This document shows positions 1 through 64,000 of a stretch of DNA of 64,000 nucleotides, in pieces. Below the pieces are notes generated by a model. The model was not told the origin of the DNA and did not search any database. It saw only the letters and a list, made by a program, of their open reading frames with translations. The stretch comes from Chitinophagales bacterium (GTDB lineage: Bacteria > Bacteroidota > Bacteroidia > Chitinophagales > UBA10324), in contig JACDDS010000002.1 of the NCBI GenBank assembly GCA_013816805.1, positions 73,530 through 137,529 of the forward strand, given 5' to 3'. Within the stretch, counting starts at the first letter, position 1. Every line of letters begins with the position of its first letter. Made by a program: the position numbers and the translations under genes.

Positions 1-117
1 TGATTTTGACTTACCTGCTGTAAATACTTTGGTAATTTTTTTTCTCATTAAAAATGCGCTGCTGCCAAGGGCAATAAGAACCAGCACAAGAACAATAAGA
101 AGTGTACGTTTTTTCAT
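1..117 (-). CDS. hypothetical membrane-anchored protein, N-terminal fragment only (CDS runs off the left edge)
   Basis: A reverse-strand ATG at 117..115 opens a frame that stays open to base 1: MKKRTLLIVLVLVLIALGSSAFLMRKKITKVFTAGKSKS. It has a hydrophobic N-terminal helix. 39 aa is too short to assign a function. Confidence 0.4.
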   Translation of the reverse strand, partial: MKKRTLLIVLVLVLIALGSSAFLMRKKITKVFTAGKSKS

Positions 118-439
118 GAATTTAATTTTAGCTGTTATTATTTTTAATTGATTTTGTATAATGATTTGTATAATATGAAGGCGTATACTTCTATTGGATT
201 ATAAAAGACACTCTTGTAAATTTCCTTTTGCAAAGGTATTTAAGCTTTAAAAGGGGGCTGTTAACGGTCTTTAAAACTTTGTTAACGAAAAGCAAATGGT
301 TTATACCGTTGCACTTTATTGGTAAATTTGCCATCTGTTACACTCAATTTACCTTATCAATTTGCTTTTTCATACCGTTATCTATTAAAAAGCATTCTTA
401 ACCAGTTAATTTTCATTTCATAAAAATCTACCCGTTAAT

Positions 440-3400
440 ATGAGCAGATTCATTACCCGTTTTAATTTCGGAATCTTACTCGTTTCAGTACTTCTGTTTG
501 TCGCATCCTGCACTAATTTTGAAAAGGTCTATCAGAAAAACTTTGATTTTCCTGCTGCCGACAGCTCGAAGTTTGATAAAACAGATGGCAATTCAGGAAA
601 GATGTTCGACATCCTTACCGGTACCTCAACGGGCATCAACTTCATTAACCAACTCAAATTTGGCTTTCTGCAGGACAATAATCTTTATGTTAACTATTAT
701 AATGGTGGCGGCGTAGGTGTAATGAATGTAAATGGAGATTCCCTACCCGATCTCTATTTCAGCGGTAACCAGGTACCAGATGCCGTGTATATTAACGAGG
801 GCAACATGCACTTTAAAGATATATCCGCTAATTCCGGGATCTTTCAAAAAAATAAAGGTTGGTCTACCGGAGTTTCAGTTGCTGATGTGAATAACGATGG
901 ATATGATGATATATATGTCTGCCGGTCACGCTGGAAAGATTCGCTTTCAAATCTTCTTTATATCAATAAAGGAAATAACACCTTTACTGAAGTAGGAAAA
1001 CAGTATGGAGTAGACTGCCCGGATTGTTATACTATGGGTGCAGTATTTTTTGATTATGATAACGATGGTGATCTTGACTTATACGTTAAAAATCATCCAT
1101 CCGACTGGATTGAACGCATGCGCTTTAATAACCTCGAAAAGGTTGAAAAAGGAACTAATCAAAGTGATAAGTTTTACAGGAATGATGGCAATGGGCACTT
1201 TACCGATATGTCAAAACAAGCAGGCATTAATAATCACGGTTACGGTTTAGCAGTATGTGCTGCTGACCTGAATGATGATGGCTGGCAGGATATATATGGC
1301 TGCAACGATTTTGCAATGTATGATTACGTTTATATGAATAATAAGAACGGGACCTTTGCTGATGAATCAAGAAATATATTGAATAAAACTTCCATGTTTT
1401 CAATGGGAGTTGATATTGCTGATTTTAATAACGATGGATTTCAGGATATTGTAACCGCGGATATGCGCTTTAATTACTCCTATGTCCGGCGTTCTTTTGC
1501 TCTGGGACTTCGCCGCAATGAGTTTAATAATATGACCACTTCGGGTTATGGATACCAGTATGTAAAGAACACGCTACAATTGAATAATGGCGATGGCACC
1601 TTTTCTGAAATAGCTAACCTTGCGGGAACTGATGCTACTGACTGGTCATGGGGGCCTTTATTTGCCGATTTCGATAATGATGGATGGAAAGATGTTTTTA
1701 TACCGAATGGATATTACCGCTGGCTCAATGTAGATGAACGTGAATTATACCAGGCTATGAAGGATGCTACGAGACGCAAAGACAGCGTTGCCTACAATAA
1801 GCTTTATAAGATGGTGAATAAGAAAAAACTGGAGGATCCGGATTTCATCTTCAAAAATAACCATGATCTCACCTTTACCGATGAGTCACAAACGTGGGGG
1901 ATAAACCTTCCTAACATAAACCACGGAGCCGCATTTGCGGATCTGGACAAGGACGGAGACCTTGATCTTATTGTAAGTAATACTGACCGTACTCCTTTTA
2001 TCTATCGGAATAATGAAGAAAAGCTTGTGGGAAATAACTGGATAGAGTTTGACTTTAAAGGAGAATCAAAAAACCTGAATGCCATTGGTGCTAAGGTGCA
2101 TATCTGGAGTAACAGCGGAATGCAATTCGGTGAGCACCATGTAGTTCGCGGCTACCAGTCTTCATCCGAAAACTTTATGCATTTCGGATTAGCGAAAGAC
2201 GATAGTGTAAAAAGAGTAGTGGTGGAATGGCCTGATGGAAAAACTGAAGAGCTATTTAATTTGAAGGTTAATCAATTGATCGCCTTAAATTATAAAAACG
2301 CTACCAACAGGAAAATTGATCTTCATCCAAAATACAACCGAATGTTTACCGAGTCTACCGACAAGCTAGGCATTGATTACGTTCACCAGGAAAATGATTA
2401 TGAGGACTTTACCAAAGAACTATTATTGCCGCATAAGTTAAGCCGCTATGGCCCGGGACTTGCCGTGGCTGACGTAAATAATGACGGACTTGAAGATTTT
2501 TACGTTGGTGGAGCGCAGCAGCATCCCGGAGCATTATACCTCCAGGCCGCAAACAAAAAATTTGAGAAAGCCTCTCAGCAGCCCTGGGATCAGGATAAAA
2601 TGAGCGAATCACTTGGTGTGCTTTTCTTTGATGCAGACGGCGATGGCGATATGGATTTATATATGGCTTCCGGGGGAAATGAATATAAAGCAGATGATGT
2701 AAACCTGGAGGATCTTCTTTACTTAAATGATGGTAAAGGAAATTTTACCAGGTCGGCTAAGGCATTGCCTGAAGAGCATATCAGCAACTCTTGCGCAGTA
2801 GCCGGCGATTTTGATAATGACGGTGATCTGGATCTTTTCCTTGGAGGAAGAGTAGTTCCCGGAAATTATCCATATCCCGCAAAGAGTACTATACTGCGAA
2901 ATGATAAAGGCACCTTTAAAGATGTTACCAGTGAAATAGCCCCTATGCTCGACAAAATCGGGCTGGTTTGCGGAGCCATCTGGAGTGACTATAACAGTGA
3001 TGGCAAATTAGATATAATTATAGCAGGTGAATGGACACCCATCACCGTATTGAAAAATACAGGTGGGAAATTTGAGAATGCTACCAAAGAAGCAGGTCTT
3101 GAAAATTATACTGGCTGGTGGAACAGTATTGTGGCAGGTGATTTTGATAACGATGGTGACATAGATTATGTAGCAGGAAATGAAGGCCTGAATTCACGTT
3201 ACTATAAACCGACAGCCACTGAACCGGTAGAATGCTATGCCGCAGACTTTGATAAGAATGGAACAAACGATTTGCTGATGTCTGTCTACAATCACGGGAA
3301 AGCGTATCCTGTTAAAACAAGGATGACAATGGCCGAGCAGGTTCCCATGTTGGGTAAAAAGTTCGAACTGTATAAACAGTTTGCCCTTGCAACCACGCCT

Positions 3401-4051
3401 GAAGTTTTTGGTCAGGAGGCACTGGATAAATCTTATCATCTTATCGCTAATACATTTGCTTCTTCTTACATAGAAAACCAGGGAAATGGCACATTTGCCG
3501 TGAGGCCTCTTCCGGTTGAAGCCCAATTTTCATGTCTTTACGGTATGGTTCCATATGATGTAAATAACGATGGCAACCTGGATATTATAGCTCATGGAAA
3601 TTTTTACAACACTGAATCGGAAACAGAACGTGACGATGCCTGCATTGGCCTGGTAATGCTGGGCGATGGAAAAGGAAGCTTTTCTTCTCAATCGGTTCAG
3701 CAAACAGGGTTTTTATCGAAAAAAGACGCAAAGGCACTCGCCATGATTTATGTAGGTAAAGATGACATGCCGGTGTTGATGGGTACGAATAATAACAGCA
3801 AGATGTTCGCCTACGAAATCACTAACAATGCTAAGAATGAAATCAGGCTTACCGAACAGGATAAGTATGCAGATATTTTCTATAAAGACAGTCGTAAAAG
3901 TCGTTTTGAGCCCAATATCGGTTCCGGCTTTCTTTCAGAAAACTCGAAGATGCTCTCCTTTATGGCCCCATTAGTCGACAAGGTAGTAGCAACCAATTAT
4001 AAAGGTGAACAGCGCGTAGTGTATCAAAGTGGTGTTCTTGCCTCAAAATAA
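440..4051 (+). CDS. FG-GAP/VCBS-repeat lipoprotein with central ASPIC/UnbV-like domain (CRTAC1-like family)
   Basis: 1203-aa ORF with a lipoprotein-type signal (LLFVASC). It has many Ca-binding FG-GAP-type repeats (DVNNDGYDDIYV, DYDNDGDLDLYV, DLNDDGWQDIY, DFNNDGFQDIV, DFDNDGWKDVF, DLDKDGDLDLIV, DFDNDGDLDLFL, DFDNDGDIDYV). A central block (RGYQSSSENFMHFGL ... VVVEWPDGKTEE) is typical of ASPIC/UnbV. Confidence 0.85.
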   Translation: MSRFITRFNFGILLVSVLLFVASCTNFEKVYQKNFDFPAADSSKFDKTDGNSGKMFDILTGTSTGINFINQLKFGFLQDNNLYVNYYNGGGVGVMNVNGDSLPDLYFSGNQVPDAVYINEGNMHFKDISANSGIFQKNKGWSTGVSVADVNNDGYDDIYVCRSRWKDSLSNLLYINKGNNTFTEVGKQYGVDCPDCYTMGAVFFDYDNDGDLDLYVKNHPSDWIERMRFNNLEKVEKGTNQSDKFYRNDGNGHFTDMSKQAGINNHGYGLAVCAADLNDDGWQDIYGCNDFAMYDYVYMNNKNGTFADESRNILNKTSMFSMGVDIADFNNDGFQDIVTADMRFNYSYVRRSFALGLRRNEFNNMTTSGYGYQYVKNTLQLNNGDGTFSEIANLAGTDATDWSWGPLFADFDNDGWKDVFIPNGYYRWLNVDERELYQAMKDATRRKDSVAYNKLYKMVNKKKLEDPDFIFKNNHDLTFTDESQTWGINLPNINHGAAFADLDKDGDLDLIVSNTDRTPFIYRNNEEKLVGNNWIEFDFKGESKNLNAIGAKVHIWSNSGMQFGEHHVVRGYQSSSENFMHFGLAKDDSVKRVVVEWPDGKTEELFNLKVNQLIALNYKNATNRKIDLHPKYNRMFTESTDKLGIDYVHQENDYEDFTKELLLPHKLSRYGPGLAVADVNNDGLEDFYVGGAQQHPGALYLQAANKKFEKASQQPWDQDKMSESLGVLFFDADGDGDMDLYMASGGNEYKADDVNLEDLLYLNDGKGNFTRSAKALPEEHISNSCAVAGDFDNDGDLDLFLGGRVVPGNYPYPAKSTILRNDKGTFKDVTSEIAPMLDKIGLVCGAIWSDYNSDGKLDIIIAGEWTPITVLKNTGGKFENATKEAGLENYTGWWNSIVAGDFDNDGDIDYVAGNEGLNSRYYKPTATEPVECYAADFDKNGTNDLLMSVYNHGKAYPVKTRMTMAEQVPMLGKKFELYKQFALATTPEVFGQEALDKSYHLIANTFASSYIENQGNGTFAVRPLPVEAQFSCLYGMVPYDVNNDGNLDIIAHGNFYNTESETERDDACIGLVMLGDGKGSFSSQSVQQTGFLSKKDAKALAMIYVGKDDMPVLMGTNNNSKMFAYEITNNAKNEIRLTEQDKYADIFYKDSRKSRFEPNIGSGFLSENSKMLSFMAPLVDKVVATNYKGEQRVVYQSGVLASK

Positions 4052-4063
4052 TCCAATTCCTCA

Positions 4064-4086
4064 GCAGTGTCAGTTTTTGACACTGC
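4064..4086 (+). other. intercistronic stem-loop between the two FG-GAP paralogs
   Basis: Perfect 8-bp inverted repeat GCAGTGTC (4064-4071) / GACACTGC (4079-4086) with a 7-nt loop. It lies 13 nt after the stop of the first paralog and 20 nt before the start of the second. No T-run follows it, so it is not a canonical terminator. Confidence 0.35.
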
Positions 4087-4105
4087 CTTATAAAAAATAA
4101 AAAAC

Positions 4106-7100
4106 ATGAAACATTGGATGGGAATCAGTTGGGGAATGCTTGCTTTTGGTTGTACAACCTTGCTTGCAGTTACCTTATCATCCTGCAATAGTGGTTATAA
4201 GAATGCTGATCTTACTGCTATAGATTTTCCGGGTTACGACAGTACCAAGTTTGATCCTATCGATAAATCCACCGGCAAATTATTTGATATTTTAAGTAAT
4301 CAGGCTACCGGTCTGAATTTTATTAATAAGGTGCAGTATCACATAGGCGATGACAACAATCAATATAATTACTATTACAACGGCGCCGGAGTGGCAGTTC
4401 TGAACGTAAATGGCGATTCTCTGCCCGACCTGTATTTTACGGCTAACCTGGTTCCTGACCGGCTTTATATTAATGAAGGCAATATGCATTTCAAGGATGT
4501 TTCTGCTCCGGCAGGCATTTTACAGCGGAATAAGGGATGGTCAACAGGTGTATCAATCGTTGATATAAATAATGACGGATTGGATGATATTTATGTATGC
4601 CGTTCCCGGTGGAAAGATTCTCTTGCAAACCTCCTTTATGTTAACAATGGAGATAATACTTTTTCTGAAAAAGCAGCACAATACGGCATCGATTCAAAGG
4701 AAAGCTTTCATATAATGGCAAACTTCTTCGACTACGATAAGGATGGCGATATGGATCTGTTTTTAGCCTGCCACCCTACCGACTGGGTCGATAAAATGCG
4801 CTTTAATAACTTTGAAAAAGTAGGTACCGGCCAAAATCAAAGTGATAAGCTTTACAGGAATGACGGTGGTCATTTTATTGATGTTTCCAAAGAAGCAGGC
4901 ATCAATACGCAAGGCTATAGCTTAAGCTGCACATCAGGAGATTTAAATGGAGATGGATATCCTGATATCTACGTTCCCAATGATTTTGCCATGTATGATC
5001 TGTACTTCGTGAACCAGAAAAATGGCACATTTAAGGAGTCAACCAAAGATTACATAAAAAAAACCTCCCTGTTTGGGATGGGTAGTGATATAGGTGATAT
5101 CAATAATGACGGATACCTGGATATAATGGTAGCCGATATGAAGTTTGATCACTCTTATGTACGCAGGTCTTTTATGCTGTCACAGCGTCGTGCTGAATTT
5201 AATAACATGGTGGCGGGAGGATATTACTATCAGTATGTAAAGAATTCTTTACAGCTTAACAATGGCAATGGCTATTTCTCTGAGATTGCTGAGCTCGCCG
5301 GTGTAGATGCTACCGAGTGGAGCTGGTCTCCGCTTTTAGTTGACCTGGATAATGACGGATACCAGGACATCTTTATGTCAAATGGGTATTATAAAACCTT
5401 CAATATAGACGAGCGTGAACTGTATCAGGCAATGAAAGATGCAACACGTAGAAAAGATACTGCCACCTATAATAAGATGCAACGCATTATTAACCATAAA
5501 AAGCTACGCGACCCCAATTGTGTTTTCAAAAATAACGGCGACCTTACTTTTACCCGTGAAACAAATAACTGGGGATTTTTTGAACCGACTATTTCGCATG
5601 GTGCAGCCTTTGCAGATTTTGATAAGGATGGTGATATTGACATTGTAGTTAGCAATACTGATCAAACATCCTTAGTCTACCGGAATAATGAGTCACAGAT
5701 GCTCAAAAACCATTTTATTCAGTTTAAGTTTTCAGGATCGGAAAAAAATACAAAAGGGATAGGCACTGAGGTTAAAATTTACACCAAAAATGGGATGCAG
5801 TTTCAATCCTATCATGTGGTTCGCGGTTACCAGTCATGTTCTGAGAATTTCATGCACTTTGGTTTAGGCGATGCCACATCAGTTGATAAGGTATATATAA
5901 AATGGCCTGATGGCAGGCAGCAGGAATTAGATAATCTGGAGGCGGATCATGTGTACACTGTAAGTTATAAAGATGCTTTGGAAAAAAACCTTGAGCCCCA
6001 GGATCAATCGGCTCCTATGTTTAGCGACGTGACGAACAAGCTAAAGATCGATTTTGTGCACCAGGAAGATGAGTATAATGATTTTCAGAAAGAGCTGCTG
6101 CTTCCCCAAAAGAACAGCCATTACGGTCCGGGGCTTGCTGCAGGCGATGTGAATGATGATGGGCTGGATGATTTTTTTGTGTGCGGTGCTATGCGACAGA
6201 CCGGAGTGCTTTATCTCCAGACTGCCAATGGAGAATTTCAGGCCTCTGGCGGACAGCCATGGGAAAATGATAAAGCCGCAGATGGTCTGGGAACCCTTCT
6301 ATTTGATGCAGATGGCGATGAGGATCTTGACTTATTTGTTGTTTCGGGAGGGAATGAAATGGCTGCGAATGACAAAGCTTATGCTGATCACTTTTATATA
6401 AACGATGGCAAAGGGAGGTTCAGTGAAGCTTCCAATGATGCATTGCCGGCTTTAAATGAGAGCGGCTCCTGTATTGTGGCCGGAGATTACGATGACGATG
6501 GCGATCTGGATCTTTTTATAGGAGGCCGGTTGGTTCCCCAGCAATATCCTTCCCCTGCCAAAAGCACGATCCTTCAAAATAACCATGGTAAGTTCACAGA
6601 TGTTACCGCTCAAATTGCACCTGAATTAAATAAAGAAGGGCTAGTGTGCTCTGCCATATGGACAGATTTCAATAATGACAATAAGCTTGACCTCATCCTT
6701 ACAGGTGAATGGATGCCGGTGACTTTTTTAGAAAATGAAAATGGAAAATTTGTAAATATTACGAAACAAATAGGATTTGAAAATACCACCGGATTGTGGA
6801 ATAGTATCGTGTCCGGCGATTTTGATAATGATGGAGATATGGACTACATAGCGGCGAATGAAGGATGGAATACGAGGTATTATCGTCCATCGCCTGAGTA
6901 TCCTATTGATCTGTATGCGAATGATTTTGATAAGAATGGGACTCAGGATGTGGTAATTTCCTTTTACAATTTCGGGAAAAGCTATCCCGTAAAAAACCTT
7001 CAATACAGTGCTGAGCAAATGCCTATGCTGGCAAAAGAATTTAAAACTTATTCAGGCTTTGCCTTGTCCACCACAGAAGAGATTTATGGCCCTAAAGGCC

Positions 7101-7729
7101 TCGATAAAGCGTATCATATGAGTGCCAAAACACTGGCAAGCTCCTTCATTGAAAATAAAGGAAATGGAAAGTTTGAACTTCGTGCATTACCTATACGGGC
7201 TCAGGCTTCTTCCATCTACGGCATGATGGCCTACGATGTAAACAGGGATGGTTATCTTGATCTGGTCTACCAGGGAAATTTTTTCTCTAAAGAAACAGAA
7301 ACCGAACGCAACGATGCCTTTATTGGCGAAGTACTTCTTGGGGACGGAGCCGGAAATTTCAATTATTTACCCAGCGTTAAAAGTGGGTTCTTTAATAATC
7401 AGGATGCCAAAGCCCTTTCAATGATATATATCGGAAAGAATAAAGCACCGGTTATGTTATGTACAAATAACAACGATAAAATGCTTGCATTCTCTCTTGA
7501 CGATCACGGAACTGAAAAAATTCCTTATACTGATAAAGACAAGTATATAGAGGTGATACTGAACGATGGACACACGCAACGGCATGAAACCAATTTCGGG
7601 GGAGGTTATCTCTCTCAAAATGCCAATGTAATTTCTTTTATTCCTGGCCTTACCAGTAAGGTTGTGATAACTGATTACAAGAACCAGGAAAGAACAGTGT
7701 TTTCATCAGGAACACTGGCAGCAAAGTAA
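4106..7729 (+). CDS. FG-GAP/VCBS-repeat lipoprotein with ASPIC/UnbV-like domain (tandem paralog of 440..4051)
   Basis: 1207-aa ORF with a lipobox (TLSSC), collinear with the upstream protein along its whole length. It has the same repeat series (DINNDGLDDIYV, DYDKDGDMDLFL, DINNDGYLDIMV, DLDNDGYQDIF, DFDKDGDIDIVV) and the same central block (RGYQSCSENFMHFGL ... IKWPDGRQQE). Confidence 0.85.
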   Translation: MKHWMGISWGMLAFGCTTLLAVTLSSCNSGYKNADLTAIDFPGYDSTKFDPIDKSTGKLFDILSNQATGLNFINKVQYHIGDDNNQYNYYYNGAGVAVLNVNGDSLPDLYFTANLVPDRLYINEGNMHFKDVSAPAGILQRNKGWSTGVSIVDINNDGLDDIYVCRSRWKDSLANLLYVNNGDNTFSEKAAQYGIDSKESFHIMANFFDYDKDGDMDLFLACHPTDWVDKMRFNNFEKVGTGQNQSDKLYRNDGGHFIDVSKEAGINTQGYSLSCTSGDLNGDGYPDIYVPNDFAMYDLYFVNQKNGTFKESTKDYIKKTSLFGMGSDIGDINNDGYLDIMVADMKFDHSYVRRSFMLSQRRAEFNNMVAGGYYYQYVKNSLQLNNGNGYFSEIAELAGVDATEWSWSPLLVDLDNDGYQDIFMSNGYYKTFNIDERELYQAMKDATRRKDTATYNKMQRIINHKKLRDPNCVFKNNGDLTFTRETNNWGFFEPTISHGAAFADFDKDGDIDIVVSNTDQTSLVYRNNESQMLKNHFIQFKFSGSEKNTKGIGTEVKIYTKNGMQFQSYHVVRGYQSCSENFMHFGLGDATSVDKVYIKWPDGRQQELDNLEADHVYTVSYKDALEKNLEPQDQSAPMFSDVTNKLKIDFVHQEDEYNDFQKELLLPQKNSHYGPGLAAGDVNDDGLDDFFVCGAMRQTGVLYLQTANGEFQASGGQPWENDKAADGLGTLLFDADGDEDLDLFVVSGGNEMAANDKAYADHFYINDGKGRFSEASNDALPALNESGSCIVAGDYDDDGDLDLFIGGRLVPQQYPSPAKSTILQNNHGKFTDVTAQIAPELNKEGLVCSAIWTDFNNDNKLDLILTGEWMPVTFLENENGKFVNITKQIGFENTTGLWNSIVSGDFDNDGDMDYIAANEGWNTRYYRPSPEYPIDLYANDFDKNGTQDVVISFYNFGKSYPVKNLQYSAEQMPMLAKEFKTYSGFALSTTEEIYGPKGLDKAYHMSAKTLASSFIENKGNGKFELRALPIRAQASSIYGMMAYDVNRDGYLDLVYQGNFFSKETETERNDAFIGEVLLGDGAGNFNYLPSVKSGFFNNQDAKALSMIYIGKNKAPVMLCTNNNDKMLAFSLDDHGTEKIPYTDKDKYIEVILNDGHTQRHETNFGGGYLSQNANVISFIPGLTSKVVITDYKNQERTVFSSGTLAAK

Positions 7730-7759
7730 AAACGGATTGAAATTGTTCTAAGCCGTTTT
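7729..7759 (+). terminator. possible weak terminator hairpin after the second FG-GAP gene
   Basis: AAAACGG (7729-7735) pairs with CCGTTTT (7753-7759) around a 17-nt loop, followed by CATCTTTTT. The stem is short and AT-rich and the loop is large. Confidence 0.3.
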
Positions 7760-8128
7760 CATCTTTTTCCAGTCTATACAACACTTTCTGACTGCACATT
7801 CGATTCCATCATAAGACATCGGAATTATTTTATTTTAATGATATGATATTCTTTTTAAATTTCTTTTGTCTTGACCCAAAAGAAACAAAAAGTCAAGGCT
7901 GTAGAAAAACCGAAGCGCTACCCAAGCTCACTCACGGAAATTAAAGCTCAGATTACAGGCCAGGATTATTTTTAAAATTATATGCTGCACTGTCACACAT
8001 TTTTCCTTTTGCTTTTTGCTCATTTCTTTACTCATGCTTCTGTTTTTCAAAGGCCGTTTGTGCACAGAGTAAAAAACTTCGCTAACATCAAAGCCATGCA
8101 ACTATAAGTGCCCTCCCTGTCAAATTCA

Positions 8129-9858
8129 TCATCTCACCACCGCCACTTTCCCCTCCGCCACCCGCTCCCTTCGCTGCATTACCTTCCATTCATACACCCC
8201 ATTCGGAAAAGCACTAACATCGAGCATTCGACTTTTAAAGTAGTGATACAAGCTGATAGTCGCAGAACTATTCCCAAATTCATCATATAGCTCAAATACA
8301 GCATCATCATTTGATTGATAAATGATGTTGAGCATGAGGAAACCGGATTTGGTGAAACTCTAAATGAACCGTGGTTTTGCGGTTTAGGTGTATGCACTAC
8401 ATCAGCAATATCCATAAACACCGTTACGGTATCTTCTCTCACATTACAACTGCTGTAAGTAGAGGTGTCTGTAATGGTAAGATAATACGTGGTAGTGGTA
8501 TCCGGTGATGCAATAGGCTGTGCAACGGTGGTATCGCTTAAGGTTGGATCTGAATGCCATTGATACTTTACCCCTGCTACGGGTGGAATACCGAGCACAA
8601 CGCTTTGGCCTTGGGTGATAGTGTCGTTAGGGCCTGCATCGGCAATATAGTTGCCTAGAGGGCCGAGATCATAATTAGGAAAGTAGGGTATAGATACACT
8701 GTTAAAAAAAGGTAAAATAAGCCCATGAGGGACTACATTACAAGCTAATCCATCACTATCAGGTCTATCTATGTATGTTAATACGTATGTTCCCTGCTCA
8801 GTAGAAATGTAAATCCTATTGTCAGGAGCTTCCTGCATTAAAAAGAACCCACGTCTGTCTATCCAAATATGTGCTATCCCAAATAGCTACCGTATCCGGC
8901 TGTTGGAGAAAATTTTTTTCTCTGGTATCGAATTGCGTAATATAATCAAGAGATGAGTTATAAAAATAGCGATTATTTGGCGAAAAGGAACACCCTAGAA
9001 AGTCAAAAATCTTCGGCTTCTTAAGCTGTAGTGTTTGCCAATCCGTCAGTAATCCAGTGCAACGATCGAAATGATAATAGTCCATAATATATTCGTCCCA
9101 CACTGAAAAACAAATTGGTTACCATCCGGTGAAAAACAGGTTTGTCCAAAGCCAAAGTCCTGAAAGAAAGTCGAACCGATTTCTTGCTCATAAGGCCCCT
9201 CAATAGTTGTGGGGGTCAGCAACCAACGGTAAAATTTATTAGAGTTCCACTTATGAGCGAGTATCCACCAATCTCTTCCATTAGCTGCCTTACATGCAGA
9301 AAGTTTGCCTTGCAATAAAGTATCCTCAATAATATATTCATTTTTAACTGTAACTGCTCCTAATCCATGATCTTTCCGCATGTCCACTACACTATGACTT
9401 AAATGCATTGGATAGAATAATTGTTGTTTTTGATAGATAAGCGGTTCCGTAGTGATATAGAATAGATCGTATAAAAAAAAGCTATCAGGATGAGGGATAA
9501 TAATCATTCCCTGAACAAATCCTAAACCATTATCACCATAATAATAATCCGTTGAATAGCCTCTGTTAAATCCTTTACCATTAGAAAGACTATCATTATT
9601 TCGATTGGCTATCCATTGACCATTTGAATAAAAAAGTAAATTTCCCGAAGTATCGCAGATGCTTGCATTAGTAGCAAACATAGACATAGAGCGGTAGACG
9701 CTAAAGGTATCAGCAAAGCCGGAGTCAAAACGAACAGCTGACATATAAATGTAATTAGGTGTATTATATGATAGGCCTAACTCCCAAACATTACCCAAGC
9801 TTTGACCATTACAAAATGATGGAATGACCATTATCAAAATGATAAACACTTTTTTCAT
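8129..9858 (-). pseudogene. T9SS-secreted protein gene disrupted by three frameshifts
   Basis: Four consecutive minus-strand ORFs in different frames read as one protein. 9046..9858 carries the signal peptide (MKKVFIILIMVIPSFCNGQ). 8822..9103 and 8179..8838 follow, the latter with a PKD/Ig-like block (DAGPNDTITQGQSVVLG...YQWHSDP...TTYYLTITD). 8129..8335 is a T9SS C-terminal sorting tail (SPNPVSS...LNIIYQSNDDAVFELYDEFGN...FPNGVYEWKV...GKVAVVR). Two of the frame joins fall on A5 runs at 9106-9110 and 8840-8844. Confidence 0.75.
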
Positions 9859-10046
9859 ATGCAGGAATAATCATTTCATTATAACTAATTTTCTGCTGCT
9901 ACAATTTTGGTTACCTTCATAAAGACTGCAGTAGTAGACCCCTGCATGCCTCCGGCGTGTCTCCTCCCGAGCTCTCTGCCGAAGACAGGCACACGGCGGC
10001 ACAAACACAAGGATTAAAACCTTTGGCTGAAAACTACTTTTGTAAA

Positions 10047-13000
10047 TTACACATTTGCACTGGCTGATTCAACATTGGCCTCCATCATCTGTTCCATAAT
10101 TTGCATGGCCTGATGTATGGTTTTAACATCCTGAATGGAAATCATTATATTTTTTTCCATTTGCCTCATTGAGCATCTTTTGGCATGGCGGAGAATAAAT
10201 CCCATTAACTGTGCAAAAATATTTGAATCGTAATATGTAGATTCAGGATTTTCTACAGTGTAACACTTCAGTATTCCTCTTCGCTGCTGAAGTTTCTCAA
10301 ATCCTAATTGCCTGGCAATTTTACGCAGGCGAACACCATCAAATAATTCATTTACTTCCTTGGGTAAAGGGCCGAAACGATCGCGCAATTTTTGGGCAAA
10401 TACTTTGATGCCTTCATCATCATCTATGTTGTCCAGCTCTGTATAAAGTGCCAGTCGTTCATTAATATTTGATACATAAAGATCAGGGATAAGCATTTCC
10501 GCATCCGTATCAATAGTACATTCCCGCACAAATTTTGTATCTGCTTTGATCTCATCGGCAAACAGCTCTTTAAAGTCGGATTCTTTTAGCTCTCTGACCG
10601 CTTCGTCCAGGATTTTGTGATAGGTATCGTAACCAATGTCTGCAATAAAGCCACTTTGTTCGGCACCTAGCAGATTCCCGGCCCCGCGGATATCCATATC
10701 TCGCATAGAAATTTGAAATCCGCTGCCCAGGTCCGAAAACTCTTCAATGGTTTTAATTCGTTTTCTTGCGTCTGAGGTTAAGGTAGAAAGGGGAGGCGTT
10801 ACGAGGTAACAGAATGCTTTTTTGTTAGAACGGCCAACACGACCTCTCAGCTGATGCAAATCGCTGAGTCCGAAATTCTGGGCATCATTAATAATGATCG
10901 TATTAGCATTAGGAATATCCAGTCCGGATTCTACAATATTAGTACACACCAGCACATCATATCGGCGCTCAATAAAACCCATCATCTTATCCTCCAGAAT
11001 GTGCCCTTCGAGTTGCCCGTGAGCAACGGTAATATCTGCGCCTGCACAAATTTTATGGAGCATAGCAGCTACTTCACCGATATCTTTAACCCGGTTATGA
11101 ATAAAAAATACTTGCCCTCCTCTTCCTATTTCATACTCCACAGCTTCTTTAATTTTTTCCGGGTCAAAGACCATAAGCTCCGTTTCAATGGGCTGCCGGT
11201 TTGGTGGCGGGGTATTTATTATCGATAGGTCCCGGGCGCCAAGCATAGAGAACTGCAGCGTACGCGGAATAGGTGTGGCTGTAAGTGTGAGCGTGTCTAC
11301 ATTCGTTTTAAGATGTCGTAGTTTCTCTTTTGCTGAGACACCAAACTTCTGTTCTTCATCAATAATCAATAAGCCCAGATCTTTAAACTTTATTTTTTGT
11401 CCCAGCAAAGAAGAGGTGCCTATAATAATATCGATTTGGCCCTGCTCCAGCTTTGCAATAGTTTCCTTTTGTTGCTTCGAAGATTTAAAACGGTTTATGT
11501 AATCAATAGTACAGGGGAATTCTTTTAAGCGGTCTGAAAAGGTCTTATAATGCTGAAGAGCAAGAATGGTGGTTGGCACCAGTAAGGCTACCTGCCTGCT
11601 ATCCGCCACAGCTTTAAAGGCTGCCCTTACTGCTACTTCTGTTTTTCCGAAACCAACATCACCGCATACCAGGCGGTCCATCGGGAAACTTTTTTCCATA
11701 TCCCGCTTGGTATCATTTGTTGCCTTTAACTGATCAGGGGTATCCTCATAAATAAAGCTTGCTTCCAGCTCCGTTTGCAGATAGGAATCTGGTGAAAATG
11801 CAAAACCCGTGGTTGCTTTCCTTTTAGCATACAGCTCAATCAGCTCCTTCGCAATGTCCTTAACCTTCGATTTTGTTTTCCGCTTCAGTGATTCCCAAAC
11901 ATCTGTACCCAGCTTATTCACCCTTGGAGCCGTTCCCTCTTTCCCTACATATTTGCTGATCTTATGAAGTGACTGAATATTGACATATAATAAATCATTA
12001 TCGCGGTAAATCAGCCGTACTGCTTCCTGCAATTGTCCGCTTTCATTGCCATCCGCATTTCTCTGGGCAATTTTTTCAAGTCCGCTAAAAACACCCACGC
12101 CATAATCGATATGAGTTACAAAATCTCCGGGCCGTAGTTCGCGAAGCATTTTCAGTGTAAGCGACTTGCTTCTTGAATAGCCTTCTTTCAGATGATACCG
12201 GTGATACCGCTCGAAAATCTGGTGATCGGTGTAACAGGCGATCTTGTTGTTTTTATCTATAAATCCCTCTCGTATGGCAAATGGAACAGGCTGATAAATG
12301 ATATTGGCTTTTAAATCCTCAAAGATGGCATCGAGCCTCTGAAACTGATTGGTATTATCAGAAAAAAGCAGAATTTGAAAACGGTCCTCTTTATATTTTT
12401 GCCAGTAATTAATTAAAAGATTAAAATTTTTATTTACACTTGGCTGCGGCTCCATATCAAACCTTATCCAGTCATCTTTTGGGAAGAAAAATTGCTTGCC
12501 AAATTCAATAGTTGTAAACTTTTCCGCTTTGGAGCTCATCCAATCTCCATCTATGAAAAAGGTTGAGGGGGCATCTTTCAGAAAAAAATCATCACCGGAA
12601 TGAGTTACTTTTTGTACCTGTTCATATAATTCCTGTGCTTTTTGAAAAGAAGATTCGATCCGGCTTATAGCAAATTGTACATCCTGGAACCAAACGATAG
12701 TTTGTGTGGGAATAAAATCAAACAAAGAAATTTTTTCTTCCCCTGAGAACTGTGTCTGGATATTTGGAACAATGGTTACCTGTGCAATTTTTCGCTGCGA
12801 TAACTGTGACAATGGATCGAAAACTCGTATCGATTCTACTTCATTACCGAATAATTCAACCCGGTATGGCAAGTCATTCCCGAAAGAAAAAATATCAATG
12901 ATACCACCACGGATAGCAAACTGACCAGGCTCATAAACAAAATCCACCCTTTCAAATCCGTAACTAACCAGCACCTCAATCATGAAATCCTCATCAAATT

Positions 13001-13526
13001 TTTCATTCATTTTGATAAGAGCCGTTGATTTTCTAAGTGCGTTTGCGCTTACTACCTTTTCCATCAGGGCTTCAGGATAGGTAACTATAATTTCGTTTTT
13101 TGATATGGAATTAGCAATACGGTTAAGCACTTCCGTTCTCAATTGCATGTAACTGTTGTTCCACTCATCAAAGTGACCTGGTCTTCGAAATGAATCGCTT
13201 AGAAAAAGAACTTCTTTTCCATTGAGTTTTTCAATAAACTGCTGCAGGTCATTTTGAAAATATGCAGCTTCTTCCTTATCATTTAAGATGAACAAAAAAC
13301 TTGAGGGCAGGGAAATCTCATTTGTAGTCTGTGGATGCGCAGCCGATGGATAATTTAGCAACTGATGAAGCGCAGCAGCGATAACGGTGGATGATGATCC
13401 AACCAATCCCTGGATATGTAAATGAATAGGATCTCCCTTGCCCTTTACTGAAGAGCCCAATTTAAAAGCTATATCTCTCAACCGCTCATCTGCTCCGTAA
13501 AGGTGCAGCAGTTCTAACTGGTTCAC
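10047..13526 (-). CDS. mfd: transcription-repair coupling factor Mfd
   Basis: 1159 aa. Superfamily-2 helicase motifs are present: GDVGFGKTEVA (Walker A), LIIDEEQKFGV, LTLTATPIPRTL and QLRGRVGRS. It also has an N-terminal UvrB-homology region. Size and domain order are typical of Mfd. Confidence 0.95.
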   Translation of the reverse strand: MNQLELLHLYGADERLRDIAFKLGSSVKGKGDPIHLHIQGLVGSSSTVIAAALHQLLNYPSAAHPQTTNEISLPSSFLFILNDKEEAAYFQNDLQQFIEKLNGKEVLFLSDSFRRPGHFDEWNNSYMQLRTEVLNRIANSISKNEIIVTYPEALMEKVVSANALRKSTALIKMNEKFDEDFMIEVLVSYGFERVDFVYEPGQFAIRGGIIDIFSFGNDLPYRVELFGNEVESIRVFDPLSQLSQRKIAQVTIVPNIQTQFSGEEKISLFDFIPTQTIVWFQDVQFAISRIESSFQKAQELYEQVQKVTHSGDDFFLKDAPSTFFIDGDWMSSKAEKFTTIEFGKQFFFPKDDWIRFDMEPQPSVNKNFNLLINYWQKYKEDRFQILLFSDNTNQFQRLDAIFEDLKANIIYQPVPFAIREGFIDKNNKIACYTDHQIFERYHRYHLKEGYSRSKSLTLKMLRELRPGDFVTHIDYGVGVFSGLEKIAQRNADGNESGQLQEAVRLIYRDNDLLYVNIQSLHKISKYVGKEGTAPRVNKLGTDVWESLKRKTKSKVKDIAKELIELYAKRKATTGFAFSPDSYLQTELEASFIYEDTPDQLKATNDTKRDMEKSFPMDRLVCGDVGFGKTEVAVRAAFKAVADSRQVALLVPTTILALQHYKTFSDRLKEFPCTIDYINRFKSSKQQKETIAKLEQGQIDIIIGTSSLLGQKIKFKDLGLLIIDEEQKFGVSAKEKLRHLKTNVDTLTLTATPIPRTLQFSMLGARDLSIINTPPPNRQPIETELMVFDPEKIKEAVEYEIGRGGQVFFIHNRVKDIGEVAAMLHKICAGADITVAHGQLEGHILEDKMMGFIERRYDVLVCTNIVESGLDIPNANTIIINDAQNFGLSDLHQLRGRVGRSNKKAFCYLVTPPLSTLTSDARKRIKTIEEFSDLGSGFQISMRDMDIRGAGNLLGAEQSGFIADIGYDTYHKILDEAVRELKESDFKELFADEIKADTKFVRECTIDTDAEMLIPDLYVSNINERLALYTELDNIDDDEGIKVFAQKLRDRFGPLPKEVNELFDGVRLRKIARQLGFEKLQQRRGILKCYTVENPESTYYDSNIFAQLMGFILRHAKRCSMRQMEKNIMISIQDVKTIHQAMQIMEQMMEANVESASANV

Positions 13527-13640
13527 GCCGCAAAATTATGGAAAGTGCAAGATTTTTTTGCAGGGGAAATAAAAAACGTTGCTTTTATATTATCGTGAAT
13601 CATTACAATTAAGGAAGAAAGTACCTTAGCCCATCAGAGT

Positions 13641-14354
13641 ATGCTTTATAAAACACGGGGCATTGTTTTTAAAACCATAAAATTTTCCGAGACGAGTGTT
13701 GTCAGCAAAATTTATACGGAAAGATTTGGATTGCAATCCTACATAGTTAACGGAATACGGTCTCCAAAATCTAAATTTAAAGCAAGTCTCTTACAGTCGC
13801 TTTCATTACTTGACATGGAAGTATATTATCGGGAAAACAGAAACCTGAACCGGCTAAAAGAATTTCAATTTTCTCACATCTTCGCTGTACTGCCCTTCGA
13901 TCTGCTGAAGAGTTCCATCGGACTGTTTATGATTGAAGTGCTGCAAAAGTCTATTCATGAAGAAGAAAAAAATACTTCATTGTTTTATTTTATTTATGAA
14001 AAAATTAAATCTCTTGATCAGAATACCAGGATACCATCAAATTTTTTAATACAATTCCTGATAGAGCTTTCCATTTATCTTGGCTTTTTCCCCAATGGAA
14101 AATTTTCCAAAGAAACACCTTACTTCGATTTAAGTGAAGGTACCTTTGTTACCTCTCACCAAAATAATGTTGCATTATTAGATTCTTCGGTTACCAAAAT
14201 GCTGTCTGCACAAATTCTAAAAACACCTGTTGTAATTTCTTCCGTGCAACGAAAAATTTTACTTGATACCTTGCTGCAATATTATCAGATACACATTCCA
14301 AATTTCTCGCGTCCCAAATCGCTTCAGATTCTTGAAGAAGTATTCAGAAACTAA
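13641..14354 (+). CDS. recO: DNA repair protein RecO
   Basis: 237 aa. The N-terminal OB-fold signature (MLYKTRGIVFKTIKFSETSVVSKIYTERFGLQSYIVNGIRS) and the length match RecO. It is divergent from mfd. Confidence 0.85.
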   Translation: MLYKTRGIVFKTIKFSETSVVSKIYTERFGLQSYIVNGIRSPKSKFKASLLQSLSLLDMEVYYRENRNLNRLKEFQFSHIFAVLPFDLLKSSIGLFMIEVLQKSIHEEEKNTSLFYFIYEKIKSLDQNTRIPSNFLIQFLIELSIYLGFFPNGKFSKETPYFDLSEGTFVTSHQNNVALLDSSVTKMLSAQILKTPVVISSVQRKILLDTLLQYYQIHIPNFSRPKSLQILEEVFRN

Positions 14355-14362
14355 CAGGATTT

Positions 14363-15550
14363 GTGATGAAGAAGATTATTACACCCACGATCTTACTGCT
14401 TTCTATAGTAAGCCTGCTCACTGACGTATCGAGTGAAATGCTGTATCCCGTAATGCCGCTGTTTCTACAATCAATCGGATTTTCAACCATTATCATTGGA
14501 GTTTTAGAAGGATTTGCAGAAGCAATAGCCGGAATAAGTAAAATTTATTTTGGCAGGATTTCAGATTCTAAGGAAAGGCGAATGCCATTTGTGCGAATGG
14601 GATATTTTTTAAGCTCCATTTCGAAGCCAATGATGGCTGTCTTTTCTTTTCCCCTGTGGATTTTTCTTGCCCGTACCATCGACCGTCTTGGAAAAGGAAT
14701 TCGTACCGGCGCACGTGATGCAATTCTTTCCGATGAAACCACTCCAGAAAATAAAGGCACCGTCTTCGGCTTCCATCGGGCCCTGGATACGTCGGGTGCT
14801 GCCCTCGGACCATTTGTAGCCTTAATCTTTCTACAATATCATCCAGGTAAATATGCCCCCCTTTTCCTTATAGCTTTTATACCGGCAACATTAAGCTTGC
14901 TCTTAACATTAGTTATAAGAGAAAGGCATAAAACAATCATTATTGAAAAGGGCAAATCATCTCCCGCTGAAAAATTCTTTTACTGGCGGAATTCTTCGTT
15001 ATCCTTTCGCAAGCTAATGGTTGCATTACTTTTTTTCGGATTAATAAACAGCTCTGACGTTTTTCTTTTGCTTCGCGCAAAAACAGTTGCAGGAAATGAT
15101 TCTTCCGTATTAATCATTTATATCTTTTACAACATTGTATTTGCTTTATTCTCTCTGCCGGCAGGAAGACTTTCTGATAAAATAGGAATGAAAAAAATGA
15201 TTACAGCCGGCTTCATAATTTTTGCCGTGGCGTATGGAGGAATGGCCTTCACCCAAAACATGGTTGCAATAGCCATTATGTTTTTTTTATATGGCATCTA
15301 TGCTGCTGCAACAGAAGGCATATCAAAAGCCTTGATCAGCAATATTGTTCCAAAAAGTGAAACAGCAAGTGCAATTGGGTTTTACACAGGTTGGAATTCG
15401 ATTGCTGCGCTTATTGCAAGCTCTGTGGCAGGAATAATATGGTATAAGGTATCTCCTGAAGCAACTTTTGCATTAAGTGCCGCTGGTGCAATGCTCACAG
15501 CAATACTCCTCGGCAGCATGTCGCTTAAGGAAAGAAGTGCTGTCAGATAA
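14363..15550 (+). CDS. MFS transporter
   Basis: 395 aa with about 12 predicted hydrophobic helices. It has an MFS-type loop motif (DRLGKGIRTGARDA) and a second-half motif (GRLSDKIGMKK). Confidence 0.8.
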   Translation: MMKKIITPTILLLSIVSLLTDVSSEMLYPVMPLFLQSIGFSTIIIGVLEGFAEAIAGISKIYFGRISDSKERRMPFVRMGYFLSSISKPMMAVFSFPLWIFLARTIDRLGKGIRTGARDAILSDETTPENKGTVFGFHRALDTSGAALGPFVALIFLQYHPGKYAPLFLIAFIPATLSLLLTLVIRERHKTIIIEKGKSSPAEKFFYWRNSSLSFRKLMVALLFFGLINSSDVFLLLRAKTVAGNDSSVLIIYIFYNIVFALFSLPAGRLSDKIGMKKMITAGFIIFAVAYGGMAFTQNMVAIAIMFFLYGIYAAATEGISKALISNIVPKSETASAIGFYTGWNSIAALIASSVAGIIWYKVSPEATFALSAAGAMLTAILLGSMSLKERSAVR

Positions 15551-15588
15551 TTTTTATTTTCTAATTATTCTTAACAGCATTCAGCATG

Positions 15589-16317
15589 CTATCCATATAA
15601 TTCTACGTGGATATCTTTTTTATTATAACCCATTGCAGCAATTCTGACTTTCGCCTCATCAACCATATTGCGCCAGCCGCACAGATAGTAATTAGCCGGC
15701 CTTTTATCTGAAAAGAGTTTTTCGTACACCGCATGAACATACCCTTTATGTCCACTATAATCCGGTGAGTATTCTCTGGACAGTGCAGGTATAAATTTAA
15801 ATTGCGGAAGCTGATGGTGAATTGCCTCAATTTCCTGCCGGTACAGGATATCTTTTAAGTACCGTGTACCGAAAATCAAGTTGATATTCCGGGTTGCCCG
15901 CGGGTGATTGATTTCATCATAAAGCATAGAACGAAAAGGAGCAATGCCAGTTCCTGTCGCAATAAAACAAAGGTCGGTATCAATAACATCAGGTAATATA
16001 AAGTTGCCTGCAGGTCCTTTGAATGGAATAGTTGATCCAATTCTGACTTTGCTCCATAAATAGTTTGTCGCCGATCCCTGAGGAACATAGACAATAACTA
16101 ACTCAAATTCATTACTGCCATTTGGAGGCGATGCCATAGAATAACTTCGCCAGCGCCGGTTTTTCTTTTCATGGATGGGAAGATCAAAGGTTATAAATTG
16201 TCCTGCCTTAAAATTAAATACTTCAAGTTCCGGGACTTTGAAGAAAAATCTTTTTGTGTTTTCTGTCTCATCTATAATATTTGTTACTTCTGCTGAAAAC
16301 CATTTTCCCAAAGCCAT
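15589..16317 (-). CDS. FNR-family FAD/NAD(P)-binding oxidoreductase (ferredoxin-NADP reductase-like)
   Basis: 242 aa. It has the FAD-binding RxYS motif (RSYSMAS) and the NAD(P)-binding motif GTGIAPFRSM, with C-terminal YLCG. There is no Fe-S domain. Confidence 0.8.
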   Translation of the reverse strand: MALGKWFSAEVTNIIDETENTKRFFFKVPELEVFNFKAGQFITFDLPIHEKKNRRWRSYSMASPPNGSNEFELVIVYVPQGSATNYLWSKVRIGSTIPFKGPAGNFILPDVIDTDLCFIATGTGIAPFRSMLYDEINHPRATRNINLIFGTRYLKDILYRQEIEAIHHQLPQFKFIPALSREYSPDYSGHKGYVHAVYEKLFSDKRPANYYLCGWRNMVDEAKVRIAAMGYNKKDIHVELYG

Positions 16318-16406
16318 TTTATCCTCGTTTTAACAGGAATACAACGACAGGGGAAATAAGAATGTTCAACTCCAGGGATGGTTGCGATGCAGAATCTATA
16401 AGCCTG

Positions 16407-16799
16407 TCAATATTTTTTTTCTTCATAGTAAGGTATCTCATCGCGGGAAATTTCATCTCTTTGCTGCCAGTACGCAAATGTTACCACATGGCCGCCAGGA
16501 GTATGAAGCAATCTTCCGAAAATAGCATTGATTGCATTGAAGGTAACATCCGTAACACCGATTGTAAAGGTTGGCGCCGTTGATACTTCTTCCTTTATTT
16601 CACTCTCTTCGGCGGGCATGGCAACTGCTGCTGGTTTTGCAGCAACTTTAGGAGGAGTTGCTACAACTATTATTGTGTAACGGTTATATTGAAGTAATGC
16701 TGTTAAAAAATCAATCCGCTCCTGTGAAACATTTCTTTCCACGATAGCGCATTTAATTCCTTCTAAATCTTCGAACTCATGATTTTTATTAATGGCCAT
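16407..16799 (-). CDS. hypothetical protein
   Basis: 130-aa ORF directly downstream of nuoN on the same strand. It has two folded-looking ends joined by an Ala/Pro/Glu-rich linker (ATPPKVAAKPAAVAMPAEESE). I do not recognise a family. Confidence 0.55.
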   Translation of the reverse strand: MAINKNHEFEDLEGIKCAIVERNVSQERIDFLTALLQYNRYTIIVVATPPKVAAKPAAVAMPAEESEIKEEVSTAPTFTIGVTDVTFNAINAIFGRLLHTPGGHVVTFAYWQQRDEISRDEIPYYEEKKY

Positions 16800-16852
16800 T
16801 TGAATTCGAATGGAAATAAATTTAAAAATAATCTTATAGAAGCTATATCCGT

Positions 16853-18256
16853 TTATTGAAACAACGAATAAATATACTGGTAAGCATCACTCATTATTCC
16901 TGTAAGTACTATTCCTGTAATACAAATTGCCAACGAGATCTTTGGAAACCATCCGGCTTTTATCCTTTCAATGGGTTTCTCATTCGTATCCATAAACATC
17001 GTTCTTACGATGCGAAGGTAGTAATACAAAGAAATTACCATGTTTAATGCGGCAATTGTAATGAGCACATAATTTCCTTTCGCTGCGCCTGCAAGAAGTA
17101 AAAAAAATTTCCCGAAAAAACCAGCTGTCGGCGGAATACCTGCAAGTGAAAATAATGAAATGGCAAGAACCCAGCTTAAAAGCGGATTGTTGTTATAAAA
17201 TCCTTTGTAATCCTCAAGGGTTTCCCTGCCTGTTAATTCGCTTACAACAGACACAACCCCGAAAGCCCCCAGGTTAGAAAAAATATAGACCAGCACGAAA
17301 AAAACAACGGATGTATTTCCGGCAATTGACTGCCCTGAAATACCAATCAGGATAAAGCCAATTTGTGCAATAGACGAGAATGCCAGGAACCGCTTCATAT
17401 TATGTTGCCGAAGGGCAAATAGGTTTCCGATAACCATAGTAAGAATCGAAAGCAAAAAAAGAATGTTATAGGAGACTTCCTGAAGATTATGAAAAACGGT
17501 GAGCAGGACAGAAATCAATACAAAAAGAATTGCTCCTTTTGATATTACTGAAAGATAACTTGTAACTGATACCGGAGAGCCTTCGTATACATCGGCTGTC
17601 CATAAGTGAAAGGGAACCACAGAAATTTTAAAGCCGAATCCCGCAAATAATAAAATGAATGAAAAGAGCTGCAACGGATTTCCATTAATCTGAGATGATA
17701 ATTCCGTAAAGTTTAAAGTACCTGAAATTCCATATAACATAGAAATGCCAAACAGCAATAAGCCCGATGAAAATGCGGATGACATTATAAATTTCATGGC
17801 CGCTTCCGATGACCTTCGCTTTTCGAGATCAAAGTTTGAAAGGGCTGCAAGCGGGATGGTTGATAATTCAAGACCTAAGTAAAACATCAGCAGGTTATTG
17901 CTTGAAATCATAAAAAACATTCCAAGCAAAGTTGATAGCATCAGGAGGTAAAATTCAATGGCATGCTGGTGGGCTTTCAGCCAGTGATAAGCCTGTAGGG
18001 AGATAAGGAAAACCCCCAGGTTTAAAATATTTTTTTCAAAGGTGATCAGTGAATTGGTTCGAAACATATCGCCGAACAAAGTGCCTTCGGTAATTCCAAA
18101 GAAACCGGCTAAGAGATTAATCAGTAATAAAATGTTGATGACACTGATAACCGTATCACTCTTCATTTTATCACCCCATATTTTTATAAAAAGGAGAATG
18201 AAAAGAATGACTGTTACGAGCAATTCCGATTTCATCAATATCAGGAACTGGATCAT
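16853..18256 (-). CDS. nuoN: NADH-quinone oxidoreductase subunit N
   Basis: 467-aa polytopic antiporter-like subunit (VPFHLWTADVYEGSP, FSSIAQIGF). It is the last gene of the nuo gene order. Confidence 0.9.
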   Translation of the reverse strand: MIQFLILMKSELLVTVILFILLFIKIWGDKMKSDTVISVINILLLINLLAGFFGITEGTLFGDMFRTNSLITFEKNILNLGVFLISLQAYHWLKAHQHAIEFYLLMLSTLLGMFFMISSNNLLMFYLGLELSTIPLAALSNFDLEKRRSSEAAMKFIMSSAFSSGLLLFGISMLYGISGTLNFTELSSQINGNPLQLFSFILLFAGFGFKISVVPFHLWTADVYEGSPVSVTSYLSVISKGAILFVLISVLLTVFHNLQEVSYNILFLLSILTMVIGNLFALRQHNMKRFLAFSSIAQIGFILIGISGQSIAGNTSVVFFVLVYIFSNLGAFGVVSVVSELTGRETLEDYKGFYNNNPLLSWVLAISLFSLAGIPPTAGFFGKFFLLLAGAAKGNYVLITIAALNMVISLYYYLRIVRTMFMDTNEKPIERIKAGWFPKISLAICITGIVLTGIMSDAYQYIYSLFQ

Positions 18257-18334
18257 ATCCTTTGTTTCTTTACTAATCCAACTTTAAGTTCTAACACTAT
18301 TAATAGGTTATGGGATAGCCTTGAAAGTATAAAA

Positions 18335-19837
18335 TCATTTCACTACTAACTGAACAATATTTTTCATAATCTCTTCGGTTCCCGGAGTTATTAAACCATA
18401 CAGCCAAAATGGAGCAACGCCAATTGCCACAATACCACAGATCAATATTCCTGCAGCCATCTTTTCATTCCATGTTGCATCCTTAAAGGTTAAAAATGAT
18501 GCTGAGGGTATTTCACCCATTACTACCGAACCTACGGCGCGCAATATATATACTGCAGTTACTACTATGGAGGCACAGGCAAGAATTGTTGCCACGCGGT
18601 ACCACGTATCGGGGCGCTGCCAGGAGCCTATAAAAACGGTTACCTCTGCAATAAATCCGCTTAATCCCGGAAGGCCTAATGAACACAACCCTGCAATTAC
18701 AAAAACCGTAGAAATAAAGGGCATCATTTTCAGGATGCCGCCGAGCCTGGCAACTTCGCGGGTATGTGTTCTGTCGTAAATCATTCCTATACAAGCGAAG
18801 AAGAGCGCTGTCATTAATCCATGGGAAACCATTTGCATTACGGCGCCGGTGATGGAGGTCTGGGTCAGCATCCCGATTCCCAACAAAACAAAACCGCAGT
18901 GGCTCACCGATGAATATGCATTAATGTATTTCAGGTCTTTTTGCATCATGGTGGTAAAGGCTCCGTAAATGATTGCAATAGTTGCAAGCAGCACAATAAT
19001 CCAGGAGTAGTCTATAGCAGCCTGGGGCATCAGGTAGGTAGCGACCCGCAGGCATCCGTAGCCACCGAGCTTCATTGAGATACCTGCTAAAAACATAGAA
19101 GCTGCAGTTGGTGCGGAAGAATGTCCGTCAGGCACCCAGGTGTGAAAGGGAAACAATGCAGCAAAAATTCCAAATCCGGCAAAAGCAAATGGGGAAAAAA
19201 TATCCTGGACATTTACCGGGATGTTCATTTTAGAAATTTGCAGTATATCAAAGGTATGTATGCCATTATCTGCAGAGGTATTAAAATATAGGCCAAGCAA
19301 ACCGACAAGTACCAGTGCCGATCCGGCCATCAGCATTAGAGCCAGCTTCATGGCACTGTATTCTTTTTTTCCACTACCCCAGATTCCAATCAGAAGAAAC
19401 TTTGGAATAACGGAAATTTCAAGGAAGAAGAACAGCATGAACAGATCGAGAGAAATAAAAAAACCGTAGGCACTTATTGAAAGCAGGATGAGCAGAAGAA
19501 AAAATTCTTTGGGTTTGTCTTGCTGTTTCCAGGAAATTAAAATGCCTGCCAGCACGACAAAAGCGGTGAGCAGGATCATGGCAACCGAAATTCCATCGGC
19601 ACCCATATGAAAATGGATATTAAGTGCCGAATACCAAACATAATCCGACTGAAAAAGCATAGGGCTTGTATTTCCTGCTGCCCTTTCATTCCAGAATTGA
19701 AATAACAACTTAAAGGATACAAGAAGTTGTAGTAGAGCTCCCGTAAATGCGATCCACCGGATCTGATATAATCCACGGCAGGGAATAATTCCTAAAACAC
19801 TTAAGAATGGAAATAGCAGTAGGAGTGAAAGATTCAT
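18335..19837 (-). CDS. nuoM: NADH-quinone oxidoreductase subunit M
   Basis: 500-aa antiporter-like subunit (FPFHTWVPDGHSSAPTAASMFLAG, YSSVSHCGF), positioned between nuoL and nuoN. Confidence 0.9.
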   Translation of the reverse strand: MNLSLLLLFPFLSVLGIIPCRGLYQIRWIAFTGALLQLLVSFKLLFQFWNERAAGNTSPMLFQSDYVWYSALNIHFHMGADGISVAMILLTAFVVLAGILISWKQQDKPKEFFLLLILLSISAYGFFISLDLFMLFFFLEISVIPKFLLIGIWGSGKKEYSAMKLALMLMAGSALVLVGLLGLYFNTSADNGIHTFDILQISKMNIPVNVQDIFSPFAFAGFGIFAALFPFHTWVPDGHSSAPTAASMFLAGISMKLGGYGCLRVATYLMPQAAIDYSWIIVLLATIAIIYGAFTTMMQKDLKYINAYSSVSHCGFVLLGIGMLTQTSITGAVMQMVSHGLMTALFFACIGMIYDRTHTREVARLGGILKMMPFISTVFVIAGLCSLGLPGLSGFIAEVTVFIGSWQRPDTWYRVATILACASIVVTAVYILRAVGSVVMGEIPSASFLTFKDATWNEKMAAGILICGIVAIGVAPFWLYGLITPGTEEIMKNIVQLVVK

Positions 19838-20054
19838 TTATTCTCTAACAGTGAATACTTCAATTGCAACAGTCAGCGAAGATTAAAAATAGATGCGGGA
19901 TGTCAAACTTAAAAACAGTAAAACTGCGTACATCAAAACTTCAAGCAGGATTTACAATCATTGAATAGGTTCTTATTATTTTGCATACTAAATATTGTCA
20001 TGAATATTTATTAATTAAGCATTGCGCCAAATTACTATGGGTTAATCTTTATCA

Positions 20055-22058
20055 CTATTTCCACCAATAGACAAAAATCACAATCATTACTGCAATTCCA
20101 CCAAAGAAATAGAGGGCATATTCCTGCACATTGCCTGATTGCAATTTCCTGATGGCTAAAGAAAACTTTCCGGTGCCTGTTGCTATACTATTCATGGTTC
20201 TATCAACAACATTGCGATCCGTCCAGGCTGAAGACTTCCCAATTAAGTTGAAGAGAATTTTTTTTGTAATAAAAAGATAAGCTTCATCAATATAAAATTT
20301 ATGGTAAATAGCCTGATAAATGTTTCCTAATGAATTTGCAATTTTTTGAGGACGACCATTTTCTTTTCTATACAATAAGTAAGCAATAAAAATACCCGTT
20401 ACTGATAGCAAAACCGGCGCAACAGAAAAGCTGAATGGAACCACACTGTGAAACAATTGTCCATCCGAAGAAACAAAACCCGAAAAAGGAACGAAGCCCG
20501 CCAGCAACGTGCATACCGAAAGAATCACAAGCGGAAGCTTCATGCTGAAAGTTCCCTCGCTTGAATGCCTGTTTTCAGATGAATTATTTGAAAGTGATTC
20601 GGAGATTAATTCCGAATGAGTATTAGCTTCCTTATTCCAGAAAATTGAAAAGTACAACCGAAACATATAGAAAGCAGTAATACCTGAGGTAATCAACCCG
20701 ATAGTGTATATTAATCTATTGGATTGATACGCAGCATATAAAATTTCTTCTTTGCTAAAGAAACCTGCAAACGGAGGAATACCTGAAATCGCAAGACATG
20801 CTATTAGAAAGGCGGCGTGAGTAACCGGCATTGATTTTCTTAACCCACCCATGTCTTTCACCTGGTTGCTATGCACAGCATGAATAACTATACCGGCGCA
20901 TAGAAAGAGAGATGATTTGAAAAATGCATGTGTGAAAAGATGAAACATAGAAGCCGTATAACCGGCACCATGTCCACCACTGTAGCCGGAAACACCGAGC
21001 GCAAACATCATAAACCCGATCTGAGACATGGTAGAAAAAGCAAGCACTCTTTTAATATCCGTTTGTGTACAGGCAATGATAGCAGCTAAAAAGGCTGAAA
21101 AGATCCCTGTAAACGCAACTACTTCGAGCGCCGCCGGATCAGAAATAACAAAGACAGGAAACATCCTTGCCACCAGGAAAACACCAGCAACCACCATAGT
21201 CGCAGCATGAATTAATGCAGAAACCGGAGTAGGACCTTCCATCGCATCGGGCAACCAGATATGGAGTGGAAACATGGCGGACTTTCCTGCGCCACCAATG
21301 AATATCAAAACTAATCCCCACGATAAAGCCGAAAAACCCAGAAACGAAACCGTGATTATATTCGATAATTGTGGAGAAGGTGTTGTGAGCCGTTGAATTA
21401 TGGTTTGAAAATCCAGGCTTCCGGAATAAAATGAAAGTATTAGAATACCAATCAGAAATCCCAAATCTGCAAAGCGAGTGACGATAAATGCTTTTTTGGA
21501 TGCTGCAACAGCAGCAGGCCGGTCGTAATAAAACCCAATGAGCAAATAAGAAGAAATACCCACGAGCTCCCAAAAAATATAAATCTGAAAAATATTTGAT
21601 GAGATAACCAATCCGAGCATTGAAAAAGTAAAGAGCGACAGGAAAGCATAATAAGTTGAAAAGCGTTCTTCCTTTTTCATGTAACCCAAACTGTAAATAT
21701 GTACCATCAGGGAAATAAAGGTGATCACTACCATCATCATTACAGAGATGGGGTCGAGGAGAATTCCCATATCAATGGAAAGATCATTTGGACTTCCTGG
21801 TTTTTGCAGCGCAGCACTCGTAAATTGCAGCCAGGTGTACTTTAATGGAACTATAGTTTCATAAGTTTCCTTCACCTTTTCAGCCACAAAAAAATATTGG
21901 TAAGCAATATATAGCGATAACAGTGCGGATATCAACAATAGGAAAGTTGCTATAACCCCAGAGCTCTTGCTGAAATACTTTCTTCCGAATAAGCCAAGTA
22001 ATATAAAACCTGCAAGCGGCAAAAGTGGAATTAAGGTGGCGTAGCTATAATGGCTCAT
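20055..22058 (-). CDS. nuoL: NADH-quinone oxidoreductase subunit L
   Basis: 667-aa antiporter-like subunit (AGKSAMFPLHIWLPDAMEGPTPVSALIHAATMV, FSTMSQIGFM) with the long C-terminal extension characteristic of NuoL. Confidence 0.9.
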   Translation of the reverse strand: MSHYSYATLIPLLPLAGFILLGLFGRKYFSKSSGVIATFLLLISALLSLYIAYQYFFVAEKVKETYETIVPLKYTWLQFTSAALQKPGSPNDLSIDMGILLDPISVMMMVVITFISLMVHIYSLGYMKKEERFSTYYAFLSLFTFSMLGLVISSNIFQIYIFWELVGISSYLLIGFYYDRPAAVAASKKAFIVTRFADLGFLIGILILSFYSGSLDFQTIIQRLTTPSPQLSNIITVSFLGFSALSWGLVLIFIGGAGKSAMFPLHIWLPDAMEGPTPVSALIHAATMVVAGVFLVARMFPVFVISDPAALEVVAFTGIFSAFLAAIIACTQTDIKRVLAFSTMSQIGFMMFALGVSGYSGGHGAGYTASMFHLFTHAFFKSSLFLCAGIVIHAVHSNQVKDMGGLRKSMPVTHAAFLIACLAISGIPPFAGFFSKEEILYAAYQSNRLIYTIGLITSGITAFYMFRLYFSIFWNKEANTHSELISESLSNNSSENRHSSEGTFSMKLPLVILSVCTLLAGFVPFSGFVSSDGQLFHSVVPFSFSVAPVLLSVTGIFIAYLLYRKENGRPQKIANSLGNIYQAIYHKFYIDEAYLFITKKILFNLIGKSSAWTDRNVVDRTMNSIATGTGKFSLAIRKLQSGNVQEYALYFFGGIAVMIVIFVYWWK

Positions 22059-22097
22059 CGACTATAATAGAGTACTAATTAAGTATTTTCTATCGCA

Positions 22098-22412
22098 TTA
22101 AAATTTCATTTCTGTTGCGCTTTCCACATCAATGGATTTATGGCTTCGGTACAGGTTAATAATAATTGCAATTGCAACTGCTGCTTCTGACGCTGCGATG
22201 GTGATTATAAAAATGGTAAAGAAAATTCCGTCGAGCCTCTCAGGATACATGTATTTATTAAAAGCAATGAAATTAATATTTACACTGTTAAGGATCAGCT
22301 CAATTGCCATCAGCATGGTAATCATGTTTCGCCTCGTAAATAATCCGTATGCCCCGATAAAAAATAAGGCAGTGCTTACAAATAATATTTGGTTCAGGCC
22401 AATTTCTTTCAT
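22098..22412 (-). CDS. nuoK: NADH-quinone oxidoreductase subunit K
   Basis: 104 aa with three TM helices and the conserved motifs MLMAIELILNSVN and ASEAAVAIAI. Confidence 0.9.
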   Translation of the reverse strand: MKEIGLNQILFVSTALFFIGAYGLFTRRNMITMLMAIELILNSVNINFIAFNKYMYPERLDGIFFTIFIITIAASEAAVAIAIIINLYRSHKSIDVESATEMKF

Positions 22413-22420
22413 GATTTATA

Positions 22421-23017
22421 TTATTGGAAATTGGATTTTTCAGAAACCGTTTCTGTAATGCCTGAATTTAAACCTGGGTTTAAATCAGCAAACTTTGAGC
22501 TTGCAGCCTGATTCGGTCTGGCCCGCATTGCAATAACAATACATCCGATCATGGCAGCCAATAAAAGGATGCTTACTACTTCAAAAGGAAGTGCAAAACC
22601 ACCCTCACCCGTTGATGTCATCTGATTTCCTATTTTCATGACACTCCATTCAAACTTTTTTTCAGATGGTTGAAAGCCATATTGATAAATTAAAATATAA
22701 GTCAGGAAAAAACCGAAGCTCACGGACAGTATAGCAACAAAAGTGCGGATGAAAGGAGGTTTTGGCATCTCTCTTCCGGATTGCTCCGTGAGGAAAATGG
22801 AAAATATAATCAGCACTACAATACCACCCACATAGACCACTATTTGAATTGCAGCAATAAATTCTACTTCCATCCAAAAAAACAACCCCGCTATACCCAT
22901 GAGTGAAAATAAAAGCCAGATTGCTGAGCGAAAAATTTTTCTTGCCGTTACAGAAAGTATTGCTGTTCCTAAAAGAAAAGCACTAAGGATATAAAAAACA
23001 ATTTGATTAGCTGTCAC
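22421..23017 (-). CDS. nuoJ: NADH-quinone oxidoreductase subunit J
   Basis: 198-aa membrane protein between nuoI and nuoK. It has an NuoJ-like N-terminus and core (AAIQIVVYVGGIVVLIIF). Confidence 0.85.
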   Translation of the reverse strand: MTANQIVFYILSAFLLGTAILSVTARKIFRSAIWLLFSLMGIAGLFFWMEVEFIAAIQIVVYVGGIVVLIIFSIFLTEQSGREMPKPPFIRTFVAILSVSFGFFLTYILIYQYGFQPSEKKFEWSVMKIGNQMTSTGEGGFALPFEVVSILLLAAMIGCIVIAMRARPNQAASSKFADLNPGLNSGITETVSEKSNFQ

Positions 23018-23065
23018 TGATTACAATTAAATCTGAAAATTCCCTTCAATTAAAGACTATTAAAA

Positions 23066-23542
23066 TTACTCAATCCCCGGCCTGAGCTTTGACCCCGGCA
23101 GGTTCAAAACTTTTGTCAGCCTGCTTCGGTCATACACACTGTGCTCAAAAGTCTGGGCCATTTTAATTGCATCGGTTGGGCAGGCTTCTATACACAGGTT
23201 ACACATGGTACATAATTCCAGGTGATACACAAAGGTGTCTATCGCTTTTTTCTTTTTGCCTTCCGGTGTTATATCAGACTTGGTTATAATCTTAATAGTT
23301 CCGTTCGGGCAGGCAAGCTCACAAGCCGTACAGCCGGTACAGGCATGCTCATTATTTTCATCATGAGGCATGATCACTTCTCCCCTGAAACGTTCAGGAA
23401 ATATCAGCGTCGCCCTGTTGTCTGGGTATTGCTGCGTTATAATTTCCTTGTGATGAGTAAAGTAATAACCCGTGCGGCGCATGCCCGTGAGTAATGACTT
23501 TACGGCACCATATATTTCTTTAAAGTAATTTACTAAATACAT
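23066..23542 (-). CDS. nuoI: NADH-quinone oxidoreductase subunit I (2x[4Fe-4S])
   Basis: 158 aa with two ferredoxin-type cysteine clusters (CTGCTACELACP and CTMCNLCIEACP). The N-terminus is typical of NuoI. Confidence 0.9.
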   Translation of the reverse strand: MYLVNYFKEIYGAVKSLLTGMRRTGYYFTHHKEIITQQYPDNRATLIFPERFRGEVIMPHDENNEHACTGCTACELACPNGTIKIITKSDITPEGKKKKAIDTFVYHLELCTMCNLCIEACPTDAIKMAQTFEHSVYDRSRLTKVLNLPGSKLRPGIE

Positions 23543-23657
23543 GAATTAAATTAATTTTGAAAAGTCTTCAATTTGAAATCAAACCGGTACAGCTTCAATG
23601 TTAAATTATTTTTTTAAAAGGCTTCCTGTTTTTCAAAAAAGGTAACTGCTAAAAAAA

Positions 23658-24158
23658 TTATTCCAGCTCAATTAAAACCTGGTTTTTCTCTACAGCATCA
23701 CTCTCTTTTATTTTAATCGCTTTTATTTTTCCCTCTCCAGGTGATTTGATCACGTTCTCCATCTTCATGGCCTCGAGGAGAAGGATGGACTCACCTGGCT
23801 TAAGTTCCTGACCTGCTTCAACCATAATCCTGAGCACTAATCCCGGCATAGGTGCCCTTATAACATTAATTTTTGGAGAAGCAGAATTTTCCATCCCCAG
23901 TTTCTGAAGCAATTCATCAAATCGGTCTTTTACTGCTACGGTATAATGGTTGCCATTGACTTTAATCTCGAAAACTTTTTTTTCATAGTCAGCTTTTATA
24001 ATCTCTGTAGTGAAAGACTGGTTATCTTTTAAAATATGAAATCGCCTGTTATCGATAGCAATAATATCCCAGGAATTTTCCTTGCCATCTATCAGTATTC
24101 TATTATCTGTAAAGGTAATTTCACGTGGAGAATCCTCGCTAACTGAAACCTTATACAT
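23658..24158 (-). CDS. biotin/lipoyl-attachment (biotin carboxyl carrier-like) protein
   Basis: 166 aa. The C-terminal biotinyl domain has the canonical LLLEAMKMEN biotinylation motif. Confidence 0.8.
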   Translation of the reverse strand: MYKVSVSEDSPREITFTDNRILIDGKENSWDIIAIDNRRFHILKDNQSFTTEIIKADYEKKVFEIKVNGNHYTVAVKDRFDELLQKLGMENSASPKINVIRAPMPGLVLRIMVEAGQELKPGESILLLEAMKMENVIKSPGEGKIKAIKIKESDAVEKNQVLIELE

Positions 24159-24251
24159 AACCCATGCTAAATTTTTTTAAAGATAGATACTCTACTTTTG
24201 CCAGTGCTAAAAACAATCATTTAAAAGAGAGATTTCAAAAAATTTTAATAG

Positions 24252-26924
24252 ATGAATCAAAGACTATGTGCAGGTATATTTTTGTTATCGCTAACAATTA
24301 TTGTTGGTTGTTCCACTCAAAGAAATATTGTTACCACAGGTAAAAATAATGATTACCAGTCTAAAAAATCAGATTCTGAGTATATAGAGATTCCTGAAGA
24401 TTCCATTATAATAACTTCTCCTGATTACCGGGGTTCTGCAACTATAGTTAATGATCTTGTTCACACTAAGCTTGATGTAAAATTTGATTGGCAGAAAACC
24501 TATTTATATGGTAAAGCGTGGATCATCTTAAAACCCCATTTTTATGCTACTGATTCGCTTACCCTGGATGCGAAAGGGTTCGATATTCATAAAATTGAAC
24601 TGGTAAAAGCCGGTGGTAATATTCCTCTTCAATTTTCGTACGATTCCATGCAGATAAAAATTCAGCTTGCTAAAAAATATATCTCCGGCGAACAGTACAC
24701 CATTTATATTGATTACACTGCCAGACCAAATGAGTTAAAAGTAAAAGGTTCTGCGGCTATCAATGATGCAAGGGGTCTTTATTTCATAAATGCTGATGAC
24801 AAAGATCCGGATAAGCCAAGGGAGCTCTGGACGCAGGGGGAATCGGAATCTAATTCCGCATGGTTCCCGACCATTGATAAACCCAATATGAAAATGACCA
24901 CTGAAGTCACCATGACTGTAGAAAATGGTTTTGTAACACTTTCTAATGGGCTTATGACCTCTTCAAAAGATAATGGGAATGGCACTCATACCGATACCTG
25001 GAAACTTGATTTGCCTTATGCTCCTTATCTCGTAATGATTGCTGCAGGGCCATTCGCTATCGTAAAGGACCACTGGAAAAATATGGAAGTAAATTATTAT
25101 GTAGATAAGCCTTTTGAGCGCTATGCAAGAGAAATTTTTGGCAATACACCGGAGATGATTGAATATTTTTCAAATCTTTTAGGTGTGGTTTATCCCTGGC
25201 CAAAGTATTCACAAATCGTAGCTCATGATTTTGTAGCCGGTGCGGAAGAAAACGTTACCGCTACAGTTCATATGGAAGGCTTACAGCAGACACCGAGAGA
25301 AAGACTTGATGGTGACTATGAAGATTACATCTGCCATGAACTGTTTCATCAGTGGTTTGGTGATCTGGTAACCTGTGAATCGTGGTCCAACATTACTCTT
25401 AACGAATCTTTCGCAGACTATGCTGAATATTTGTGGTTCGAACATAAATTTGGAAGAGAGGAAGCGGATTTGCATCGCTATGAAAGCATGCAGAAATACA
25501 TGCACCAGGCACTGCAGAATGACGATCCCTTAGTGCGTTATTTTTATGATGACAAAGAGGACGTGTTCGACCGCATCAGCTACGATAAGGGGGGACTCAT
25601 ACTAAACATGCTGCGCAATTATACCGGGGATGAAGCATTTTTTAAATCCCTGCAAGTGTACTTGAACGATAACCGCTTCCAGGCGGCCGAAGTTGCCAAT
25701 CTTCGATTAGCGTTTGAGAAAGTAACCGGAAAGGATTTAAACTGGTTTTTTAACCAATGGTATTTTTCCGGAGGTCATCCGAAGCTTACTATATCTTATC
25801 AATACGATTCAATTTCTCATCAGGAAGAAGTGACGGTAGAACAAACACAAAATTTAAAAGAGGGCAACCCTGTTTTTAAGCTTCCGGTAGCTATAGATGT
25901 TTATGAAAATGGAAAAGTAACAAGGCACCAGGCAATGTTTGATCAGCAGAAGCAAACCATTTTTTTGCCGTGCGATCATGAACCGGAACTGGTAAATTTT
26001 GATGCTGATAAAATTCTGGTCTGTGAAAAAATCGATAAAAAGAGTGATTCCGCTTTTGCAATGCAGATGATAAAAGGTCCGCTTTTTATGGACCGCCTGG
26101 AAGCTTTACAACATTTTAGCAGCGATACATTAAGCCCGTTATATTCAGAGGTGATACAGCACGCGCTGAATGATAAATCCTGGGATATAAGAACAACTGC
26201 TGTTGAAAGAGTGAAGATGAAATACATGACATCTTCAACAAAGAATAAGTTACTGGAAATGGCGGCATCGGATCCAAAATCGTTGGTACGCGCTGCTGCT
26301 CTGGAGCAGATGATGTTATGGAATGATAATACTACTCTACCCTATTTTGAAAAAGCAATCAGTGATAGTTCTTATGAAGTAATTGGAGTGGCATTGGAAG
26401 CACTATCAAAAATGGATTTAGATAAAGCATTGCAATTCGCAAGTACTGTAGAGAATGAAAATGAAGATGCCATTCAGGCGGCGGTAGCCAACTTATATGC
26501 GATGGAAGGCGGCAGTGAAAAAAATAATTATTTTATTTCTGCAATAAGCAACCGCACGGGTTTTCAAAAGTATGCAATGCTGGCGCAATACGGCCAGTTT
26601 CTTGGCAGGATGACACAGCAGCCTGCAGTTTTGGACAGTGGATTAAATGTATTGTATGCTGTAGCAACTTCTGCAAGTGGTGCATGGTGGAACAGATATG
26701 CTGCTGTGACTTCAATAGGTAACATCAAAACGGCCATGCAGGAGCAGGCATCAGCCTGGCAAATTCAGCTCGATAAACTGACTGCAGGTTCTCAAGATTA
26801 TAGCAATTTAAAATTGAGGCAGGAGCAATTATCCTCCACCATCTCTTTAGTCGATGTAAAATTGGCAGCAATTAAATCTGCAGAAAAGGAAGAACGGTTG
26901 CGTAAAATCTGGGGAGTAAATTAA
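24252..26924 (+). CDS. M1-family zinc aminopeptidase lipoprotein with C-terminal HEAT-like repeats
   Basis: 890 aa with a lipobox (IIVGCS). It has a GAMEN-type exopeptidase motif (VAGAEEN), the zinc motif HELFHQWFGD plus a downstream NESFADY glutamate, and a helical-repeat C-terminal third. Confidence 0.9.
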   Translation: MNQRLCAGIFLLSLTIIVGCSTQRNIVTTGKNNDYQSKKSDSEYIEIPEDSIIITSPDYRGSATIVNDLVHTKLDVKFDWQKTYLYGKAWIILKPHFYATDSLTLDAKGFDIHKIELVKAGGNIPLQFSYDSMQIKIQLAKKYISGEQYTIYIDYTARPNELKVKGSAAINDARGLYFINADDKDPDKPRELWTQGESESNSAWFPTIDKPNMKMTTEVTMTVENGFVTLSNGLMTSSKDNGNGTHTDTWKLDLPYAPYLVMIAAGPFAIVKDHWKNMEVNYYVDKPFERYAREIFGNTPEMIEYFSNLLGVVYPWPKYSQIVAHDFVAGAEENVTATVHMEGLQQTPRERLDGDYEDYICHELFHQWFGDLVTCESWSNITLNESFADYAEYLWFEHKFGREEADLHRYESMQKYMHQALQNDDPLVRYFYDDKEDVFDRISYDKGGLILNMLRNYTGDEAFFKSLQVYLNDNRFQAAEVANLRLAFEKVTGKDLNWFFNQWYFSGGHPKLTISYQYDSISHQEEVTVEQTQNLKEGNPVFKLPVAIDVYENGKVTRHQAMFDQQKQTIFLPCDHEPELVNFDADKILVCEKIDKKSDSAFAMQMIKGPLFMDRLEALQHFSSDTLSPLYSEVIQHALNDKSWDIRTTAVERVKMKYMTSSTKNKLLEMAASDPKSLVRAAALEQMMLWNDNTTLPYFEKAISDSSYEVIGVALEALSKMDLDKALQFASTVENENEDAIQAAVANLYAMEGGSEKNNYFISAISNRTGFQKYAMLAQYGQFLGRMTQQPAVLDSGLNVLYAVATSASGAWWNRYAAVTSIGNIKTAMQEQASAWQIQLDKLTAGSQDYSNLKLRQEQLSSTISLVDVKLAAIKSAEKEERLRKIWGVN

Positions 26925-26952
26925 ATCCGTAAGCTTTGATTCATTTCTTTGA

Positions 26953-27465
26953 ATGCCGATCATTAAAACGATACGAGGAATTACTCCACAATTCGGTAAA
27001 AACTGTTTCCTTGCGGACAATGCTACAGTAACCGGGGATGTAGTTATGGGCAATGATTGCTCGGTATGGTTTAATGCAGTATTACGGGGCGATGTCCATT
27101 ATATCCGGATTGGAAACCAGGTAAATATTCAGGATGGAGCTATAATTCACTGTACTTACCAAAAGGCTTTCACTGAAATTGGAAATTACGTTTCTATTGG
27201 CCACGCTGCTATCGTTCATGGCTGCATCATCGAAGATAATGTGGTTATTGGAATGGGAGCCATTGTAATGGACCATGCGGTGATAGAAAAAAATTCATTG
27301 ATTGCTGCAGGCTCTGTTGTCCTTGAAAATTCACGTGTTGAATCAGGCAGCATTTATGCAGGTATTCCCGCAAAAAAAGTAAAAGAGCTTTCTCCGGAGC
27401 ATTTCGAAAATATAAATATGCGAATTGCCCGTAATTATTTAATGTATGCGGAATGGTATAAGTGA
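26953..27465 (+). CDS. gamma-carbonic-anhydrase-like / left-handed beta-helix (hexapeptide repeat) protein
   Basis: 170 aa with hexapeptide periodicity. The motifs (NCFLADNATVTGDVVMG, SVWFNAVLRGD, IGNQVNIQDGAIIH, IGHAAIVHGC) are typical of the YrdA/PaaY gamma-CA-like family. Confidence 0.85.
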   Translation: MPIIKTIRGITPQFGKNCFLADNATVTGDVVMGNDCSVWFNAVLRGDVHYIRIGNQVNIQDGAIIHCTYQKAFTEIGNYVSIGHAAIVHGCIIEDNVVIGMGAIVMDHAVIEKNSLIAAGSVVLENSRVESGSIYAGIPAKKVKELSPEHFENINMRIARNYLMYAEWYK

Positions 27466-27482
27466 TGGCTGATATCGCCTGA

Positions 27483-30400
27483 TTAATTCTGCAATTCTTT
27501 ATGTAAGGAAAAATCTTTTTTAAATTGCTCCCATTTTCCATTCAAATCTTTCCATGCCTTAAGATTTTCTTTTACTGCTGAAATAGTTTGCAACGTTGGA
27601 GTCATATCTGCACCTTGAAGAATATTAAATAACGTTGTAAAAGCATCATCTAAACCAGACAGGCTTGATTTACTATTACCTGCTTCAGAATTTTGTATCA
27701 AAGCCAGTTTCCTGTCCAGTTCTTTTAATCCTGAAACTTTAATACTGCTTGACTTTGGAATTCGGGCGGTAATTTTTTTTCGGGTATTTATAATTTCGTT
27801 TGTTAGGTTCATTACTTCCTGTCGTGCTTCATAGCATTGCATGGAAAGATCAAATTGCTCTTGTAAATCTTTGGGAGACATTTTAACGCGGGGATCCATT
27901 TTTACATTTATAGACTGCGAAAGAGTTTTTCCATTTACTGCAAGCTTTAAAGTATAGTTACCCGGAACAACCCAAGGTGAGGTTGGATCTGGTGCAGTAT
28001 TTTCATAAATGGCCGCCAGGGAATAAGCTGGAGTAACCGTTAACGGAGTATAATGCAGGTTCCATATAAAGCGATGTGCACCTGCTTCACCGGACAAGAT
28101 TTGCTGCGGGCGAATCCAATATAAAGGAATATTCACTGCAGGGATTTCATAAGGTTTGTCATTGCTTGAAAAGTGACGAACGGCCTTTCCGCTGGAATCA
28201 AAAATATCAAGCTGGAGTTCACCATTAACTTTTTCTTTCAGGTAATAATCGATAATTGCGCCATCCGGTGGGTTTTCACCCGCCGGCTCATCAGGTGGTA
28301 ATGGAGTGTCACCATTTAAATTCCACCGCACACGGTATGCTGCCTGTGGACTGAATAAAATGTTGTTTCCCGCAATTAATGGTGCAGAAAGCTGACGCAA
28401 CATCGTGATGTCATCCAGGATCCAAAAGCTTCTACCATGAGTGGCAACAATGATATCGCTGTTTTTAATGATGAGATCCCGGATGGAGGTAGCAGGCATG
28501 TTAAGCCTCAGCGATTGCCAATGATCTCCGTCATCAAAGGAAACATACACTGCCCTTTCTGATCCTGCAAACAATAACCCTTTTCGGTTGGGATCTTCGC
28601 GCACCGTATTAACAGGATCATCGGGTAAGCCATTCACTGTTTCAACCCAGGTTACACCTGCATCCTGTGTGCGGTAGATGTGTGGATGCATGTCGTCCAG
28701 GCGAATCCTGTTCACAGCAACATAAGCACTATTGACATCAAAATGGCTTGCTTCTATCAATGAAATCTTACTCCATGAAGTGATGGCTGCAGGCGTGACA
28801 TTCTTCCAGTTTTTTCCACCGTCTTTTGTTATATGGATTAACCCGTCATCGGTTCCTGCCCAAATGGTATTGCTGTCGAGAGGCGAAGGCGCAACAGTAT
28901 AAATCACTCCGCGGCGCGGCATGCTTTTCATTTCCTCATTAAGATAGACACCAATATTTTCAGGGATCTCCCAGGTTTCCCTTGAAAGATCAGGGCTGAT
29001 TACCTGCCATGATTGACCTCCATTTCTTGTTTTAAAAAGTACATTTCCCGCATAAAACAAAGTCTTGGGATCAATAGGAGAAAACAAGACAGGCGCCGTT
29101 CTAAGAAACCGGTACTTTCCACTTCGCACAGCTTCCGGAGAAATATCCTGTACCTGCTCCGTCAGCTTATTGTACCTGGTAAGCTTTCCTCCATAAATAA
29201 TATTCGCATCCAATGGGTCTGCTGCAACATATCCATACTCCTCCGCTCCTACAGGATGCCATTCCCGGAAAGTAATCTGGCCGTAATTACCCCGTGAAAC
29301 AATACCTACGGAACCACTTTCCTGCTGGCCGCCATAGATATTATATGGAAAGGTATTATCCGCACTCACATGATAAAACTGGGCAGTGGGCTGGTTATAC
29401 CACGAGGAAAAAGATTGCCCTCCGTTCACGGTAATAATCGCACCTTGATCTCCTGCAATTAAGATGATTTCTGAATGATCGGGGTTGATCCAGATGCGGT
29501 GGTAGTCATCACCTCCGGGTGCGCCTCTGAAGGCTGTCCACGTCTTGCCTCCATCTATAGATTTCCACGTGACCACATCGGCAGAGTATACGATATCAGG
29601 GTTTCTGGGATCTGCTTTTACTTCCGCAAAATCATCTCCGCGACCCCATAACCTTTCATCGCTGTTGATCATTATCCATGATTCTCCTGCATCATCGCTC
29701 CGGTATATGCCACCCGATTTTTTTGCATTCACAGTTGCATACATGCGGGATGGATCAGAAGGTGCAATACAAAAACCTATCCGGCTTAAGCCTTCTTCAG
29801 CAGTTGGTAACCCTTTAGTGAGCTGCCTCCATGTATTACCTCCATCAGTAGATTTATAAAGGCCACTTTCGCTTCCCTGCCATTGACCATTTTCCCAGGG
29901 AGCCAAACGCGAAGCCCACAGATCAGCATAAATTATTTGTGGATTTTTCGGATCAATGGCGACTTGTATGGCACCTGTGTTTTCATCTTTATAAAGAACC
30001 TTTTTCCATGTTTTGCCTCCATCCGTTGTCAGGTAAACACCGCGTTCGGGATTTGCACCGTACGGATGACCAAGCGCAGCCACAAAGATCCGGTTTTCAT
30101 CGGCAGGATCTATGGCAATCCCTCCAATCTGCTGCACTTCATCCAGGCCAATGTGTATCCAGGTTTTACCAGCATTAGTGGATTTATACATTCCATTTCC
30201 CACTGAAAGGTCCGGCCTCTGCAGTCCCTCACCGCTGCCTGCATAGACAACCTTTGGATTGGAAGGTGCAACAGCTACGTCACCAATACTGCCAGTAGAC
30301 TGGTCATCAAAAATGGGATTCCAGGTTCTTCCATAATCGGTAGTTTTCCAAACACCTCCGTTGTTTACACCGATATAAAAAACATTAGGTTGCTGAGGAA

Positions 30401-30560
30401 CACCCGCTGCTCCCACGGTTCTTCCACCGCGATGTGGCCCGATCATCCTCCATTGCAGGGAATTGAACAGTGTAGAATCAAATGGCTGGGCAGGAAGAGA
30501 ACATGCTGTAACGCAAAAAAAAGCAAGCAGGAGAATTCTTGTGATGAAAAAATAGTGCAT
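27483..30560 (-). CDS. secreted BNR/Asp-box repeat protein (sortilin/VPS10-like double beta-propeller)
   Basis: 1025 aa with a signal peptide. It carries at least 11 Asp-box repeats (TTDYGRTW, STNAGKTW, TTDGGKTW, STDGGNTW, SDDAGESW, SIDGGKTW, TRNGGQSW, TKDGGKNW, TQDAGVTW, SFDDGDHW). The C-terminal ~170 aa are helical. Confidence 0.8.
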   Translation of the reverse strand: MHYFFITRILLLAFFCVTACSLPAQPFDSTLFNSLQWRMIGPHRGGRTVGAAGVPQQPNVFYIGVNNGGVWKTTDYGRTWNPIFDDQSTGSIGDVAVAPSNPKVVYAGSGEGLQRPDLSVGNGMYKSTNAGKTWIHIGLDEVQQIGGIAIDPADENRIFVAALGHPYGANPERGVYLTTDGGKTWKKVLYKDENTGAIQVAIDPKNPQIIYADLWASRLAPWENGQWQGSESGLYKSTDGGNTWRQLTKGLPTAEEGLSRIGFCIAPSDPSRMYATVNAKKSGGIYRSDDAGESWIMINSDERLWGRGDDFAEVKADPRNPDIVYSADVVTWKSIDGGKTWTAFRGAPGGDDYHRIWINPDHSEIILIAGDQGAIITVNGGQSFSSWYNQPTAQFYHVSADNTFPYNIYGGQQESGSVGIVSRGNYGQITFREWHPVGAEEYGYVAADPLDANIIYGGKLTRYNKLTEQVQDISPEAVRSGKYRFLRTAPVLFSPIDPKTLFYAGNVLFKTRNGGQSWQVISPDLSRETWEIPENIGVYLNEEMKSMPRRGVIYTVAPSPLDSNTIWAGTDDGLIHITKDGGKNWKNVTPAAITSWSKISLIEASHFDVNSAYVAVNRIRLDDMHPHIYRTQDAGVTWVETVNGLPDDPVNTVREDPNRKGLLFAGSERAVYVSFDDGDHWQSLRLNMPATSIRDLIIKNSDIIVATHGRSFWILDDITMLRQLSAPLIAGNNILFSPQAAYRVRWNLNGDTPLPPDEPAGENPPDGAIIDYYLKEKVNGELQLDIFDSSGKAVRHFSSNDKPYEIPAVNIPLYWIRPQQILSGEAGAHRFIWNLHYTPLTVTPAYSLAAIYENTAPDPTSPWVVPGNYTLKLAVNGKTLSQSINVKMDPRVKMSPKDLQEQFDLSMQCYEARQEVMNLTNEIINTRKKITARIPKSSSIKVSGLKELDRKLALIQNSEAGNSKSSLSGLDDAFTTLFNILQGADMTPTLQTISAVKENLKAWKDLNGKWEQFKKDFSLHKELQN

Positions 30561-30627
30561 CGGCCAAATTTAGAAATTCCTGACAGCACTACTATTCGCT
30601 TCTTAAACTTTTAGTGAAATAGTCAAT

Positions 30628-30658
30628 CCCGCATTTGATTTTAAACCTGCAATGCGGG
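30628..30658 (-). terminator. stem-loop closing the permease array
   Basis: 8-bp inverted repeat CCCGCATT (30628-30635) / AATGCGGG (30651-30658), 43 nt downstream of the last permease stop. The T-rich run lies on the plus-strand side only, so terminator function on the minus strand is uncertain. Confidence 0.4.
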
Positions 30659-30700
30659 TTTCTATAGTGATATTTTTTATATTAGGTGTATGTTCGCAAC

Positions 30701-33175
30701 TCATTCCATCCTCAAACTCTTCACCGGGTTCATTACTGCTGCCTTTACTGATTGAAAGCTCACAGTCAATAATGCAATTATCAGCGCTACCAATCCCGCT
30801 GCAACAAACACCCATGGGCTTATGTCGATGCGGTACGCAAAATCTGAAAGCCATTTATTCATTGCCCACCACGCCATGGGAAATGCAATAATCACCGCGA
30901 CCAGTACCAGCTTCGCAAAATCTTTTGACAGCAATGCTACAAGATTGGATGCTGTGGCGCCCAGCACTTTCCGGATTCCAATTTCCTTAGTGCGCCGCTC
31001 AGCCGTGTACGCTGATAGGCCGAACAATCCGAGACATGCAATGAACAAGGAAAGGAATGTAAAGAGCCCAAACACAGAACCCATTCTTTGTTCCGAACGA
31101 TATAATTCCTGGTATTCGCCGTCTAAGAATGTATAAGTAAACGGCGTATCATGAGAGAAATCAGACCATTTGCTCTTCAACGTCCTTAACGTTTTCTCCA
31201 TATCTCCGGGACGAACTCTTACCAGCGTATAGGAGGTGGAAAGCTCATAGGTCTTTGATGAAGCGTGGAACAACGCAAATGGAATCATCGAATAACGGAT
31301 GGATTGAACATTGAAATCCTTTACCACCCCAATCACTTTAAATCGCTGATCGTTATGGCCCGGGTACGTCATGAATTTTCCGACCGGCTTTTTCCAGCCA
31401 ATTTCCTTCGCAGCTTCTTCATTAAGAATTACAGATGCGGAATCTGAAAAATCGTGGGAGAAATTTCTTCCTTCCAATACTTTGATCTGAAGTGCGGGAA
31501 TGAAATTGTCATCAGCCATAAATGAAGTGAGCGTGAGATCTTTCACCTTAGGTTCGTCATTCGTGGTTGCTTCCGGCACATATCCATCACCAAAGAGATC
31601 CTTAGTAGGAATGCTCGTAGAAATGCTTGCACTCACTACCTGAGGAAGCCTGGTGAGCTCCTCGCGGAATGTCTCTTCCTTATTTCCGAGGCGGTTTGTT
31701 TTTGAGATCACAATTACATTTTCCTTATTCAACCCCAGGTTTTTGTTTTGAGTATATTGAAGCTGTTTAAACACTACTATCGTGCAAATGATCAGCACAG
31801 TCGATATCGTGAACTGAAGGATCACCAGTCCATTCCGGATAAATTGATTTCCGCTATTCGATTGTGATGCCTGTACATTTTTCAGAACAGCTGCTGTTTT
31901 AAACCGTGTGAGATAAAAAGCCGGGTAGCTCCCCGCCATTAACCCTGTGATGATGGAGAGTACGATCACGAGAAGCCAAATACCATTCGTAAAAAACAAT
32001 GAGAGGTCAAGTGATTTCCCTGCAAGCTGATCAAAGGGTTTTAGAAGCACAGTAATCAGCAACAGGGCAATGAGAGTTGATATGAAACTGTATATCATTG
32101 CTTCCGTCAAAAACTGTCTGATCAACTGAGCCTTGATAGAGCCCAGAACTTTTCTCATACCTACTTCCTTCGCGCGCTTCGCGGACTGCGCGGTAGAAAG
32201 GTTCATGAAATTGACGCAGGCAAGGATGATAATGAACAATGCGATGATGGAAAAAATGTAGACATATTTGATATCGCCAAGTGTTGTGAGCCGCCCTTGA
32301 ATATCGGTTGAATAGAGGTGCACTTTTGTGATTGGTTGCAGCTGAAAATTCCACTTTCCCCCTTTCTTATAGAGCTCATCGAGCGGCTGACCAATACGCT
32401 TGAATGCATTAGCAGCCTGCACCTTCACCATTGCAGGAAATGCTGCTACCAGCCGGGAAATGCTACGCTGGTCATTTGGAAAGTTGTTTTGCATCCGAAC
32501 ATATGTTGCAACCTGCAGCCATACCCAGCTCCAGCTAAATTCTTTTATTACCGGATATGCAGCAATGGGTGTTAAAAAATCAAATTGCAAGGATGATTGT
32601 GAAGGAACATCTTTAACAATTCCTGTTACATAAAATGGTTTTCGATCATCATCGAGCAACAGTGTTTGACCCATAGAAGGCTGACTGCCAAAATATTTCT
32701 TCGCCATGCTCCCGGTAATCACAATTGAGTTAGGGTTTTTCAAACAGGTTGCTGGATCACCTTCCATTAACGGATAAGGAAAAACTCTCAAGAAAGCAGA
32801 ATCAACAGCAATGATTCCTTCCTCATCAAAATAGTTTTCTGAATGGCTTCCGTCATAACGGACCACTGTATTGCCCGGGCGATAAATTCGGGTATATGAT
32901 TCTATTTCGGGGAAAGTAGCAGCCAGCGCGGGCCCTACTGTAGGAGGTGAATTGGAAGTTAAGAATTCATTACCGCCAAAATCTCCATCGAGGTTTACCT
33001 GGTAAATACGGGCTGCATCTTTAAGGAAGCGATCATAATTGAGTTCATCCAATACATAAAAAGAGATGAAGATCACACAAGCCATTCCAATCGCAAGTCC
33101 TGCAATGTTGATGATGCTATACACTCTATTGCGAGTGATGTTTCGCCAGGAGATCTTGAAATAATTCCTGATCAT
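30701..33175 (-). CDS. duplicated-FtsX (MacB-type) ABC transporter permease, paralog P7
   Basis: 824 aa. It has the N-terminal family signature (MIRNYFKISWRN + TM1) and a large periplasmic domain. There are two FtsX cores (RAKEVGMRKVLGS and RTKEIGIRKVLGA), each followed by TM helices. The C-terminus ends NPVKSLRME. Confidence 0.9.
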   Translation of the reverse strand: MIRNYFKISWRNITRNRVYSIINIAGLAIGMACVIFISFYVLDELNYDRFLKDAARIYQVNLDGDFGGNEFLTSNSPPTVGPALAATFPEIESYTRIYRPGNTVVRYDGSHSENYFDEEGIIAVDSAFLRVFPYPLMEGDPATCLKNPNSIVITGSMAKKYFGSQPSMGQTLLLDDDRKPFYVTGIVKDVPSQSSLQFDFLTPIAAYPVIKEFSWSWVWLQVATYVRMQNNFPNDQRSISRLVAAFPAMVKVQAANAFKRIGQPLDELYKKGGKWNFQLQPITKVHLYSTDIQGRLTTLGDIKYVYIFSIIALFIIILACVNFMNLSTAQSAKRAKEVGMRKVLGSIKAQLIRQFLTEAMIYSFISTLIALLLITVLLKPFDQLAGKSLDLSLFFTNGIWLLVIVLSIITGLMAGSYPAFYLTRFKTAAVLKNVQASQSNSGNQFIRNGLVILQFTISTVLIICTIVVFKQLQYTQNKNLGLNKENVIVISKTNRLGNKEETFREELTRLPQVVSASISTSIPTKDLFGDGYVPEATTNDEPKVKDLTLTSFMADDNFIPALQIKVLEGRNFSHDFSDSASVILNEEAAKEIGWKKPVGKFMTYPGHNDQRFKVIGVVKDFNVQSIRYSMIPFALFHASSKTYELSTSYTLVRVRPGDMEKTLRTLKSKWSDFSHDTPFTYTFLDGEYQELYRSEQRMGSVFGLFTFLSLFIACLGLFGLSAYTAERRTKEIGIRKVLGATASNLVALLSKDFAKLVLVAVIIAFPMAWWAMNKWLSDFAYRIDISPWVFVAAGLVALIIALLTVSFQSVKAAVMNPVKSLRME

Positions 33176-33208
33176 TTTTGAGATGTTTGTACTTAACTCC
33201 GTATTCGC

Positions 33209-33304
33209 ATGCCAGAAAAAAGCTTTCTGATATACAAATGGTTAGTCTCATAAAGAAAAAATGGTTGTGCGGTTTTGATATAGAAAGTGTGCGAAAATGA
33301 TATT
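33209..33304 (-). promoter_or_regulatory. conserved upstream module, copy A (in front of P7)
   Basis: Read on the plus strand: ATGCCAGAA at 33209-33217, with the palindrome CAGAAA-N5-TTTCTG. Direct repeats TGTGCGGTTTTGATATA (33267-33283) and TGTGCGAAAATGATATT (33288-33304) follow. The order and the ~58-bp offset match copies B and C. Confidence 0.5.
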
Positions 33305-33338
33305 GCTGAGCCCATCTTCCGTAACTGTTTACAATTCG

Positions 33339-35723
33339 TTACTCTGCTCTTAAGCTCTTCGCGGGATTTGCTATTGCTGCTCTCATGGTATGGAAGATCA
33401 CGGTAAGTAACGTAATAATCAAAACTATCAGTGCGGAAAGCAAAAAAGGCGCGGCCGACAGGCCGGTATTGTAGGGAAATATTTTAAGCCATTGATTCAT
33501 GAAATACCATGCCACCGGAAAAGCTATGATACAGGACAGTCCTACAAGAAATATGAAGTTTTTTATAATCAGCGGCACAATTTCACGAAGGCCGGCTCCC
33601 ATAATTTTTCGAATGCCGATTTCTTTTTGGCGTTGCTGTGTAGTGAATGCGATTAAGCCCAAAAGTCCCAGGCAGGTAATGAGAATGGTAAGAATTGAAA
33701 ACGCAATAAATATTTTTCCGCGCTTCTGATCGGCTGCATATTGTGAGTCAAAATCCTGGTCGAGAAAAACATATTGGAAAAGAAGCTCCGGAAAAATCGT
33801 TTTCCATGTCTTCTCTAAAGAGGTAAGAGTGGCCGGAATATTTGTGGGACTTATCTTCACAAGAATGTTGTTACTGTTCGGCCGGTAAAAAAGTATGAGT
33901 GGCTCGAGCGGATTGTACAGCGACTTTTGATTGTAATCCTTCACAACCCCAATTACTTCAAAATATCTCCCTGAAGTATCGCCGGATGATTTTACAATCT
34001 TTCCCAACGGCTCATCCCACCCAAAATATTTTACAAGGTTTTCATTGACGATAATGCTTCTAAGCGTATCCGAAGGTCCGGAAAAATTTCTTCCTTTAAC
34101 CAATTTAATATCCAGTACCGGAAAGAAATTTTCATCCACCCCATAGCAGGAAATTCCTTTATCTACGCTACCATTGCGGGAATCGAGAGAGAACAAATTG
34201 AAGTTAATATTTCCATTTCCAGGACGGCTTTCTGAAGCACTTACGGTTAGCACCTGTGAATTTTCGTGCAACACATTTTTAAACGCCAGCACCTTGCTTC
34301 GCAGATCTCCATTGCCATCCACATTCAAGGAAACCACCTCTTCTTTATTAAAACCCAAATCCTTGCTTCGCACATATTGCAATTGCCTGTAGACTACAAA
34401 CGTGCATACAATCATGATCATGGAAATGGAAAACTGAACAACAATCAGTGCTCTTCGCAGACTAACATTACTCGAGCCTTTTGAGAGACTTCCCTTCAGT
34501 ACAAAAACAGGATTGAATTTGGAGAGATAAAAAGCAGGATACATTCCTCCTGCAAGTCCTACAAATAAAATAATGGTTGCGAGGATAGAAACGGACTCAG
34601 GCTGAAAAAGTATATGAAAGGAAATAGATTTTCCGGCAAGAGAATCAAAGGTGGGGAGCAATAACAGTACGAACACAATGCTTAGCAGCAATCCAATACA
34701 TGCCGATAATAATGATTCAATGAGGAATTGCGCGATCAGCTGTGACTTGGTCGATCCGGTAACTTTACGAATACCAATTTCTTTGGCTCTTCGCGCAGAA
34801 CGGGCGGCTGAAATATTCATGTAGTTAATGGAGGCAATAATGAGCATGAAGATCGCAACTGCAAAAAAAATATAGATGTAGGACATGCTCCCGATTTCTT
34901 CGGGCTCATTCGTCATATCAGAATGGAGATGTATATCAGTAATCGGCTGAACACCGTAATGGATCTTAATATTGAACTGATCAAAAATTGCCGCCATGTA
35001 TTTACCATACATCGGCATAAGCTTTTTTTCAAATGCAGCTTTATCCGTATTGGGCTTCAATAAAACATAGGTATAAATATTGAAGTTTCCCCAGCCGCCA
35101 CCATCATAGTCTTTAGGTAAGGAATTAGCCGAAATTAATGCACTAAAAATTAAGTGTGAGTTTGCAGGAACATCTTTAATCACAGCAGTTACTTTATAAA
35201 CATCACCGCTGTTGCTGCGCAATGAATTTCCTACCGCGTTGGTCCTTCCAAAATATTTTTCTGCGGACGTTTCAGTGAGCACCATGGAATTAGGTTCTTT
35301 CAGTGCTGTTTCAGAATTACCTTCAATAAAATTCCAGGTAAAAACTTTAAAAACATTGCTGTCAGTATAATAAGTTTTGTCTTCATAAAAATGAAGATCG
35401 CCGTTCTTAAACATGGTGCGTCCATTAGCAAAAAACCGTACGGCCTCTTCCACTTCAGGATAATCTCTTTTTAAAGCCGGTGCCATTACATATTGAGTAA
35501 TGGCAAGTTTCATACTGTTTGATGGTTCGTCTATATAGGAATTGATTCGCACAATGCGATCCGCTTTTTTATGATAACGATCAAAGCTTAATTCATCCCT
35601 TATGTAAAAGATCATAAACAAGCTGCAGGTAATGCCAATCGCCAATCCCAATATGTTGAGCATGGTATACCACAAGTCTTTTTTAAGATTCCTGATGGCG
35701 ACAAGCCAAAGATTTCTAATCAT
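33339..35723 (-). CDS. duplicated-FtsX (MacB-type) ABC transporter permease, paralog P6
   Basis: 794 aa. N-terminus MIRNLWLVAIRNL, FtsX cores RAKEIGIRKVTGS and RQKEIGIRKIMGA, C-terminus NPAKSLRAE. Confidence 0.9.
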   Translation of the reverse strand: MIRNLWLVAIRNLKKDLWYTMLNILGLAIGITCSLFMIFYIRDELSFDRYHKKADRIVRINSYIDEPSNSMKLAITQYVMAPALKRDYPEVEEAVRFFANGRTMFKNGDLHFYEDKTYYTDSNVFKVFTWNFIEGNSETALKEPNSMVLTETSAEKYFGRTNAVGNSLRSNSGDVYKVTAVIKDVPANSHLIFSALISANSLPKDYDGGGWGNFNIYTYVLLKPNTDKAAFEKKLMPMYGKYMAAIFDQFNIKIHYGVQPITDIHLHSDMTNEPEEIGSMSYIYIFFAVAIFMLIIASINYMNISAARSARRAKEIGIRKVTGSTKSQLIAQFLIESLLSACIGLLLSIVFVLLLLPTFDSLAGKSISFHILFQPESVSILATIILFVGLAGGMYPAFYLSKFNPVFVLKGSLSKGSSNVSLRRALIVVQFSISMIMIVCTFVVYRQLQYVRSKDLGFNKEEVVSLNVDGNGDLRSKVLAFKNVLHENSQVLTVSASESRPGNGNINFNLFSLDSRNGSVDKGISCYGVDENFFPVLDIKLVKGRNFSGPSDTLRSIIVNENLVKYFGWDEPLGKIVKSSGDTSGRYFEVIGVVKDYNQKSLYNPLEPLILFYRPNSNNILVKISPTNIPATLTSLEKTWKTIFPELLFQYVFLDQDFDSQYAADQKRGKIFIAFSILTILITCLGLLGLIAFTTQQRQKEIGIRKIMGAGLREIVPLIIKNFIFLVGLSCIIAFPVAWYFMNQWLKIFPYNTGLSAAPFLLSALIVLIITLLTVIFHTMRAAIANPAKSLRAE

Positions 35724-35778
35724 GTATGAGCGAATTACTAACGTTATTATTTCAGCTTCACTGAATATTATTCTATTA

Positions 35779-38226
35779 TTACTCTGTTCTTAAACTCGTT
35801 ACCGGGTTGGTGATGGCTGCTTTCACTGCCTGGAACCCGACTGTCAGCAACGCCATGGCCACAGCAATAAAAGCTGATATTATAAAGATCCACCAGCTTA
35901 CGTTAACACGGTATGCAAAATCCTGCAGCCATTTATCCATTCCAAGCCATGCAACGGGGAACGCTACCAGCACGGCGATAATAACCAGCTTCAAAAAATC
36001 TTTTGAAAGAAGTGTAATGATATTGCTCACGCTGGCACCCAGTACTCTCCGTATACCAATTTCGCGGGCACGTTTCTGGGCTGCATAGGTAACCAATCCA
36101 AGCAATCCAATAAAGGCGATAAAAATGGCAAGCATTGAAAATATTTTAAATAGCTTTTCCATGGTTTGTTCCGAATGATAAAGGCTGGCCAATTGCTGAT
36201 CCAGAAACTTATATTGAAATGGATGCCCCGGAACATAACTGTTCCAGTCCTTTTCTATAGTCCCAAGCACATTTCTAATTTGCGAAGATTGAATGCGCAC
36301 TGCTGTTAACGGCAATACATTTTTAAACTTTGCACCATTCATAAAAATAAGCGGCGTGATTTTCTGATGCAGTGATTGAAAATTAAAATCTTTTACAATA
36401 CCAATTACAGTAAGTACCTGCGTAGTACCATCCGGTAAATTAAAAAAGCCATCAGGACTTATTAGCCTTGCCCCAATAGGATCAGCTATTCCTAACTCCG
36501 CCAATGCTTTTTCATTTAACAGGATTGACAATGAATCTGTGGCGAGATCTCTTGAAAAAAAACGCCCTTTTACAACCGGAATATCAAGCGTAGATAACAG
36601 CTGATCATCTGAAAGTATGCCTCTGCCCGTGAGCGTTTCTTTACTTCCTAAAAGCTGAAAAGAAGCACCAAAAAAGTTTTGATCCCCTGGAAGTGCTGAC
36701 GTACCTGAAACGTTTTCAATCCCCGGAATTTTACGCAGGTCGTTTATAAACGATTGACTTTGCTTTCCGAGCAGATCTGTCCGCTGCAATTCAACAATGT
36801 TATCTTTTCTAAAACCTAACTGATCGCTCAGCATATATTGCATCTGCCTGTCTACAGTAAGAGTAGATATAATCAGCATTACAGATATTGCAAATTGAAA
36901 AATTACCAAACCATTCCGGACCAATCGACCTTTGGGGTTAAAGCTAAACTTACCTTTCAGCACTATAATCGGCTTAAATGAAGAAAGCACAAATGCAGGA
37001 TATAAGCCTGCAAGAACTCCAATAAATATTACTGATAGAATTAAAAACGTGAACTGCAACGGCTGAAAGAAATACAATGCAGATAGGTGCAAATTAAAGA
37101 GACCATTAAAAAAAGGAAGTATGACGAAGATTAAAATTATTGCGATTACCAGACTCAATACGCTTGTTATAACTGATTCAAATAAAAACTGACGAATCAA
37201 TGCACTCTGCTCGCTTCCAAAAGTTTTCCGGATTCCTACTTCCTTTGCACGGTCAAGAGAGCGCGCAGTCGAGAGATTTATAAAATTGATACAAGCCAGC
37301 AACAGGATAAAAAAAGCAATTACGCTAAAGGCATATACAATATTGATACTTCCGTTTGGGCTTAACTCCGCTTCAAGATTTGAGGTAAGGTGAATTTTCG
37401 TTAAGGGTTGCAGATAATAATGATAGCCATTTCCGGCAGACTGAAATTCCTTAAAAGAAACCCCGAAATTTTTTTCAATATCCCCGGATACGTATTTTTC
37501 TATGATAAGAGGGAATTTTCTCTCAAGGGCTTTGGCATCAGCATTGGCATTCAGCAAAAGATAGTTGTAGCAGGAAAAGCTGACGTAGTCCGGCTTTTGA
37601 ACGCCATTCCCGAAAGAAGACAAGGACGCAATAACATCAAATGTAAAATGTGAATTTGGTGGTAAGTCTTTGCTCACTGCTGTGACTACAGCGGCAGAAT
37701 CATCAACCGTTATTGTTTTTCCAAGTGCATTGGCTGCTGATCCAAAATATTTCTTTGCTGTGCTTTCGTTTACTACCAGGCTGTTCGGTAAGGTAAGCGC
37801 CTTGCTGGCATTGCCAAGCAGAAGAGGTACGGTAAATACATCAAAGAAATTTGAATCGGCAAACAGAACGTTCTTTTCATTAAATACTTTATCATCTACA
37901 CGTAAAAACAAACCCTGGTCCTGCTGACCCTGAAAAAGTCTAACACTTTGCTCTATTTCGGGAAACTCTTTCTTCATGGCATCACCTATAGAATAGGGAA
38001 TTATGGCGTACGAAGTAGATCGGCCAGGATAACGGCGGTCAAGAACAACCCTGTAAATGCGATCGCCCTTTTTATGAAAATTATCAAAGTTCAATTCACT
38101 GTTGACAAAAAGAATAATGATCATGCATACACTAATACCGATAGCAAGGCCAATCAGGTTAAGCACGGTATAACCCTTTTGCCGCAACATGTTACGCAGT
38201 GCCACTTTAGAATAATTTTTGAGCAT
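35779..38226 (-). CDS. duplicated-FtsX (MacB-type) ABC transporter permease, paralog P5
   Basis: 815 aa. N-terminus MLKNYSKVALRNM, FtsX cores RAKEVGIRKTFGS and RAREIGIRRVLGA, C-terminus NPVTSLRTE. Confidence 0.9.
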   Translation of the reverse strand: MLKNYSKVALRNMLRQKGYTVLNLIGLAIGISVCMIIILFVNSELNFDNFHKKGDRIYRVVLDRRYPGRSTSYAIIPYSIGDAMKKEFPEIEQSVRLFQGQQDQGLFLRVDDKVFNEKNVLFADSNFFDVFTVPLLLGNASKALTLPNSLVVNESTAKKYFGSAANALGKTITVDDSAAVVTAVSKDLPPNSHFTFDVIASLSSFGNGVQKPDYVSFSCYNYLLLNANADAKALERKFPLIIEKYVSGDIEKNFGVSFKEFQSAGNGYHYYLQPLTKIHLTSNLEAELSPNGSINIVYAFSVIAFFILLLACINFINLSTARSLDRAKEVGIRKTFGSEQSALIRQFLFESVITSVLSLVIAIILIFVILPFFNGLFNLHLSALYFFQPLQFTFLILSVIFIGVLAGLYPAFVLSSFKPIIVLKGKFSFNPKGRLVRNGLVIFQFAISVMLIISTLTVDRQMQYMLSDQLGFRKDNIVELQRTDLLGKQSQSFINDLRKIPGIENVSGTSALPGDQNFFGASFQLLGSKETLTGRGILSDDQLLSTLDIPVVKGRFFSRDLATDSLSILLNEKALAELGIADPIGARLISPDGFFNLPDGTTQVLTVIGIVKDFNFQSLHQKITPLIFMNGAKFKNVLPLTAVRIQSSQIRNVLGTIEKDWNSYVPGHPFQYKFLDQQLASLYHSEQTMEKLFKIFSMLAIFIAFIGLLGLVTYAAQKRAREIGIRRVLGASVSNIITLLSKDFLKLVIIAVLVAFPVAWLGMDKWLQDFAYRVNVSWWIFIISAFIAVAMALLTVGFQAVKAAITNPVTSLRTE

Positions 38227-38326
38227 AGATCAAGTTTTATCTACTATAGTCACTATAAAATTTCTTCTTTAGAAAGTCGTATCCCGTAGCTCATTATTGA
38301 AATTTATTTTTTTGATAATATTATAA

Positions 38327-39276
38327 TTACTCTGTTCTCAGGCTCTTTAACGGTTGATAAGTGCCACCCTTACCGTATGATAGCCGACCGTGCACGCTAC
38401 CAATGCAACCGTTACAAATGCTGCTAAAACAAACACATATCCCTGTACAGGGATTCGAAAAGCAAAATCCTGCAGCCATTTATTTCCTGACCACCGCAAC
38501 CGCCAGTCATTTATCGAAAACAAAAATGGACGAGCGGCTGCTGAAGTATCTTTGCTTTGAATGAAATTCTTGAGCTTATCATTCAATAAATCTCGATCTG
38601 CTTTCGGTTGCAGCTCTGCAAATGTTTGAACTCCGTTTGATTTCCAATCTTTCAGCCAGGCATTCTTTTCCTCAAAATTCTCAAACGGCATCAGCCAATC
38701 ATAAGAGTAGGTTGTGTTGTACGGAAAATCTTTAAACACTCCGGTGATCTTATATTCATCTGCGTTATTCACCTTCAATGTTTTACCAATGGGGTTTTCA
38801 TTGTCAAAAAATTTCCTCGACATTGTTTCAGAAATTACCAGTGAGTACACATCATCAAAAGCAGTACGGGAGTTTCCATAAATAAACTGCATTGAAAAAA
38901 TTTTAAAGATCTGCGAGTCTGCTTCATTTCCATTTTCAAATATTTCTTTCTCGCCCAATGAAAAGAGGGACCGGCTCCCCCAGTTAGTTCGTGCAGCTCG
39001 TTTAATACCAGGAATTTCTGACTGTGCCACAGCAGCAAATGGCCCTGGCATAGAAGCAAATGTGTATGTTTTTCCATCGTATGTTTGATTCTCAAGCAAC
39101 TGATAGATATTATCGCGGTTTTGAATGGAAGTATCGAACATTATTTCATTTTCAACCCACAGCATTATAAGTGCCGCACAGGTTATCCCAATTCCTAGTC
39201 CCACGATGTTTAAAAATCCAAATGTTTTATTCTTCCATAGGTTTCTCAAAGCCGTTATTAAATAATTTTTAATCAT
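38327..39276 (-). pseudogene. remnant of a duplicated-FtsX permease (internal ~1.5-kb deletion plus terminal frameshift)
   Basis: The family start (MIKNYLITALRNLWKNK) is the ATG at 39276; the longer ORF to 39324 uses a TTG. TM1 and most of the first periplasmic domain are intact. The frame then jumps straight into the family's last ~55 aa (NKWLQDFAFRI + final TM). The ORF stops at ALINR*, but shifting one base restores the family ending (N)PLKSLRTE* with its stop at 38327-38329. Confidence 0.8.
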
Positions 39277-39364
39277 AGCAGAAAGGAATTTGGCTTCTCG
39301 TAAGAGTTTGTGGTAATCTTTCAAGCTTGAAAGATTTATTTGTTGAAGTGTTTAAACACTATTA

Positions 39365-39477
39365 TGTTACAGCTTTGGATAAATAAATCTTTGAATTCTT
39401 ATGCCAATAATTCTAAGATGGCAGTTTTCAATGTCAGGCTTAAGAAAAGTTTTTTTACGGATTGCTCATGACTTATG
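39365..39477 (-). promoter_or_regulatory. decayed copy (D) of the upstream module, in front of the permease remnant
   Basis: TGTTACAGC box at 39365. The box ATGCCAATA (39401-39409) replaces ATGCCAGAA and the palindrome is lost. TTTTCAATG (39425-39433) is retained as in copy C. A 10/17 match to the first direct repeat (GGATTGCTCATGACTTA, 39459-39475) sits at the expected +58 offset. The second repeat is absent. Confidence 0.35.
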
Positions 39478-39490
39478 CCTAAACCTGTTA

Positions 39491-41827
39491 TTATTCCGCT
39501 CGTAACCCTTTTACCGGGTTTGCAAGTGCCACCTTCACGGCCTGGGAGCTCACCGTAAAAAATGCAATCGCCATTCCACAAATTCCTGTCGCGATGAAAA
39601 CCGTCCAGCTAATGTCGATGCGATACGCGTAATTCTGCAGCCATTTATTCATGAAATACCACGCTACCGGCGATGCGATAAGAAGCGCGACAAAAACAAG
39701 ACTCAGAAAGCCTTTTGAAAGTAATGCGACGATGTTGCTTACCGATGCACCTAATACTTTTCTTATTGTGATCTCTCTTGTGCGATTCACCGCAGCAAGC
39801 GCAGCTAATCCAAGCAGACCAAGGCATGCAAGAAAAATACACAGTGCGCCCGCTAATCCAACAATACTGCTCCATCTTGCTTCCGACTTATAAAAGCGAT
39901 CCAGATTTTCATCGAGGAGTGAATAGCGAAATGGTAAATCAGCAACTGAAGATGTCCATGCGGATTTTATTTCTGCCAGGGCTTTGGAAGGATCACCCGG
40001 TTGTATGCGAACAAAATATTTGTACGGCGCATAGCCATGAAACTCATGGAACATCTCCGGTTTCACTTCTTCGCTGAACGACAGATAATGAAAATCTTTC
40101 ACCACACCAATCACTGTAGGAATAAAGTTCTCTGAGTAGCCTTTCAACTGTTGCCCGACTGCATTTTGTATTGCCCAGCCAAAATTCTTCATCATCGTCT
40201 CATTGATAATCACAGAATTCAACGTATCTGATGTGATGTGCGGATCAAAATTTCTTCCTGCTAAAAGTTGTAAGCCAAGCACCTGCAAATAATTCGGATC
40301 AACAAAATATTCGTATACATCGTGATGCTTCTTCGTCATATCATCCCACGATGAAATACTCCAACCGGTTCCTTCACCCAAACTTAATTCCACGTTCTCT
40401 TTGTTGAAACCCGGATTTGCTGAGCGTAAATATTTTAACTGCTGAAGAATGATAAGCGTTGAAATGATTAATCCTGCAGAGAGAATGAATTGGAAGGTTA
40501 CGAGCGACTTTGTGAAAATGTTAGAGCCACCGAGTCGCATTTTCTGTTTTAACACTTCAATTGGCCTGAAACCGGACAGCACCAGCGCCGGATAACTACC
40601 AGCTAAAATTCCCACTAAAAGAATAAGAAGCATTAACATCCAGATCATTTCAGGAAACTGCTGAAATGAAAATGCGAGATGTGATCCTGCAAGCTGATTG
40701 AAATACGGAAGGAAAAATCGCCCAAGTAAAATTCCGATGGCGGAGGATAAAGCTGAAAGAAGAATTGCTTCTATCATGAACTGACCTATCAGTTGGTTCT
40801 TTCTGCTGCCAATTACTTTTCTTATTCCAACTTCCTTTGCGCGGCCTGCACTGCGACCAATAGCGAGCGTGGTGAAGTTGATGCAGGCAATAATCAGAAT
40901 GCTTGCCGCGATGGCGAGAAGAATCCAAATATTTTTCGGATCAACAGTACCGATGGCGCTTCCTGCCACTTGCGTAGTAGTGTGCATGTCGCGGATCGGC
41001 ATCAGCTTGTACGTTGTTGGAATGCCGGAACCTTTCCAACTGCTCTCTTTCAACTTCGCCATTTCATCAGGATACTTTTCACTGTAGAGATTATCCAGTC
41101 GTTTCTGATCATTAGGCAAATGACTTCCAGGTTGCAGTTGCAGGTAGGTTATGTAACCAAAGTGGTGCCACTCATTTTCGCTCTGCTTTCCCCAATCGGT
41201 TCGCAGATATGCCTGGAAGTTTACCATCACCTGGAACTGAATCGTAGAATTAGACGGTGCATCTTCACTTACCGCACTCACGATAAAAGGTTCAAATGCC
41301 TTATCAACTTTAATCTCCACAGTTTTTCCCATAGGGTCCTCACTGCCGAAAAGTTTTTTCGCAGCGGAAGCGCTTAGCACCACATGATGCGCATCATCAA
41401 GTGAGGAGAAAAGATTTCCTTCTTTACTGCGGAAAGAAAAGATTTTGAAGATTGACGGATCAGCATAGGTGATCGGAATCGGAAGCACCACGCCATTCAC
41501 TCTTGTAAAATCATCGCTCCACCCTTCTGCCATCCGGGCGTATTGCAGTACGCCGGGTAATTCGGCTTTCATTGCAGGGCCCAAAGGGATTGGCATGTAT
41601 GGACTTCCGTTAGCGGGTTCATCCTTTGACCCGGCACTCCATCGATAAACGCGGAAAATATTTTCACCGCCGGCATGAAAGCGATCGAACGTAAATTCAT
41701 TCACGGCATACAACAGGAACAAAATGAAGCACGCCAAACCAATCGAAAGCCCGAAGACATTGATCAGCGCCAAACTTCTTTGTCTTGAGAAATTGCGAAG
41801 TGCAATTTTTAAATAGTGTTGAAGCAT
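39491..41827 (-). CDS. duplicated-FtsX (MacB-type) ABC transporter permease, paralog P4
   Basis: 778 aa. N-terminus MLQHYLKIALRNF, FtsX cores RAKEVGIRKVIGS and RTREITIRKVLGA, C-terminus NPVKGLRAE. Its second periplasmic domain is shorter than in the other paralogs. Confidence 0.9.
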   Translation of the reverse strand: MLQHYLKIALRNFSRQRSLALINVFGLSIGLACFILFLLYAVNEFTFDRFHAGGENIFRVYRWSAGSKDEPANGSPYMPIPLGPAMKAELPGVLQYARMAEGWSDDFTRVNGVVLPIPITYADPSIFKIFSFRSKEGNLFSSLDDAHHVVLSASAAKKLFGSEDPMGKTVEIKVDKAFEPFIVSAVSEDAPSNSTIQFQVMVNFQAYLRTDWGKQSENEWHHFGYITYLQLQPGSHLPNDQKRLDNLYSEKYPDEMAKLKESSWKGSGIPTTYKLMPIRDMHTTTQVAGSAIGTVDPKNIWILLAIAASILIIACINFTTLAIGRSAGRAKEVGIRKVIGSRKNQLIGQFMIEAILLSALSSAIGILLGRFFLPYFNQLAGSHLAFSFQQFPEMIWMLMLLILLVGILAGSYPALVLSGFRPIEVLKQKMRLGGSNIFTKSLVTFQFILSAGLIISTLIILQQLKYLRSANPGFNKENVELSLGEGTGWSISSWDDMTKKHHDVYEYFVDPNYLQVLGLQLLAGRNFDPHITSDTLNSVIINETMMKNFGWAIQNAVGQQLKGYSENFIPTVIGVVKDFHYLSFSEEVKPEMFHEFHGYAPYKYFVRIQPGDPSKALAEIKSAWTSSVADLPFRYSLLDENLDRFYKSEARWSSIVGLAGALCIFLACLGLLGLAALAAVNRTREITIRKVLGASVSNIVALLSKGFLSLVFVALLIASPVAWYFMNKWLQNYAYRIDISWTVFIATGICGMAIAFFTVSSQAVKVALANPVKGLRAE

Positions 41828-41900
41828 CTTAATGTTTAAGGTGTGAGTTAATGTTGATTACCTCTCATTATTTAATTGTCGAAGTATTAATTCACTCTTT

Positions 41901-42047
41901 TGTTACAGCGCAGATCAATTAAATTACCTCTAAACATTGATCACATCAACATGCCAGAAAGAAGCATTCCTGATTTACAATTAGTTAGTATTTTATAAGG
42001 AAAAAAGGTGTTCGCTTATGATACATTTGCTGTTCGAAAATGATAGG
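41901..42047 (-). promoter_or_regulatory. conserved upstream module, copy B (in front of P4)
   Basis: Read on the plus strand: TGTTACAGCGCAGA..AATTAA box at 41901. ATGCCAGAA at 41951-41959 with CAGAA-N8-TCCTG. Direct repeats TGTTCGCTTATGATACA (42009-42025) and TGTTCGAAAATGATAGG (42031-42047), starting 22 bp apart. Confidence 0.55.
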
Positions 42048-42083
42048 TGTGGTTCACCGGATTTAATGCAGATGGCCGTGCCT

Positions 42084-44501
42084 TTACTCTGTTCTTAAAC
42101 TTTTAACCGGGTTTGCATTCGCTGCTTTCATTGCCTGAAATCCTACTGTAATGAGTGTAATCAGCAATGCTGAAATAGCAGCGATTAAAAACATCCACCA
42201 ACTCATGCTGATTCGGTATTCAAAATTTTGCAGCCACTTATTCATAGCGTAGAAGGCAAGAGGAAATGCAATCACAGATGCAATGGCCACCGTGATCATG
42301 AAATCTTTTGAGATTATGGAAAGCACGTGTGCATATGAGGCACCGAGAATTTTCCGGATGCCAATTTCCTTTGTCCTTCGGTTTACTACTAGTGTTGCCA
42401 ACCCAAACAATCCCATGCATGCAATGAAAATGGAGAGTACCGATGCCAGCAAAATGATGTTACTCACACGCTGTTCGTTGGCATATTGAGCGGCGATGGA
42501 TTCATCTAGAAAACGATAATCAAAATCCTGGTCGGCCGCGATCTTCTTCCAAGCATCGTGCAGAAGTTCAATGCCTGCGGATAAACTTCCTGCAGCGAGG
42601 CGAACACTCACTCTTGGCTGCGGAGCGACATTGATATTGATGTCGTTCGTTTGATTCGCCATCGAATCGGCTTGCAGTGCAAGAACCAGAGGCTTAACTT
42701 TTACATGAAGTGATTCATAATTAAAATCCTTCATGACACCAATCACATGCTGACTGAAATTACCGGGGAGTTTTTTTCCGATAGGATCTCCTATTTTAAA
42801 TTCATTCACGAATGCCTCATTCACGATCACAGCCTCGGCTTTATCTGCTGTGTTATTCTTCTGAAAATTTCTTCCTTCCACAATCTGAATGTTCATGGCA
42901 GGAATGAAATCTTCATCCACTTCATTCATATTTAAGTTGCCATATTTCCTTTGCTCATCTCTGAAGCCCATGTGAATCCAACTGTTTTCAGAAAAAGAAT
43001 AGAGCGAAGTGGTTGCTTCTTTTACCTGCGGAATTTTATTGAGTTCATTACGGAATCGCATTGCCATCTGACTGGCTTCCACTCCACCTTTATTCATTGG
43101 CACAATTACCACTTGCTCTTTATTATAGCCGAGATTTTTGTTTTTCATATAATTCAACTGACCACTGATTACGAGCGTGCAGATAATCATCGAGATCGAA
43201 GCAATGAACTGCCCGGCAATCAGTGACCGACGAAACAGTCCCACACTTCCCGAGCCTTTCAATTTCCCTTTGAAAACTTCGGTAGGATTAAAAGATGAAA
43301 GAACAAGAGAAGGATAAATACCTACGACGAAAGCAATAAAAAGGAGTAATGCGATAAAAAATAAAATCACCACCGGATCAAATGTTAAAGAAAGATGTCT
43401 CTGAAATAAATTGTTAAATGGATCCAGAAACAACAATGCGAAAAGAAATCCGATCACCACTGAAGTAATGGTGAAGAGGAATGCCTCTGTCCAGAATTGC
43501 TGGATCAATTGTTTTCTTTCTGCGCCCATCACTTTTCTCACGCCTACTTCCATCGCCCGATTGGTGGATCTTCCAATGGAAAGCGTAATGAAATTGATAC
43601 AGGCAATTAACAGAATCAGTATTCCAATGGTGGCAAGCACGTAAGAGTAAACCGGAGTGCTTGTTCCGTTGCCGGGAGGAACGGTACGTCCGAAATAAAT
43701 ATCGCTGATCGGTTGCAGGTACAAACTTAAAACGCCAGGCTGGTAATTGTCTCCTGAAATCACTTTAATCAGTGATTCAAATTTCGGAGCGAAGGATGCT
43801 GATGTTTCAGGTTGTTTCAAAAGCACAAATGATTCGGGATAGATCTGAGTCCACGCCGTCATCTGCTCCGGTGAAAAAAGATAGTGTGCATTGTCGAACG
43901 ACATCAGCATGTCGAATTGAATACTCGATTCTTCCGGTACATGATCCACGACGCCACTAACCGTGTACAGCACTTTATCGTCCCGCATTTGCAGTTCAAG
44001 ATTCAGTCCTATAGGATCTGTATTCCCAAAATACTTTTTTGCTTTTTCTTTGGTGATGATGATAGAATTCGCAGTGGGAAAAGGATTGTTCGGATTTCCT
44101 TGCGTCAATTCGAAGTCGAACATTTTGAAGAAAGCAACATCAACCATGTCAATGTCTTCGTTACTCGCCGTTTGATTGATTGCTTTTACATTCGATGAAA
44201 ATGAATTAACCCGGGTGAATTCCACCACATCCGGCATATTGGCTTTAATTGCGGGACCAAGGGGAATGGGCGTTGCGATGTCAGTATAAATTTTATCCGT
44301 ACCGTAATTCTCCTGCATCCACACGCGATAGAGCAGGTCCGATTTTGTGTGAAAGCAATCATAGTTCCATTCGCTTTTCACGAAGAGCATAATGAGAATA
44401 CACGAAGCAACTCCTACCGCAAGGCCTAAAATATTTATAGCAGTATAACCTTTATGTTTTAAGAGGTAACGTGCGGCGATTTTCAAATAATTTTTTATCA
44501 T
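42084..44501 (-). CDS. duplicated-FtsX (MacB-type) ABC transporter permease, paralog P3
   Basis: 805 aa. N-terminus MIKNYLKIAARYL, FtsX cores RAMEVGVRKVMGA and RTKEIGIRKILGA, C-terminus NPVKSLRTE. Confidence 0.9.
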   Translation of the reverse strand: MIKNYLKIAARYLLKHKGYTAINILGLAVGVASCILIMLFVKSEWNYDCFHTKSDLLYRVWMQENYGTDKIYTDIATPIPLGPAIKANMPDVVEFTRVNSFSSNVKAINQTASNEDIDMVDVAFFKMFDFELTQGNPNNPFPTANSIIITKEKAKKYFGNTDPIGLNLELQMRDDKVLYTVSGVVDHVPEESSIQFDMLMSFDNAHYLFSPEQMTAWTQIYPESFVLLKQPETSASFAPKFESLIKVISGDNYQPGVLSLYLQPISDIYFGRTVPPGNGTSTPVYSYVLATIGILILLIACINFITLSIGRSTNRAMEVGVRKVMGAERKQLIQQFWTEAFLFTITSVVIGFLFALLFLDPFNNLFQRHLSLTFDPVVILFFIALLLFIAFVVGIYPSLVLSSFNPTEVFKGKLKGSGSVGLFRRSLIAGQFIASISMIICTLVISGQLNYMKNKNLGYNKEQVVIVPMNKGGVEASQMAMRFRNELNKIPQVKEATTSLYSFSENSWIHMGFRDEQRKYGNLNMNEVDEDFIPAMNIQIVEGRNFQKNNTADKAEAVIVNEAFVNEFKIGDPIGKKLPGNFSQHVIGVMKDFNYESLHVKVKPLVLALQADSMANQTNDININVAPQPRVSVRLAAGSLSAGIELLHDAWKKIAADQDFDYRFLDESIAAQYANEQRVSNIILLASVLSIFIACMGLFGLATLVVNRRTKEIGIRKILGASYAHVLSIISKDFMITVAIASVIAFPLAFYAMNKWLQNFEYRISMSWWMFLIAAISALLITLITVGFQAMKAANANPVKSLRTE

Positions 44502-44582
44502 AGGAAAAATGTTTCCAGTTTCTGTTTAGGTTGGCGTCCTCATTAATTTTAATCCTGATCCATTCCGGATTTTTTTTTCTGA

Positions 44583-47009
44583 TTATTCGGTTCGTAAATT
44601 TTTTACCGGATTGGAAATTGCCGCTCGAATTGATTGTATACTGATTGTTGCAAAGGCAATGAATGATGCAAGAAGAGCGGCCACAGGAAAAATCCACCAG
44701 CTAATTTCCGTCCGATATGCAAATCCTTTCAGCCATTCGTTCATAGCATACCATCCGATAGGAAACGAGATTAATGCGGCAACGATCACCAGCTTTAAGA
44801 AATCGTAGGATAACATTCGCACAATACAACTCACGCTTGCGCCCAGTACTTTTCTTATTCCAATCTCTTTAAACCGCTGAAGAATTGTAAAGGATGACAA
44901 GCCAAGTAACCCCAAACATGCAATCAGAATAGCGATGATAGAAAACAGTGTGAACAGATGTTCCTGTTTCCGTTCCGCATCATACAGCCTGCTGAAATTA
45001 TTATCCAGAAAGGTATAATCAAATGCAAAGCCAGGTAAAAACTGATTCCATGCCTCTCTTAAATCATTTAACCCTGCATGGGTGTTATTTGCCGAAAGCT
45101 TAACTGAAAGACTGCCATAGTATTTTTTAATAACTGGTGTTCCCATGATCAGGATTACCGGAACAATCGGCTGATGCATCGATTCAAAATGAAAATCTTT
45201 CATAACACCAACCACCTTACCCTCAACATTCCCGTACTTAAATGCTTTTCCAATTGCATTTTTTGGGTTTTGCCAGCCAAGCATTTTTATTGCCGCCTCG
45301 TTTAAGATATAATTGTCTGTATCTTTTGGATATTCTGGTGAGAAATTTCTTCCGGCTACCATCTTAATACCATAGGTGGGTATAAATCCATAGTCTACTG
45401 CTACATATTTTATTGCTGCAGAAACAGGTACAGTTGAATCCGCGGAGATGGTTTGTGCACCCATATCATCAAGCAGCCGACCCGTTGGAATGCGTGAGGA
45501 ACGTGTAGCATCTTTGATAGTAGCATGCCGGAGCAATTCACTCTTGAATGCTTCAAAGGAGGGATCCAGAGCATAATTGTAGGTCATGGTCACCACCTGA
45601 TCCTTATCGAATCCCGGAGCGGTTTTCATTACATAATTCAGCTGGCGAAATACTATTGCAGTTGAAATAATAAGTATAATGGAGATGGTGAATTGAACGA
45701 CTACCAAAACCTTTCTAAATGAAATACTTCCCGTTCCGGGCTTAAAAATTCCTTTCAATGCAATTATAGGCTGGAAGGATGAAAGGTAGAGCGCAGGATA
45801 AATCCCTGCAAGAACTCCGACAATAAATGGAGTAATAAATAGAACGATCATTAGCCACCATCTCAATAAACCTGGTAGTGATAGCTGCCCGGTAACCTGG
45901 TTTAAAACGGGAAGTACCAGAATAGTCATTAGCAAAGCACATAACATCGCCGTCCAGCTCAATAAAACAGATTCGAAAAGGAACTGGGTAATTAAATTTC
46001 CGCGTTGAGCGCCAATCACCTTCCGGACACCAATCTCCCGCGAGCGAAGCGCCGATCTGGCAGTGGAAAGATTCATATAATTAATGCATGCAATCAGTAA
46101 TATGAAAAGACTGATTGCAGCGAAAATATACACGATAGTGATGTCACCATTCTGCTCTGCCTCATCATCCAAATGCGACCGCAGGTGTATATCCGTAAGC
46201 TTCTGAAGACTAAGCGCCGTATATTTCGACTGTTTTAATTCAGGGTGCATTTTGCTTTTCATGTGCCTGTCAATAAATGCCGGGAACTGGTTTGCTATTT
46301 TTTCTGCAGGATAATTTTCAGGCAACTTGATGTAGGTGAAAAATGAATTGTTACCATAATTGGTAAGCAGGTTATTTATTCCATAAATAGAAGAATCCTC
46401 GAGCGTAGGAAATGAAATGAGAATTTCAGGATGGATGTGGGCAGCTGCCGGAAAAGGCTGATAAATACCAGTTACTTTCAGATCATTCGTATTGTTAAGG
46501 CGCATCACCTTATTCATAGGGTCTTCACTTCCGAAATATTTTCTGGCTTCGTCCGGAGTAAGCATTACGCAAAATGGATCGTTTAATGCTGTTTCGGGAT
46601 CACCCTGCAAAACATTTACAGTGAAAATGTGAAACAAACTCCTATCAGCATACCAGGAACCCGGTTCATTAAAAATCTTTTCTTTATAGCGAAATGGTGT
46701 AGGGCCATTTGGAAGCAAACGAGTATAGTCTTCAATATCTGGAAAATCATTTTTCAGAAGTGGTCCGAAGGGAGGAGCAACGGAACTTAAATTCAGCTCC
46801 TGAATACCTTCGCTGTTATTGAAGCTCCTCGTAACACGGTATATCTGGCCTGCATTTTTATTATAGCGATCGAAACTTAGTTCATTAAGTATAAATGCCA
46901 GGATCAGCAAACAGCAGGTAAGGCCTACCGTTAATCCAAAAAGATTTATAAAGGAAGTGAACTTGTATTTTAATAGATTCCTGATTGCAATTTTAAAATA
47001 GTTGCTCAT
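44583..47009 (-). CDS. duplicated-FtsX (MacB-type) ABC transporter permease, paralog P2
   Basis: 808 aa. N-terminus MSNYFKIAIRNL, FtsX cores RSREIGVRKVIGA and RFKEIGIRKVLGA, C-terminus NPVKNLRTE. Confidence 0.9.
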   Translation of the reverse strand: MSNYFKIAIRNLLKYKFTSFINLFGLTVGLTCCLLILAFILNELSFDRYNKNAGQIYRVTRSFNNSEGIQELNLSSVAPPFGPLLKNDFPDIEDYTRLLPNGPTPFRYKEKIFNEPGSWYADRSLFHIFTVNVLQGDPETALNDPFCVMLTPDEARKYFGSEDPMNKVMRLNNTNDLKVTGIYQPFPAAAHIHPEILISFPTLEDSSIYGINNLLTNYGNNSFFTYIKLPENYPAEKIANQFPAFIDRHMKSKMHPELKQSKYTALSLQKLTDIHLRSHLDDEAEQNGDITIVYIFAAISLFILLIACINYMNLSTARSALRSREIGVRKVIGAQRGNLITQFLFESVLLSWTAMLCALLMTILVLPVLNQVTGQLSLPGLLRWWLMIVLFITPFIVGVLAGIYPALYLSSFQPIIALKGIFKPGTGSISFRKVLVVVQFTISIILIISTAIVFRQLNYVMKTAPGFDKDQVVTMTYNYALDPSFEAFKSELLRHATIKDATRSSRIPTGRLLDDMGAQTISADSTVPVSAAIKYVAVDYGFIPTYGIKMVAGRNFSPEYPKDTDNYILNEAAIKMLGWQNPKNAIGKAFKYGNVEGKVVGVMKDFHFESMHQPIVPVILIMGTPVIKKYYGSLSVKLSANNTHAGLNDLREAWNQFLPGFAFDYTFLDNNFSRLYDAERKQEHLFTLFSIIAILIACLGLLGLSSFTILQRFKEIGIRKVLGASVSCIVRMLSYDFLKLVIVAALISFPIGWYAMNEWLKGFAYRTEISWWIFPVAALLASFIAFATISIQSIRAAISNPVKNLRTE

Positions 47010-47201
47010 GGAAAAAGTGCCAGGTTAGTTTTTAGATTTCTGTAATTAGATTTCAGTAATCAGGTGTTTCAAGTTTGAAGTCTGAAAGTTTAAGGTTTGA
47101 TGCTGAAGTGTGTTTTATTTTGAATTTGTTTATCAGTATCCATTCAACATTATTTTATACTGAACTCAACCTGATGGCTGATACCTGAGAGCTCATTCTC
47201 T

Positions 47202-49625
47202 TCATTCTATCCTCAGTGATTTAACGGGGTTAATAAATGCCAATCTTAATATTTGTACGATCACGGTAAGCACAGCAATAGAAATAGAAAGCAACCCTGC
47301 AAGGATAAAAGTCCACCAGCTGATATTAATGCGGAAAACAAAATTTTGAAGCCAGCTATTCATCAGATACCAACCCATGGGGATTGCAATTATCAGCGCC
47401 ACAATAACCAGGACTAAAAAATATTTAAGAAACAAAGCACTGATATTTGCTATCGATGCACCAAGTACTTTTCGTATCCCAACTTCTTTAGTTCTGTTTG
47501 CTATAAAGAATGAAACCAGACCAAACAGACCAAGGCATGAAATAAAAATGGCGAGGGCAGCAACTACTTTATACAGCTTGGCAAGCTTTTCATCCTGCAG
47601 GTAAAATTGTGCAATGTTCTCATCGAGAAAAGTATTCCCGAAGAAATATTCAGGATAAATCCTATCCCATATTTTATTTACTGCTGTAATCGTTTCACTT
47701 ATAGTTCCGGGTAAAATCTTTATTCCGGCAATTCCATAATAATCTTTTTTGCAGGAGATGTAAGTAGGTTTTACGGTTTCATGCAAAGAATTCGTTTTAA
47801 AATCCTTTACAACACCAACTACTGGTTTCCACTTTCCTCTTCCAGTCCGGATCATTTTTCCGATAGCATCCTGAGGATTTGAAACTCCTAATTTTTTCAT
47901 CAGTGTCTTATTGATCACCACTTCTTTTGAGGTGTCTGATTGTTCATATCCTTGTCCTGCCAGAAACTTTAATCCGTATGTCCGGAAAAAATCTGCGTCT
48001 GCAAACTTGAGGTAAACATTAAAATCTTCATCTTTTGGCCGATGATCAAAAGAAAAATTTGTACTCCAGTCATTTTCAGAAGTGGGGGCATCACTGCTGA
48101 TGCTAACATTAGTAACAGATGAAAGCTGCTGCACCTCATTCTTAAAATCGCTGAAGCGGGCAATAGCAGTGGTATCACTGTATAAAGGAACCTGCATAAT
48201 CACATTGGGATTTAAGCCAAGGTCTGCCTGATGAATGTATTGCAGCAGACCTGCAGTAATAATGGTTGCGATTATGAGCACCTGTGAAATCAGAAATTGA
48301 AAAACCACCAATCCTGCCCGCAGACTTACACCTGTCTTAGTTCTGTTGGGGATTTTATTCTTAAGTGCCTGAATCGGCTGAAAACCGGAAAGTACTAATG
48401 CAGGGTATGTACCCGCTAACACAGTTACAGCTAAAATGATTATTGCAATCCATATCCAGACATTACTACTGAAAAGAATGGATACGTTATCCGGCAGGTT
48501 TGTAAGGTCTTTCACAAAAGGAAAAGCGGCAACTGCAATTGCGATTCCAATCACTGATGATGCAGTAACAATTAAAAATGTCTCTCCGGCAAATTGTTTT
48601 ACCAAATCAAACCTGCTGCTGCCGAGCACTTTGCGTACACCTACTTCCCTGGAACGCCGGGTAGCAAGTGCAGTAGCGAGATTAATGAAGTTAATACACG
48701 CCATCAGAACGACGAAAAGGGCAATCAGGATCACTCCGTTTAGAGTTGTTTTGCTCACCGTCCTTACATCGGAACCGTAATCCTGGTTGAAGTGAACATC
48801 GCTCAATGGCTGAAGCGAATTTAGCATCTGCTCATTGGTATTACTGCGGTAATGTTTTTTTGAAAACGAAGGAAGCAATCTATCAATAGATGCGGCTGAC
48901 ATGTTTGGAGGTAATAAAACATAAGCGTTGAAATTGCTGCTTATATTCCCCCAATCGCTTAGTTGATTGTATGAAGCGGAATCGTTGGTACGAAAAGTTA
49001 TAAACGACATTGCTATTTTTAACGGAATGCTGCTGTTATCAGGAGAGTCATTCATGATTCCATTCACCTGAAGCGTAAATGAATGGTTCACCTTAATAGA
49101 TTGTCCGATTGCCTTTTTCCAGTCACCAAAGAATTGCTCAGCAACGCTTTTACTTAGTGCAATGGAATTTGGTTCCGCCATCGCGGTAGCCGGATTCCCC
49201 GTGATCCAGGGAAAAGTGAATATTTTGAAAAAATCAGGCTGAATATAATAGATGCCATCGTCCTGCTTAAATTTTCTGACCTCCCCCGTTTCAGGATCGG
49301 TAACTGCAAAAAAGGAATTGAACTGGGAATAGGCAGTAGTTACATCTTTTAACTGGGGCATGTCAACCTGAAGTGCTTCTCCCAAAAGCAGTGGAACACC
49401 CGAGGTCTGAGCTTTTGTGCCATCCGAATAGCTCGTATTTGTTACTATCCGGTAGATTCGGCTTTTCTGCGAATTAAAGTGGTCGAAGCTTTTCTCAAAC
49501 TGCACATTAATAAAAATGATCAGCGCGCAGGCAACACTCAGTGCAAGTCCGGCAATATTGATGATCGTGAAGCTTCTGTTTCTTAGTAAATTTCGGAAGG
49601 CTGTTTTTAAATAATTTCTAATCAT
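47202..49625 (-). CDS. duplicated-FtsX (MacB-type) ABC transporter permease, paralog P1
   Basis: 807 aa. N-terminus MIRNYLKTAFRNL, FtsX cores RSREVGVRKVLGS and RTKEVGIRKVLGA, C-terminus NPVKSLRIE. Confidence 0.9.
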   Translation of the reverse strand: MIRNYLKTAFRNLLRNRSFTIINIAGLALSVACALIIFINVQFEKSFDHFNSQKSRIYRIVTNTSYSDGTKAQTSGVPLLLGEALQVDMPQLKDVTTAYSQFNSFFAVTDPETGEVRKFKQDDGIYYIQPDFFKIFTFPWITGNPATAMAEPNSIALSKSVAEQFFGDWKKAIGQSIKVNHSFTLQVNGIMNDSPDNSSIPLKIAMSFITFRTNDSASYNQLSDWGNISSNFNAYVLLPPNMSAASIDRLLPSFSKKHYRSNTNEQMLNSLQPLSDVHFNQDYGSDVRTVSKTTLNGVILIALFVVLMACINFINLATALATRRSREVGVRKVLGSSRFDLVKQFAGETFLIVTASSVIGIAIAVAAFPFVKDLTNLPDNVSILFSSNVWIWIAIIILAVTVLAGTYPALVLSGFQPIQALKNKIPNRTKTGVSLRAGLVVFQFLISQVLIIATIITAGLLQYIHQADLGLNPNVIMQVPLYSDTTAIARFSDFKNEVQQLSSVTNVSISSDAPTSENDWSTNFSFDHRPKDEDFNVYLKFADADFFRTYGLKFLAGQGYEQSDTSKEVVINKTLMKKLGVSNPQDAIGKMIRTGRGKWKPVVGVVKDFKTNSLHETVKPTYISCKKDYYGIAGIKILPGTISETITAVNKIWDRIYPEYFFGNTFLDENIAQFYLQDEKLAKLYKVVAALAIFISCLGLFGLVSFFIANRTKEVGIRKVLGASIANISALFLKYFLVLVIVALIIAIPMGWYLMNSWLQNFVFRINISWWTFILAGLLSISIAVLTVIVQILRLAFINPVKSLRIE

Positions 49626-49719
49626 GAGCTATCCGCTTTTCAGTTACAACTTTCAGTAATCAGCAGTCAGTCTTCAGTTATCAGCGTTCAGGTTTCTGAT
49701 TACAGAAGCTGATGGCTAT

Positions 49720-50397
49720 TCACGCCATAATATTTTCCATCACTGTTTGTCCATCGAGCATACGGATAATGCGATGGCTGTATCGGGCGTCATGCTCACT
49801 GTGGGTTACCATCACAATGGTGGTTCCCTGTTCATTTAAATCAGTAAGCAGCTGCATCACTTCGCTGCCATTGTGTGAATCAAGATTACCGGTAGGTTCA
49901 TCCGCGAGAATAAGCTTGGGGTTATTAACTACTGCCCGGGCCACAGCAACCCGTTGTTGCTGTCCGCCGGAAAGCTGTTGCGGATAGTGGTTGCGGCGGT
50001 GCATGATCTGCATCTTATCAAGCACCTCTTCTACACGTTTTTTTCGATCTGCACCTTTTACTCCGGTGTAAATCAGCGGAAGCTCGACATTCTCATATAC
50101 CGTAAGCTCATCAATCAGGTTAAAGCTTTGAAATACAAATCCAATGTTTCTTTTACGGAGATCCGCACGCTTGCGTTCGTTAAAGTGCGCAACCTCAGTT
50201 CCGTTAAAAAGAAAACTTCCGCTATCCGGATCATCAAGCAGTCCCACAATATTCAGAAGGGTGGATTTGCCACATCCTGAAGGGCCCATTACGGCAATAA
50301 ATTCTCCATCCTTCACTTCAAGTGAAAGCCTGTTAAGCGCGACAGTCTCTACTTCTTCTGTGCGGTAAATTTTTTCAAGTTCAGTGATCTTAAGCAT
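49720..50397 (-). CDS. ABC transporter ATP-binding protein (MacB/LolD-type NBD)
   Basis: 225 aa. Motifs present: Walker A GPSGCGKST, Q-loop FVFQSFNL, signature LSGGQQQRVAVARA, Walker B LILADEPTGNLD and H-loop VTHS. Confidence 0.95.
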   Translation of the reverse strand: MLKITELEKIYRTEEVETVALNRLSLEVKDGEFIAVMGPSGCGKSTLLNIVGLLDDPDSGSFLFNGTEVAHFNERKRADLRKRNIGFVFQSFNLIDELTVYENVELPLIYTGVKGADRKKRVEEVLDKMQIMHRRNHYPQQLSGGQQQRVAVARAVVNNPKLILADEPTGNLDSHNGSEVMQLLTDLNEQGTTIVMVTHSEHDARYSHRIIRMLDGQTVMENIMA

Positions 50398-50481
50398 TTA
50401 ATTAGTTTAGAGTTAGTGTTTTGGGTTTAGTGTTTGGGTTAGACAGTAATGAATCAACTCGAAACTCTAAACCGTAAATAT

Positions 50482-51735
50482 TTATTTTTTCAAAACCAAT
50501 TCGTCCATAGTTCCATAATTCTCATAACTGGACGTAACCACCTTGTCCCCGGGCTTCAGCCCCTGTAATACTTCGTAATAATCCGGATTTTGCCTGCCAA
50601 TCTGAATATCCGTTTTATAAGCTGTAGCTCCGGACGCATTTACTTTGAAAATCCAGTTGCCTCCAGTCTGCTGAAAAAATCCTCCCTTAGGTAACAGCAA
50701 TGCCTGGGTTTCATCACTTAATGCCAAACGAATCTGTAAAGTTTGTCCCCTCCGGATGCCCTGGGGTACTTCATTTACAAATTCCATATCCACCTGGAAG
50801 CGACCATTGTTTACCTGTGTAAATATTTTTTTTATCTTAAGCTGGTATGTTTTGTTTGCAAATGTGAAGTCACCCATCAGCCCGGTAAAAATTCTGGAGA
50901 TGTAGTGTTCATCCACATCTACACGTACTTTATATCCGCTTAGCACATCAATTTGCCCAAGCCGGTCTCCGTTATTTTTCGACTCACCAATTTCTGCATC
51001 GAGTGAAGTGAGCTGGCCATCAACCGGGGCACGTACAATCAGATCACCTACTTTCCTTTGCATAAGAGAAAGGGCGTTTTGCATATGTGCATAAGACTCA
51101 TGCATTTGCCGGAGCTGCTGTTTGGTGGAAATTGAATCACTTGCAAGTGTCCGCCCTGCAAGTTTCCTACGGCTTATCTGGTAATCATAATTATTTTTTG
51201 CAGATTGGAATTCCTGCAAGCCGATCGCTCCTTGTTTATACAGTGTACTGTCGACAAAGAAAATGCGCTGTGCTTCTTCAAAAGCATTTTCTACATCCGC
51301 CATTTGGTTGAGCTCACGAATGGTGTTTTGATCTGAAAGATTTTTTGTGTTTTGCATTTGAGTCAAAACATCAAATACTGCAGTTTGCCGGTTGGCAAGA
51401 TCCAGCTCGAGATCCGTGTTCACCAACTTAAGTATGGGGTCGTTTTTTTTCAGCACAGCTCCATCTTCAACATATTTTTCTTCTACTCTTCCGCCTTCGG
51501 TGGCATCCAGGTAAATGGTGGTGATAGGAAGTACCACACCATTTACTGGAATGAATTCCTGGAAAGATCCATTCTTCACTTCACTAATAGTGATTCGCTC
51601 TGTATCTACGTTTAACCGGCTTTTTCCTGTGGTGAAATAATAACTGGCGATGATCAGCAGTGCCATGCCTGCAATACCAGCATAGGTAAGGATTCGTTTC
51701 GTAGTCCACCTTTTTTTTGGAATTACTCTGTCCAA
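50482..51735 (-). CDS. HlyD/MacA-family periplasmic adaptor (membrane fusion protein)
   Basis: 417 aa with an N-terminal TM anchor (ILTYAGIAGMALLIIASYYF). It has a lipoyl-like half (VEEKYVEDGAVLKKNDPILKL), a long helical hairpin region, and beta-barrel/MPD regions (VRAPVDGQLTSL). The ORF opens with a TTG codon at 51735; there is no in-frame ATG before the TM helix. Confidence 0.85.
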   Translation of the reverse strand: MDRVIPKKRWTTKRILTYAGIAGMALLIIASYYFTTGKSRLNVDTERITISEVKNGSFQEFIPVNGVVLPITTIYLDATEGGRVEEKYVEDGAVLKKNDPILKLVNTDLELDLANRQTAVFDVLTQMQNTKNLSDQNTIRELNQMADVENAFEEAQRIFFVDSTLYKQGAIGLQEFQSAKNNYDYQISRRKLAGRTLASDSISTKQQLRQMHESYAHMQNALSLMQRKVGDLIVRAPVDGQLTSLDAEIGESKNNGDRLGQIDVLSGYKVRVDVDEHYISRIFTGLMGDFTFANKTYQLKIKKIFTQVNNGRFQVDMEFVNEVPQGIRRGQTLQIRLALSDETQALLLPKGGFFQQTGGNWIFKVNASGATAYKTDIQIGRQNPDYYEVLQGLKPGDKVVTSSYENYGTMDELVLKK

Positions 51736-51791
51736 CTCTTTAAGCTTTAGAATCTATTTGTATTATTGAAATGCGCAGCTACAAGTGTTTT

Positions 51792-51939
51792 TGTTACATG
51801 TGCAGAAGAATTAATTTTTATGCCGGCGTTATGATAGGAATATGCCAGAACAGGTATTTTCTGATTTTCAATGCATTAATGAAATAAGAACAATCAAACC
51901 TTGTTCGCTTTTGATACAATCTATGTTCGCTTTTGTGTG
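51792..51939 (-). promoter_or_regulatory. conserved upstream module, copy C (in front of the adaptor gene)
   Basis: Read on the plus strand: TGTTACATGTGCAGA..AATTAA box at 51792. ATGCCAGAA at 51842-51850 with CAGAA-N8-TTCTG. Direct repeats TGTTCGCTTTTGATACA (51902-51918) and TGTTCGCTTTTGTGTG (51924-51939), starting 22 bp apart. Confidence 0.55.
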
Positions 51940-52063
51940 TAAAGAAATATAATCACAGCAAGCGATCTGTCACCCCGTATAGATATATAACGCTTGGGAA
52001 GAACCTCGAATAAATTGTAATTTGACCCCGATTTTTCTTCATCGTTTTCGATAAAACCATATT

Positions 52064-52903
52064 ATGCCGGAGTATTCCAATCCAGAAATGCTTGTGTCAA
52101 CAGAATGGGTAGATGAGCATAAAACTGATCAAAACATCGTAATAGCCGAAGTAGATGTTGATACAGCTTCTTATACAGAAGGTCATATTCCTAATGCTAT
52201 TGGCTGGAATTGGCAAACACAATTGTGTGATACAATTCAACGGGATGTTATCAGTAAAGCTGATCTGGAAAAGCTTCTTGGACAGAGCGGTATTTCAAAT
52301 AACTCAACAATAATTCTTTATGGCGACAGTAATAATTGGTTTGCTGCCTGGGCCCACTGGCAACTTAAGATGTATGGTCATGCGGATGTGCGCATCATGA
52401 ATGGCGGAAGGAAAAAATGGTTATCGGAAGGAAGAGAACTGTCCAGAGATATGCCACCTCAAAAATTAGTTCGCTACAATGCACAGGATCGCGATGAATC
52501 CTTGCGTACTTACCTGAGACAGGCTATGCAGGCAATGGATGCTGAAGATTATGTGATGGTGGATGTTCGTTCCGGAGATGAATTTACCGGTAAAATACTT
52601 TCACCGCCCGGCTTGCCTGAAACCTGCCAGCGTGGGGGTCATATTCCCGGGGCTAAAAATATTCCATGGGCACAGGCTTGCAATGAAGACGGTACTTTTA
52701 AATCGCGGCAGGATCTGGAAGCGCTGTATATGGGAAAAGGAATCACACCCGAAAAAAAAGTAATTGCCTACTGCCGGATCGGAGAACGTTCCAGCCATAC
52801 CTGGTTTGTGCTTAAATATTTACTGGGGTATCCTAACGTTACTAACTATGATGGTTCCTGGACTGAATGGGGCAATCTCGTTGGTGCGCCTGTTGAAAAA
52901 TAA
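52064..52903 (+). CDS. tandem-rhodanese sulfurtransferase (thiosulfate/3-mercaptopyruvate sulfurtransferase family)
   Basis: 279 aa with two rhodanese domains. The second domain has the active-site loop CRIGERSS. The ending (NYDGSWTEWG) is typical of SseA/CysA-type enzymes. Confidence 0.85.
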   Translation: MPEYSNPEMLVSTEWVDEHKTDQNIVIAEVDVDTASYTEGHIPNAIGWNWQTQLCDTIQRDVISKADLEKLLGQSGISNNSTIILYGDSNNWFAAWAHWQLKMYGHADVRIMNGGRKKWLSEGRELSRDMPPQKLVRYNAQDRDESLRTYLRQAMQAMDAEDYVMVDVRSGDEFTGKILSPPGLPETCQRGGHIPGAKNIPWAQACNEDGTFKSRQDLEALYMGKGITPEKKVIAYCRIGERSSHTWFVLKYLLGYPNVTNYDGSWTEWGNLVGAPVEK

Positions 52904-53117
52904 TACAGCCTTGAAAACCGAGGAGTATAAAGAAGAGCAGCAGCAAGTCAATAACGTGGCTGTGTGTATAACCACCTATAAAATTGCCGATGATTATTAT
53001 TGCCATATATCAAGTGTGGACCCTGGCGCCATTATTTCAAGAGCCATTGGTTCCACTATGGAACAAGCGCGCGACAAAGCACTTGTGAAAGCATCACAAC
53101 GGATCAAGCCTTCCTAA
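52893..53117 (+). CDS. possible small protein (about 55-74 aa) with a non-ATG start
   Basis: The frame is open from inside the rhodanese gene to 53117. There is no ATG before residue ~57 of the post-rhodanese part. Candidate starts are TTG 52893, TTG 52911 or an internal GTG. The sequence looks globular (VAVCITTYKIADDYYCHISSVDPGAIISRAIGSTMEQARDKALVKASQRIKPS). The start is uncertain. Confidence 0.35.
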   Translation: MKNNTALKTEEYKEEQQQVNNVAVCITTYKIADDYYCHISSVDPGAIISRAIGSTMEQARDKALVKASQRIKPS

Positions 53118-53159
53118 GTTATCCCTTTTTAAAGAGGAATTGGCGAGGTATTATTCAGA

Positions 53160-53930
53160 TTAAAAATGCTCAAGAATACCCAATCCGAATAAGGCAAAAT
53201 CATATTTAACAGGATCAACCGGGTCCAATTTTTTTAGATTTGAAGTCAGCTCCACGGCTGTTTTCCAGTTATTTTGTTTGTTTCGGATCAGCTTAAGCTT
53301 CCGGGCAACGCGCAACACGTGTACGTCACACGGACAAATAAGCTGCGAGGGTTTAATGTTTTTCCAGATTCCAAAATCAACACCGCAATTATCCTTTCTA
53401 ACCATCCAGCGTAAAAACATATTGATGCGCTTGCAGGCTGAGTTTCTTTCAGGGGTAGACACATGTTTAATAGTTCTTTGTGGAAAATCCTTAAGCGAAA
53501 AAAATAATTGATGAAAACCTTTCAACGCAGGAGTAACATTTTCATCTTCCCGGTTTAAAAACTGTGAAAAAGCATATTCCAGGGAGGAATGTTCCGAATA
53601 ATAGTTTTTAAAGAAATGAATGAAGTAAAGCAAATCGGTTGGATTGAAAGTCCGGTGTCTGAAATCAAGCAATCGCTTCAAATCATTTTCAGTGTGATCT
53701 ATAATAAAGTTGTATGGATCATTATCCATTAGTTTTATTAAACGGTTGCAACTGTTTAATATCGAAATTCTCTTTCCCCAGGAGAATGTAGCGGCAAAGA
53801 AACCTGCTATTTCAATATCCTGTTTTTTAGAGAATTGATGTGGGATACTTACCGGATCTAATGCAATAAAGTCCTGACTATTATATTGAGCGGATTTTTG
53901 ATCGAGGAATATTTTTAATTCTTGCTTCAT
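53160..53930 (-). CDS. TIGR02757/DUF2400-like conserved hypothetical protein
   Basis: The ORF runs to 53978, but the ATG at 53930 (MKQELKIFLDQK...) is preferred because the upstream terminator hairpin covers 53956-54001. The motifs (DPVSIPHQF, IAGFFAATFSWGKR, CPCDVHVLRVARKL) recall the TIGR02757 family. This family call is from memory. Confidence 0.6.
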   Translation of the reverse strand: MKQELKIFLDQKSAQYNSQDFIALDPVSIPHQFSKKQDIEIAGFFAATFSWGKRISILNSCNRLIKLMDNDPYNFIIDHTENDLKRLLDFRHRTFNPTDLLYFIHFFKNYYSEHSSLEYAFSQFLNREDENVTPALKGFHQLFFSLKDFPQRTIKHVSTPERNSACKRINMFLRWMVRKDNCGVDFGIWKNIKPSQLICPCDVHVLRVARKLKLIRNKQNNWKTAVELTSNLKKLDPVDPVKYDFALFGLGILEHF

Positions 53931-53955
53931 GCAAAGTGAGATAAATACAATAAAA

Positions 53956-54001
53956 AACTGCGTTTTTATAGATGACAATGCATCATTATAAAAACGCAGT
54001 T
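53956..54001 (-). terminator. rho-independent terminator of the desaturase gene
   Basis: Perfect 15-bp inverted repeat AACTGCGTTTTTATA (53956-53970) / TATAAAAACGCAGTT (53987-54001) with a 16-nt loop. It starts 18 nt after the desaturase stop. On the minus strand it is followed by a T-run (TTTTATTG). Confidence 0.8.
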
Positions 54002-54018
54002 AGCTTAAAAGTAAATGC

Positions 54019-54759
54019 CTAAGCTCTTACAGGAACTGTTCGCAGCCGAATAATCCGCATCCAGTGAAATAATTTGATAAACGGATAAACCGGATCTACT
54101 TCATACCATTTTATGCCAAAGTTGGGTCTTCCCGGATGGCTGTGGTGGTTATTATGATAGCTTTCACCCAGCATTAAAAAATCAACAGGAAAAAGATTTC
54201 TTGAAGTATCATTCATTTTAAAGCGAACCGAACCAATAGTATGTGCAAACCAGTTAATGATTGCACCATGAAATGGTCCCATTAAAAAGTGAATGGGCAG
54301 CAGCAAAAACATCCACCAGTGGGTAGCAAAAGCAATGTAAAAAAGAACATAAAAGGTTCCCCATGCAATCCTTGCAAACCAGCTATCGGCAAATTTTTCA
54401 AAAGAAGGCCAGTAAGGAAGATCTTTTTTAAATTTCTCTTCTACAGGGTAACGGTTATGAAGAATATCCATGTAAATAATTTTGGTGCGCCACATCATCG
54501 CCCAGATATTCTTATCGTATTTGGGTGAGTGCGGATCCTTTTCCGTATCGGCATACGCGTGATGAAGACGGTGTAAAATTCCGTATGAATAAGGGCTTAA
54601 GTAAGAGCTGCCTTGTGTAAGCCAGCTAAGAAAAATAAAAATTTTCTCGGTGGTCTTCGGCATCGTAAACATCTGGTGTGCTGAATATCGATGGTGAAAA
54701 AACGTCTGAAAAAATAACGAAAAGTACCAGTGACAGACAAAGAAAATTAAGATGATCAT
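54019..54759 (-). CDS. membrane acyl-CoA (delta-9-type) fatty acid desaturase
   Basis: 246 aa with three histidine boxes in the canonical order (HHRYSAH, HRLHHAYAD, HNNHHSHP) and hydrophobic spans. Confidence 0.85.
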   Translation of the reverse strand: MIILIFFVCHWYFSLFFQTFFHHRYSAHQMFTMPKTTEKIFIFLSWLTQGSSYLSPYSYGILHRLHHAYADTEKDPHSPKYDKNIWAMMWRTKIIYMDILHNRYPVEEKFKKDLPYWPSFEKFADSWFARIAWGTFYVLFYIAFATHWWMFLLLPIHFLMGPFHGAIINWFAHTIGSVRFKMNDTSRNLFPVDFLMLGESYHNNHHSHPGRPNFGIKWYEVDPVYPFIKLFHWMRIIRLRTVPVRA

Positions 54760-54855
54760 GTATTATTTAAATTAGTTATTTAACATTGAAAAAGATGTGC
54801 AAAGAAACGACATTTTAGCTAAGCATAAAAGACAACAGGGAAACCTGCATAACGT

Positions 54856-56352
54856 TCACTTTTTATAAAAATATTCTGTTAAAAAATGCTCTGTCGCTTG
54901 TATATCATTCCGCAATACCCTGTCTTGCTCGTTAAAAGAGACCTTTTTACGGTATTTATCTAAAAACTCTTCCACCCGGTCACTGCTTTTTAAGGGCCGG
55001 CGAAAATCCATGGCCTGCGCAGCATTCAGCAATTCAATGGCGAGAATGGCCTGCAGGTTCTTGAGCACGCGGTAACACTTAGTTGCTGCATTGGCGCCCA
55101 TGCTCACGTGATCTTCCTGTCCGTTGGAAGAAGGTATGGAATCTACCGATGCGGGTGTGCACAACTGCTTATTTTCACTTACCAGTGCAGCTGCAGTGTA
55201 CTGCGGAATCATCAATCCCGAATTTAAGCCAGGATCAGAAACCAAAAACCCCGGAAGGTCCCGTTGTCCGCTTATGAGCAGATAGGTTCTTCGCTCAGAA
55301 ATATTTCCCAGCTCTGCCAAAGCAATGGCAAGAAAATCGAATGAAAGTGCCAACGGTTGTCCGTGAAAATTTCCTCCTGAAATAATTAAATCATCTTCAG
55401 GAAATACAATCGGATTGTCCGTTACCGAATTTATTTCTGTGGTCAGAATTTCCTCACAATAACGAATAGCGTCCTTAGACGCACCATGCACCTGGGGAAT
55501 ACACCGGAAGGAGTAGGGATCCTGCACATTTGTTTTATGCTTAGCAGCTATTTCGCTTCCTTTCAATATTTCTAAAACGGTTGCAGCTGTTTCGATCTGA
55601 CCTTTATGCGGGCGAACATGGTGGATCAGTTCGTTGAAAGGATCAAGCCGGCAATCAAATCCATCAATGGAAATACATGCAATAAAATCGGCGAGCCCTG
55701 AAAGCTTTTTGGCCTGAAGTAAAATGTGTGCCATATAAGCGCTCATAAACTGAGTACCGTTCAGAAGCGCTAATCCCTCTTTCGATTTAAGGTGAATTGC
55801 TTGCCATGAAAGGAGTTGCATTGCATCCAATGCAGCCATTTTTTTTCCTTTTAAATTAACCTCACCCATTCCAATAAGCGGCAGGCTCAAGTGTGCCAGT
55901 GGCGCAAGGTCACCGGAAGCGCCCAGAGAACCTTTTTGATAAACTACAGGTAAAATATCCTGGTTATAGAAATTAATCAGGCGGCGAATGGTGGAAATAT
56001 CTATTGCAGAATGCCCGTAAGAAAGTGATTGAATCTTCAGCAGCAACATCAGCTTTACAATCTGCTCCGGTATTTCATCACCGGTGCCACAGGCATGGCT
56101 CATCACCAGGTTTGTTTGAAGCTGGCCTATCTGGTCATCACTGATGCGGATGTTGCAAAGGGAACCAAAACCCGTATTGATGCCGTAAAATAATCCGTCA
56201 GAATTTTTTAGCTTCTCATCAAGGTATTTTCTGCAGGAGATTATCTTTTCTTCCGAAGAAGCAGATAATTCCAGCTTAGCATTGGAATCAATAATTTCTT
56301 CCAGCTTCTCCAGGGATAAGTGCTCTGAAGAGATTTGATAAATAGAGATCAT
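54856..56352 (-). CDS. hutH: histidine ammonia-lyase
   Basis: 498 aa. It has the MIO-forming triad in GSLGASGDLAPLAHL. The selectivity dyad Ser-His (NLVMSHACG) is the HAL type rather than the TAL (H-L) or PAL (F-L) type. Confidence 0.85.
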   Translation of the reverse strand: MISIYQISSEHLSLEKLEEIIDSNAKLELSASSEEKIISCRKYLDEKLKNSDGLFYGINTGFGSLCNIRISDDQIGQLQTNLVMSHACGTGDEIPEQIVKLMLLLKIQSLSYGHSAIDISTIRRLINFYNQDILPVVYQKGSLGASGDLAPLAHLSLPLIGMGEVNLKGKKMAALDAMQLLSWQAIHLKSKEGLALLNGTQFMSAYMAHILLQAKKLSGLADFIACISIDGFDCRLDPFNELIHHVRPHKGQIETAATVLEILKGSEIAAKHKTNVQDPYSFRCIPQVHGASKDAIRYCEEILTTEINSVTDNPIVFPEDDLIISGGNFHGQPLALSFDFLAIALAELGNISERRTYLLISGQRDLPGFLVSDPGLNSGLMIPQYTAAALVSENKQLCTPASVDSIPSSNGQEDHVSMGANAATKCYRVLKNLQAILAIELLNAAQAMDFRRPLKSSDRVEEFLDKYRKKVSFNEQDRVLRNDIQATEHFLTEYFYKK

Positions 56353-56370
56353 GGAGTAACCGTTCGGCAG

Positions 56371-57732
56371 TTATTTTATTTTTTCAATAATCTTATCAAT
56401 ACTCAGCATCATCTGTTCCCCGCTGGACATATCTTTTAAGGTTAGCATTTCTAATTTTCTTTCATTTTCTCCGGTAAAAATTACAAATGAAATTTTTTTA
56501 TCGTTGGCGTATTTCATCTGCTTTTTTAATTTTTCTGCGGAAGGATATAATTCAGAGGCAATACCTGCATTACGGATCTGTGTAAGCAAAGGGAGTGCAT
56601 AGGTTTCAGATGCCTCATCGAAATTGATAAACAAAACATGAGTTCCCTTAGAGGATATTGTGGAAAATCCTTGCTCTTCCATCACATCGTAGATCCGATC
56701 GGCGCCAAAGGAAATTCCAACGCCGGATATACCTTGCAGTCCAAATACGCCCGTTAAATTATCATATCTGCCACCTCCGCCAAGACTTGATTTAAAAGAA
56801 CTGTTTTTTGCTTTTACTTCTATAATAGTCCCCGTATAATAATCAAGACCGCGCGCAAGAGAAAGGTCTATCCCTATGTTTTCGAGGTTTGTAAAGCCGC
56901 CTGCAATGTTGAGCGTTTTTAAGATATACTCGAGTTCTGTGCTGCCCTTTCTCCCGGTTTCCGAATTATGAAAGATTTGTGCTCCGCCATTAATAATATC
57001 GAGAGCCTGAATGCTAAACAACTTATCGATTTGTTCGGATGTAAAACCTTTCAGATTCAATTCCTTTCGTACTCCGTCCATTCCAATTTTGTCCAATTTA
57101 TCTATCGAAACCGCGATATCCATCATCCTGCCCGGCGCGCCGATTACTTCTGCTATTCCTTCTAAAATTTTCCGGTTATTTAAATAAATCTGGATTCCAA
57201 TACCCAGCTCTTTAAAAACTTCAATATAAATCTGGATCAGCTCCACTTCATTTAATAAAGAATCGCTGCCAACCACATCGGCATCGCATTGATAAAATTC
57301 TCTATAGCGTCCTTTCTGCGGACGGTCTGCCCTGAACACAGGCTGGATCTGATAGCGCTTAAAAGGAAATATAATTTCATTTTGATGCATCACCACGTAC
57401 CGTGCTAAAGGCACTGTCAGATCATAGCGGAGTCCTTTTTCGGCTATATCTGATACCCTGGGGTTAAAATTTGAAGTAGATTGATCAGGATAACTTGATT
57501 TAATTTTCCGGAAAGGATCACCTGAGTTTACAATCCGATAAAGCAGCTTATCACCCTCATCTCCATACTTCCCTTCCAGCGTCTTTAAGTTTTCCATTGT
57601 AGGTGTTTCAATGGGCTGATAGCCATATTTCTCAAACACACTTCTGATTGTATTGAATATATGCTGTCGCCTGTAAACTTCTTCCGAAGAAAAATCACGG
57701 AATCCGGAAGGTATGGCTGGTTTATCCATCAT
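56371..57732 (-). CDS. hisS: histidine--tRNA ligase
   Basis: 453 aa. Class II motifs and HisRS-specific peptides are present: GLRYDLTVPLARY, FKRYQIQPVFRADRPQKGRYREFYQCD and GGGGRYDNL. The C-terminal part is an anticodon-binding domain. Confidence 0.95.
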   Translation of the reverse strand: MMDKPAIPSGFRDFSSEEVYRRQHIFNTIRSVFEKYGYQPIETPTMENLKTLEGKYGDEGDKLLYRIVNSGDPFRKIKSSYPDQSTSNFNPRVSDIAEKGLRYDLTVPLARYVVMHQNEIIFPFKRYQIQPVFRADRPQKGRYREFYQCDADVVGSDSLLNEVELIQIYIEVFKELGIGIQIYLNNRKILEGIAEVIGAPGRMMDIAVSIDKLDKIGMDGVRKELNLKGFTSEQIDKLFSIQALDIINGGAQIFHNSETGRKGSTELEYILKTLNIAGGFTNLENIGIDLSLARGLDYYTGTIIEVKAKNSSFKSSLGGGGRYDNLTGVFGLQGISGVGISFGADRIYDVMEEQGFSTISSKGTHVLFINFDEASETYALPLLTQIRNAGIASELYPSAEKLKKQMKYANDKKISFVIFTGENERKLEMLTLKDMSSGEQMMLSIDKIIEKIK

Positions 57733-58250
57733 TAAATCTGCACATTACTAGGTGATTTCATGCTTCGTTTCATAATTGCCGCACAAATAATGGAGATCAG
57801 CATTCCTGAAAGCATGGTGGTCCCAATTCCATAGGTTAGCTGACCAAAGCCCGAATACAAAGCTTTTATACTTTCAATTCCCTTATCAATTTGCTCCTGT
57901 GAATATTTTTCCGTCTTGTAATATTCCATTGCTTCCTTAATCTGATCATTTATAAAATTGGGATAAATGTATTTTACATAAATAGCCATGTAAATACCAA
58001 TCATCAACCCCACTACAAAGCTTACGGCCATACCTGCATACCATGCTTCTTTGAAGGAAATTACTCCGTTCTTCTCTGTATCCCGTTTCTTCAAAATAGT
58101 GATATAAATTCCAGCAATAAGAAAAGCTAAACTTACCAAAGAGGCATACTTCCCGGCTTCTGTATCATCCCATGAAAGTGACGTCACCAGCAACATCCAG
58201 CCCAGCGTAACAAAACCTGTTATAATGCCATTTACCAGCTCCCTGCTCAT
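57732..58250 (-). CDS. DUF4199-like small membrane protein
   Basis: The ORF extends to a TTG at 58346, but the ATG at 58250 (MSRELVNGIITGF...) gives a ~172-aa four-TM protein. It has a central amphipathic segment (YIYPNFINDQIKEAMEYYK) typical of Bacteroidota DUF4199. Its stop overlaps the hisS start (TAATG). Confidence 0.6.
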   Translation of the reverse strand: MSRELVNGIITGFVTLGWMLLVTSLSWDDTEAGKYASLVSLAFLIAGIYITILKKRDTEKNGVISFKEAWYAGMAVSFVVGLMIGIYMAIYVKYIYPNFINDQIKEAMEYYKTEKYSQEQIDKGIESIKALYSGFGQLTYGIGTTMLSGMLISIICAAIMKRSMKSPSNVQI

Positions 58251-58370
58251 TGTACAAACTAAGCGGCGAAGGTAAAAGGATGTACCAACATGGAAAACAG
58301 AAATAGAAAAATACTTTGCGAAACAAAATCTGATAGTTAAAATCAATAACTTTAATTATAAAACCTCTTT

Positions 58371-59357
58371 ATGAAAAAATTTCTCCTTATCAGTAATTTT
58401 CTTTTTGCTTATATTATTACTGTTTATTCACAGGACACTTTCAGCATTGCAGCCTTTGATCCCAATACCGGTGAGGTGGGAAGTGCAGGTGCATCCTGTA
58501 TCGGAAATTCCAGAATTATAAGTGATGTACATCCCGGGGTAGGGGTCATTCATACCCAGGCATCATATATTTCACAAAACCAGAACTATGCCAGGACATT
58601 GATGAATTTAGGTTATACTTCACAGCAAATTATTGATTCTGTGGTAGCTAATGATTTCCAATTAAATCCTTCTGTGCGGCAATATGGTGTGGTAGAAATC
58701 GCAAATGGATCGGCTGCCTATACGGGTGTAAATTGTTTGGATTGGAAAGGTGATCTTACAGGGCCGACTTATTCTATACAGGGAAACATACTGCTTGGTC
58801 CGCAGATTATTGATTCCATGGAAGCGCAATTTTTAAGGACACAGGGCAGCCTTTCCTGCCGGCTTATGGCAGCATTGGAAGGTGCAAAAGTGCCTGGTGC
58901 CGACCAGCGCTGTCTGCCATACGGCATTTCTACATTAAGTGCTTTCTTACGGGTGGCAAAGCCAACCGACAGCCTTACACATTTATCTCTTGATCTGAAT
59001 GTGCCTTCCGTGCCTATCACCCGGGTTATTGATCCTATTGACTCGCTGTTTAAAATTTACAAAGGTACAAGCGCCTATGCGGAATGCACTGTTACAGGCA
59101 CCTCATTTTATAACCAGGCCGTTAAGAGAGCTTCCGTATATCCTTCGCCGGCCACAGATCTGCTTTCAGTAAAATCAGTCGTGCCTATAGAAAAAATTAT
59201 AATAGCAAATGCATTAGGAAATACGGAGAAAATAATAACTGAAAACGGTGCAACTAAAATGCAACTAAATATTTCTTCTTTAAGTAAGGGAATTATTTTT
59301 CTCCAGCTTATTTATGATGGCGGTTATTCAGAAAGAATTCAATTTTTGCACCTATAG
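58371..59357 (+). CDS. DUF1028 (Ntn-hydrolase-fold) protein with T9SS C-terminal sorting domain
   Basis: 328 aa with a signal peptide. The mature N-terminus (TFSIAAFDPNTGEVGSAGASC) matches the DUF1028 signature. The last ~80 aa (VYPSPATDLLSVKS...GIIFLQLIYDGGYSERIQFLHL) look like a type-A T9SS sorting tail. Confidence 0.7.
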   Translation: MKKFLLISNFLFAYIITVYSQDTFSIAAFDPNTGEVGSAGASCIGNSRIISDVHPGVGVIHTQASYISQNQNYARTLMNLGYTSQQIIDSVVANDFQLNPSVRQYGVVEIANGSAAYTGVNCLDWKGDLTGPTYSIQGNILLGPQIIDSMEAQFLRTQGSLSCRLMAALEGAKVPGADQRCLPYGISTLSAFLRVAKPTDSLTHLSLDLNVPSVPITRVIDPIDSLFKIYKGTSAYAECTVTGTSFYNQAVKRASVYPSPATDLLSVKSVVPIEKIIIANALGNTEKIITENGATKMQLNISSLSKGIIFLQLIYDGGYSERIQFLHL

Positions 59358-59560
59358 TAATATTTATTCATCAATAGGAAAAAGCGGCAGGAAGCTCTAT
59401 AAGTGAACCAAACCATGAGTAACTGCCTGCACGCTTCTTCGGGGAAGATCTTAAAATGATCTTATTTATAATTCTTCTTCATTGATTTGTGTACGACGCC
59501 GGACAGATTAAAAAGTTACAAAGGCGCAAAACTTTGCATTTTTGAAGCCTTCCTCTTCTC

Positions 59561-61714
59561 ATGAAAAACTTGCTGATCGCATCTGTTTTTACTCTTTTTT
59601 CCAATTCTGTTTTTGCTGATGAGGGAATGTGGCTGCCCATTCTTTTGCAGCAGCTTAACATTAAGGACATGCAGCAAAAAGGTTGTCATCTTTCAGCTGA
59701 AGATATCTATAGTGTGAACCACTCCAGCATGAAAGATGCGGTTCTTCTATTTGGAAGCGGATGTACCGGTGAAGTGATTTCAGCAGAAGGACTGGTGCTT
59801 ACTAACCATCACTGTGGTCTGGGCCAGATCCAGTCGCACAGTACAGTGGAGCATGATTATTTGAAGAATGGTTTTTGGGCAATGAATAAAAGTGAAGAGC
59901 TCACTTGCCCTGGCCTCACGGTTACGTTTATTGTTCGGATGGAGGATGTAACACATCAAACATTAAATAATGTTACCGGTGGAATGGATCAAATAAACAG
60001 ACAGACAACCATCGAGGGGAATAATAAACTGATCGCACAAAATGCTGTCAAAGGGACTCATTACGCTGCTTATGTGCGGTCTTTCTATAATGGTAATCAA
60101 TACTACTTATTCATTACCGAAACTTTCCGTGATGTGAGGTTGGTTGGAGCACCACCTGAGGCAATAGGTAATTTTGGCGGGGATGAAGATAACTGGATAT
60201 GGCCGCGGCATACCGGCGATTTTTCACTTTTCAGGATTTATGCTGATTCAAATAATAACCCTGCTGATTATTCTTCACATAATTTTCCTTTCAAACCAAA
60301 ATACTTTTTTCCGATCTCCTTAAAAGGAGTTAGGGAAAATGATTTCACAATGGTATATGGTTTTCCCGGTAGAACCACTGAATACATTTCCAGTTATGCA
60401 GTGGATGTCACACAGCATATTTCAGATCCGGAAAGAGTAGCCATCCGCGATGTAAGGTTAAAAATATGGTGGGATGAGATGATGAAAAGCGATTCGGTTC
60501 GCATAAAGTATTCCTCAAAATATTATGGACTGAGTAATGCCTGGAAAAAGTGGCAGGGGGAAATACGAGGATTGAATAAGGCGGATGCTGTTGCTAAAAA
60601 GGCTGCTTATGAAAATATTTTTACACAAAGAATTAATAGTAACACGCAATGGAAAAATGAATACGGCAATCTGCTGCCGCGGTTAAAGCAATGCTACGAC
60701 AGCATGAGCATGCTGCTGCCCGCAGTCAATTATTACAGCGAAGCCCTGATGACTCCTGAAATATTTAAAGTGGCACTTGCAATGAAACCACTTACAGACG
60801 CTGCTTCAATACAGGCAGCTAATGATGCGGAAATAACCGGTACCGTATTGAAAATTAAAAATGGACTAACAGGTTTTTATAAAGACTATTATGCTCCCGC
60901 TGATCAGGAAATGACGGCTGCGATGGTGAACCTTTTTGAAAAGAACGTCGGTTCTATATATGAACCTGGTTTGCTGACCTCATGGAATCAAAAATATTTC
61001 AGTAATGATGCCGGTAAATGGTTGTTTGATAAATCTATGCTTGATAACGATTCCCTAACGTTAGGTTTCCTGAACACTTTTAAAATAGGGCAGGAAACAA
61101 AAATAATTAATGACCCGGTTTACCAATTTGCAATTTCACTATCGGATTATTATGATTCCATTATTTCTCCACCTTATCAGAGGCTCAATGAAGAAATAAA
61201 TCTGCTCAACAGAGAATATATGAAGGCTCAGATGGAAGTCTTTCCGGAAAAAAGATTTTATCCGGATGCAAACCTTACACTCCGTATTTCATATGGAGCT
61301 ATCAAAGGTTATAAGCCCACAGATGCAGTTACTTATAATTATTTTACCACACTCGATGGTGTGATGGATAAATACAAGCCGAATGATGAATTTTATGATG
61401 CCCCAAAAAAGCTCATCAATCTTTATCACAAAAAAGACTATGGGGACTACGCAGACACCGACGGTACTTTACATACCGATTTTATTGCCTCGAACCATAC
61501 TACCGGTGGTAACAGTGGCAGCCCGGTGATTGACGGTGACGGAAACCTGATCGGCACCAATTTCGACCGTTGGTGGGAAGGTACGATGAGTGATATTTAT
61601 TTTGACCCTGATGAGTGCAGGAATATAGCCCTCGATGTCCGGTATACACTTTTTATCATCGATAAATTTGCAGGTGCAGGTTATCTTCTGAAGGAGATGA
61701 AGATCACCCGGTAA
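59561..61714 (+). CDS. S46-family dipeptidyl-peptidase (DPP7/DPP11-like)
   Basis: 717 aa. The signal peptide is followed by the family hallmark ADEGMWLP. The catalytic His lies in LTNHHCG and the catalytic Ser in GGNSGSPV. Confidence 0.9.
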   Translation: MKNLLIASVFTLFSNSVFADEGMWLPILLQQLNIKDMQQKGCHLSAEDIYSVNHSSMKDAVLLFGSGCTGEVISAEGLVLTNHHCGLGQIQSHSTVEHDYLKNGFWAMNKSEELTCPGLTVTFIVRMEDVTHQTLNNVTGGMDQINRQTTIEGNNKLIAQNAVKGTHYAAYVRSFYNGNQYYLFITETFRDVRLVGAPPEAIGNFGGDEDNWIWPRHTGDFSLFRIYADSNNNPADYSSHNFPFKPKYFFPISLKGVRENDFTMVYGFPGRTTEYISSYAVDVTQHISDPERVAIRDVRLKIWWDEMMKSDSVRIKYSSKYYGLSNAWKKWQGEIRGLNKADAVAKKAAYENIFTQRINSNTQWKNEYGNLLPRLKQCYDSMSMLLPAVNYYSEALMTPEIFKVALAMKPLTDAASIQAANDAEITGTVLKIKNGLTGFYKDYYAPADQEMTAAMVNLFEKNVGSIYEPGLLTSWNQKYFSNDAGKWLFDKSMLDNDSLTLGFLNTFKIGQETKIINDPVYQFAISLSDYYDSIISPPYQRLNEEINLLNREYMKAQMEVFPEKRFYPDANLTLRISYGAIKGYKPTDAVTYNYFTTLDGVMDKYKPNDEFYDAPKKLINLYHKKDYGDYADTDGTLHTDFIASNHTTGGNSGSPVIDGDGNLIGTNFDRWWEGTMSDIYFDPDECRNIALDVRYTLFIIDKFAGAGYLLKEMKITR

Positions 61715-62186
61715 TAACGGATTCTCTCTTATTATGATATTTTTTTACGATGGTTTCACAGGCTGATTCAATCATTTTGTATACAGGCAAAAATCCTTCT
61801 TCAGATCCATACCAGGGATCAGGAACAGATTGCTTTTTCCCTGGATATACTTCATCCATCAGAAGCTTCACTTCAGCTTTAACAGTTCTGCCCCGCAGAA
61901 AGAATTGTATTTCCTCAAGCACATCGCCAGCCATGGCATACACAATATCAAAATGACTAAAATCCTGAAACGTTATGCGGCGTGCGCGCTGCACCGTAAT
62001 ATCAATGTTAAATTTTGCGCAAGTGCTTATTGCTCTTTTGTCCGGCAATTCGCCTACATGATAGGATTCGGTACCGGCACTATCTATTTCCCAATTCAGC
62101 CCTTCCCGATCCAATATATTTCTTATAAGCCCTTCTGCCATTGGGGAGCGGCAGATGTTTCCTAAACAGACAAATAAAATTTTCAT
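61704..62186 (-). CDS. low-molecular-weight protein-tyrosine phosphatase
   Basis: 160 aa with the P-loop CLGNICRSPMAEG (CX5R-S) at the N-terminus and a DPWYG-type acid loop. It overlaps the convergent S46 gene by 11 nt. Confidence 0.9.
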   Translation of the reverse strand: MKILFVCLGNICRSPMAEGLIRNILDREGLNWEIDSAGTESYHVGELPDKRAISTCAKFNIDITVQRARRITFQDFSHFDIVYAMAGDVLEEIQFFLRGRTVKAEVKLLMDEVYPGKKQSVPDPWYGSEEGFLPVYKMIESACETIVKKYHNKRESVITG

Positions 62187-62261
62187 ACGGCAAAGTAATG
62201 GCTAATTCTAATACTCCCGAAATTGCAATTAGCTTATGGGAAAGGAGGATAGCTAATTTTT

Positions 62262-62933
62262 TTATTGCACAATATGAAACCGGAGTAAACTCCACGAATC
62301 TATCGTATGATCCGGATGCTGAATTTGTTTTTTAACAATTCCATAATGCGCAGCGCTATAGTAATAAACCAAATTGCCATCTTCAACAGAAGAGCTTGAA
62401 TCAATTCTTTCATACACGTTCATGTATTCATAATGGTCGTAATTTATTGGTGGCGTTATACGGATTATTCTTAAAGTATCGATTATTTTACAGAAAGAGG
62501 TGTCTGCACAAACTGCATCAATAAAGAGCGTGTCTGCTGCCTGGTCAACCAGGGAAAATAAGACCGGCTGATTAATCTCTACCTTCAGCAAGTAGTTTTT
62601 GTTAAAAGTATAGCTGGTAAGGTAAGTGTAAAAGTTTTCCAGGTAGCTTGAGATTTTCATATTGCTGTTATTTTTTCCACACGGTATCTGTACGGGTACT
62701 GTATCATACATATAGTTGGAAACAGCAATGCTATCCAGCAACAGTGTAGAATCATTTTGATAGATCCAATATGTGCCGGGCTTAAAAACACCGTAAGCTT
62801 TCAGGTTCCGTCCAGCCAATAAAGTTATAGGATCACTGTCTTTACAATCGTTGCATCCCGAACCAACTAATAACAACATAAAAATTCCAGCAAATAAAAA
62901 AATACCTGTCACCTGACTACTACAATATTTCAA
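62262..62933 (-). CDS. hypothetical lipoprotein
   Basis: 223-aa ORF with a signal/lipobox-like N-terminus (LLLVGSGCNDC). I do not recognise a family. Confidence 0.55.
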   Translation of the reverse strand: MKYCSSQVTGIFLFAGIFMLLLVGSGCNDCKDSDPITLLAGRNLKAYGVFKPGTYWIYQNDSTLLLDSIAVSNYMYDTVPVQIPCGKNNSNMKISSYLENFYTYLTSYTFNKNYLLKVEINQPVLFSLVDQAADTLFIDAVCADTSFCKIIDTLRIIRITPPINYDHYEYMNVYERIDSSSSVEDGNLVYYYSAAHYGIVKKQIQHPDHTIDSWSLLRFHIVQ

Positions 62934-63002
62934 TGCAATAAATTATAAGTTGAATAAAAAAAATTCCATTTTCGGAAACATCGGGAAAGCTGATTAAATA
63001 AA

Positions 63003-64000
63003 CTATTCTTCAATTAATACAATTTCTACCCTCCGGTTTTTAGCACGTCCGCGCTCGTCATTATTGTCTGCAACGGGGTTTTCGTAATTGTGGCCTGAAA
63101 TGTCAAGGCGTAAAGGTTCTATATTTTTTGATATTAAATATTCCCTTACTTCCAGTGCACGCTTTTCAGACAGCGGCTGATTATAGTTCCTGGTTCCAAG
63201 GTTATCCGTATAGCCGTATAAATCACAATGATAATTTCTGTGATTTTTTAGATACTCAGCCAATGCATCTAATTCTTTTTTTGAGCTGTCAGGAATAACA
63301 TACGAATCAAAATCAAAGTTTACATCAGTAAGAGTATAGAGCTCGTATTCTGCTTCCTCTTTTGCAGCGGAATCCTTTTGAGCTTTTGTAAGTGAGTTTT
63401 TTAATCCAAAGATGCTGTCAAAGTTAAGCGTATTGCTAAGGTTTAAATACTCCTTAAACCGAGGTTGTAACCTGTCTTTATCACTGCTGAACGAACCTCC
63501 TTCTAGAAATACTCCTGAGTCATATTGTGAATCCCCCACATCGCCTATGGCGATCTTCATATGATATTTTTTATATGGAATTACATAGCAGGAGGCAAGC
63601 ATCACGGTGGTTAATCCATCATATTGCAAAGTATTTAACCTGGAGCGATTCAGCTTTTTTCGTTTTCGCTTGTTAATCTCGTATTGGTTATTGAATTTTT
63701 CATCTTCTTCCGAAGTAGTTTTTTGCCCTGGTACTACTTTATTTAAGACTACTTTTTTGAAATAGTCATTATCAATGAAATACCTGGAATTTTGCTTCTC
63801 ATTAATAGTATTAATGGTAACTGGTAAAATTGTCTTTGGAATTACAGCAAGATTCTGGTTATGGAGTTTTTCTCCGTTAATTATAAATGCAAATACATCG
63901 TTAAATCGCGATCCAACATATTCTGAATATTCTTCAGAACCGAAAACATAAATGAATGAAATCCGATTATTGAAAGGAATAAAATCAAACTCGAGAGAGG
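63003..64000 (-). CDS. OmpA-domain protein with choice-of-anchor-L-like N-terminal region (5' end outside the window)
   Basis: The track ORF starts at 63629, but the same frame stays open to the window edge. That upstream part reads SLEFDFIPFNNRISFIYVFGSEEYSEYVGSRFNDVFAFIINGEKLHNQNLAVIP...PVTINTIN. The C-terminus is an OmpA-like peptidoglycan-binding domain (GYTDNLGTRNYNQPLSEKRALEVREYL...NRRVEIVL). Confidence 0.75.
   Translation of the reverse strand, partial: SLEFDFIPFNNRISFIYVFGSEEYSEYVGSRFNDVFAFIINGEKLHNQNLAVIPKTILPVTINTINEKQNSRYFIDNDYFKKVVLNKVVPGQKTTSEEDEKFNNQYEINKRKRKKLNRSRLNTLQYDGLTTVMLASCYVIPYKKYHMKIAIGDVGDSQYDSGVFLEGGSFSSDKDRLQPRFKEYLNLSNTLNFDSIFGLKNSLTKAQKDSAAKEEAEYELYTLTDVNFDFDSYVIPDSSKKELDALAEYLKNHRNYHCDLYGYTDNLGTRNYNQPLSEKRALEVREYLISKNIEPLRLDISGHNYENPVADNNDERGRAKNRRVEIVLIEE

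Follow-up and report, generated by a model that had tools for sequence, protein, structure and literature searches.

A tandem array of MacB-fold permeases with one adaptor and one ATPase in a Chitinophagales bacterium, a predicted variant of MacAB/DarBCD-type exporters

The periplasmic domains of MacB are the site of substrate handling by mechanotransmission. In BceAB of Firmicutes, both NBDs are copies of the same chain, and ADOP genes (TIGR03434, "Acidobacterial duplicated orphan permease"), a large paralogous family, by definition have no ATPase gene next to them. In E. coli, YbbAP–TesA assembles at 2:1:1, each YbbP being paired with two YbbA (PMC12646458). YbbP and BceB have 10 TM helices, two of which link the halves, and the coupling and C-terminal helices have described roles in the MacB superfamily, which is functionally diverse (PMC5985334). 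DarBCD of the Photorhabdus darobactin cluster was assigned as a trans-envelope exporter, and deletion of darB, darC, or darD cuts the darobactin titre 2–4 fold (PMC8442675). In Psychroflexus torquis, ten ADOP paralogs clustered within 42 kb, together with ATP-binding proteins, were described in 2014, and the proteins of this cluster are abundant in proteomes (PMC3914696). Bacteroidota copies are labelled ADOP by RAST, with 28–33 copies in Dyadobacter genomes (PMC11573002). Tandem permease clusters are already known and are not new as an observation.

We analysed a 64-kb stretch of DNA (hereafter, the window) from a Chitinophagales bacterium with a soil-type Bacteroidota genome. Its minus strand encodes, in order, an adaptor (membrane fusion protein; 417 aa, 50482..51735; Pfam HlyD_3 and HlyD_D23), one NBD1-clade ABC ATPase of the MacB/LolD class (225 aa, 49720..50397; Pfam ABC_tran), and seven intact permeases of 778–824 aa with one decayed copy among them: P1 (807 aa, 47202..49625), P2 (808 aa, 44583..47009), P3 (805 aa, 42084..44501), P4 (778 aa, 39491..41827), the decayed P5ps (38327..39276), P6 (815 aa, 35779..38226), P7 (794 aa, 33339..35723), and P8 (824 aa, 30701..33175), the last of the array. 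P1 was assigned using Pfam, an AF2 model, and Foldseek; P2, P3, P4, P6, and P7 using Pfam, NCBIfam, and orthologs; P8 using Pfam and NCBIfam; and P5ps using Pfam. The intergenic spacers measured 55–256 nt. A first-pass annotation had proposed all of these genes, and open reading frames were recovered at exactly the coordinates that it had given. Its claim that the window holds no second NBD, second adaptor, or outer-membrane factor (OMF) was also borne out, as tblastn found one NBD, one adaptor, and no OMF; tblastn and Pfam analysis of the neighbours likewise revealed no sigma54 regulator or kinase in the 64 kb, and OMF, NBD2, and regulator genes were also absent within 10 kb beyond it. An unrelated BNR/Sortilin gene lies 3' of P8, where relatives have an NBD2–OMF pair, and no partner genes (hydrolases, LolA-like) are interleaved in the array. 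The locus is also present in independent assemblies (Logan SRR11719871 and NCBI GCA_020064125.1), and the layout of one adaptor, one ATPase, and many permeases is real and common across Bacteroidota.

The adaptor has a single N-terminal TM helix (residues 15–34), its sequence matches MacA structures, and its best NCBIfam matches were DarC-like (169 bits) and RND_mfp. The ATPase belongs to the DarD/MacB/LolD/FtsE class and retains the Walker A/B, LSGGQ, D-loop (GNLDS), and H-loop motifs intact; it is 84–89% identical to the adaptor-adjacent NBD of six related loci (Chitinophagaceae-type MAGs, Niastella, and Mucilaginibacter) and 68% identical to its counterpart in a Saprospiraceae MAG. The locus shares with DarBCD the trio of a separate MacB/LolD-class NBD, an adaptor, and a permease; the ATPase scored 300 bits against the DarD model and the permeases scored 78–161 bits over positions 8–777 of the 777-position DarB model, although all Dar-model scores here, including that of the adaptor, were far below the equivalog cut-offs (700/450/375). 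DarBCD has one permease versus seven here, its regulation differs, and Pfam analysis of the window neighbours found no RiPP precursor or radical-SAM gene nearby, unlike in the DarBCD case. The array resembles MacAB–TolC in its FtsX/MacB fold, the periplasmic domain between TM1 and TM2, the major and minor coupling helices, the MacA-like adaptor, and the OMF of related loci. However, the NBD of MacB is fused to a 4-TM homodimerising permease, whereas here the NBD is separate and the halves are fused as an 8-TM chain, and the window differs further in having many alternative permeases and no OMF gene. ADOP was the best NCBIfam match of the permeases, with the same duplicated MacB_PCD+FtsX architecture and length, but at 260–308 bits they fell well under its 622-bit cut-off; contrary to the ADOP definition, the array begins with adaptor and NBD genes, and NBD2–OMF closes the arrays of relatives. 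YbbAP–TesA and BceAB likewise combine a pseudo-dimeric permease on a single chain with a free-standing NBD, but they have single permease genes and no adaptor or OMF. We rate the array as a predicted variant of MacAB/DarBCD-type exporters.

Pfam detected two MacB_PCD and two FtsX domains in each of the seven intact permeases, as the first-pass annotation had expected of every paralog. The AF2 model of P1 (pLDDT 84, pTM 0.77) has eight TM helices, with the two halves connected via a cytoplasmic linker of ~10 residues instead of the 10 TM helices of YbbP/BceB, and P1 is accordingly modelled as an 8-TM fused pseudo-dimer with the type VII ABC fold. Its top Foldseek match was YbbP (E=1.6e-19), and MacB, LolCDE, BceB, and HrtB were also matched. 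The model places coupling helices at residues 325–334 and 712–720 and minor helices at 417–421 and 800–806; the MacB coupling helix TERTREIGIRMAVGA aligned with P1 residues 320–336 and the MacB C-terminal helix with residues 414–422. The repeated motif previously taken for an FtsX core thus corresponds, in the P1 model and the MacB alignment, to the major coupling helix and not to the membrane core. It is recognisable in all seven permeases, but the exact pattern has two occurrences only in P1, P2, P7, and P8, a single one in P3 and P4, and none in P6.

All seven intact permeases retain the major as well as the minor coupling helix of each half. Paralog identity was 76% in coupling helix 2, 67% in the C-terminal helix, and 61% in coupling helix 1, compared with 26–30% in the periplasmic domains, consistent with the strong divergence that had been claimed for the latter. 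Invariant residues in an alignment of 59 sequences included clusters at coupling helix 1 (R324, E327, G329, R331, K332, and G335), the second coupling helix (E714, R718, and G722), and the C-terminal helix (N799, P800, and L804). These sequence comparisons indicate that the coupling helices, which are predicted to face the ATPase, are the segments conserved between paralogs and that the periplasmic domains are the variable part. A loss of NBD-contact residues, which had been put forward as an argument against a shared ATPase, was not found, and the permeases therefore give no such argument. Since the coupling helices are conserved superfamily-wide, their retention shows the need for an NBD, but not which NBD.

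A conserved cassette of ~119 nt occurs in three minus-strand copies (nhmmer E=1e-18 to 1e-21): 5' of the adaptor (cassette 1, 51829..51936; E=4e-19, with an alignment to seven related loci), 5' of P4 within the 256-nt P3–P4 spacer (cassette 2, 41939..42049; E=1e-21), and 5' of P8 within the 163-nt P7–P8 spacer (cassette 3, 33197..33306; E=1e-18). nhmmer found no other copies in the window. Cassette 1 contains two TGT-N11-ACA sites (ACACACAAAAGCGAACA and TGTATCAAAAGCGAACA), an A-rich box (...TGAAAATCAG), and a TGGCAT (-24-like) box 71 nt past the second site; cassette 2 has the same parts and spacing, with the exact site TGTATCATAAGCGAACA, and the paired sites, A-rich box, and TGGCAT box recur in cassette 3. 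Outside the loci used for model building, cassette copies were always located upstream of a permease or NBD2 gene. In four relatives (L031, L046, L052, and L055), the cassette adjoins genes for a sigma54 activator and for a kinase whose periplasmic loop is nearly absent, and the cassette was assigned to sigma54 because of this neighbouring activator gene; the canonical sigma54 -12 GC was not conserved in the cassette. In Bacteroidia, sigma54 promoters were reported by an in-silico study to be enriched upstream of COG0577 FtsX-like permeases (PMC12316311). The positions of the cassettes indicate that the array is organised as three putatively co-regulated units, not as one operon.

Pairwise protein identity among the array paralogs was only 31–39% (median 34.7% for permease pairs within one locus), and each window permease has orthologs at 50–67% identity in other genera: those of P2 reached 55–59% (L052, L054, L071, and L076), those of P7 up to 67%, and P3 and P4 had ten and 35 orthologs, respectively, with at least 50% identity. 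The periplasmic domains were 45–60% identical between orthologs versus 27–29% between paralogs in this comparison, and each window paralog fell into a separate 45%-identity cluster with members from other genomes. These results support the earlier suggestion that the permeases are old, maintained paralogs and not products of a recent amplification. In P5ps, TM1 and PCD1 run straight into TM8, and a 1-nt frameshift precedes the ...VKSLRTE of the C-terminal helix. Since its two parts match different ortholog groups, P5ps is probably a chimera that arose when a deletion joined two earlier array members, now lost.

Among 80 related loci from other species, arrays usually open with a divergent two-component system of the sigma54 type, after which come the adaptor, NBD1, n permeases (2 to >9 per array), NBD2, and the OMF. 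The adaptor–NBD1 pair heads eight of these arrays (L020, L030, L031, L046, L052, L053, L055, and L071), with 2 to >6 permeases behind it, and NBD2 follows the last permease in 17, with the OMF next in 16 of them. Some arrays start without a nearby adaptor or NBD (L037, L064, L070, and L079), so unlinked ATPases are possible. The arrays of relatives show no more than isolated insertions, such as a Toastrack protein in L071. Permease ORFs are often broken in related MAG loci, and many of these breaks may be assembly errors. The first-pass annotation had read the locus as a single ATPase and adaptor shared by all permeases. Adaptor–NBD pairs at the head of multi-permease arrays are what a shared chassis predicts, and this part of the reading held; however, the window lacks the usual NBD2, OMF, and regulator pair, and its single ATPase is a peculiarity of the window, given the distinct NBD2 clade at the end of the 17 arrays. 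As canonical loci carry two NBD clades, the single NBD of the window may not suffice. The shared-chassis idea is plausible yet incomplete.

It is possible, if rather unlikely, that the energy for the permeases, as fused asymmetric proteins, comes from an NBD1–NBD2 heterodimer, or that NBD2 serves some of the paralogs. In addition to its position in the 17 arrays, NBD2 sequences make up a conserved clade of their own (77.7% identical to one another and 51% to NBD1) with a specific D-loop (GNLNS versus GNLDS), both NBDs were present in each of the four related loci whose two ends can be seen, they directly adjoin each other in L030, and the coupling helices differ consistently between the permease halves across the seven paralogs. 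If this arrangement applied, the window would hold an incomplete set relying on an unlinked NBD2–OMF, and the statement that one ATPase feeds all would be wrong in detail; NBD2–OMF often has its own cassette copy (L011, L024, L031, and L074), suggesting that it could be relocated elsewhere in a genome. Conversely, the catalytic motifs are complete in both clades, the Q-loop region is ~70% identical between them, so that either NBD could bind either half, and tail NBD2 is missing from four arrays (L028, L061, L067, and L073). BceAB and YbbAP, as solved fused type VII systems, each carry a single type of NBD chain, and the dar cluster encodes one NBD only, DarD (PMC12646458 for YbbAP and PMC8442675 for dar).

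A doubtful alternative is that the permeases act as extractors or mechanotransmitters, like LolCDE, YbbAP–TesA, and FtsEX–EnvC, with a different periplasmic partner or lipid/lipoprotein class for each domain pair, and that the adaptor and OMF serve only some of them. The top full-length structural match, YbbP, is an extractor of lipids and hydrophobic compounds (PMC12646458), LolCDE, HrtB, and BceB are among the fold matches, satellite arrays without an adaptor exist, and the superfamily is diverse in function. However, an adaptor at the head, here and in the eight related loci, and an OMF at the tail of 16 arrays are the signature of a trans-envelope pump, and candidate partner genes were lacking inside the window array, while relatives show no more than isolated insertions. 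It is very improbable that the ATPase has no more than one or two working permeases and that the others are redundant, drifting orphans with no library logic: one copy has clearly decayed, broken permease ORFs recur in the MAG loci, and the nearest NCBIfam family is named for orphan permeases, but the seven ORFs are full-length with all Pfam domains, each has orthologs from other genera in which the periplasmic domains are conserved, conservation is highest in the NBD-facing helices, and internal copies retain their own cassettes. A recent amplification or assembly artefact, for which nothing but the tandem arrangement speaks, is refuted by the low paralog identity, the independent assemblies, and the 80 comparable loci.

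Returning to the shared chassis, we consider it somewhat probable that an ABC envelope exporter of type VII (MacB fold), with a common chassis and interchangeable permeases, is encoded here by a Chitinophagaceae-type member of the Bacteroidota. Each permease would be a complete transmembrane unit on one chain, comprising two MacB-like halves and two periplasmic domains. As each half would present a major and a minor coupling helix at the cytoplasmic face, one permease should dock two NBD copies, by analogy with YbbA2–YbbP and BceA2–BceB. The paralogs keep these NBD-facing elements and differ mainly in their periplasmic domains. The three cassettes may drive three units (adaptor–NBD–P1–P2–P3, P4–(P5ps)–P6–P7, and P8), and, since the shared cassette lies beside a sigma54-type response regulator and kinase in relatives, a single signal would induce the whole set of adaptor, ATPase, and permeases at once. 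The second ATPase paralog, the OMF, and the regulators would have to be encoded elsewhere in the genome or to have been lost. The permeases would then be alternative efflux pumps on a shared adaptor, ATPase(s), and an OMF, and may compete for the ATPase and constitute a substrate library.

The permease array was found in the ORF list at 30701-51735, and all of its genes lie on the minus strand. It begins with an adaptor gene (50482-51735; HlyD_3/HlyD_D23 in Pfam, with RND_mfp and MacA matches by sequence) and the ABC ATPase gene NBD (49720-50397; ABC_tran in Pfam), which lies 94 nt upstream of the first of seven intact permeases. Each permease is a single long ORF: P1 (47202-49625), P2 (44583-47009), P3 (42084-44501), P4 (39491-41827), P6 (35779-38226), P7 (33339-35723) and P8 (30701-33175). 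These positions are exactly those proposed for the adaptor, NBD and permeases in the first-pass annotation, and a Pfam search found both MacB_PCD and FtsX twice in each of the seven permeases, in line with its domain assignment. The NBD belongs to the MacB/LolD/FtsE class, and its catalytic motifs are intact. A Pfam search of the large ORFs and a tblastn search of the whole window, in which NBD2 (the second ATPase clade of related arrays), outer-membrane factor (OMF), sigma54 regulator and kinase genes from a relative served as queries, agreed that the window contains only one NBD and one adaptor and no OMF, as had been read from the sequence. The tblastn search also detected no sigma54 regulator or kinase in the window. 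No OEP-family gene was found in the window or in the 10 kb past it, and no NBD2, OMF or regulator genes were present within 10 kb past either window end. Rfam returned no RNA family in 27000-53000, and a tandem-repeat search yielded trivial short repeats in leaders only. The adaptor/NBD, NBD/P1 and P1/P2 spacers (50398-50481, 49626-49719 and 47010-47201, respectively) are A/C-rich and without a Shine-Dalgarno-like sequence; they carry short repeated words, including TTAGTGTTTTGGGT and TTAGATTTCAGTAA (each twice) and CTGA[AT] runs. A 194-aa TTG-start ORF antisense to P4 (40793-41377, plus strand) is most likely spurious.

The array also includes one decayed permease copy, P5ps (38327-39276, minus strand; the short ORF is listed at 38347-39324), whose truncation and frameshift bear out its original description. 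In P5ps, the first transmembrane (TM) helix and the first periplasmic domain (PCD) are fused directly to the last TM helix (TM8), and a lost base (AAC CCG to AACCG) causes a 1-nt frameshift just before VKSLRTE. The N-terminal TM1-PCD1 part and the C-terminal TM8 matched different ortholog groups in other genomes, the C-terminal assignment being based on 55 residues. P5ps is therefore probably the chimeric remnant of a deletion that joined two earlier array members, which suggests that the array formerly had at least nine genes.

We generated an AlphaFold2 model of P1 from an alignment in which P1 was combined with its six window paralogs and 52 homologs from the database. The model (pLDDT 84, pTM 0.77) predicted eight TM helices arranged as two repeats of TM-PCD-TM-TM-TM, the halves being joined by a low-confidence linker of about 10 residues (425-433). 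A Foldseek search with this model ranked YbbP first among the full-length matches (E=1.6e-19), and MacB (2.6e-12), LolCDE (LolE), BceB, HrtB and isolated MacB-type PCDs came next, with a probability of 1.00 for YbbP, MacB, LolE, BceB and HrtB. According to the model, the array permeases have the type VII ABC (MacB/FtsX) fold. YbbP and BceB have 10 TM helices, two of which are linking helices (PMC5985334, PMC12646458), whereas the predicted topology of the array permeases has eight TM helices and a short linker. The major coupling helices of P1 were predicted at residues 325-334 and 712-720 and the minor ones at 417-421 and 800-806; residues 320-336 align with the MacB coupling helix TERTREIGIRMAVGA and residues 414-422 with the MacB C-terminal helix. 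The motif initially taken for an "FtsX core" is recognisable in all seven paralogs, and it corresponds to the major coupling helix rather than to a core. The major and minor coupling helices were retained in all seven paralogs, a result with which the initial idea that the seven permeases compete for one shared ATPase and adaptor remains compatible.

Segment-by-segment comparison of the window paralogs, whose overall pairwise identity is 31-39%, revealed that the NBD-facing segments are the best conserved. The mean identity was 76% and 61% in major coupling helices 2 and 1, respectively, 67% in the C-terminal minor helix and 48% in the N-terminal amphipathic helix, as against 26.5% in periplasmic domain 1, 29.9% in periplasmic domain 2 and 13% in the inter-half linker; the periplasmic domains are thus strongly diverged relative to the coupling helices, as had been proposed. 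With the exception of P1, every window paralog has orthologs in other genera that are 50-67% identical to it, and the PCDs of these orthologs are 45-60% identical. At a threshold of 45% identity, the 350 full-length permeases of the 80 related loci formed at least 67 clusters. Every window paralog was placed in a separate cluster, each with members in other genomes, and permease pairs from the same locus had a median identity of 34.7% (95th percentile, 41%). The paralogs therefore represent ancient, separately maintained lineages, and the first-pass view of them as old, maintained copies was correct. An assembly artefact was rejected, as the locus was also found in GCA_020064125.1 (contig JAITZQ011228983.1) and in the Logan SRR11719871 assembly.

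The related loci were retrieved from species-representative genomes with P4 as the query. The hosts of the 80 loci included Chitinophagaceae, Saprospiraceae, Mucilaginibacter, Dyadobacter, Emticicia and Xanthocytophaga; all ORFs in the loci were classified, and Pfam was run on those left unassigned. The recurrent gene order was a divergent kinase and Sigma54_activat response regulator, the adaptor, an ATPase of one clade (NBD1), n permeases, an ATPase of a second clade (NBD2) and an OEP-family OMF. The adaptor-NBD1 pair stood at the array head in eight related loci, and NBD2 was located at the end of 17 related arrays, with the OMF next in 16 of them (NBD2 with or without the OMF lies, for example, at 17836-20216 in locus L031, 12452-14572 in L020 and 17472-19625 in L002, as well as in 14 further loci). 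Both array ends were visible in four related loci (L020, L031, L046 and L053), all of which carried the full set, with n=2-4. Many related loci had n of at least 9, and in one contig (CAWAWY010000004.1, 483614-539479) a distance of 10.5 kb separates two 22-kb permease-filled loci (L043 and L050); therefore, arrays of about 15-20 or more tandem permeases exist, and given these loci the window array of eight is not extreme. Some arrays start or end without chassis genes (L028, L037, L061, L064, L067, L070, L073 and L079). Other genes were occasionally inserted within a permease array, namely one for a Toastrack/DUF4097 protein (L071, 12458-13510) and one for a 229-aa protein without a Pfam match (L052, 12596-13282).

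Identity was 82.7% within the NBD1 clade, 77.7% within the NBD2 clade and 51% between them. Catalytic motifs are complete in both clades, and the D-loop reads GNLNS in NBD2, where it is clade-specific, versus GNLDS in NBD1. The window NBD belongs to the NBD1 clade, with 84-89% identity to six NBD1 proteins from Chitinophagaceae-type MAGs, Niastella and Mucilaginibacter and 68% identity to the Saprospiraceae NBD1. At the other end of the window array, the gene after P8 is an unrelated BNR/Sortilin gene in place of an NBD2-OMF pair. With adaptor-NBD1 present and NBD2 and the OMF missing after P8, the window array thus has a normal head and an atypical tail. Since OEP genes close 16 related arrays, the OMF partner of the window array is likely to be encoded elsewhere in the genome. 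The notion of an array with one ATPase needs dividing: it holds for the window, with its single NBD, and fails for the 17 related arrays that a second clade closes. The main rival to a shared-ATPase exporter is built on this second clade; it holds that NBD1 and NBD2 act jointly, in which case the window's lone ATPase would not be the whole motor.

The BNR/Sortilin gene is probably a separate unit; the spacer that divides it from P8 (30561-30700) contains an inverted repeat of 8 bp (CCCGCATT...AATGCGGG), and 12 nt ahead of the BNR/Sortilin start codon lies a TAAATTTG box. Farther out, two tandem genes at 440-7729 (plus strand) encode FG-GAP/ASPIC (UnbV) repeat proteins of 1203 and 1207 aa, and a third copy, of 771 aa and in divergent orientation, is encoded in the source contig just upstream of the window (L082, 7363-9678).

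Alignment of the regions upstream of the adaptor genes revealed a regulatory module, or cassette, of fixed length (about 119 nt). It comprises two 17-nt TGT-N11-ACA sites (consensus TGTATCAnAAnCGnACA) 4 nt apart, an A-rich box, TAA...CTGAAAAnCA, and a TGGCAT box 68-71 nt past the second site that is invariant in all nine aligned cassettes. A profile made from the nine copies replaced a loose regular expression that gave many intragenic false matches, and it detected exactly three copies in the window (E = 1e-18 to 1e-21), all intergenic and on the minus strand: upstream of the adaptor (51829-51936), in the P3/P4 spacer (41939-42049) and in the P7/P8 spacer (33197-33306). In other genera, the cassette precedes adaptor genes, NBD2 genes and permease genes inside the arrays, and the copies in loci outside the training set of the profile were always just upstream of a permease gene or NBD2. 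From the three cassettes, we therefore infer three transcription units that would be under one regulator: adaptor-NBD-P1-P2-P3, P4-P5ps-P6-P7 and P8.

The cassette contains the -24 GG element of a sigma54 promoter (TGGCA), and a divergent pair of genes for a Sigma54_activat response regulator and a kinase lies beside it in four relatives (at 1791-4788 in L031 and upstream of the adaptor in L046, L052 and L055); the pair is absent from the window. Together, the -24-like TGGCAT and the activator gene point to possible sigma54 control. This assignment is kept provisional because the -12 GC (10 nt after the GG) was not conserved in the nine cassettes, where only a T is conserved in the -12 region (TATC, TGTG, TACG, TTAT and others). 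Matches to the canonical pattern TGGCAC-N5-TTGC, with up to one mismatch, did not exceed the chance expectation. An independent in silico survey reported that sigma54 promoters are enriched ahead of FtsX-like COG0577 permease genes in Bacteroidia (PMC12316311). Scans of the array for sigma70-type promoters and intrinsic terminators gave counts not above those in shuffled sequence, these scans being uninformative for this phylum. With its two TM helices and nearly absent external loop, the histidine kinase of L031 resembles the intramembrane-sensing kinases, in which sensing depends on a transporter.

Among known systems, MacAB-TolC likewise encodes its adaptor with the transporter. It differs in having an OMF partner, for which the window array has no gene in the window or 10 kb beyond, and in MacB itself, where the NBD is fused N-terminally to a homodimerising 4-TM permease, whereas the array has a separate NBD gene and 8-TM fusions. 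The ADOP family (TIGR03434), a large paralogous family, has duplicated MacB_PCD and FtsX domains as the array permeases do and is the best NCBIfam match of all seven (260-308 bits, under the cut-off of 622.3); a homolog search for the array-type permeases gave more than 7,500 matches at E<=1e-20. ADOP proteins are described as "orphan" permeases, that is, without an adjacent ATPase gene. This trait is not shared by the array, where the NBD adjoins P1, nor by its relatives, whose arrays have NBD1 at one end and NBD2 at the other. Of the systems characterised at least in part, DarBCD comes closest, although the window proteins (78-161 bits for DarB, 169 for DarC and 300 for DarD) did not reach the equivalog cut-offs of 700, 450 and 375. 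DarBCD is adjacent to a RiPP precursor and a radical-SAM maturase, whereas Pfam detected neither domain in the large ORFs searched, among them those on either side of the array; this set excludes very small ORFs, the size class of a precursor peptide, and eight of 130-270 aa elsewhere in the window. When any one DarBCD subunit is deleted, the titre of darobactin falls 2-4 fold (PMC8442675).

The evidence fits best with an exporter of the MacAB/DarBCD kind in which interchangeable fused permeases would use one common chassis, the sharing, efflux direction and substrates all being presumed. Each permease would form a full pseudo-dimeric membrane unit and should dock two NBD copies via the conserved coupling helices. 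Choice of substrate or partner would lie with the variable periplasmic domains, and one signal would induce all units together via the cassettes. After joint action of NBD1 and NBD2, the second rival explanation is that the permeases are extractors or mechanotransmitters like YbbAP, LolCDE or FtsEX; YbbP and LolE are among the Foldseek matches, but the adaptor encoded with the array, as in MacAB-TolC, speaks against this role. Decay and recent amplification as explanations of the array are excluded or unlikely, recent amplification being ruled out by the low protein identity of the paralogs and the comparable arrays in 80 loci.

Beyond the shared-chassis exporter, we tentatively advance a wider reading that we consider somewhat doubtful, namely a combinatorial envelope-defence or export repertoire in which a fixed chassis (adaptor, NBD1, NBD2 and OMF) and one sigma54-type two-component system would serve dozens of pluggable ancient permease lineages. 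The permeases would be movable cassettes, each with its own copy of one enhancer/promoter module, and arrays would grow, shrink and reshuffle via recombination between members, the P5ps chimera being one scar. If true, this would explain how the duplicated "orphan" permeases are powered and would constitute a transporter organisation without characterised precedent.

Earlier work had already noted both the permease family and its tandem clusters. In Psychroflexus torquis, ten ADOP paralogs are clustered with ATP-binding proteins over 42 kb, and the cluster is highly abundant in the proteome (PMC3914696); and Dyadobacter genomes have 28-33 copies each (PMC11573002). Our literature search found descriptive mentions only, with no experimental study of array function, sharing logic, the two-NBD bracket or the cassette, nor of a sigma54 two-component system controlling such arrays. 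The window thus adds a further case of a type VII ABC exporter variant that is widespread and known from descriptions, its mechanism being unexplored. In soil and aquatic Bacteroidota and in Acidobacteria, few uncharacterised transporter expansions are as large as that of the duplicated FtsX/MacB permeases, which reach tens of copies per genome. The adaptor-NBD1/NBD2-OMF bracket, the conserved NBD-docking face and the sigma54-linked repeated cassette make the orphan-permease problem experimentally tractable, and culturable relatives are available in Niastella, Mucilaginibacter, Dyadobacter and Chitinophaga. A shared chassis, if true, would be a new way to widen the substrate range of an ABC pump and would bear on the intrinsic resistance of these bacteria to antimicrobial peptides and other natural products.

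What the first reader, a model, noticed from the sequence alone, without database searches (positions are those of the whole stretch)
51792..51939. Composite conserved cis-module upstream of the adaptor gene (repeats + palindrome/TGGCAT + TGTTACA box)
This non-coding region holds an ordered set of elements that recurs with near-identical spacing at 41901..42047 and 33209..33304. In gene orientation the order is as follows. First, two direct repeats starting 22 bp apart (plus-strand TGTTCGCTTTTGATACA and TGTTCGCTTTTGTGTG). Second, about 35 nt on, TTG(A/T)A(A/T)ATCAG. Third, a palindrome CAGAA-N7/8-TTCTG whose promoter-proximal arm is part of TTCTGGCAT. Fourth, 42 nt further, CTGC(A/G)C(A/-)TGTAACAAAA. 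Direct repeats two helical turns apart are the architecture used by response-regulator-type activators such as the LytTR and OmpR families. The fixed-length palindrome looks like a dimer operator. No regulator gene is visible in the window, so the cognate factor is unknown.
Basis: partly seen in the sequence, partly recalled or inferred. Interest (0 to 1): 0.65.

Follow-up and report, generated by a model that had tools for sequence, protein, structure and literature searches.

The report
Sigma-54 promoters of an efflux-pump array
The repeated non-coding module is most likely an ordinary enhancer-dependent (sigma-54) promoter with its activator-binding sites, present three times in front of an efflux-pump gene array and conserved across a whole order of soil bacteria; the likely regulator gene sits elsewhere in the same genome.

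Summary
Three copies of the module lie at 51829-51939, 41939-42047 and 33203-33304. All are intergenic, on the minus strand, directly upstream of exporter genes (HlyD adaptor, two MacB/FtsX permeases). A profile built only from 77 other genomes hits exactly these three places in the 64-kb window (E = 4e-10, 7e-14, 7e-8).

All 80 orthologous adaptor genes (Chitinophagales/Sphingobacteriales) carry the same fixed-geometry module: two 17-bp sites TGTATCAAAAcCGnACA 21-22 bp apart; TAA-N4-TTGanAAtCA; then TGGCAY-N4-TT. In 69 of 76 loci a divergent sigma-54-dependent response regulator plus histidine kinase sits next to it.

My reading is a sigma-54 promoter: TGGCAT is the -24 element, and the "direct repeats" are the enhancer (UAS) for an NtrC-family activator. 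The window lacks the regulator, but the same MAG encodes its orthologue on another contig (MBA3647522.1; adaptor MBA3647373.1).

- The LytTR/OmpR idea is not supported.
- The palindrome "operator" is not supported: it is absent from all 77 orthologues.
- The TGTAACA box is lineage-restricted, lies in the predicted 5' leader, and is unexplained.
- The -12 element is non-canonical (a conserved T, no GC).

New member of a known kind; modest interest.

The parts
51924..51939 (-). Copy 1, distal activator site (gene orientation CACACAAAAGCGAACA). Only the CGAACA half-site is well kept.
51902..51918 (-). Copy 1, proximal activator site TGTATCAAAAGCGAACA (TGT-N11-ACA), 22 bp from the distal site.
51861..51879 (-). 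Copy 1, central element TAA-N4-TTGAAAATCAG. Conserved as TAA-N4-tTGanAAtCA in orthologues. It resembles the reverse complement of the IHF core consensus.
   Evidence: WAA-N4-YTG at -30..-32 in 70 of 80 modules: 77 orthologues plus the 3 window copies
51842..51850 (-). Copy 1, TTCTGGCAT; TGGCAT (51842-51847) is the predicted sigma-54 -24 element.
51831..51837 (-). Copy 1, predicted -12 region (CTATCAT). Only T at position 12 (51836) matches the conserved T (97% in orthologues). No GC.
51819..51823 (-). Copy 1, predicted transcription start (about 24-26 nt downstream of the GG). Inferred, not measured.
   Evidence: geometry of sigma-54 promoters (established knowledge) applied
51789..51805 (-). 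Copy 1, leader box CTGCACATGTAACAAAA in the predicted 5' UTR (about +17 to +33). Function unknown.
50482..51735 (-). HlyD-family periplasmic adaptor gene (TTG start), first gene of the unit driven by copy 1. It is followed by the ABC ATPase 49720-50397 and by MacB/FtsX permeases.
42009..42045 (-). Copy 2, two activator sites (TATCATTTTCGAACA and TGTATCATAAGCGAACA), 22 bp apart.
41970..41988 (-). Copy 2, central element TAA-N4-TTGTAAATCAG.
41951..41959 (-). Copy 2, TTCTGGCAT (-24 element TGGCAT 41951-41956).
41898..41913 (-). Copy 2, leader box CTGCGCTGTAACAAAA, upstream of permease 39491-41827.
33266..33302 (-). Copy 3, two activator sites (TATCATTTTCGCACA and TATCAAAACCGCACA), 22 bp apart.
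33227..33245 (-). Copy 3, central element TAA-N4-TTGTATATCAG.
33209..33217 (-). Copy 3, TTCTGGCAT (-24 element), 33 nt before the ATG of permease 30701-33175. Short leader, no TGTAACA box.

Best explanation
Each copy is an enhancer-dependent, sigma-54-type promoter.

Proposed layout:
- Sigma-54 RNA polymerase holoenzyme binds TGGCAT (-24) and a weak T-containing -12 region, forming a closed complex.
- A phosphorylated NtrC-family response regulator (REC-AAA+-HTH_8) binds the two 17-bp sites TGTATC-N5-CGnACA. These lie 22 bp apart, so on the same DNA face, with centres at about -87 and -109.
- The conserved TAA-N4-TTGanAAtCA element between them (about -57 to -41) probably provides a protein-induced or intrinsic bend. 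The bend would let the activator oligomer touch the holoenzyme and drive open-complex formation by ATP hydrolysis.

The three copies split the exporter array into three co-regulated transcription units: adaptor-ATPase-permeases; permease 39491-41827 onwards; permease 30701-33175.

The regulator and its kinase are not in the window. Their orthologues are on another contig of the same MAG.

What is shown and what is inferred:
- Shown: motif conservation, fixed geometry, and the gene association with the activator.
- Inferred: sigma-54 dependence, activator binding, the bend, the transcription start, and the inducing signal (unknown; envelope or antimicrobial stress is a guess from the cargo genes).
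For: 1. All 80 orthologous adaptor loci carry the module within 260 nt upstream, on the same strand.
2. The consensus with fixed spacing is TGTATCAAAAcCGnACA...TGTAtCAnAAaCGaACA...TAA-N4-tTGanAAtCA...TGGCAY-N4-TT.
3. TGGCAY is present in 77 of 80 upstream regions.
4. T at position 12 is 97% conserved and T at position 11 is 82%.
5. Half-sites start at -57..-60 and -79..-82 from TGGCAY, 22 bp apart in 43 of 58 loci and 21 bp in 14 of 58.
6. In 69 of 76 loci a divergent protein with Response_reg + Sigma54_activat + HTH_8 lies upstream, and in 64 a histidine kinase follows it (Pfam; BLAST).
8. The same MAG encodes the orthologous activator and kinase. P0166 (MBA3647522.1) is 78% identical to the L001 activator. 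The adaptor is MBA3647373.1, and both come from run SRR11719871.
9. The activator's HTH (NGNITKAAKELGLTRTALYRRLTKYDI) matches the family consensus, which is at least 90% conserved at most positions of this stretch; the two positions that differ are T where the others have S.
10. A published in-silico study links sigma-54 promoters to COG0577 FtsX permeases in Bacteroidia (PMC12316311).
Against: - The canonical GC of the -12 element is not conserved, either in the family or in the window. Positions 12-15 read TATC, TGTG and TACG in the three copies. In relatives that do have TTGC, it sits 1 nt closer to TGGCAY than in the textbook consensus.
- The activator's sigma-54 contact loop is GAFTDA, not GAFTGA, in P0166 and in 36 of 67 orthologues. 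This variant is reported as tolerated (PMC4641369), but its effect is called unknown for VfmH (PMC10714721).
- No rpoN gene, transcription start or binding data are available.
- No IHF is established for Bacteroidota (my knowledge).
- The activator is unlinked in this genome, so the pairing rests on orthology.
Confidence: 0.85

Rival explanations
1. The NtrC-family regulator binds the repeats but activates a sigma-70-family (sigma-A) promoter, independently of sigma-54. TGGCAT would then be something other than a -24 element.
For: There is no conserved GC at -12. The contact loop is the GAFTDA variant in the same-genome regulator and in 36 of 67 orthologues. For VfmH, which has the same variant, a sigma-54 interaction was not detected (PMC10714721).
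Against: - TGGCAY sits at a fixed distance and orientation in 77 of 80 genomes, with a 97% conserved T ten bases after the GG.
- 18 of 67 orthologues keep exact GAFTGA in front of the same promoter architecture.
- No Bacteroidota-type -33 TTG / -7 TAnnTTTG pair is evident by eye downstream of the repeats, and the sigma-70-type matches are not placed downstream of the repeats so as to drive the adaptor gene.
- GAFTDA is listed among tolerated variants.
Confidence: 0.07
2. One reading: a LytTR- or OmpR-type response regulator binds the direct repeats and activates an ordinary promoter, and the CAGAA-N7/8-TTCTG palindrome is the operator of a separate dimeric regulator.
For: The 21-22-bp repeat period is the one used by LytTR regulators (my knowledge). 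The palindrome is perfect in two of the three window copies.
Against: - The adjacent regulator in 69 of 76 loci is NtrC-family.
- The repeat units are 17 bp with TGT-N11-ACA ends, not 9-bp LytTR boxes.
- The palindrome is absent from all 77 orthologues and imperfect in copy 2. Its outer CA/TG pairs come from the two conserved motifs.
Confidence: 0.04
3. The copies are a generic intergenic repeat, or mere leftovers of gene duplication, with no regulatory role. Alternatively they encode a structured leader RNA.
For: The downstream permease genes are paralogues, so their upstream regions could have been copied with them.
Against: - There are only three copies in 64 kb, all directly upstream of exporter genes.
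- Motif blocks are conserved while the spacers have diverged, in 80 genomes of two orders.
- There is no folding signal (z = 0.17 and -0.66) and no Rfam match.
Confidence: 0.02

Closest known systems
NtrC-activated glnAp2-type sigma-54 promoters (enteric bacteria)
   Same: A TGGCAC-like -24 element; two activator sites about 80-110 bp upstream on the same DNA face; an activator that is a REC-AAA+-HTH(Fis) response regulator paired with a histidine kinase (the glnAp2 description is from my knowledge).
   Different: The sites are TGT-N11-ACA units with asymmetric inner halves rather than the NtrC dyad. The -12 GC is missing. The cargo is an efflux system, not nitrogen assimilation. The activator gene is unlinked in this genome.
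NifA/IHF-dependent nifH promoters
   Same: An upstream site with TGT...ACA ends (the NifA UAS is TGT-N10-ACA, my knowledge), and a bend site between the UAS and the -24 element. Here TAA-N4-TTGA resembles the reverse complement of the IHF core WATCAANNNNTTR.
   Different: The spacing is N11 (N10 in some relatives). IHF is not established in Bacteroidota. The bend element sits closer to the -24 element.
ZraSR (HydHG) envelope-stress two-component system of E. coli
   Same: A sigma-54-dependent response regulator and kinase encoded divergently from the target gene, with binding sites in the shared intergenic region. JGI labels the orthologues 'NtrC family response regulator HydG'.
   Different: That label is similarity-based only. 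The targets here are MacA/MacB-like exporter genes, and the signal is unknown.
Predicted sigma-54 control of FtsX-like (COG0577) ABC permeases in Bacteroidia (PMC12316311, 2025)
   Same: The same gene family and phylum, and the same proposed sigma factor.
   Different: That study is a genome-wide PSSM enrichment. In the passages read it does not describe the UAS, the central element, the cognate two-component system or multiple promoters within one array.
BceRS-BceAB-type control of FtsX-family peptide-antibiotic exporters in Firmicutes
   Same: A two-component system dedicated to an FtsX-family ABC exporter (my knowledge).
   Different: BceR is OmpR-type and acts at sigma-A promoters. Here the regulator is NtrC-type with a TGGCAY promoter.

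Membership tests
sigma-54 (-24/-12) promoter | GG-containing -24 element matching TGGCAC | tested here: met
   TGGCAT in all 3 window copies. TGGCAY in 77 of 80 orthologous upstream regions, with TGGTAT in two more.
sigma-54 (-24/-12) promoter | GC-containing -12 element (TTGCW), with GC ten bases after GG | tested here: not met
   Only T at position 12 (97%) and T at position 11 (82%) are conserved. GC is not. The window copies read TATC, TGTG and TACG. This is a consensus feature rather than an absolute one: published E. coli sigma-54 promoters lack it (PMC12316311). Even so, it lowers the membership claim.
sigma-54 (-24/-12) promoter | Dependence on an enhancer-binding protein with a sigma-54 interaction AAA+ domain | tested here: met
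   This is met by gene association only. PF00158 + REC + HTH_8 proteins are divergent neighbours in 69 of 76 loci, and an orthologue exists in the same MAG. Functional dependence was not tested.
sigma-54 (-24/-12) promoter | rpoN present in the genome; transcription start 12 nt downstream of the -12 element | not testable with these tools
   Only 64 kb of the genome is available, there are no transcript data, and no rpoN lies in the window or in the fetched loci.
NtrC-family enhancer (UAS) | Two or more activator sites 70 bp or more upstream of the promoter, phased on one DNA face | tested here: met
   Half-sites at -57..-60 and -79..-82 from TGGCAY, 21-22 bp apart in 57 of 58 loci and 22 bp apart in all three window copies.
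NtrC-family enhancer (UAS) | Dyad symmetry of each site, as expected for an HTH dimer | tested here: inconclusive
   Only the ends are symmetric (TGT-N11-ACA). Some relatives have perfect TGTTCG-N4-CGAACA. In the window the left halves are degenerate (TATCA).
LytTR / OmpR response-regulator binding sites | Short direct repeats with a 21-22-bp (LytTR) or about 10-11-bp (OmpR) period, plus a co-occurring LytTR or OmpR regulator | tested here: not met
   The period fits LytTR, but the units are 17 bp with dyad ends. The co-occurring regulator is NtrC-family in 69 of 76 loci. No regulator of any kind lies in the window.
Palindromic operator of a dimeric regulator | An inverted repeat conserved in orthologous promoters | tested here: not met
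   Arms of 5 bp or more in 0 of 77 orthologues (3% in shuffles). Copy 2 is imperfect.
IHF-type bend site | A match to WATCAANNNNTTR between the UAS and the promoter, and IHF encoded in the genome | tested here: inconclusive
   TAA-N4-TTGA (the reverse complement of part of the core) sits at a fixed position in 70 of 80 modules (77 orthologues plus the 3 window copies). The window copies have 1-2 mismatches to the full core (by eye). The presence of IHF is not testable.
Structured cis-regulatory RNA (leader or riboswitch) | Stable or covarying secondary structure, or a match to a known family | tested here: not met
   z-scores of 0.17 and -0.66 for the two window leaders. No Rfam match at E <= 1.

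The most novel reading that the evidence does not exclude
In this lineage the promoters may have acquired a second layer of control. Two features are candidates. The first is a 5-6-bp inverted repeat (CAGAA-N7/8-TTCTG) whose proximal arm abuts the -24 GG. The second is the leader box CTGCRC(A)TGTAACAAAA at about +17 to +33. Either could be the operator of an unknown factor, for example a repressor that blocks sigma-54 holoenzyme or acts as a roadblock. That factor would replace the terminator-like leader hairpin seen in about a quarter of the relatives. Separately, the family-wide -12 element without GC, combined with GAFTDA activators, might mark a Bacteroidota-specific variant of sigma-54 promoter recognition.
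Probability: 0.12. Interest if true: 0.5.

Novelty: new member of a known kind. Interest (0 to 1): 0.3.

Why it matters
It turns an anonymous repeated motif into a testable regulon. One unlinked two-component system (an NtrC-type activator plus kinase) would switch on three promoters that together drive one adaptor, one ATPase and seven or eight paralogous MacB-type permeases.

The same circuit is conserved in at least 80 Chitinophagales and Sphingobacteriales genomes. That gives a precise motif for finding further targets, and it provides cultivable relatives in which the unknown signal could be sought. It also adds mechanistic detail (UAS, geometry, cognate activator) to a recent purely statistical link between sigma-54 and FtsX-type permeases in Bacteroidota.

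It is not a new kind of regulation.

Tried and rejected
1. LytTR/OmpR reading. Rejected because the co-occurring regulator is NtrC-family.
2. Palindrome as a conserved operator. Rejected because it is absent in 77 orthologues.
3. Leader or module as structured RNA. No folding signal, and no Rfam hits in the window or in 7 related loci.
4. Sigma-70-type promoter scan of 51600-52100. Only weak, unhelpfully placed matches and no terminators. By eye there is no Bacteroidota -33/-7 pair.
5. TGTAAC as an ECF-type -35 box. TGTAAC-N17-CG fits only copy 1 and L017, not copy 2 or L001 (by eye), so I dropped it. GTAAC is in 14 of 77 leaders against about 6 expected, which is weak.
6. Autoregulatory module next to the unlinked two-component system. 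No HMM hit in L082 and no half-sites upstream of the activator gene.
7. Other intergenic gaps of the array. No further full copies. There is one UAS-less remnant upstream of the truncated permease fragment, and one isolated TGGCAC.
8. Literature on a Bacteroidota-specific sigma-54 consensus or a characterised orthologous system. Nothing found in the searchable library.
9. rpoN in the fetched DNA. None found.

Full report
**What the window holds.** The region is part of a Chitinophagales metagenome-assembled genome. The adaptor protein is 100% identical to NCBI MBA3647373.1, "MAG: Chitinophagales bacterium".

On the minus strand lie these genes:
- an HlyD-family periplasmic adaptor (50482-51735, TTG start);
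- an ABC ATPase (49720-50397);
- seven full-length MacB_PCD/FtsX permeases of about 800 aa (30701-49625);
- one truncated permease fragment (38347-39324).

None of the 30 largest ORFs I scanned across the window is a transcription regulator. The gene divergent from the adaptor is a rhodanese.

**Checking the observation.** The three copies align over about 150 nt, with conserved blocks separated by diverged spacers. Exact-pattern scans show each block is specific to the three sites:

| Pattern | Matches in window | Expected by chance |
|---|---|---|
| TTCTGGCAT | 3 | 0.9 |
| ATCAGRAA-N4-9-TTCTGG | 3 | 0.02 |
| TATCA-N4-CGMACA | 5 exact, all in the modules, 22 bp apart | – |
| CTGCRC(N)TGTAACAAAA | 2 | 0 |

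All copies are intergenic and point at the next minus-strand gene. There are two qualifications. The TGTAACA box exists only in copies 1 and 2. The palindrome is interrupted in copy 2.

**Comparative evidence.** The adaptor is highly conserved (68-86% identity) across Chitinophagales and Sphingobacteriales. I fetched 80 orthologous loci from different species.

- Every one has the same module within 260 nt upstream of the adaptor, on the same strand.
- The consensus is TGTATCAAAAcCGnACA - 5 nt - TGTAtCAnAAaCGaACA - about 21 nt - TAA-N4-tTGanAAtCA - about 13 nt - TGGCAY-N4-TT.
- TGGCAY occurs in 77 of 80 upstream regions. Two more have TGGTAT at the equivalent place.
- The geometry is rigid. 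The CGnACA half-sites start 57-60 and 79-82 nt upstream of the T of TGGCAY. They are 22 bp apart in 43 of 58 loci and 21 bp apart in 14 of 58. WAA-N4-YTG starts at -30 to -32 in 70 of the 80 modules examined (77 orthologues plus the three window copies).
- A profile HMM built from the orthologues alone finds exactly three sites in the 64-kb window. They are 42045-41939 (E = 7e-14), 51935-51829 (3.6e-10) and 33302-33203 (7.3e-8), all on the minus strand.

This rules out a generic scattered repeat. It shows selection on the blocks rather than mere co-duplication with the permease paralogues.

**Identity of the regulator.** In 69 of 76 loci with enough upstream sequence, the divergent neighbour is a protein of about 452 aa. 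In 64 loci it is followed by a protein of about 447 aa. Pfam identifies the first as Response_reg + Sigma54_activat + AAA_lid_14 + HTH_8, a sigma-54-dependent NtrC-family response regulator. The second is a histidine kinase.

The window belongs to the minority in which this two-component system is not adjacent. The same holds for a Mucilaginibacter group (L006, L008, L009, L011, L012). The system does exist in the same MAG:
- P0166 is 78% identical to the activator of the closest relative, L001.
- It is NCBI MBA3647522.1, only 149 accession numbers from the adaptor.
- It comes from the same sequencing run (SRR11719871).
- A histidine kinase follows it.

Its C-terminal helix-turn-helix matches the family consensus, which is at least 90% conserved at most positions of that stretch; the two positions that differ are T where the others have S. 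The same DNA specificity is therefore expected.

**Interpretation.** The module reads as a classical enhancer-dependent promoter.
- TGGCAT is the -24 element of a sigma-54 promoter.
- The "direct repeats" are two activator sites on the same DNA face, with centres at about -87 and -109 from the inferred start.
- Each unit has symmetric ends (TGT-N11-ACA). In some relatives it is a perfect dyad, TGTTCG-N4-CGAACA, as expected for an HTH dimer.
- The element TAA-N4-TTGanAAtCA lies between the enhancer and the promoter. It resembles the reverse complement of the IHF core WATCAANNNNTTR (my knowledge), so a bend site is the most economical reading. That step is an inference, because IHF is not established in this phylum.

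The three copies would make three co-regulated units out of the exporter array. Across the related loci the module also precedes permease genes 12 times, with short leaders like copy 3.

**Weak points.**
- The -12 element is not canonical. Only T at position 12 (97%) and T at position 11 (82%) are conserved. The GC dinucleotide is not. The window copies read TATC, TGTG and TACG at positions 12-15.
- The activator's sigma-54 contact loop is GAFTDA in P0166 and in 36 of 67 orthologues. It is GAFTGA in 18 and GSFTGA in 9.
- GAFTDA is listed among variants that keep activity in Desulfovibrio (PMC4641369). For VfmH of Dickeya its consequence is called unknown (PMC10714721).
- I therefore keep a rival at about 7% in which the NtrC-type protein works without sigma-54.
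- No rpoN gene, transcription start or binding data could be obtained here.

**The palindrome.** CAGAA-N7/8-TTCTG is 5 bp in copy 1, 6 bp in copy 3 and interrupted in copy 2. Among 77 orthologues no arm reaches 5 bp, whereas about 3% would in shuffled sequence. The outer CA...TG pairs arise automatically from the conserved ...ATCA and TGGCA... motifs. It is not a conserved operator. A lineage-specific role cannot be excluded.

**The TGTAACA box.**
- It starts 50 nt after the T of TGGCAT in copies 1 and 2. An equivalent box is in L001 (49 nt after the T) and L017 (55 nt).
- This places it in the predicted 5' leader, at about +17 to +33.
- The leaders have no significant secondary structure (z = 0.17 and -0.66), and no Rfam family matches.
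- Other relatives carry TTCTCA(T) at a similar place (21 of the 77 leaders match T[TC]CTCA). A GC-rich hairpin with a T-run often follows, in 21 of 79 leaders with compensatory stem changes. No Rfam family matched in seven related loci, five of which carry that hairpin.
- The function of the box is unexplained.

**Comparison with what is known.**
- The architecture matches NtrC/glnAp2, NifA-IHF/nifH and ZraSR-type promoters (my knowledge).
- A 2025 PSSM study reported enrichment of sigma-54 promoters upstream of COG0577 FtsX-like permeases in Bacteroidia, and called it the first such link (PMC12316311).
- I found no experimental work on this two-component system or its sites.

**Verdict.** This is a new, well-defined member of a known kind of regulatory element. 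Interest is modest.

Noticed in passing
window 30701-49625 (minus strand): One adaptor and one ABC ATPase are followed by seven full-length MacB_PCD/FtsX permease paralogues of about 800 aa, plus one truncated fragment. The array is split into three units by the three promoters. Why one ATPase and adaptor would serve so many permeases is unclear.
   Followed up: partly
window 39365-39425 (minus strand), upstream of truncated ORF 38347-39324: A UAS-less remnant of the module (TTGAAAAC...TGGCAT at 39401-39406...CTGTAACA at 39365-39372) sits in front of a 325-aa fragment that has only a MacB_PCD domain. It looks like a decayed fourth promoter and pseudogene left by recombination among paralogues.
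   Followed up: partly
window 47017-47022 (minus strand): An isolated TGGCAC lies 13 nt before the ATG of permease 44583-47009, with no upstream repeats. Probably chance.
   Followed up: no
L003, L004, L013, L015, L023, L034-L037, L043, L048, L050, L053, L056, L063 and others: leader between TGGCAY and the adaptor start (about 9900-10000 in most loci): 21 of 79 orthologous leaders hold a GC-rich hairpin followed by a T-run (terminator-like). The stems differ in sequence but keep pairing. The hairpin is often preceded by TTCTCATG. No Rfam family matched in the seven related loci scanned (five of them with this hairpin). It could be an attenuator or a short sigma-54-dependent RNA. It is absent from the window copies.
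   Followed up: partly
L029, L032, L033, L040, L041, L042, L047, L052, L055, L059, L061, L069, L071, L079: about 700-830 nt upstream of the adaptor (e.g. L033 9171-9291): A second full module lies between the two-component system and the adaptor's own module. In L033, L052 and L061 it precedes a small ORF of about 93-96 aa (or about 62 aa if read from an internal Met) ending ...(F/A)ADLWNIQRRRKN...KR(M/I)IF; L068 holds a related 115-aa ORF behind a second module at 254-365; no ORF of 80 aa or more was found behind the module in the other loci. No Pfam family matches the ORF. It is a possible extra regulon member.
   Followed up: partly
L008 16422-16538, L010 17479-17594, L014 6570-6680 and 4303-4400: In Mucilaginibacter-type loci the module also precedes small secreted proteins of about 95 aa (signal peptide, C-terminal PPPAPPAPH, no Pfam hit). 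In L014 it also precedes a 345-aa secreted repeat protein.
   Followed up: partly
L082 6001-8692 (same MAG, other contig): The orthologous sigma-54 response regulator and kinase pair is unlinked from the exporter. It sits between a Cu-binding MopE-like gene and an EF-G-like gene. There is no module and there are no half-sites upstream of it, so the shared-intergenic autoregulation possible in relatives is lost.
   Followed up: yes
activator orthologues in L001-L080 and P0166: The sigma-54 contact loop is GAFTDA in 36 of 67, GAFTGA in 18, GSFTGA in 9, and GAYTDA or GSFTDA in 4. The non-canonical loop coincides with a promoter family that lacks the -12 GC.
   Followed up: partly
L005, L015, L026, L027 (about 9750-9870) and L006, L008, L009, L012 (about 9680-9820), minus strand: In some loci the enhancer region also scores on the opposite strand. 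There are perfect dyads such as TGTTCGATAACGAACA. In the Mucilaginibacter loci a second, divergent module faces an upstream permease gene, so one intergenic region can serve both directions.
   Followed up: partly
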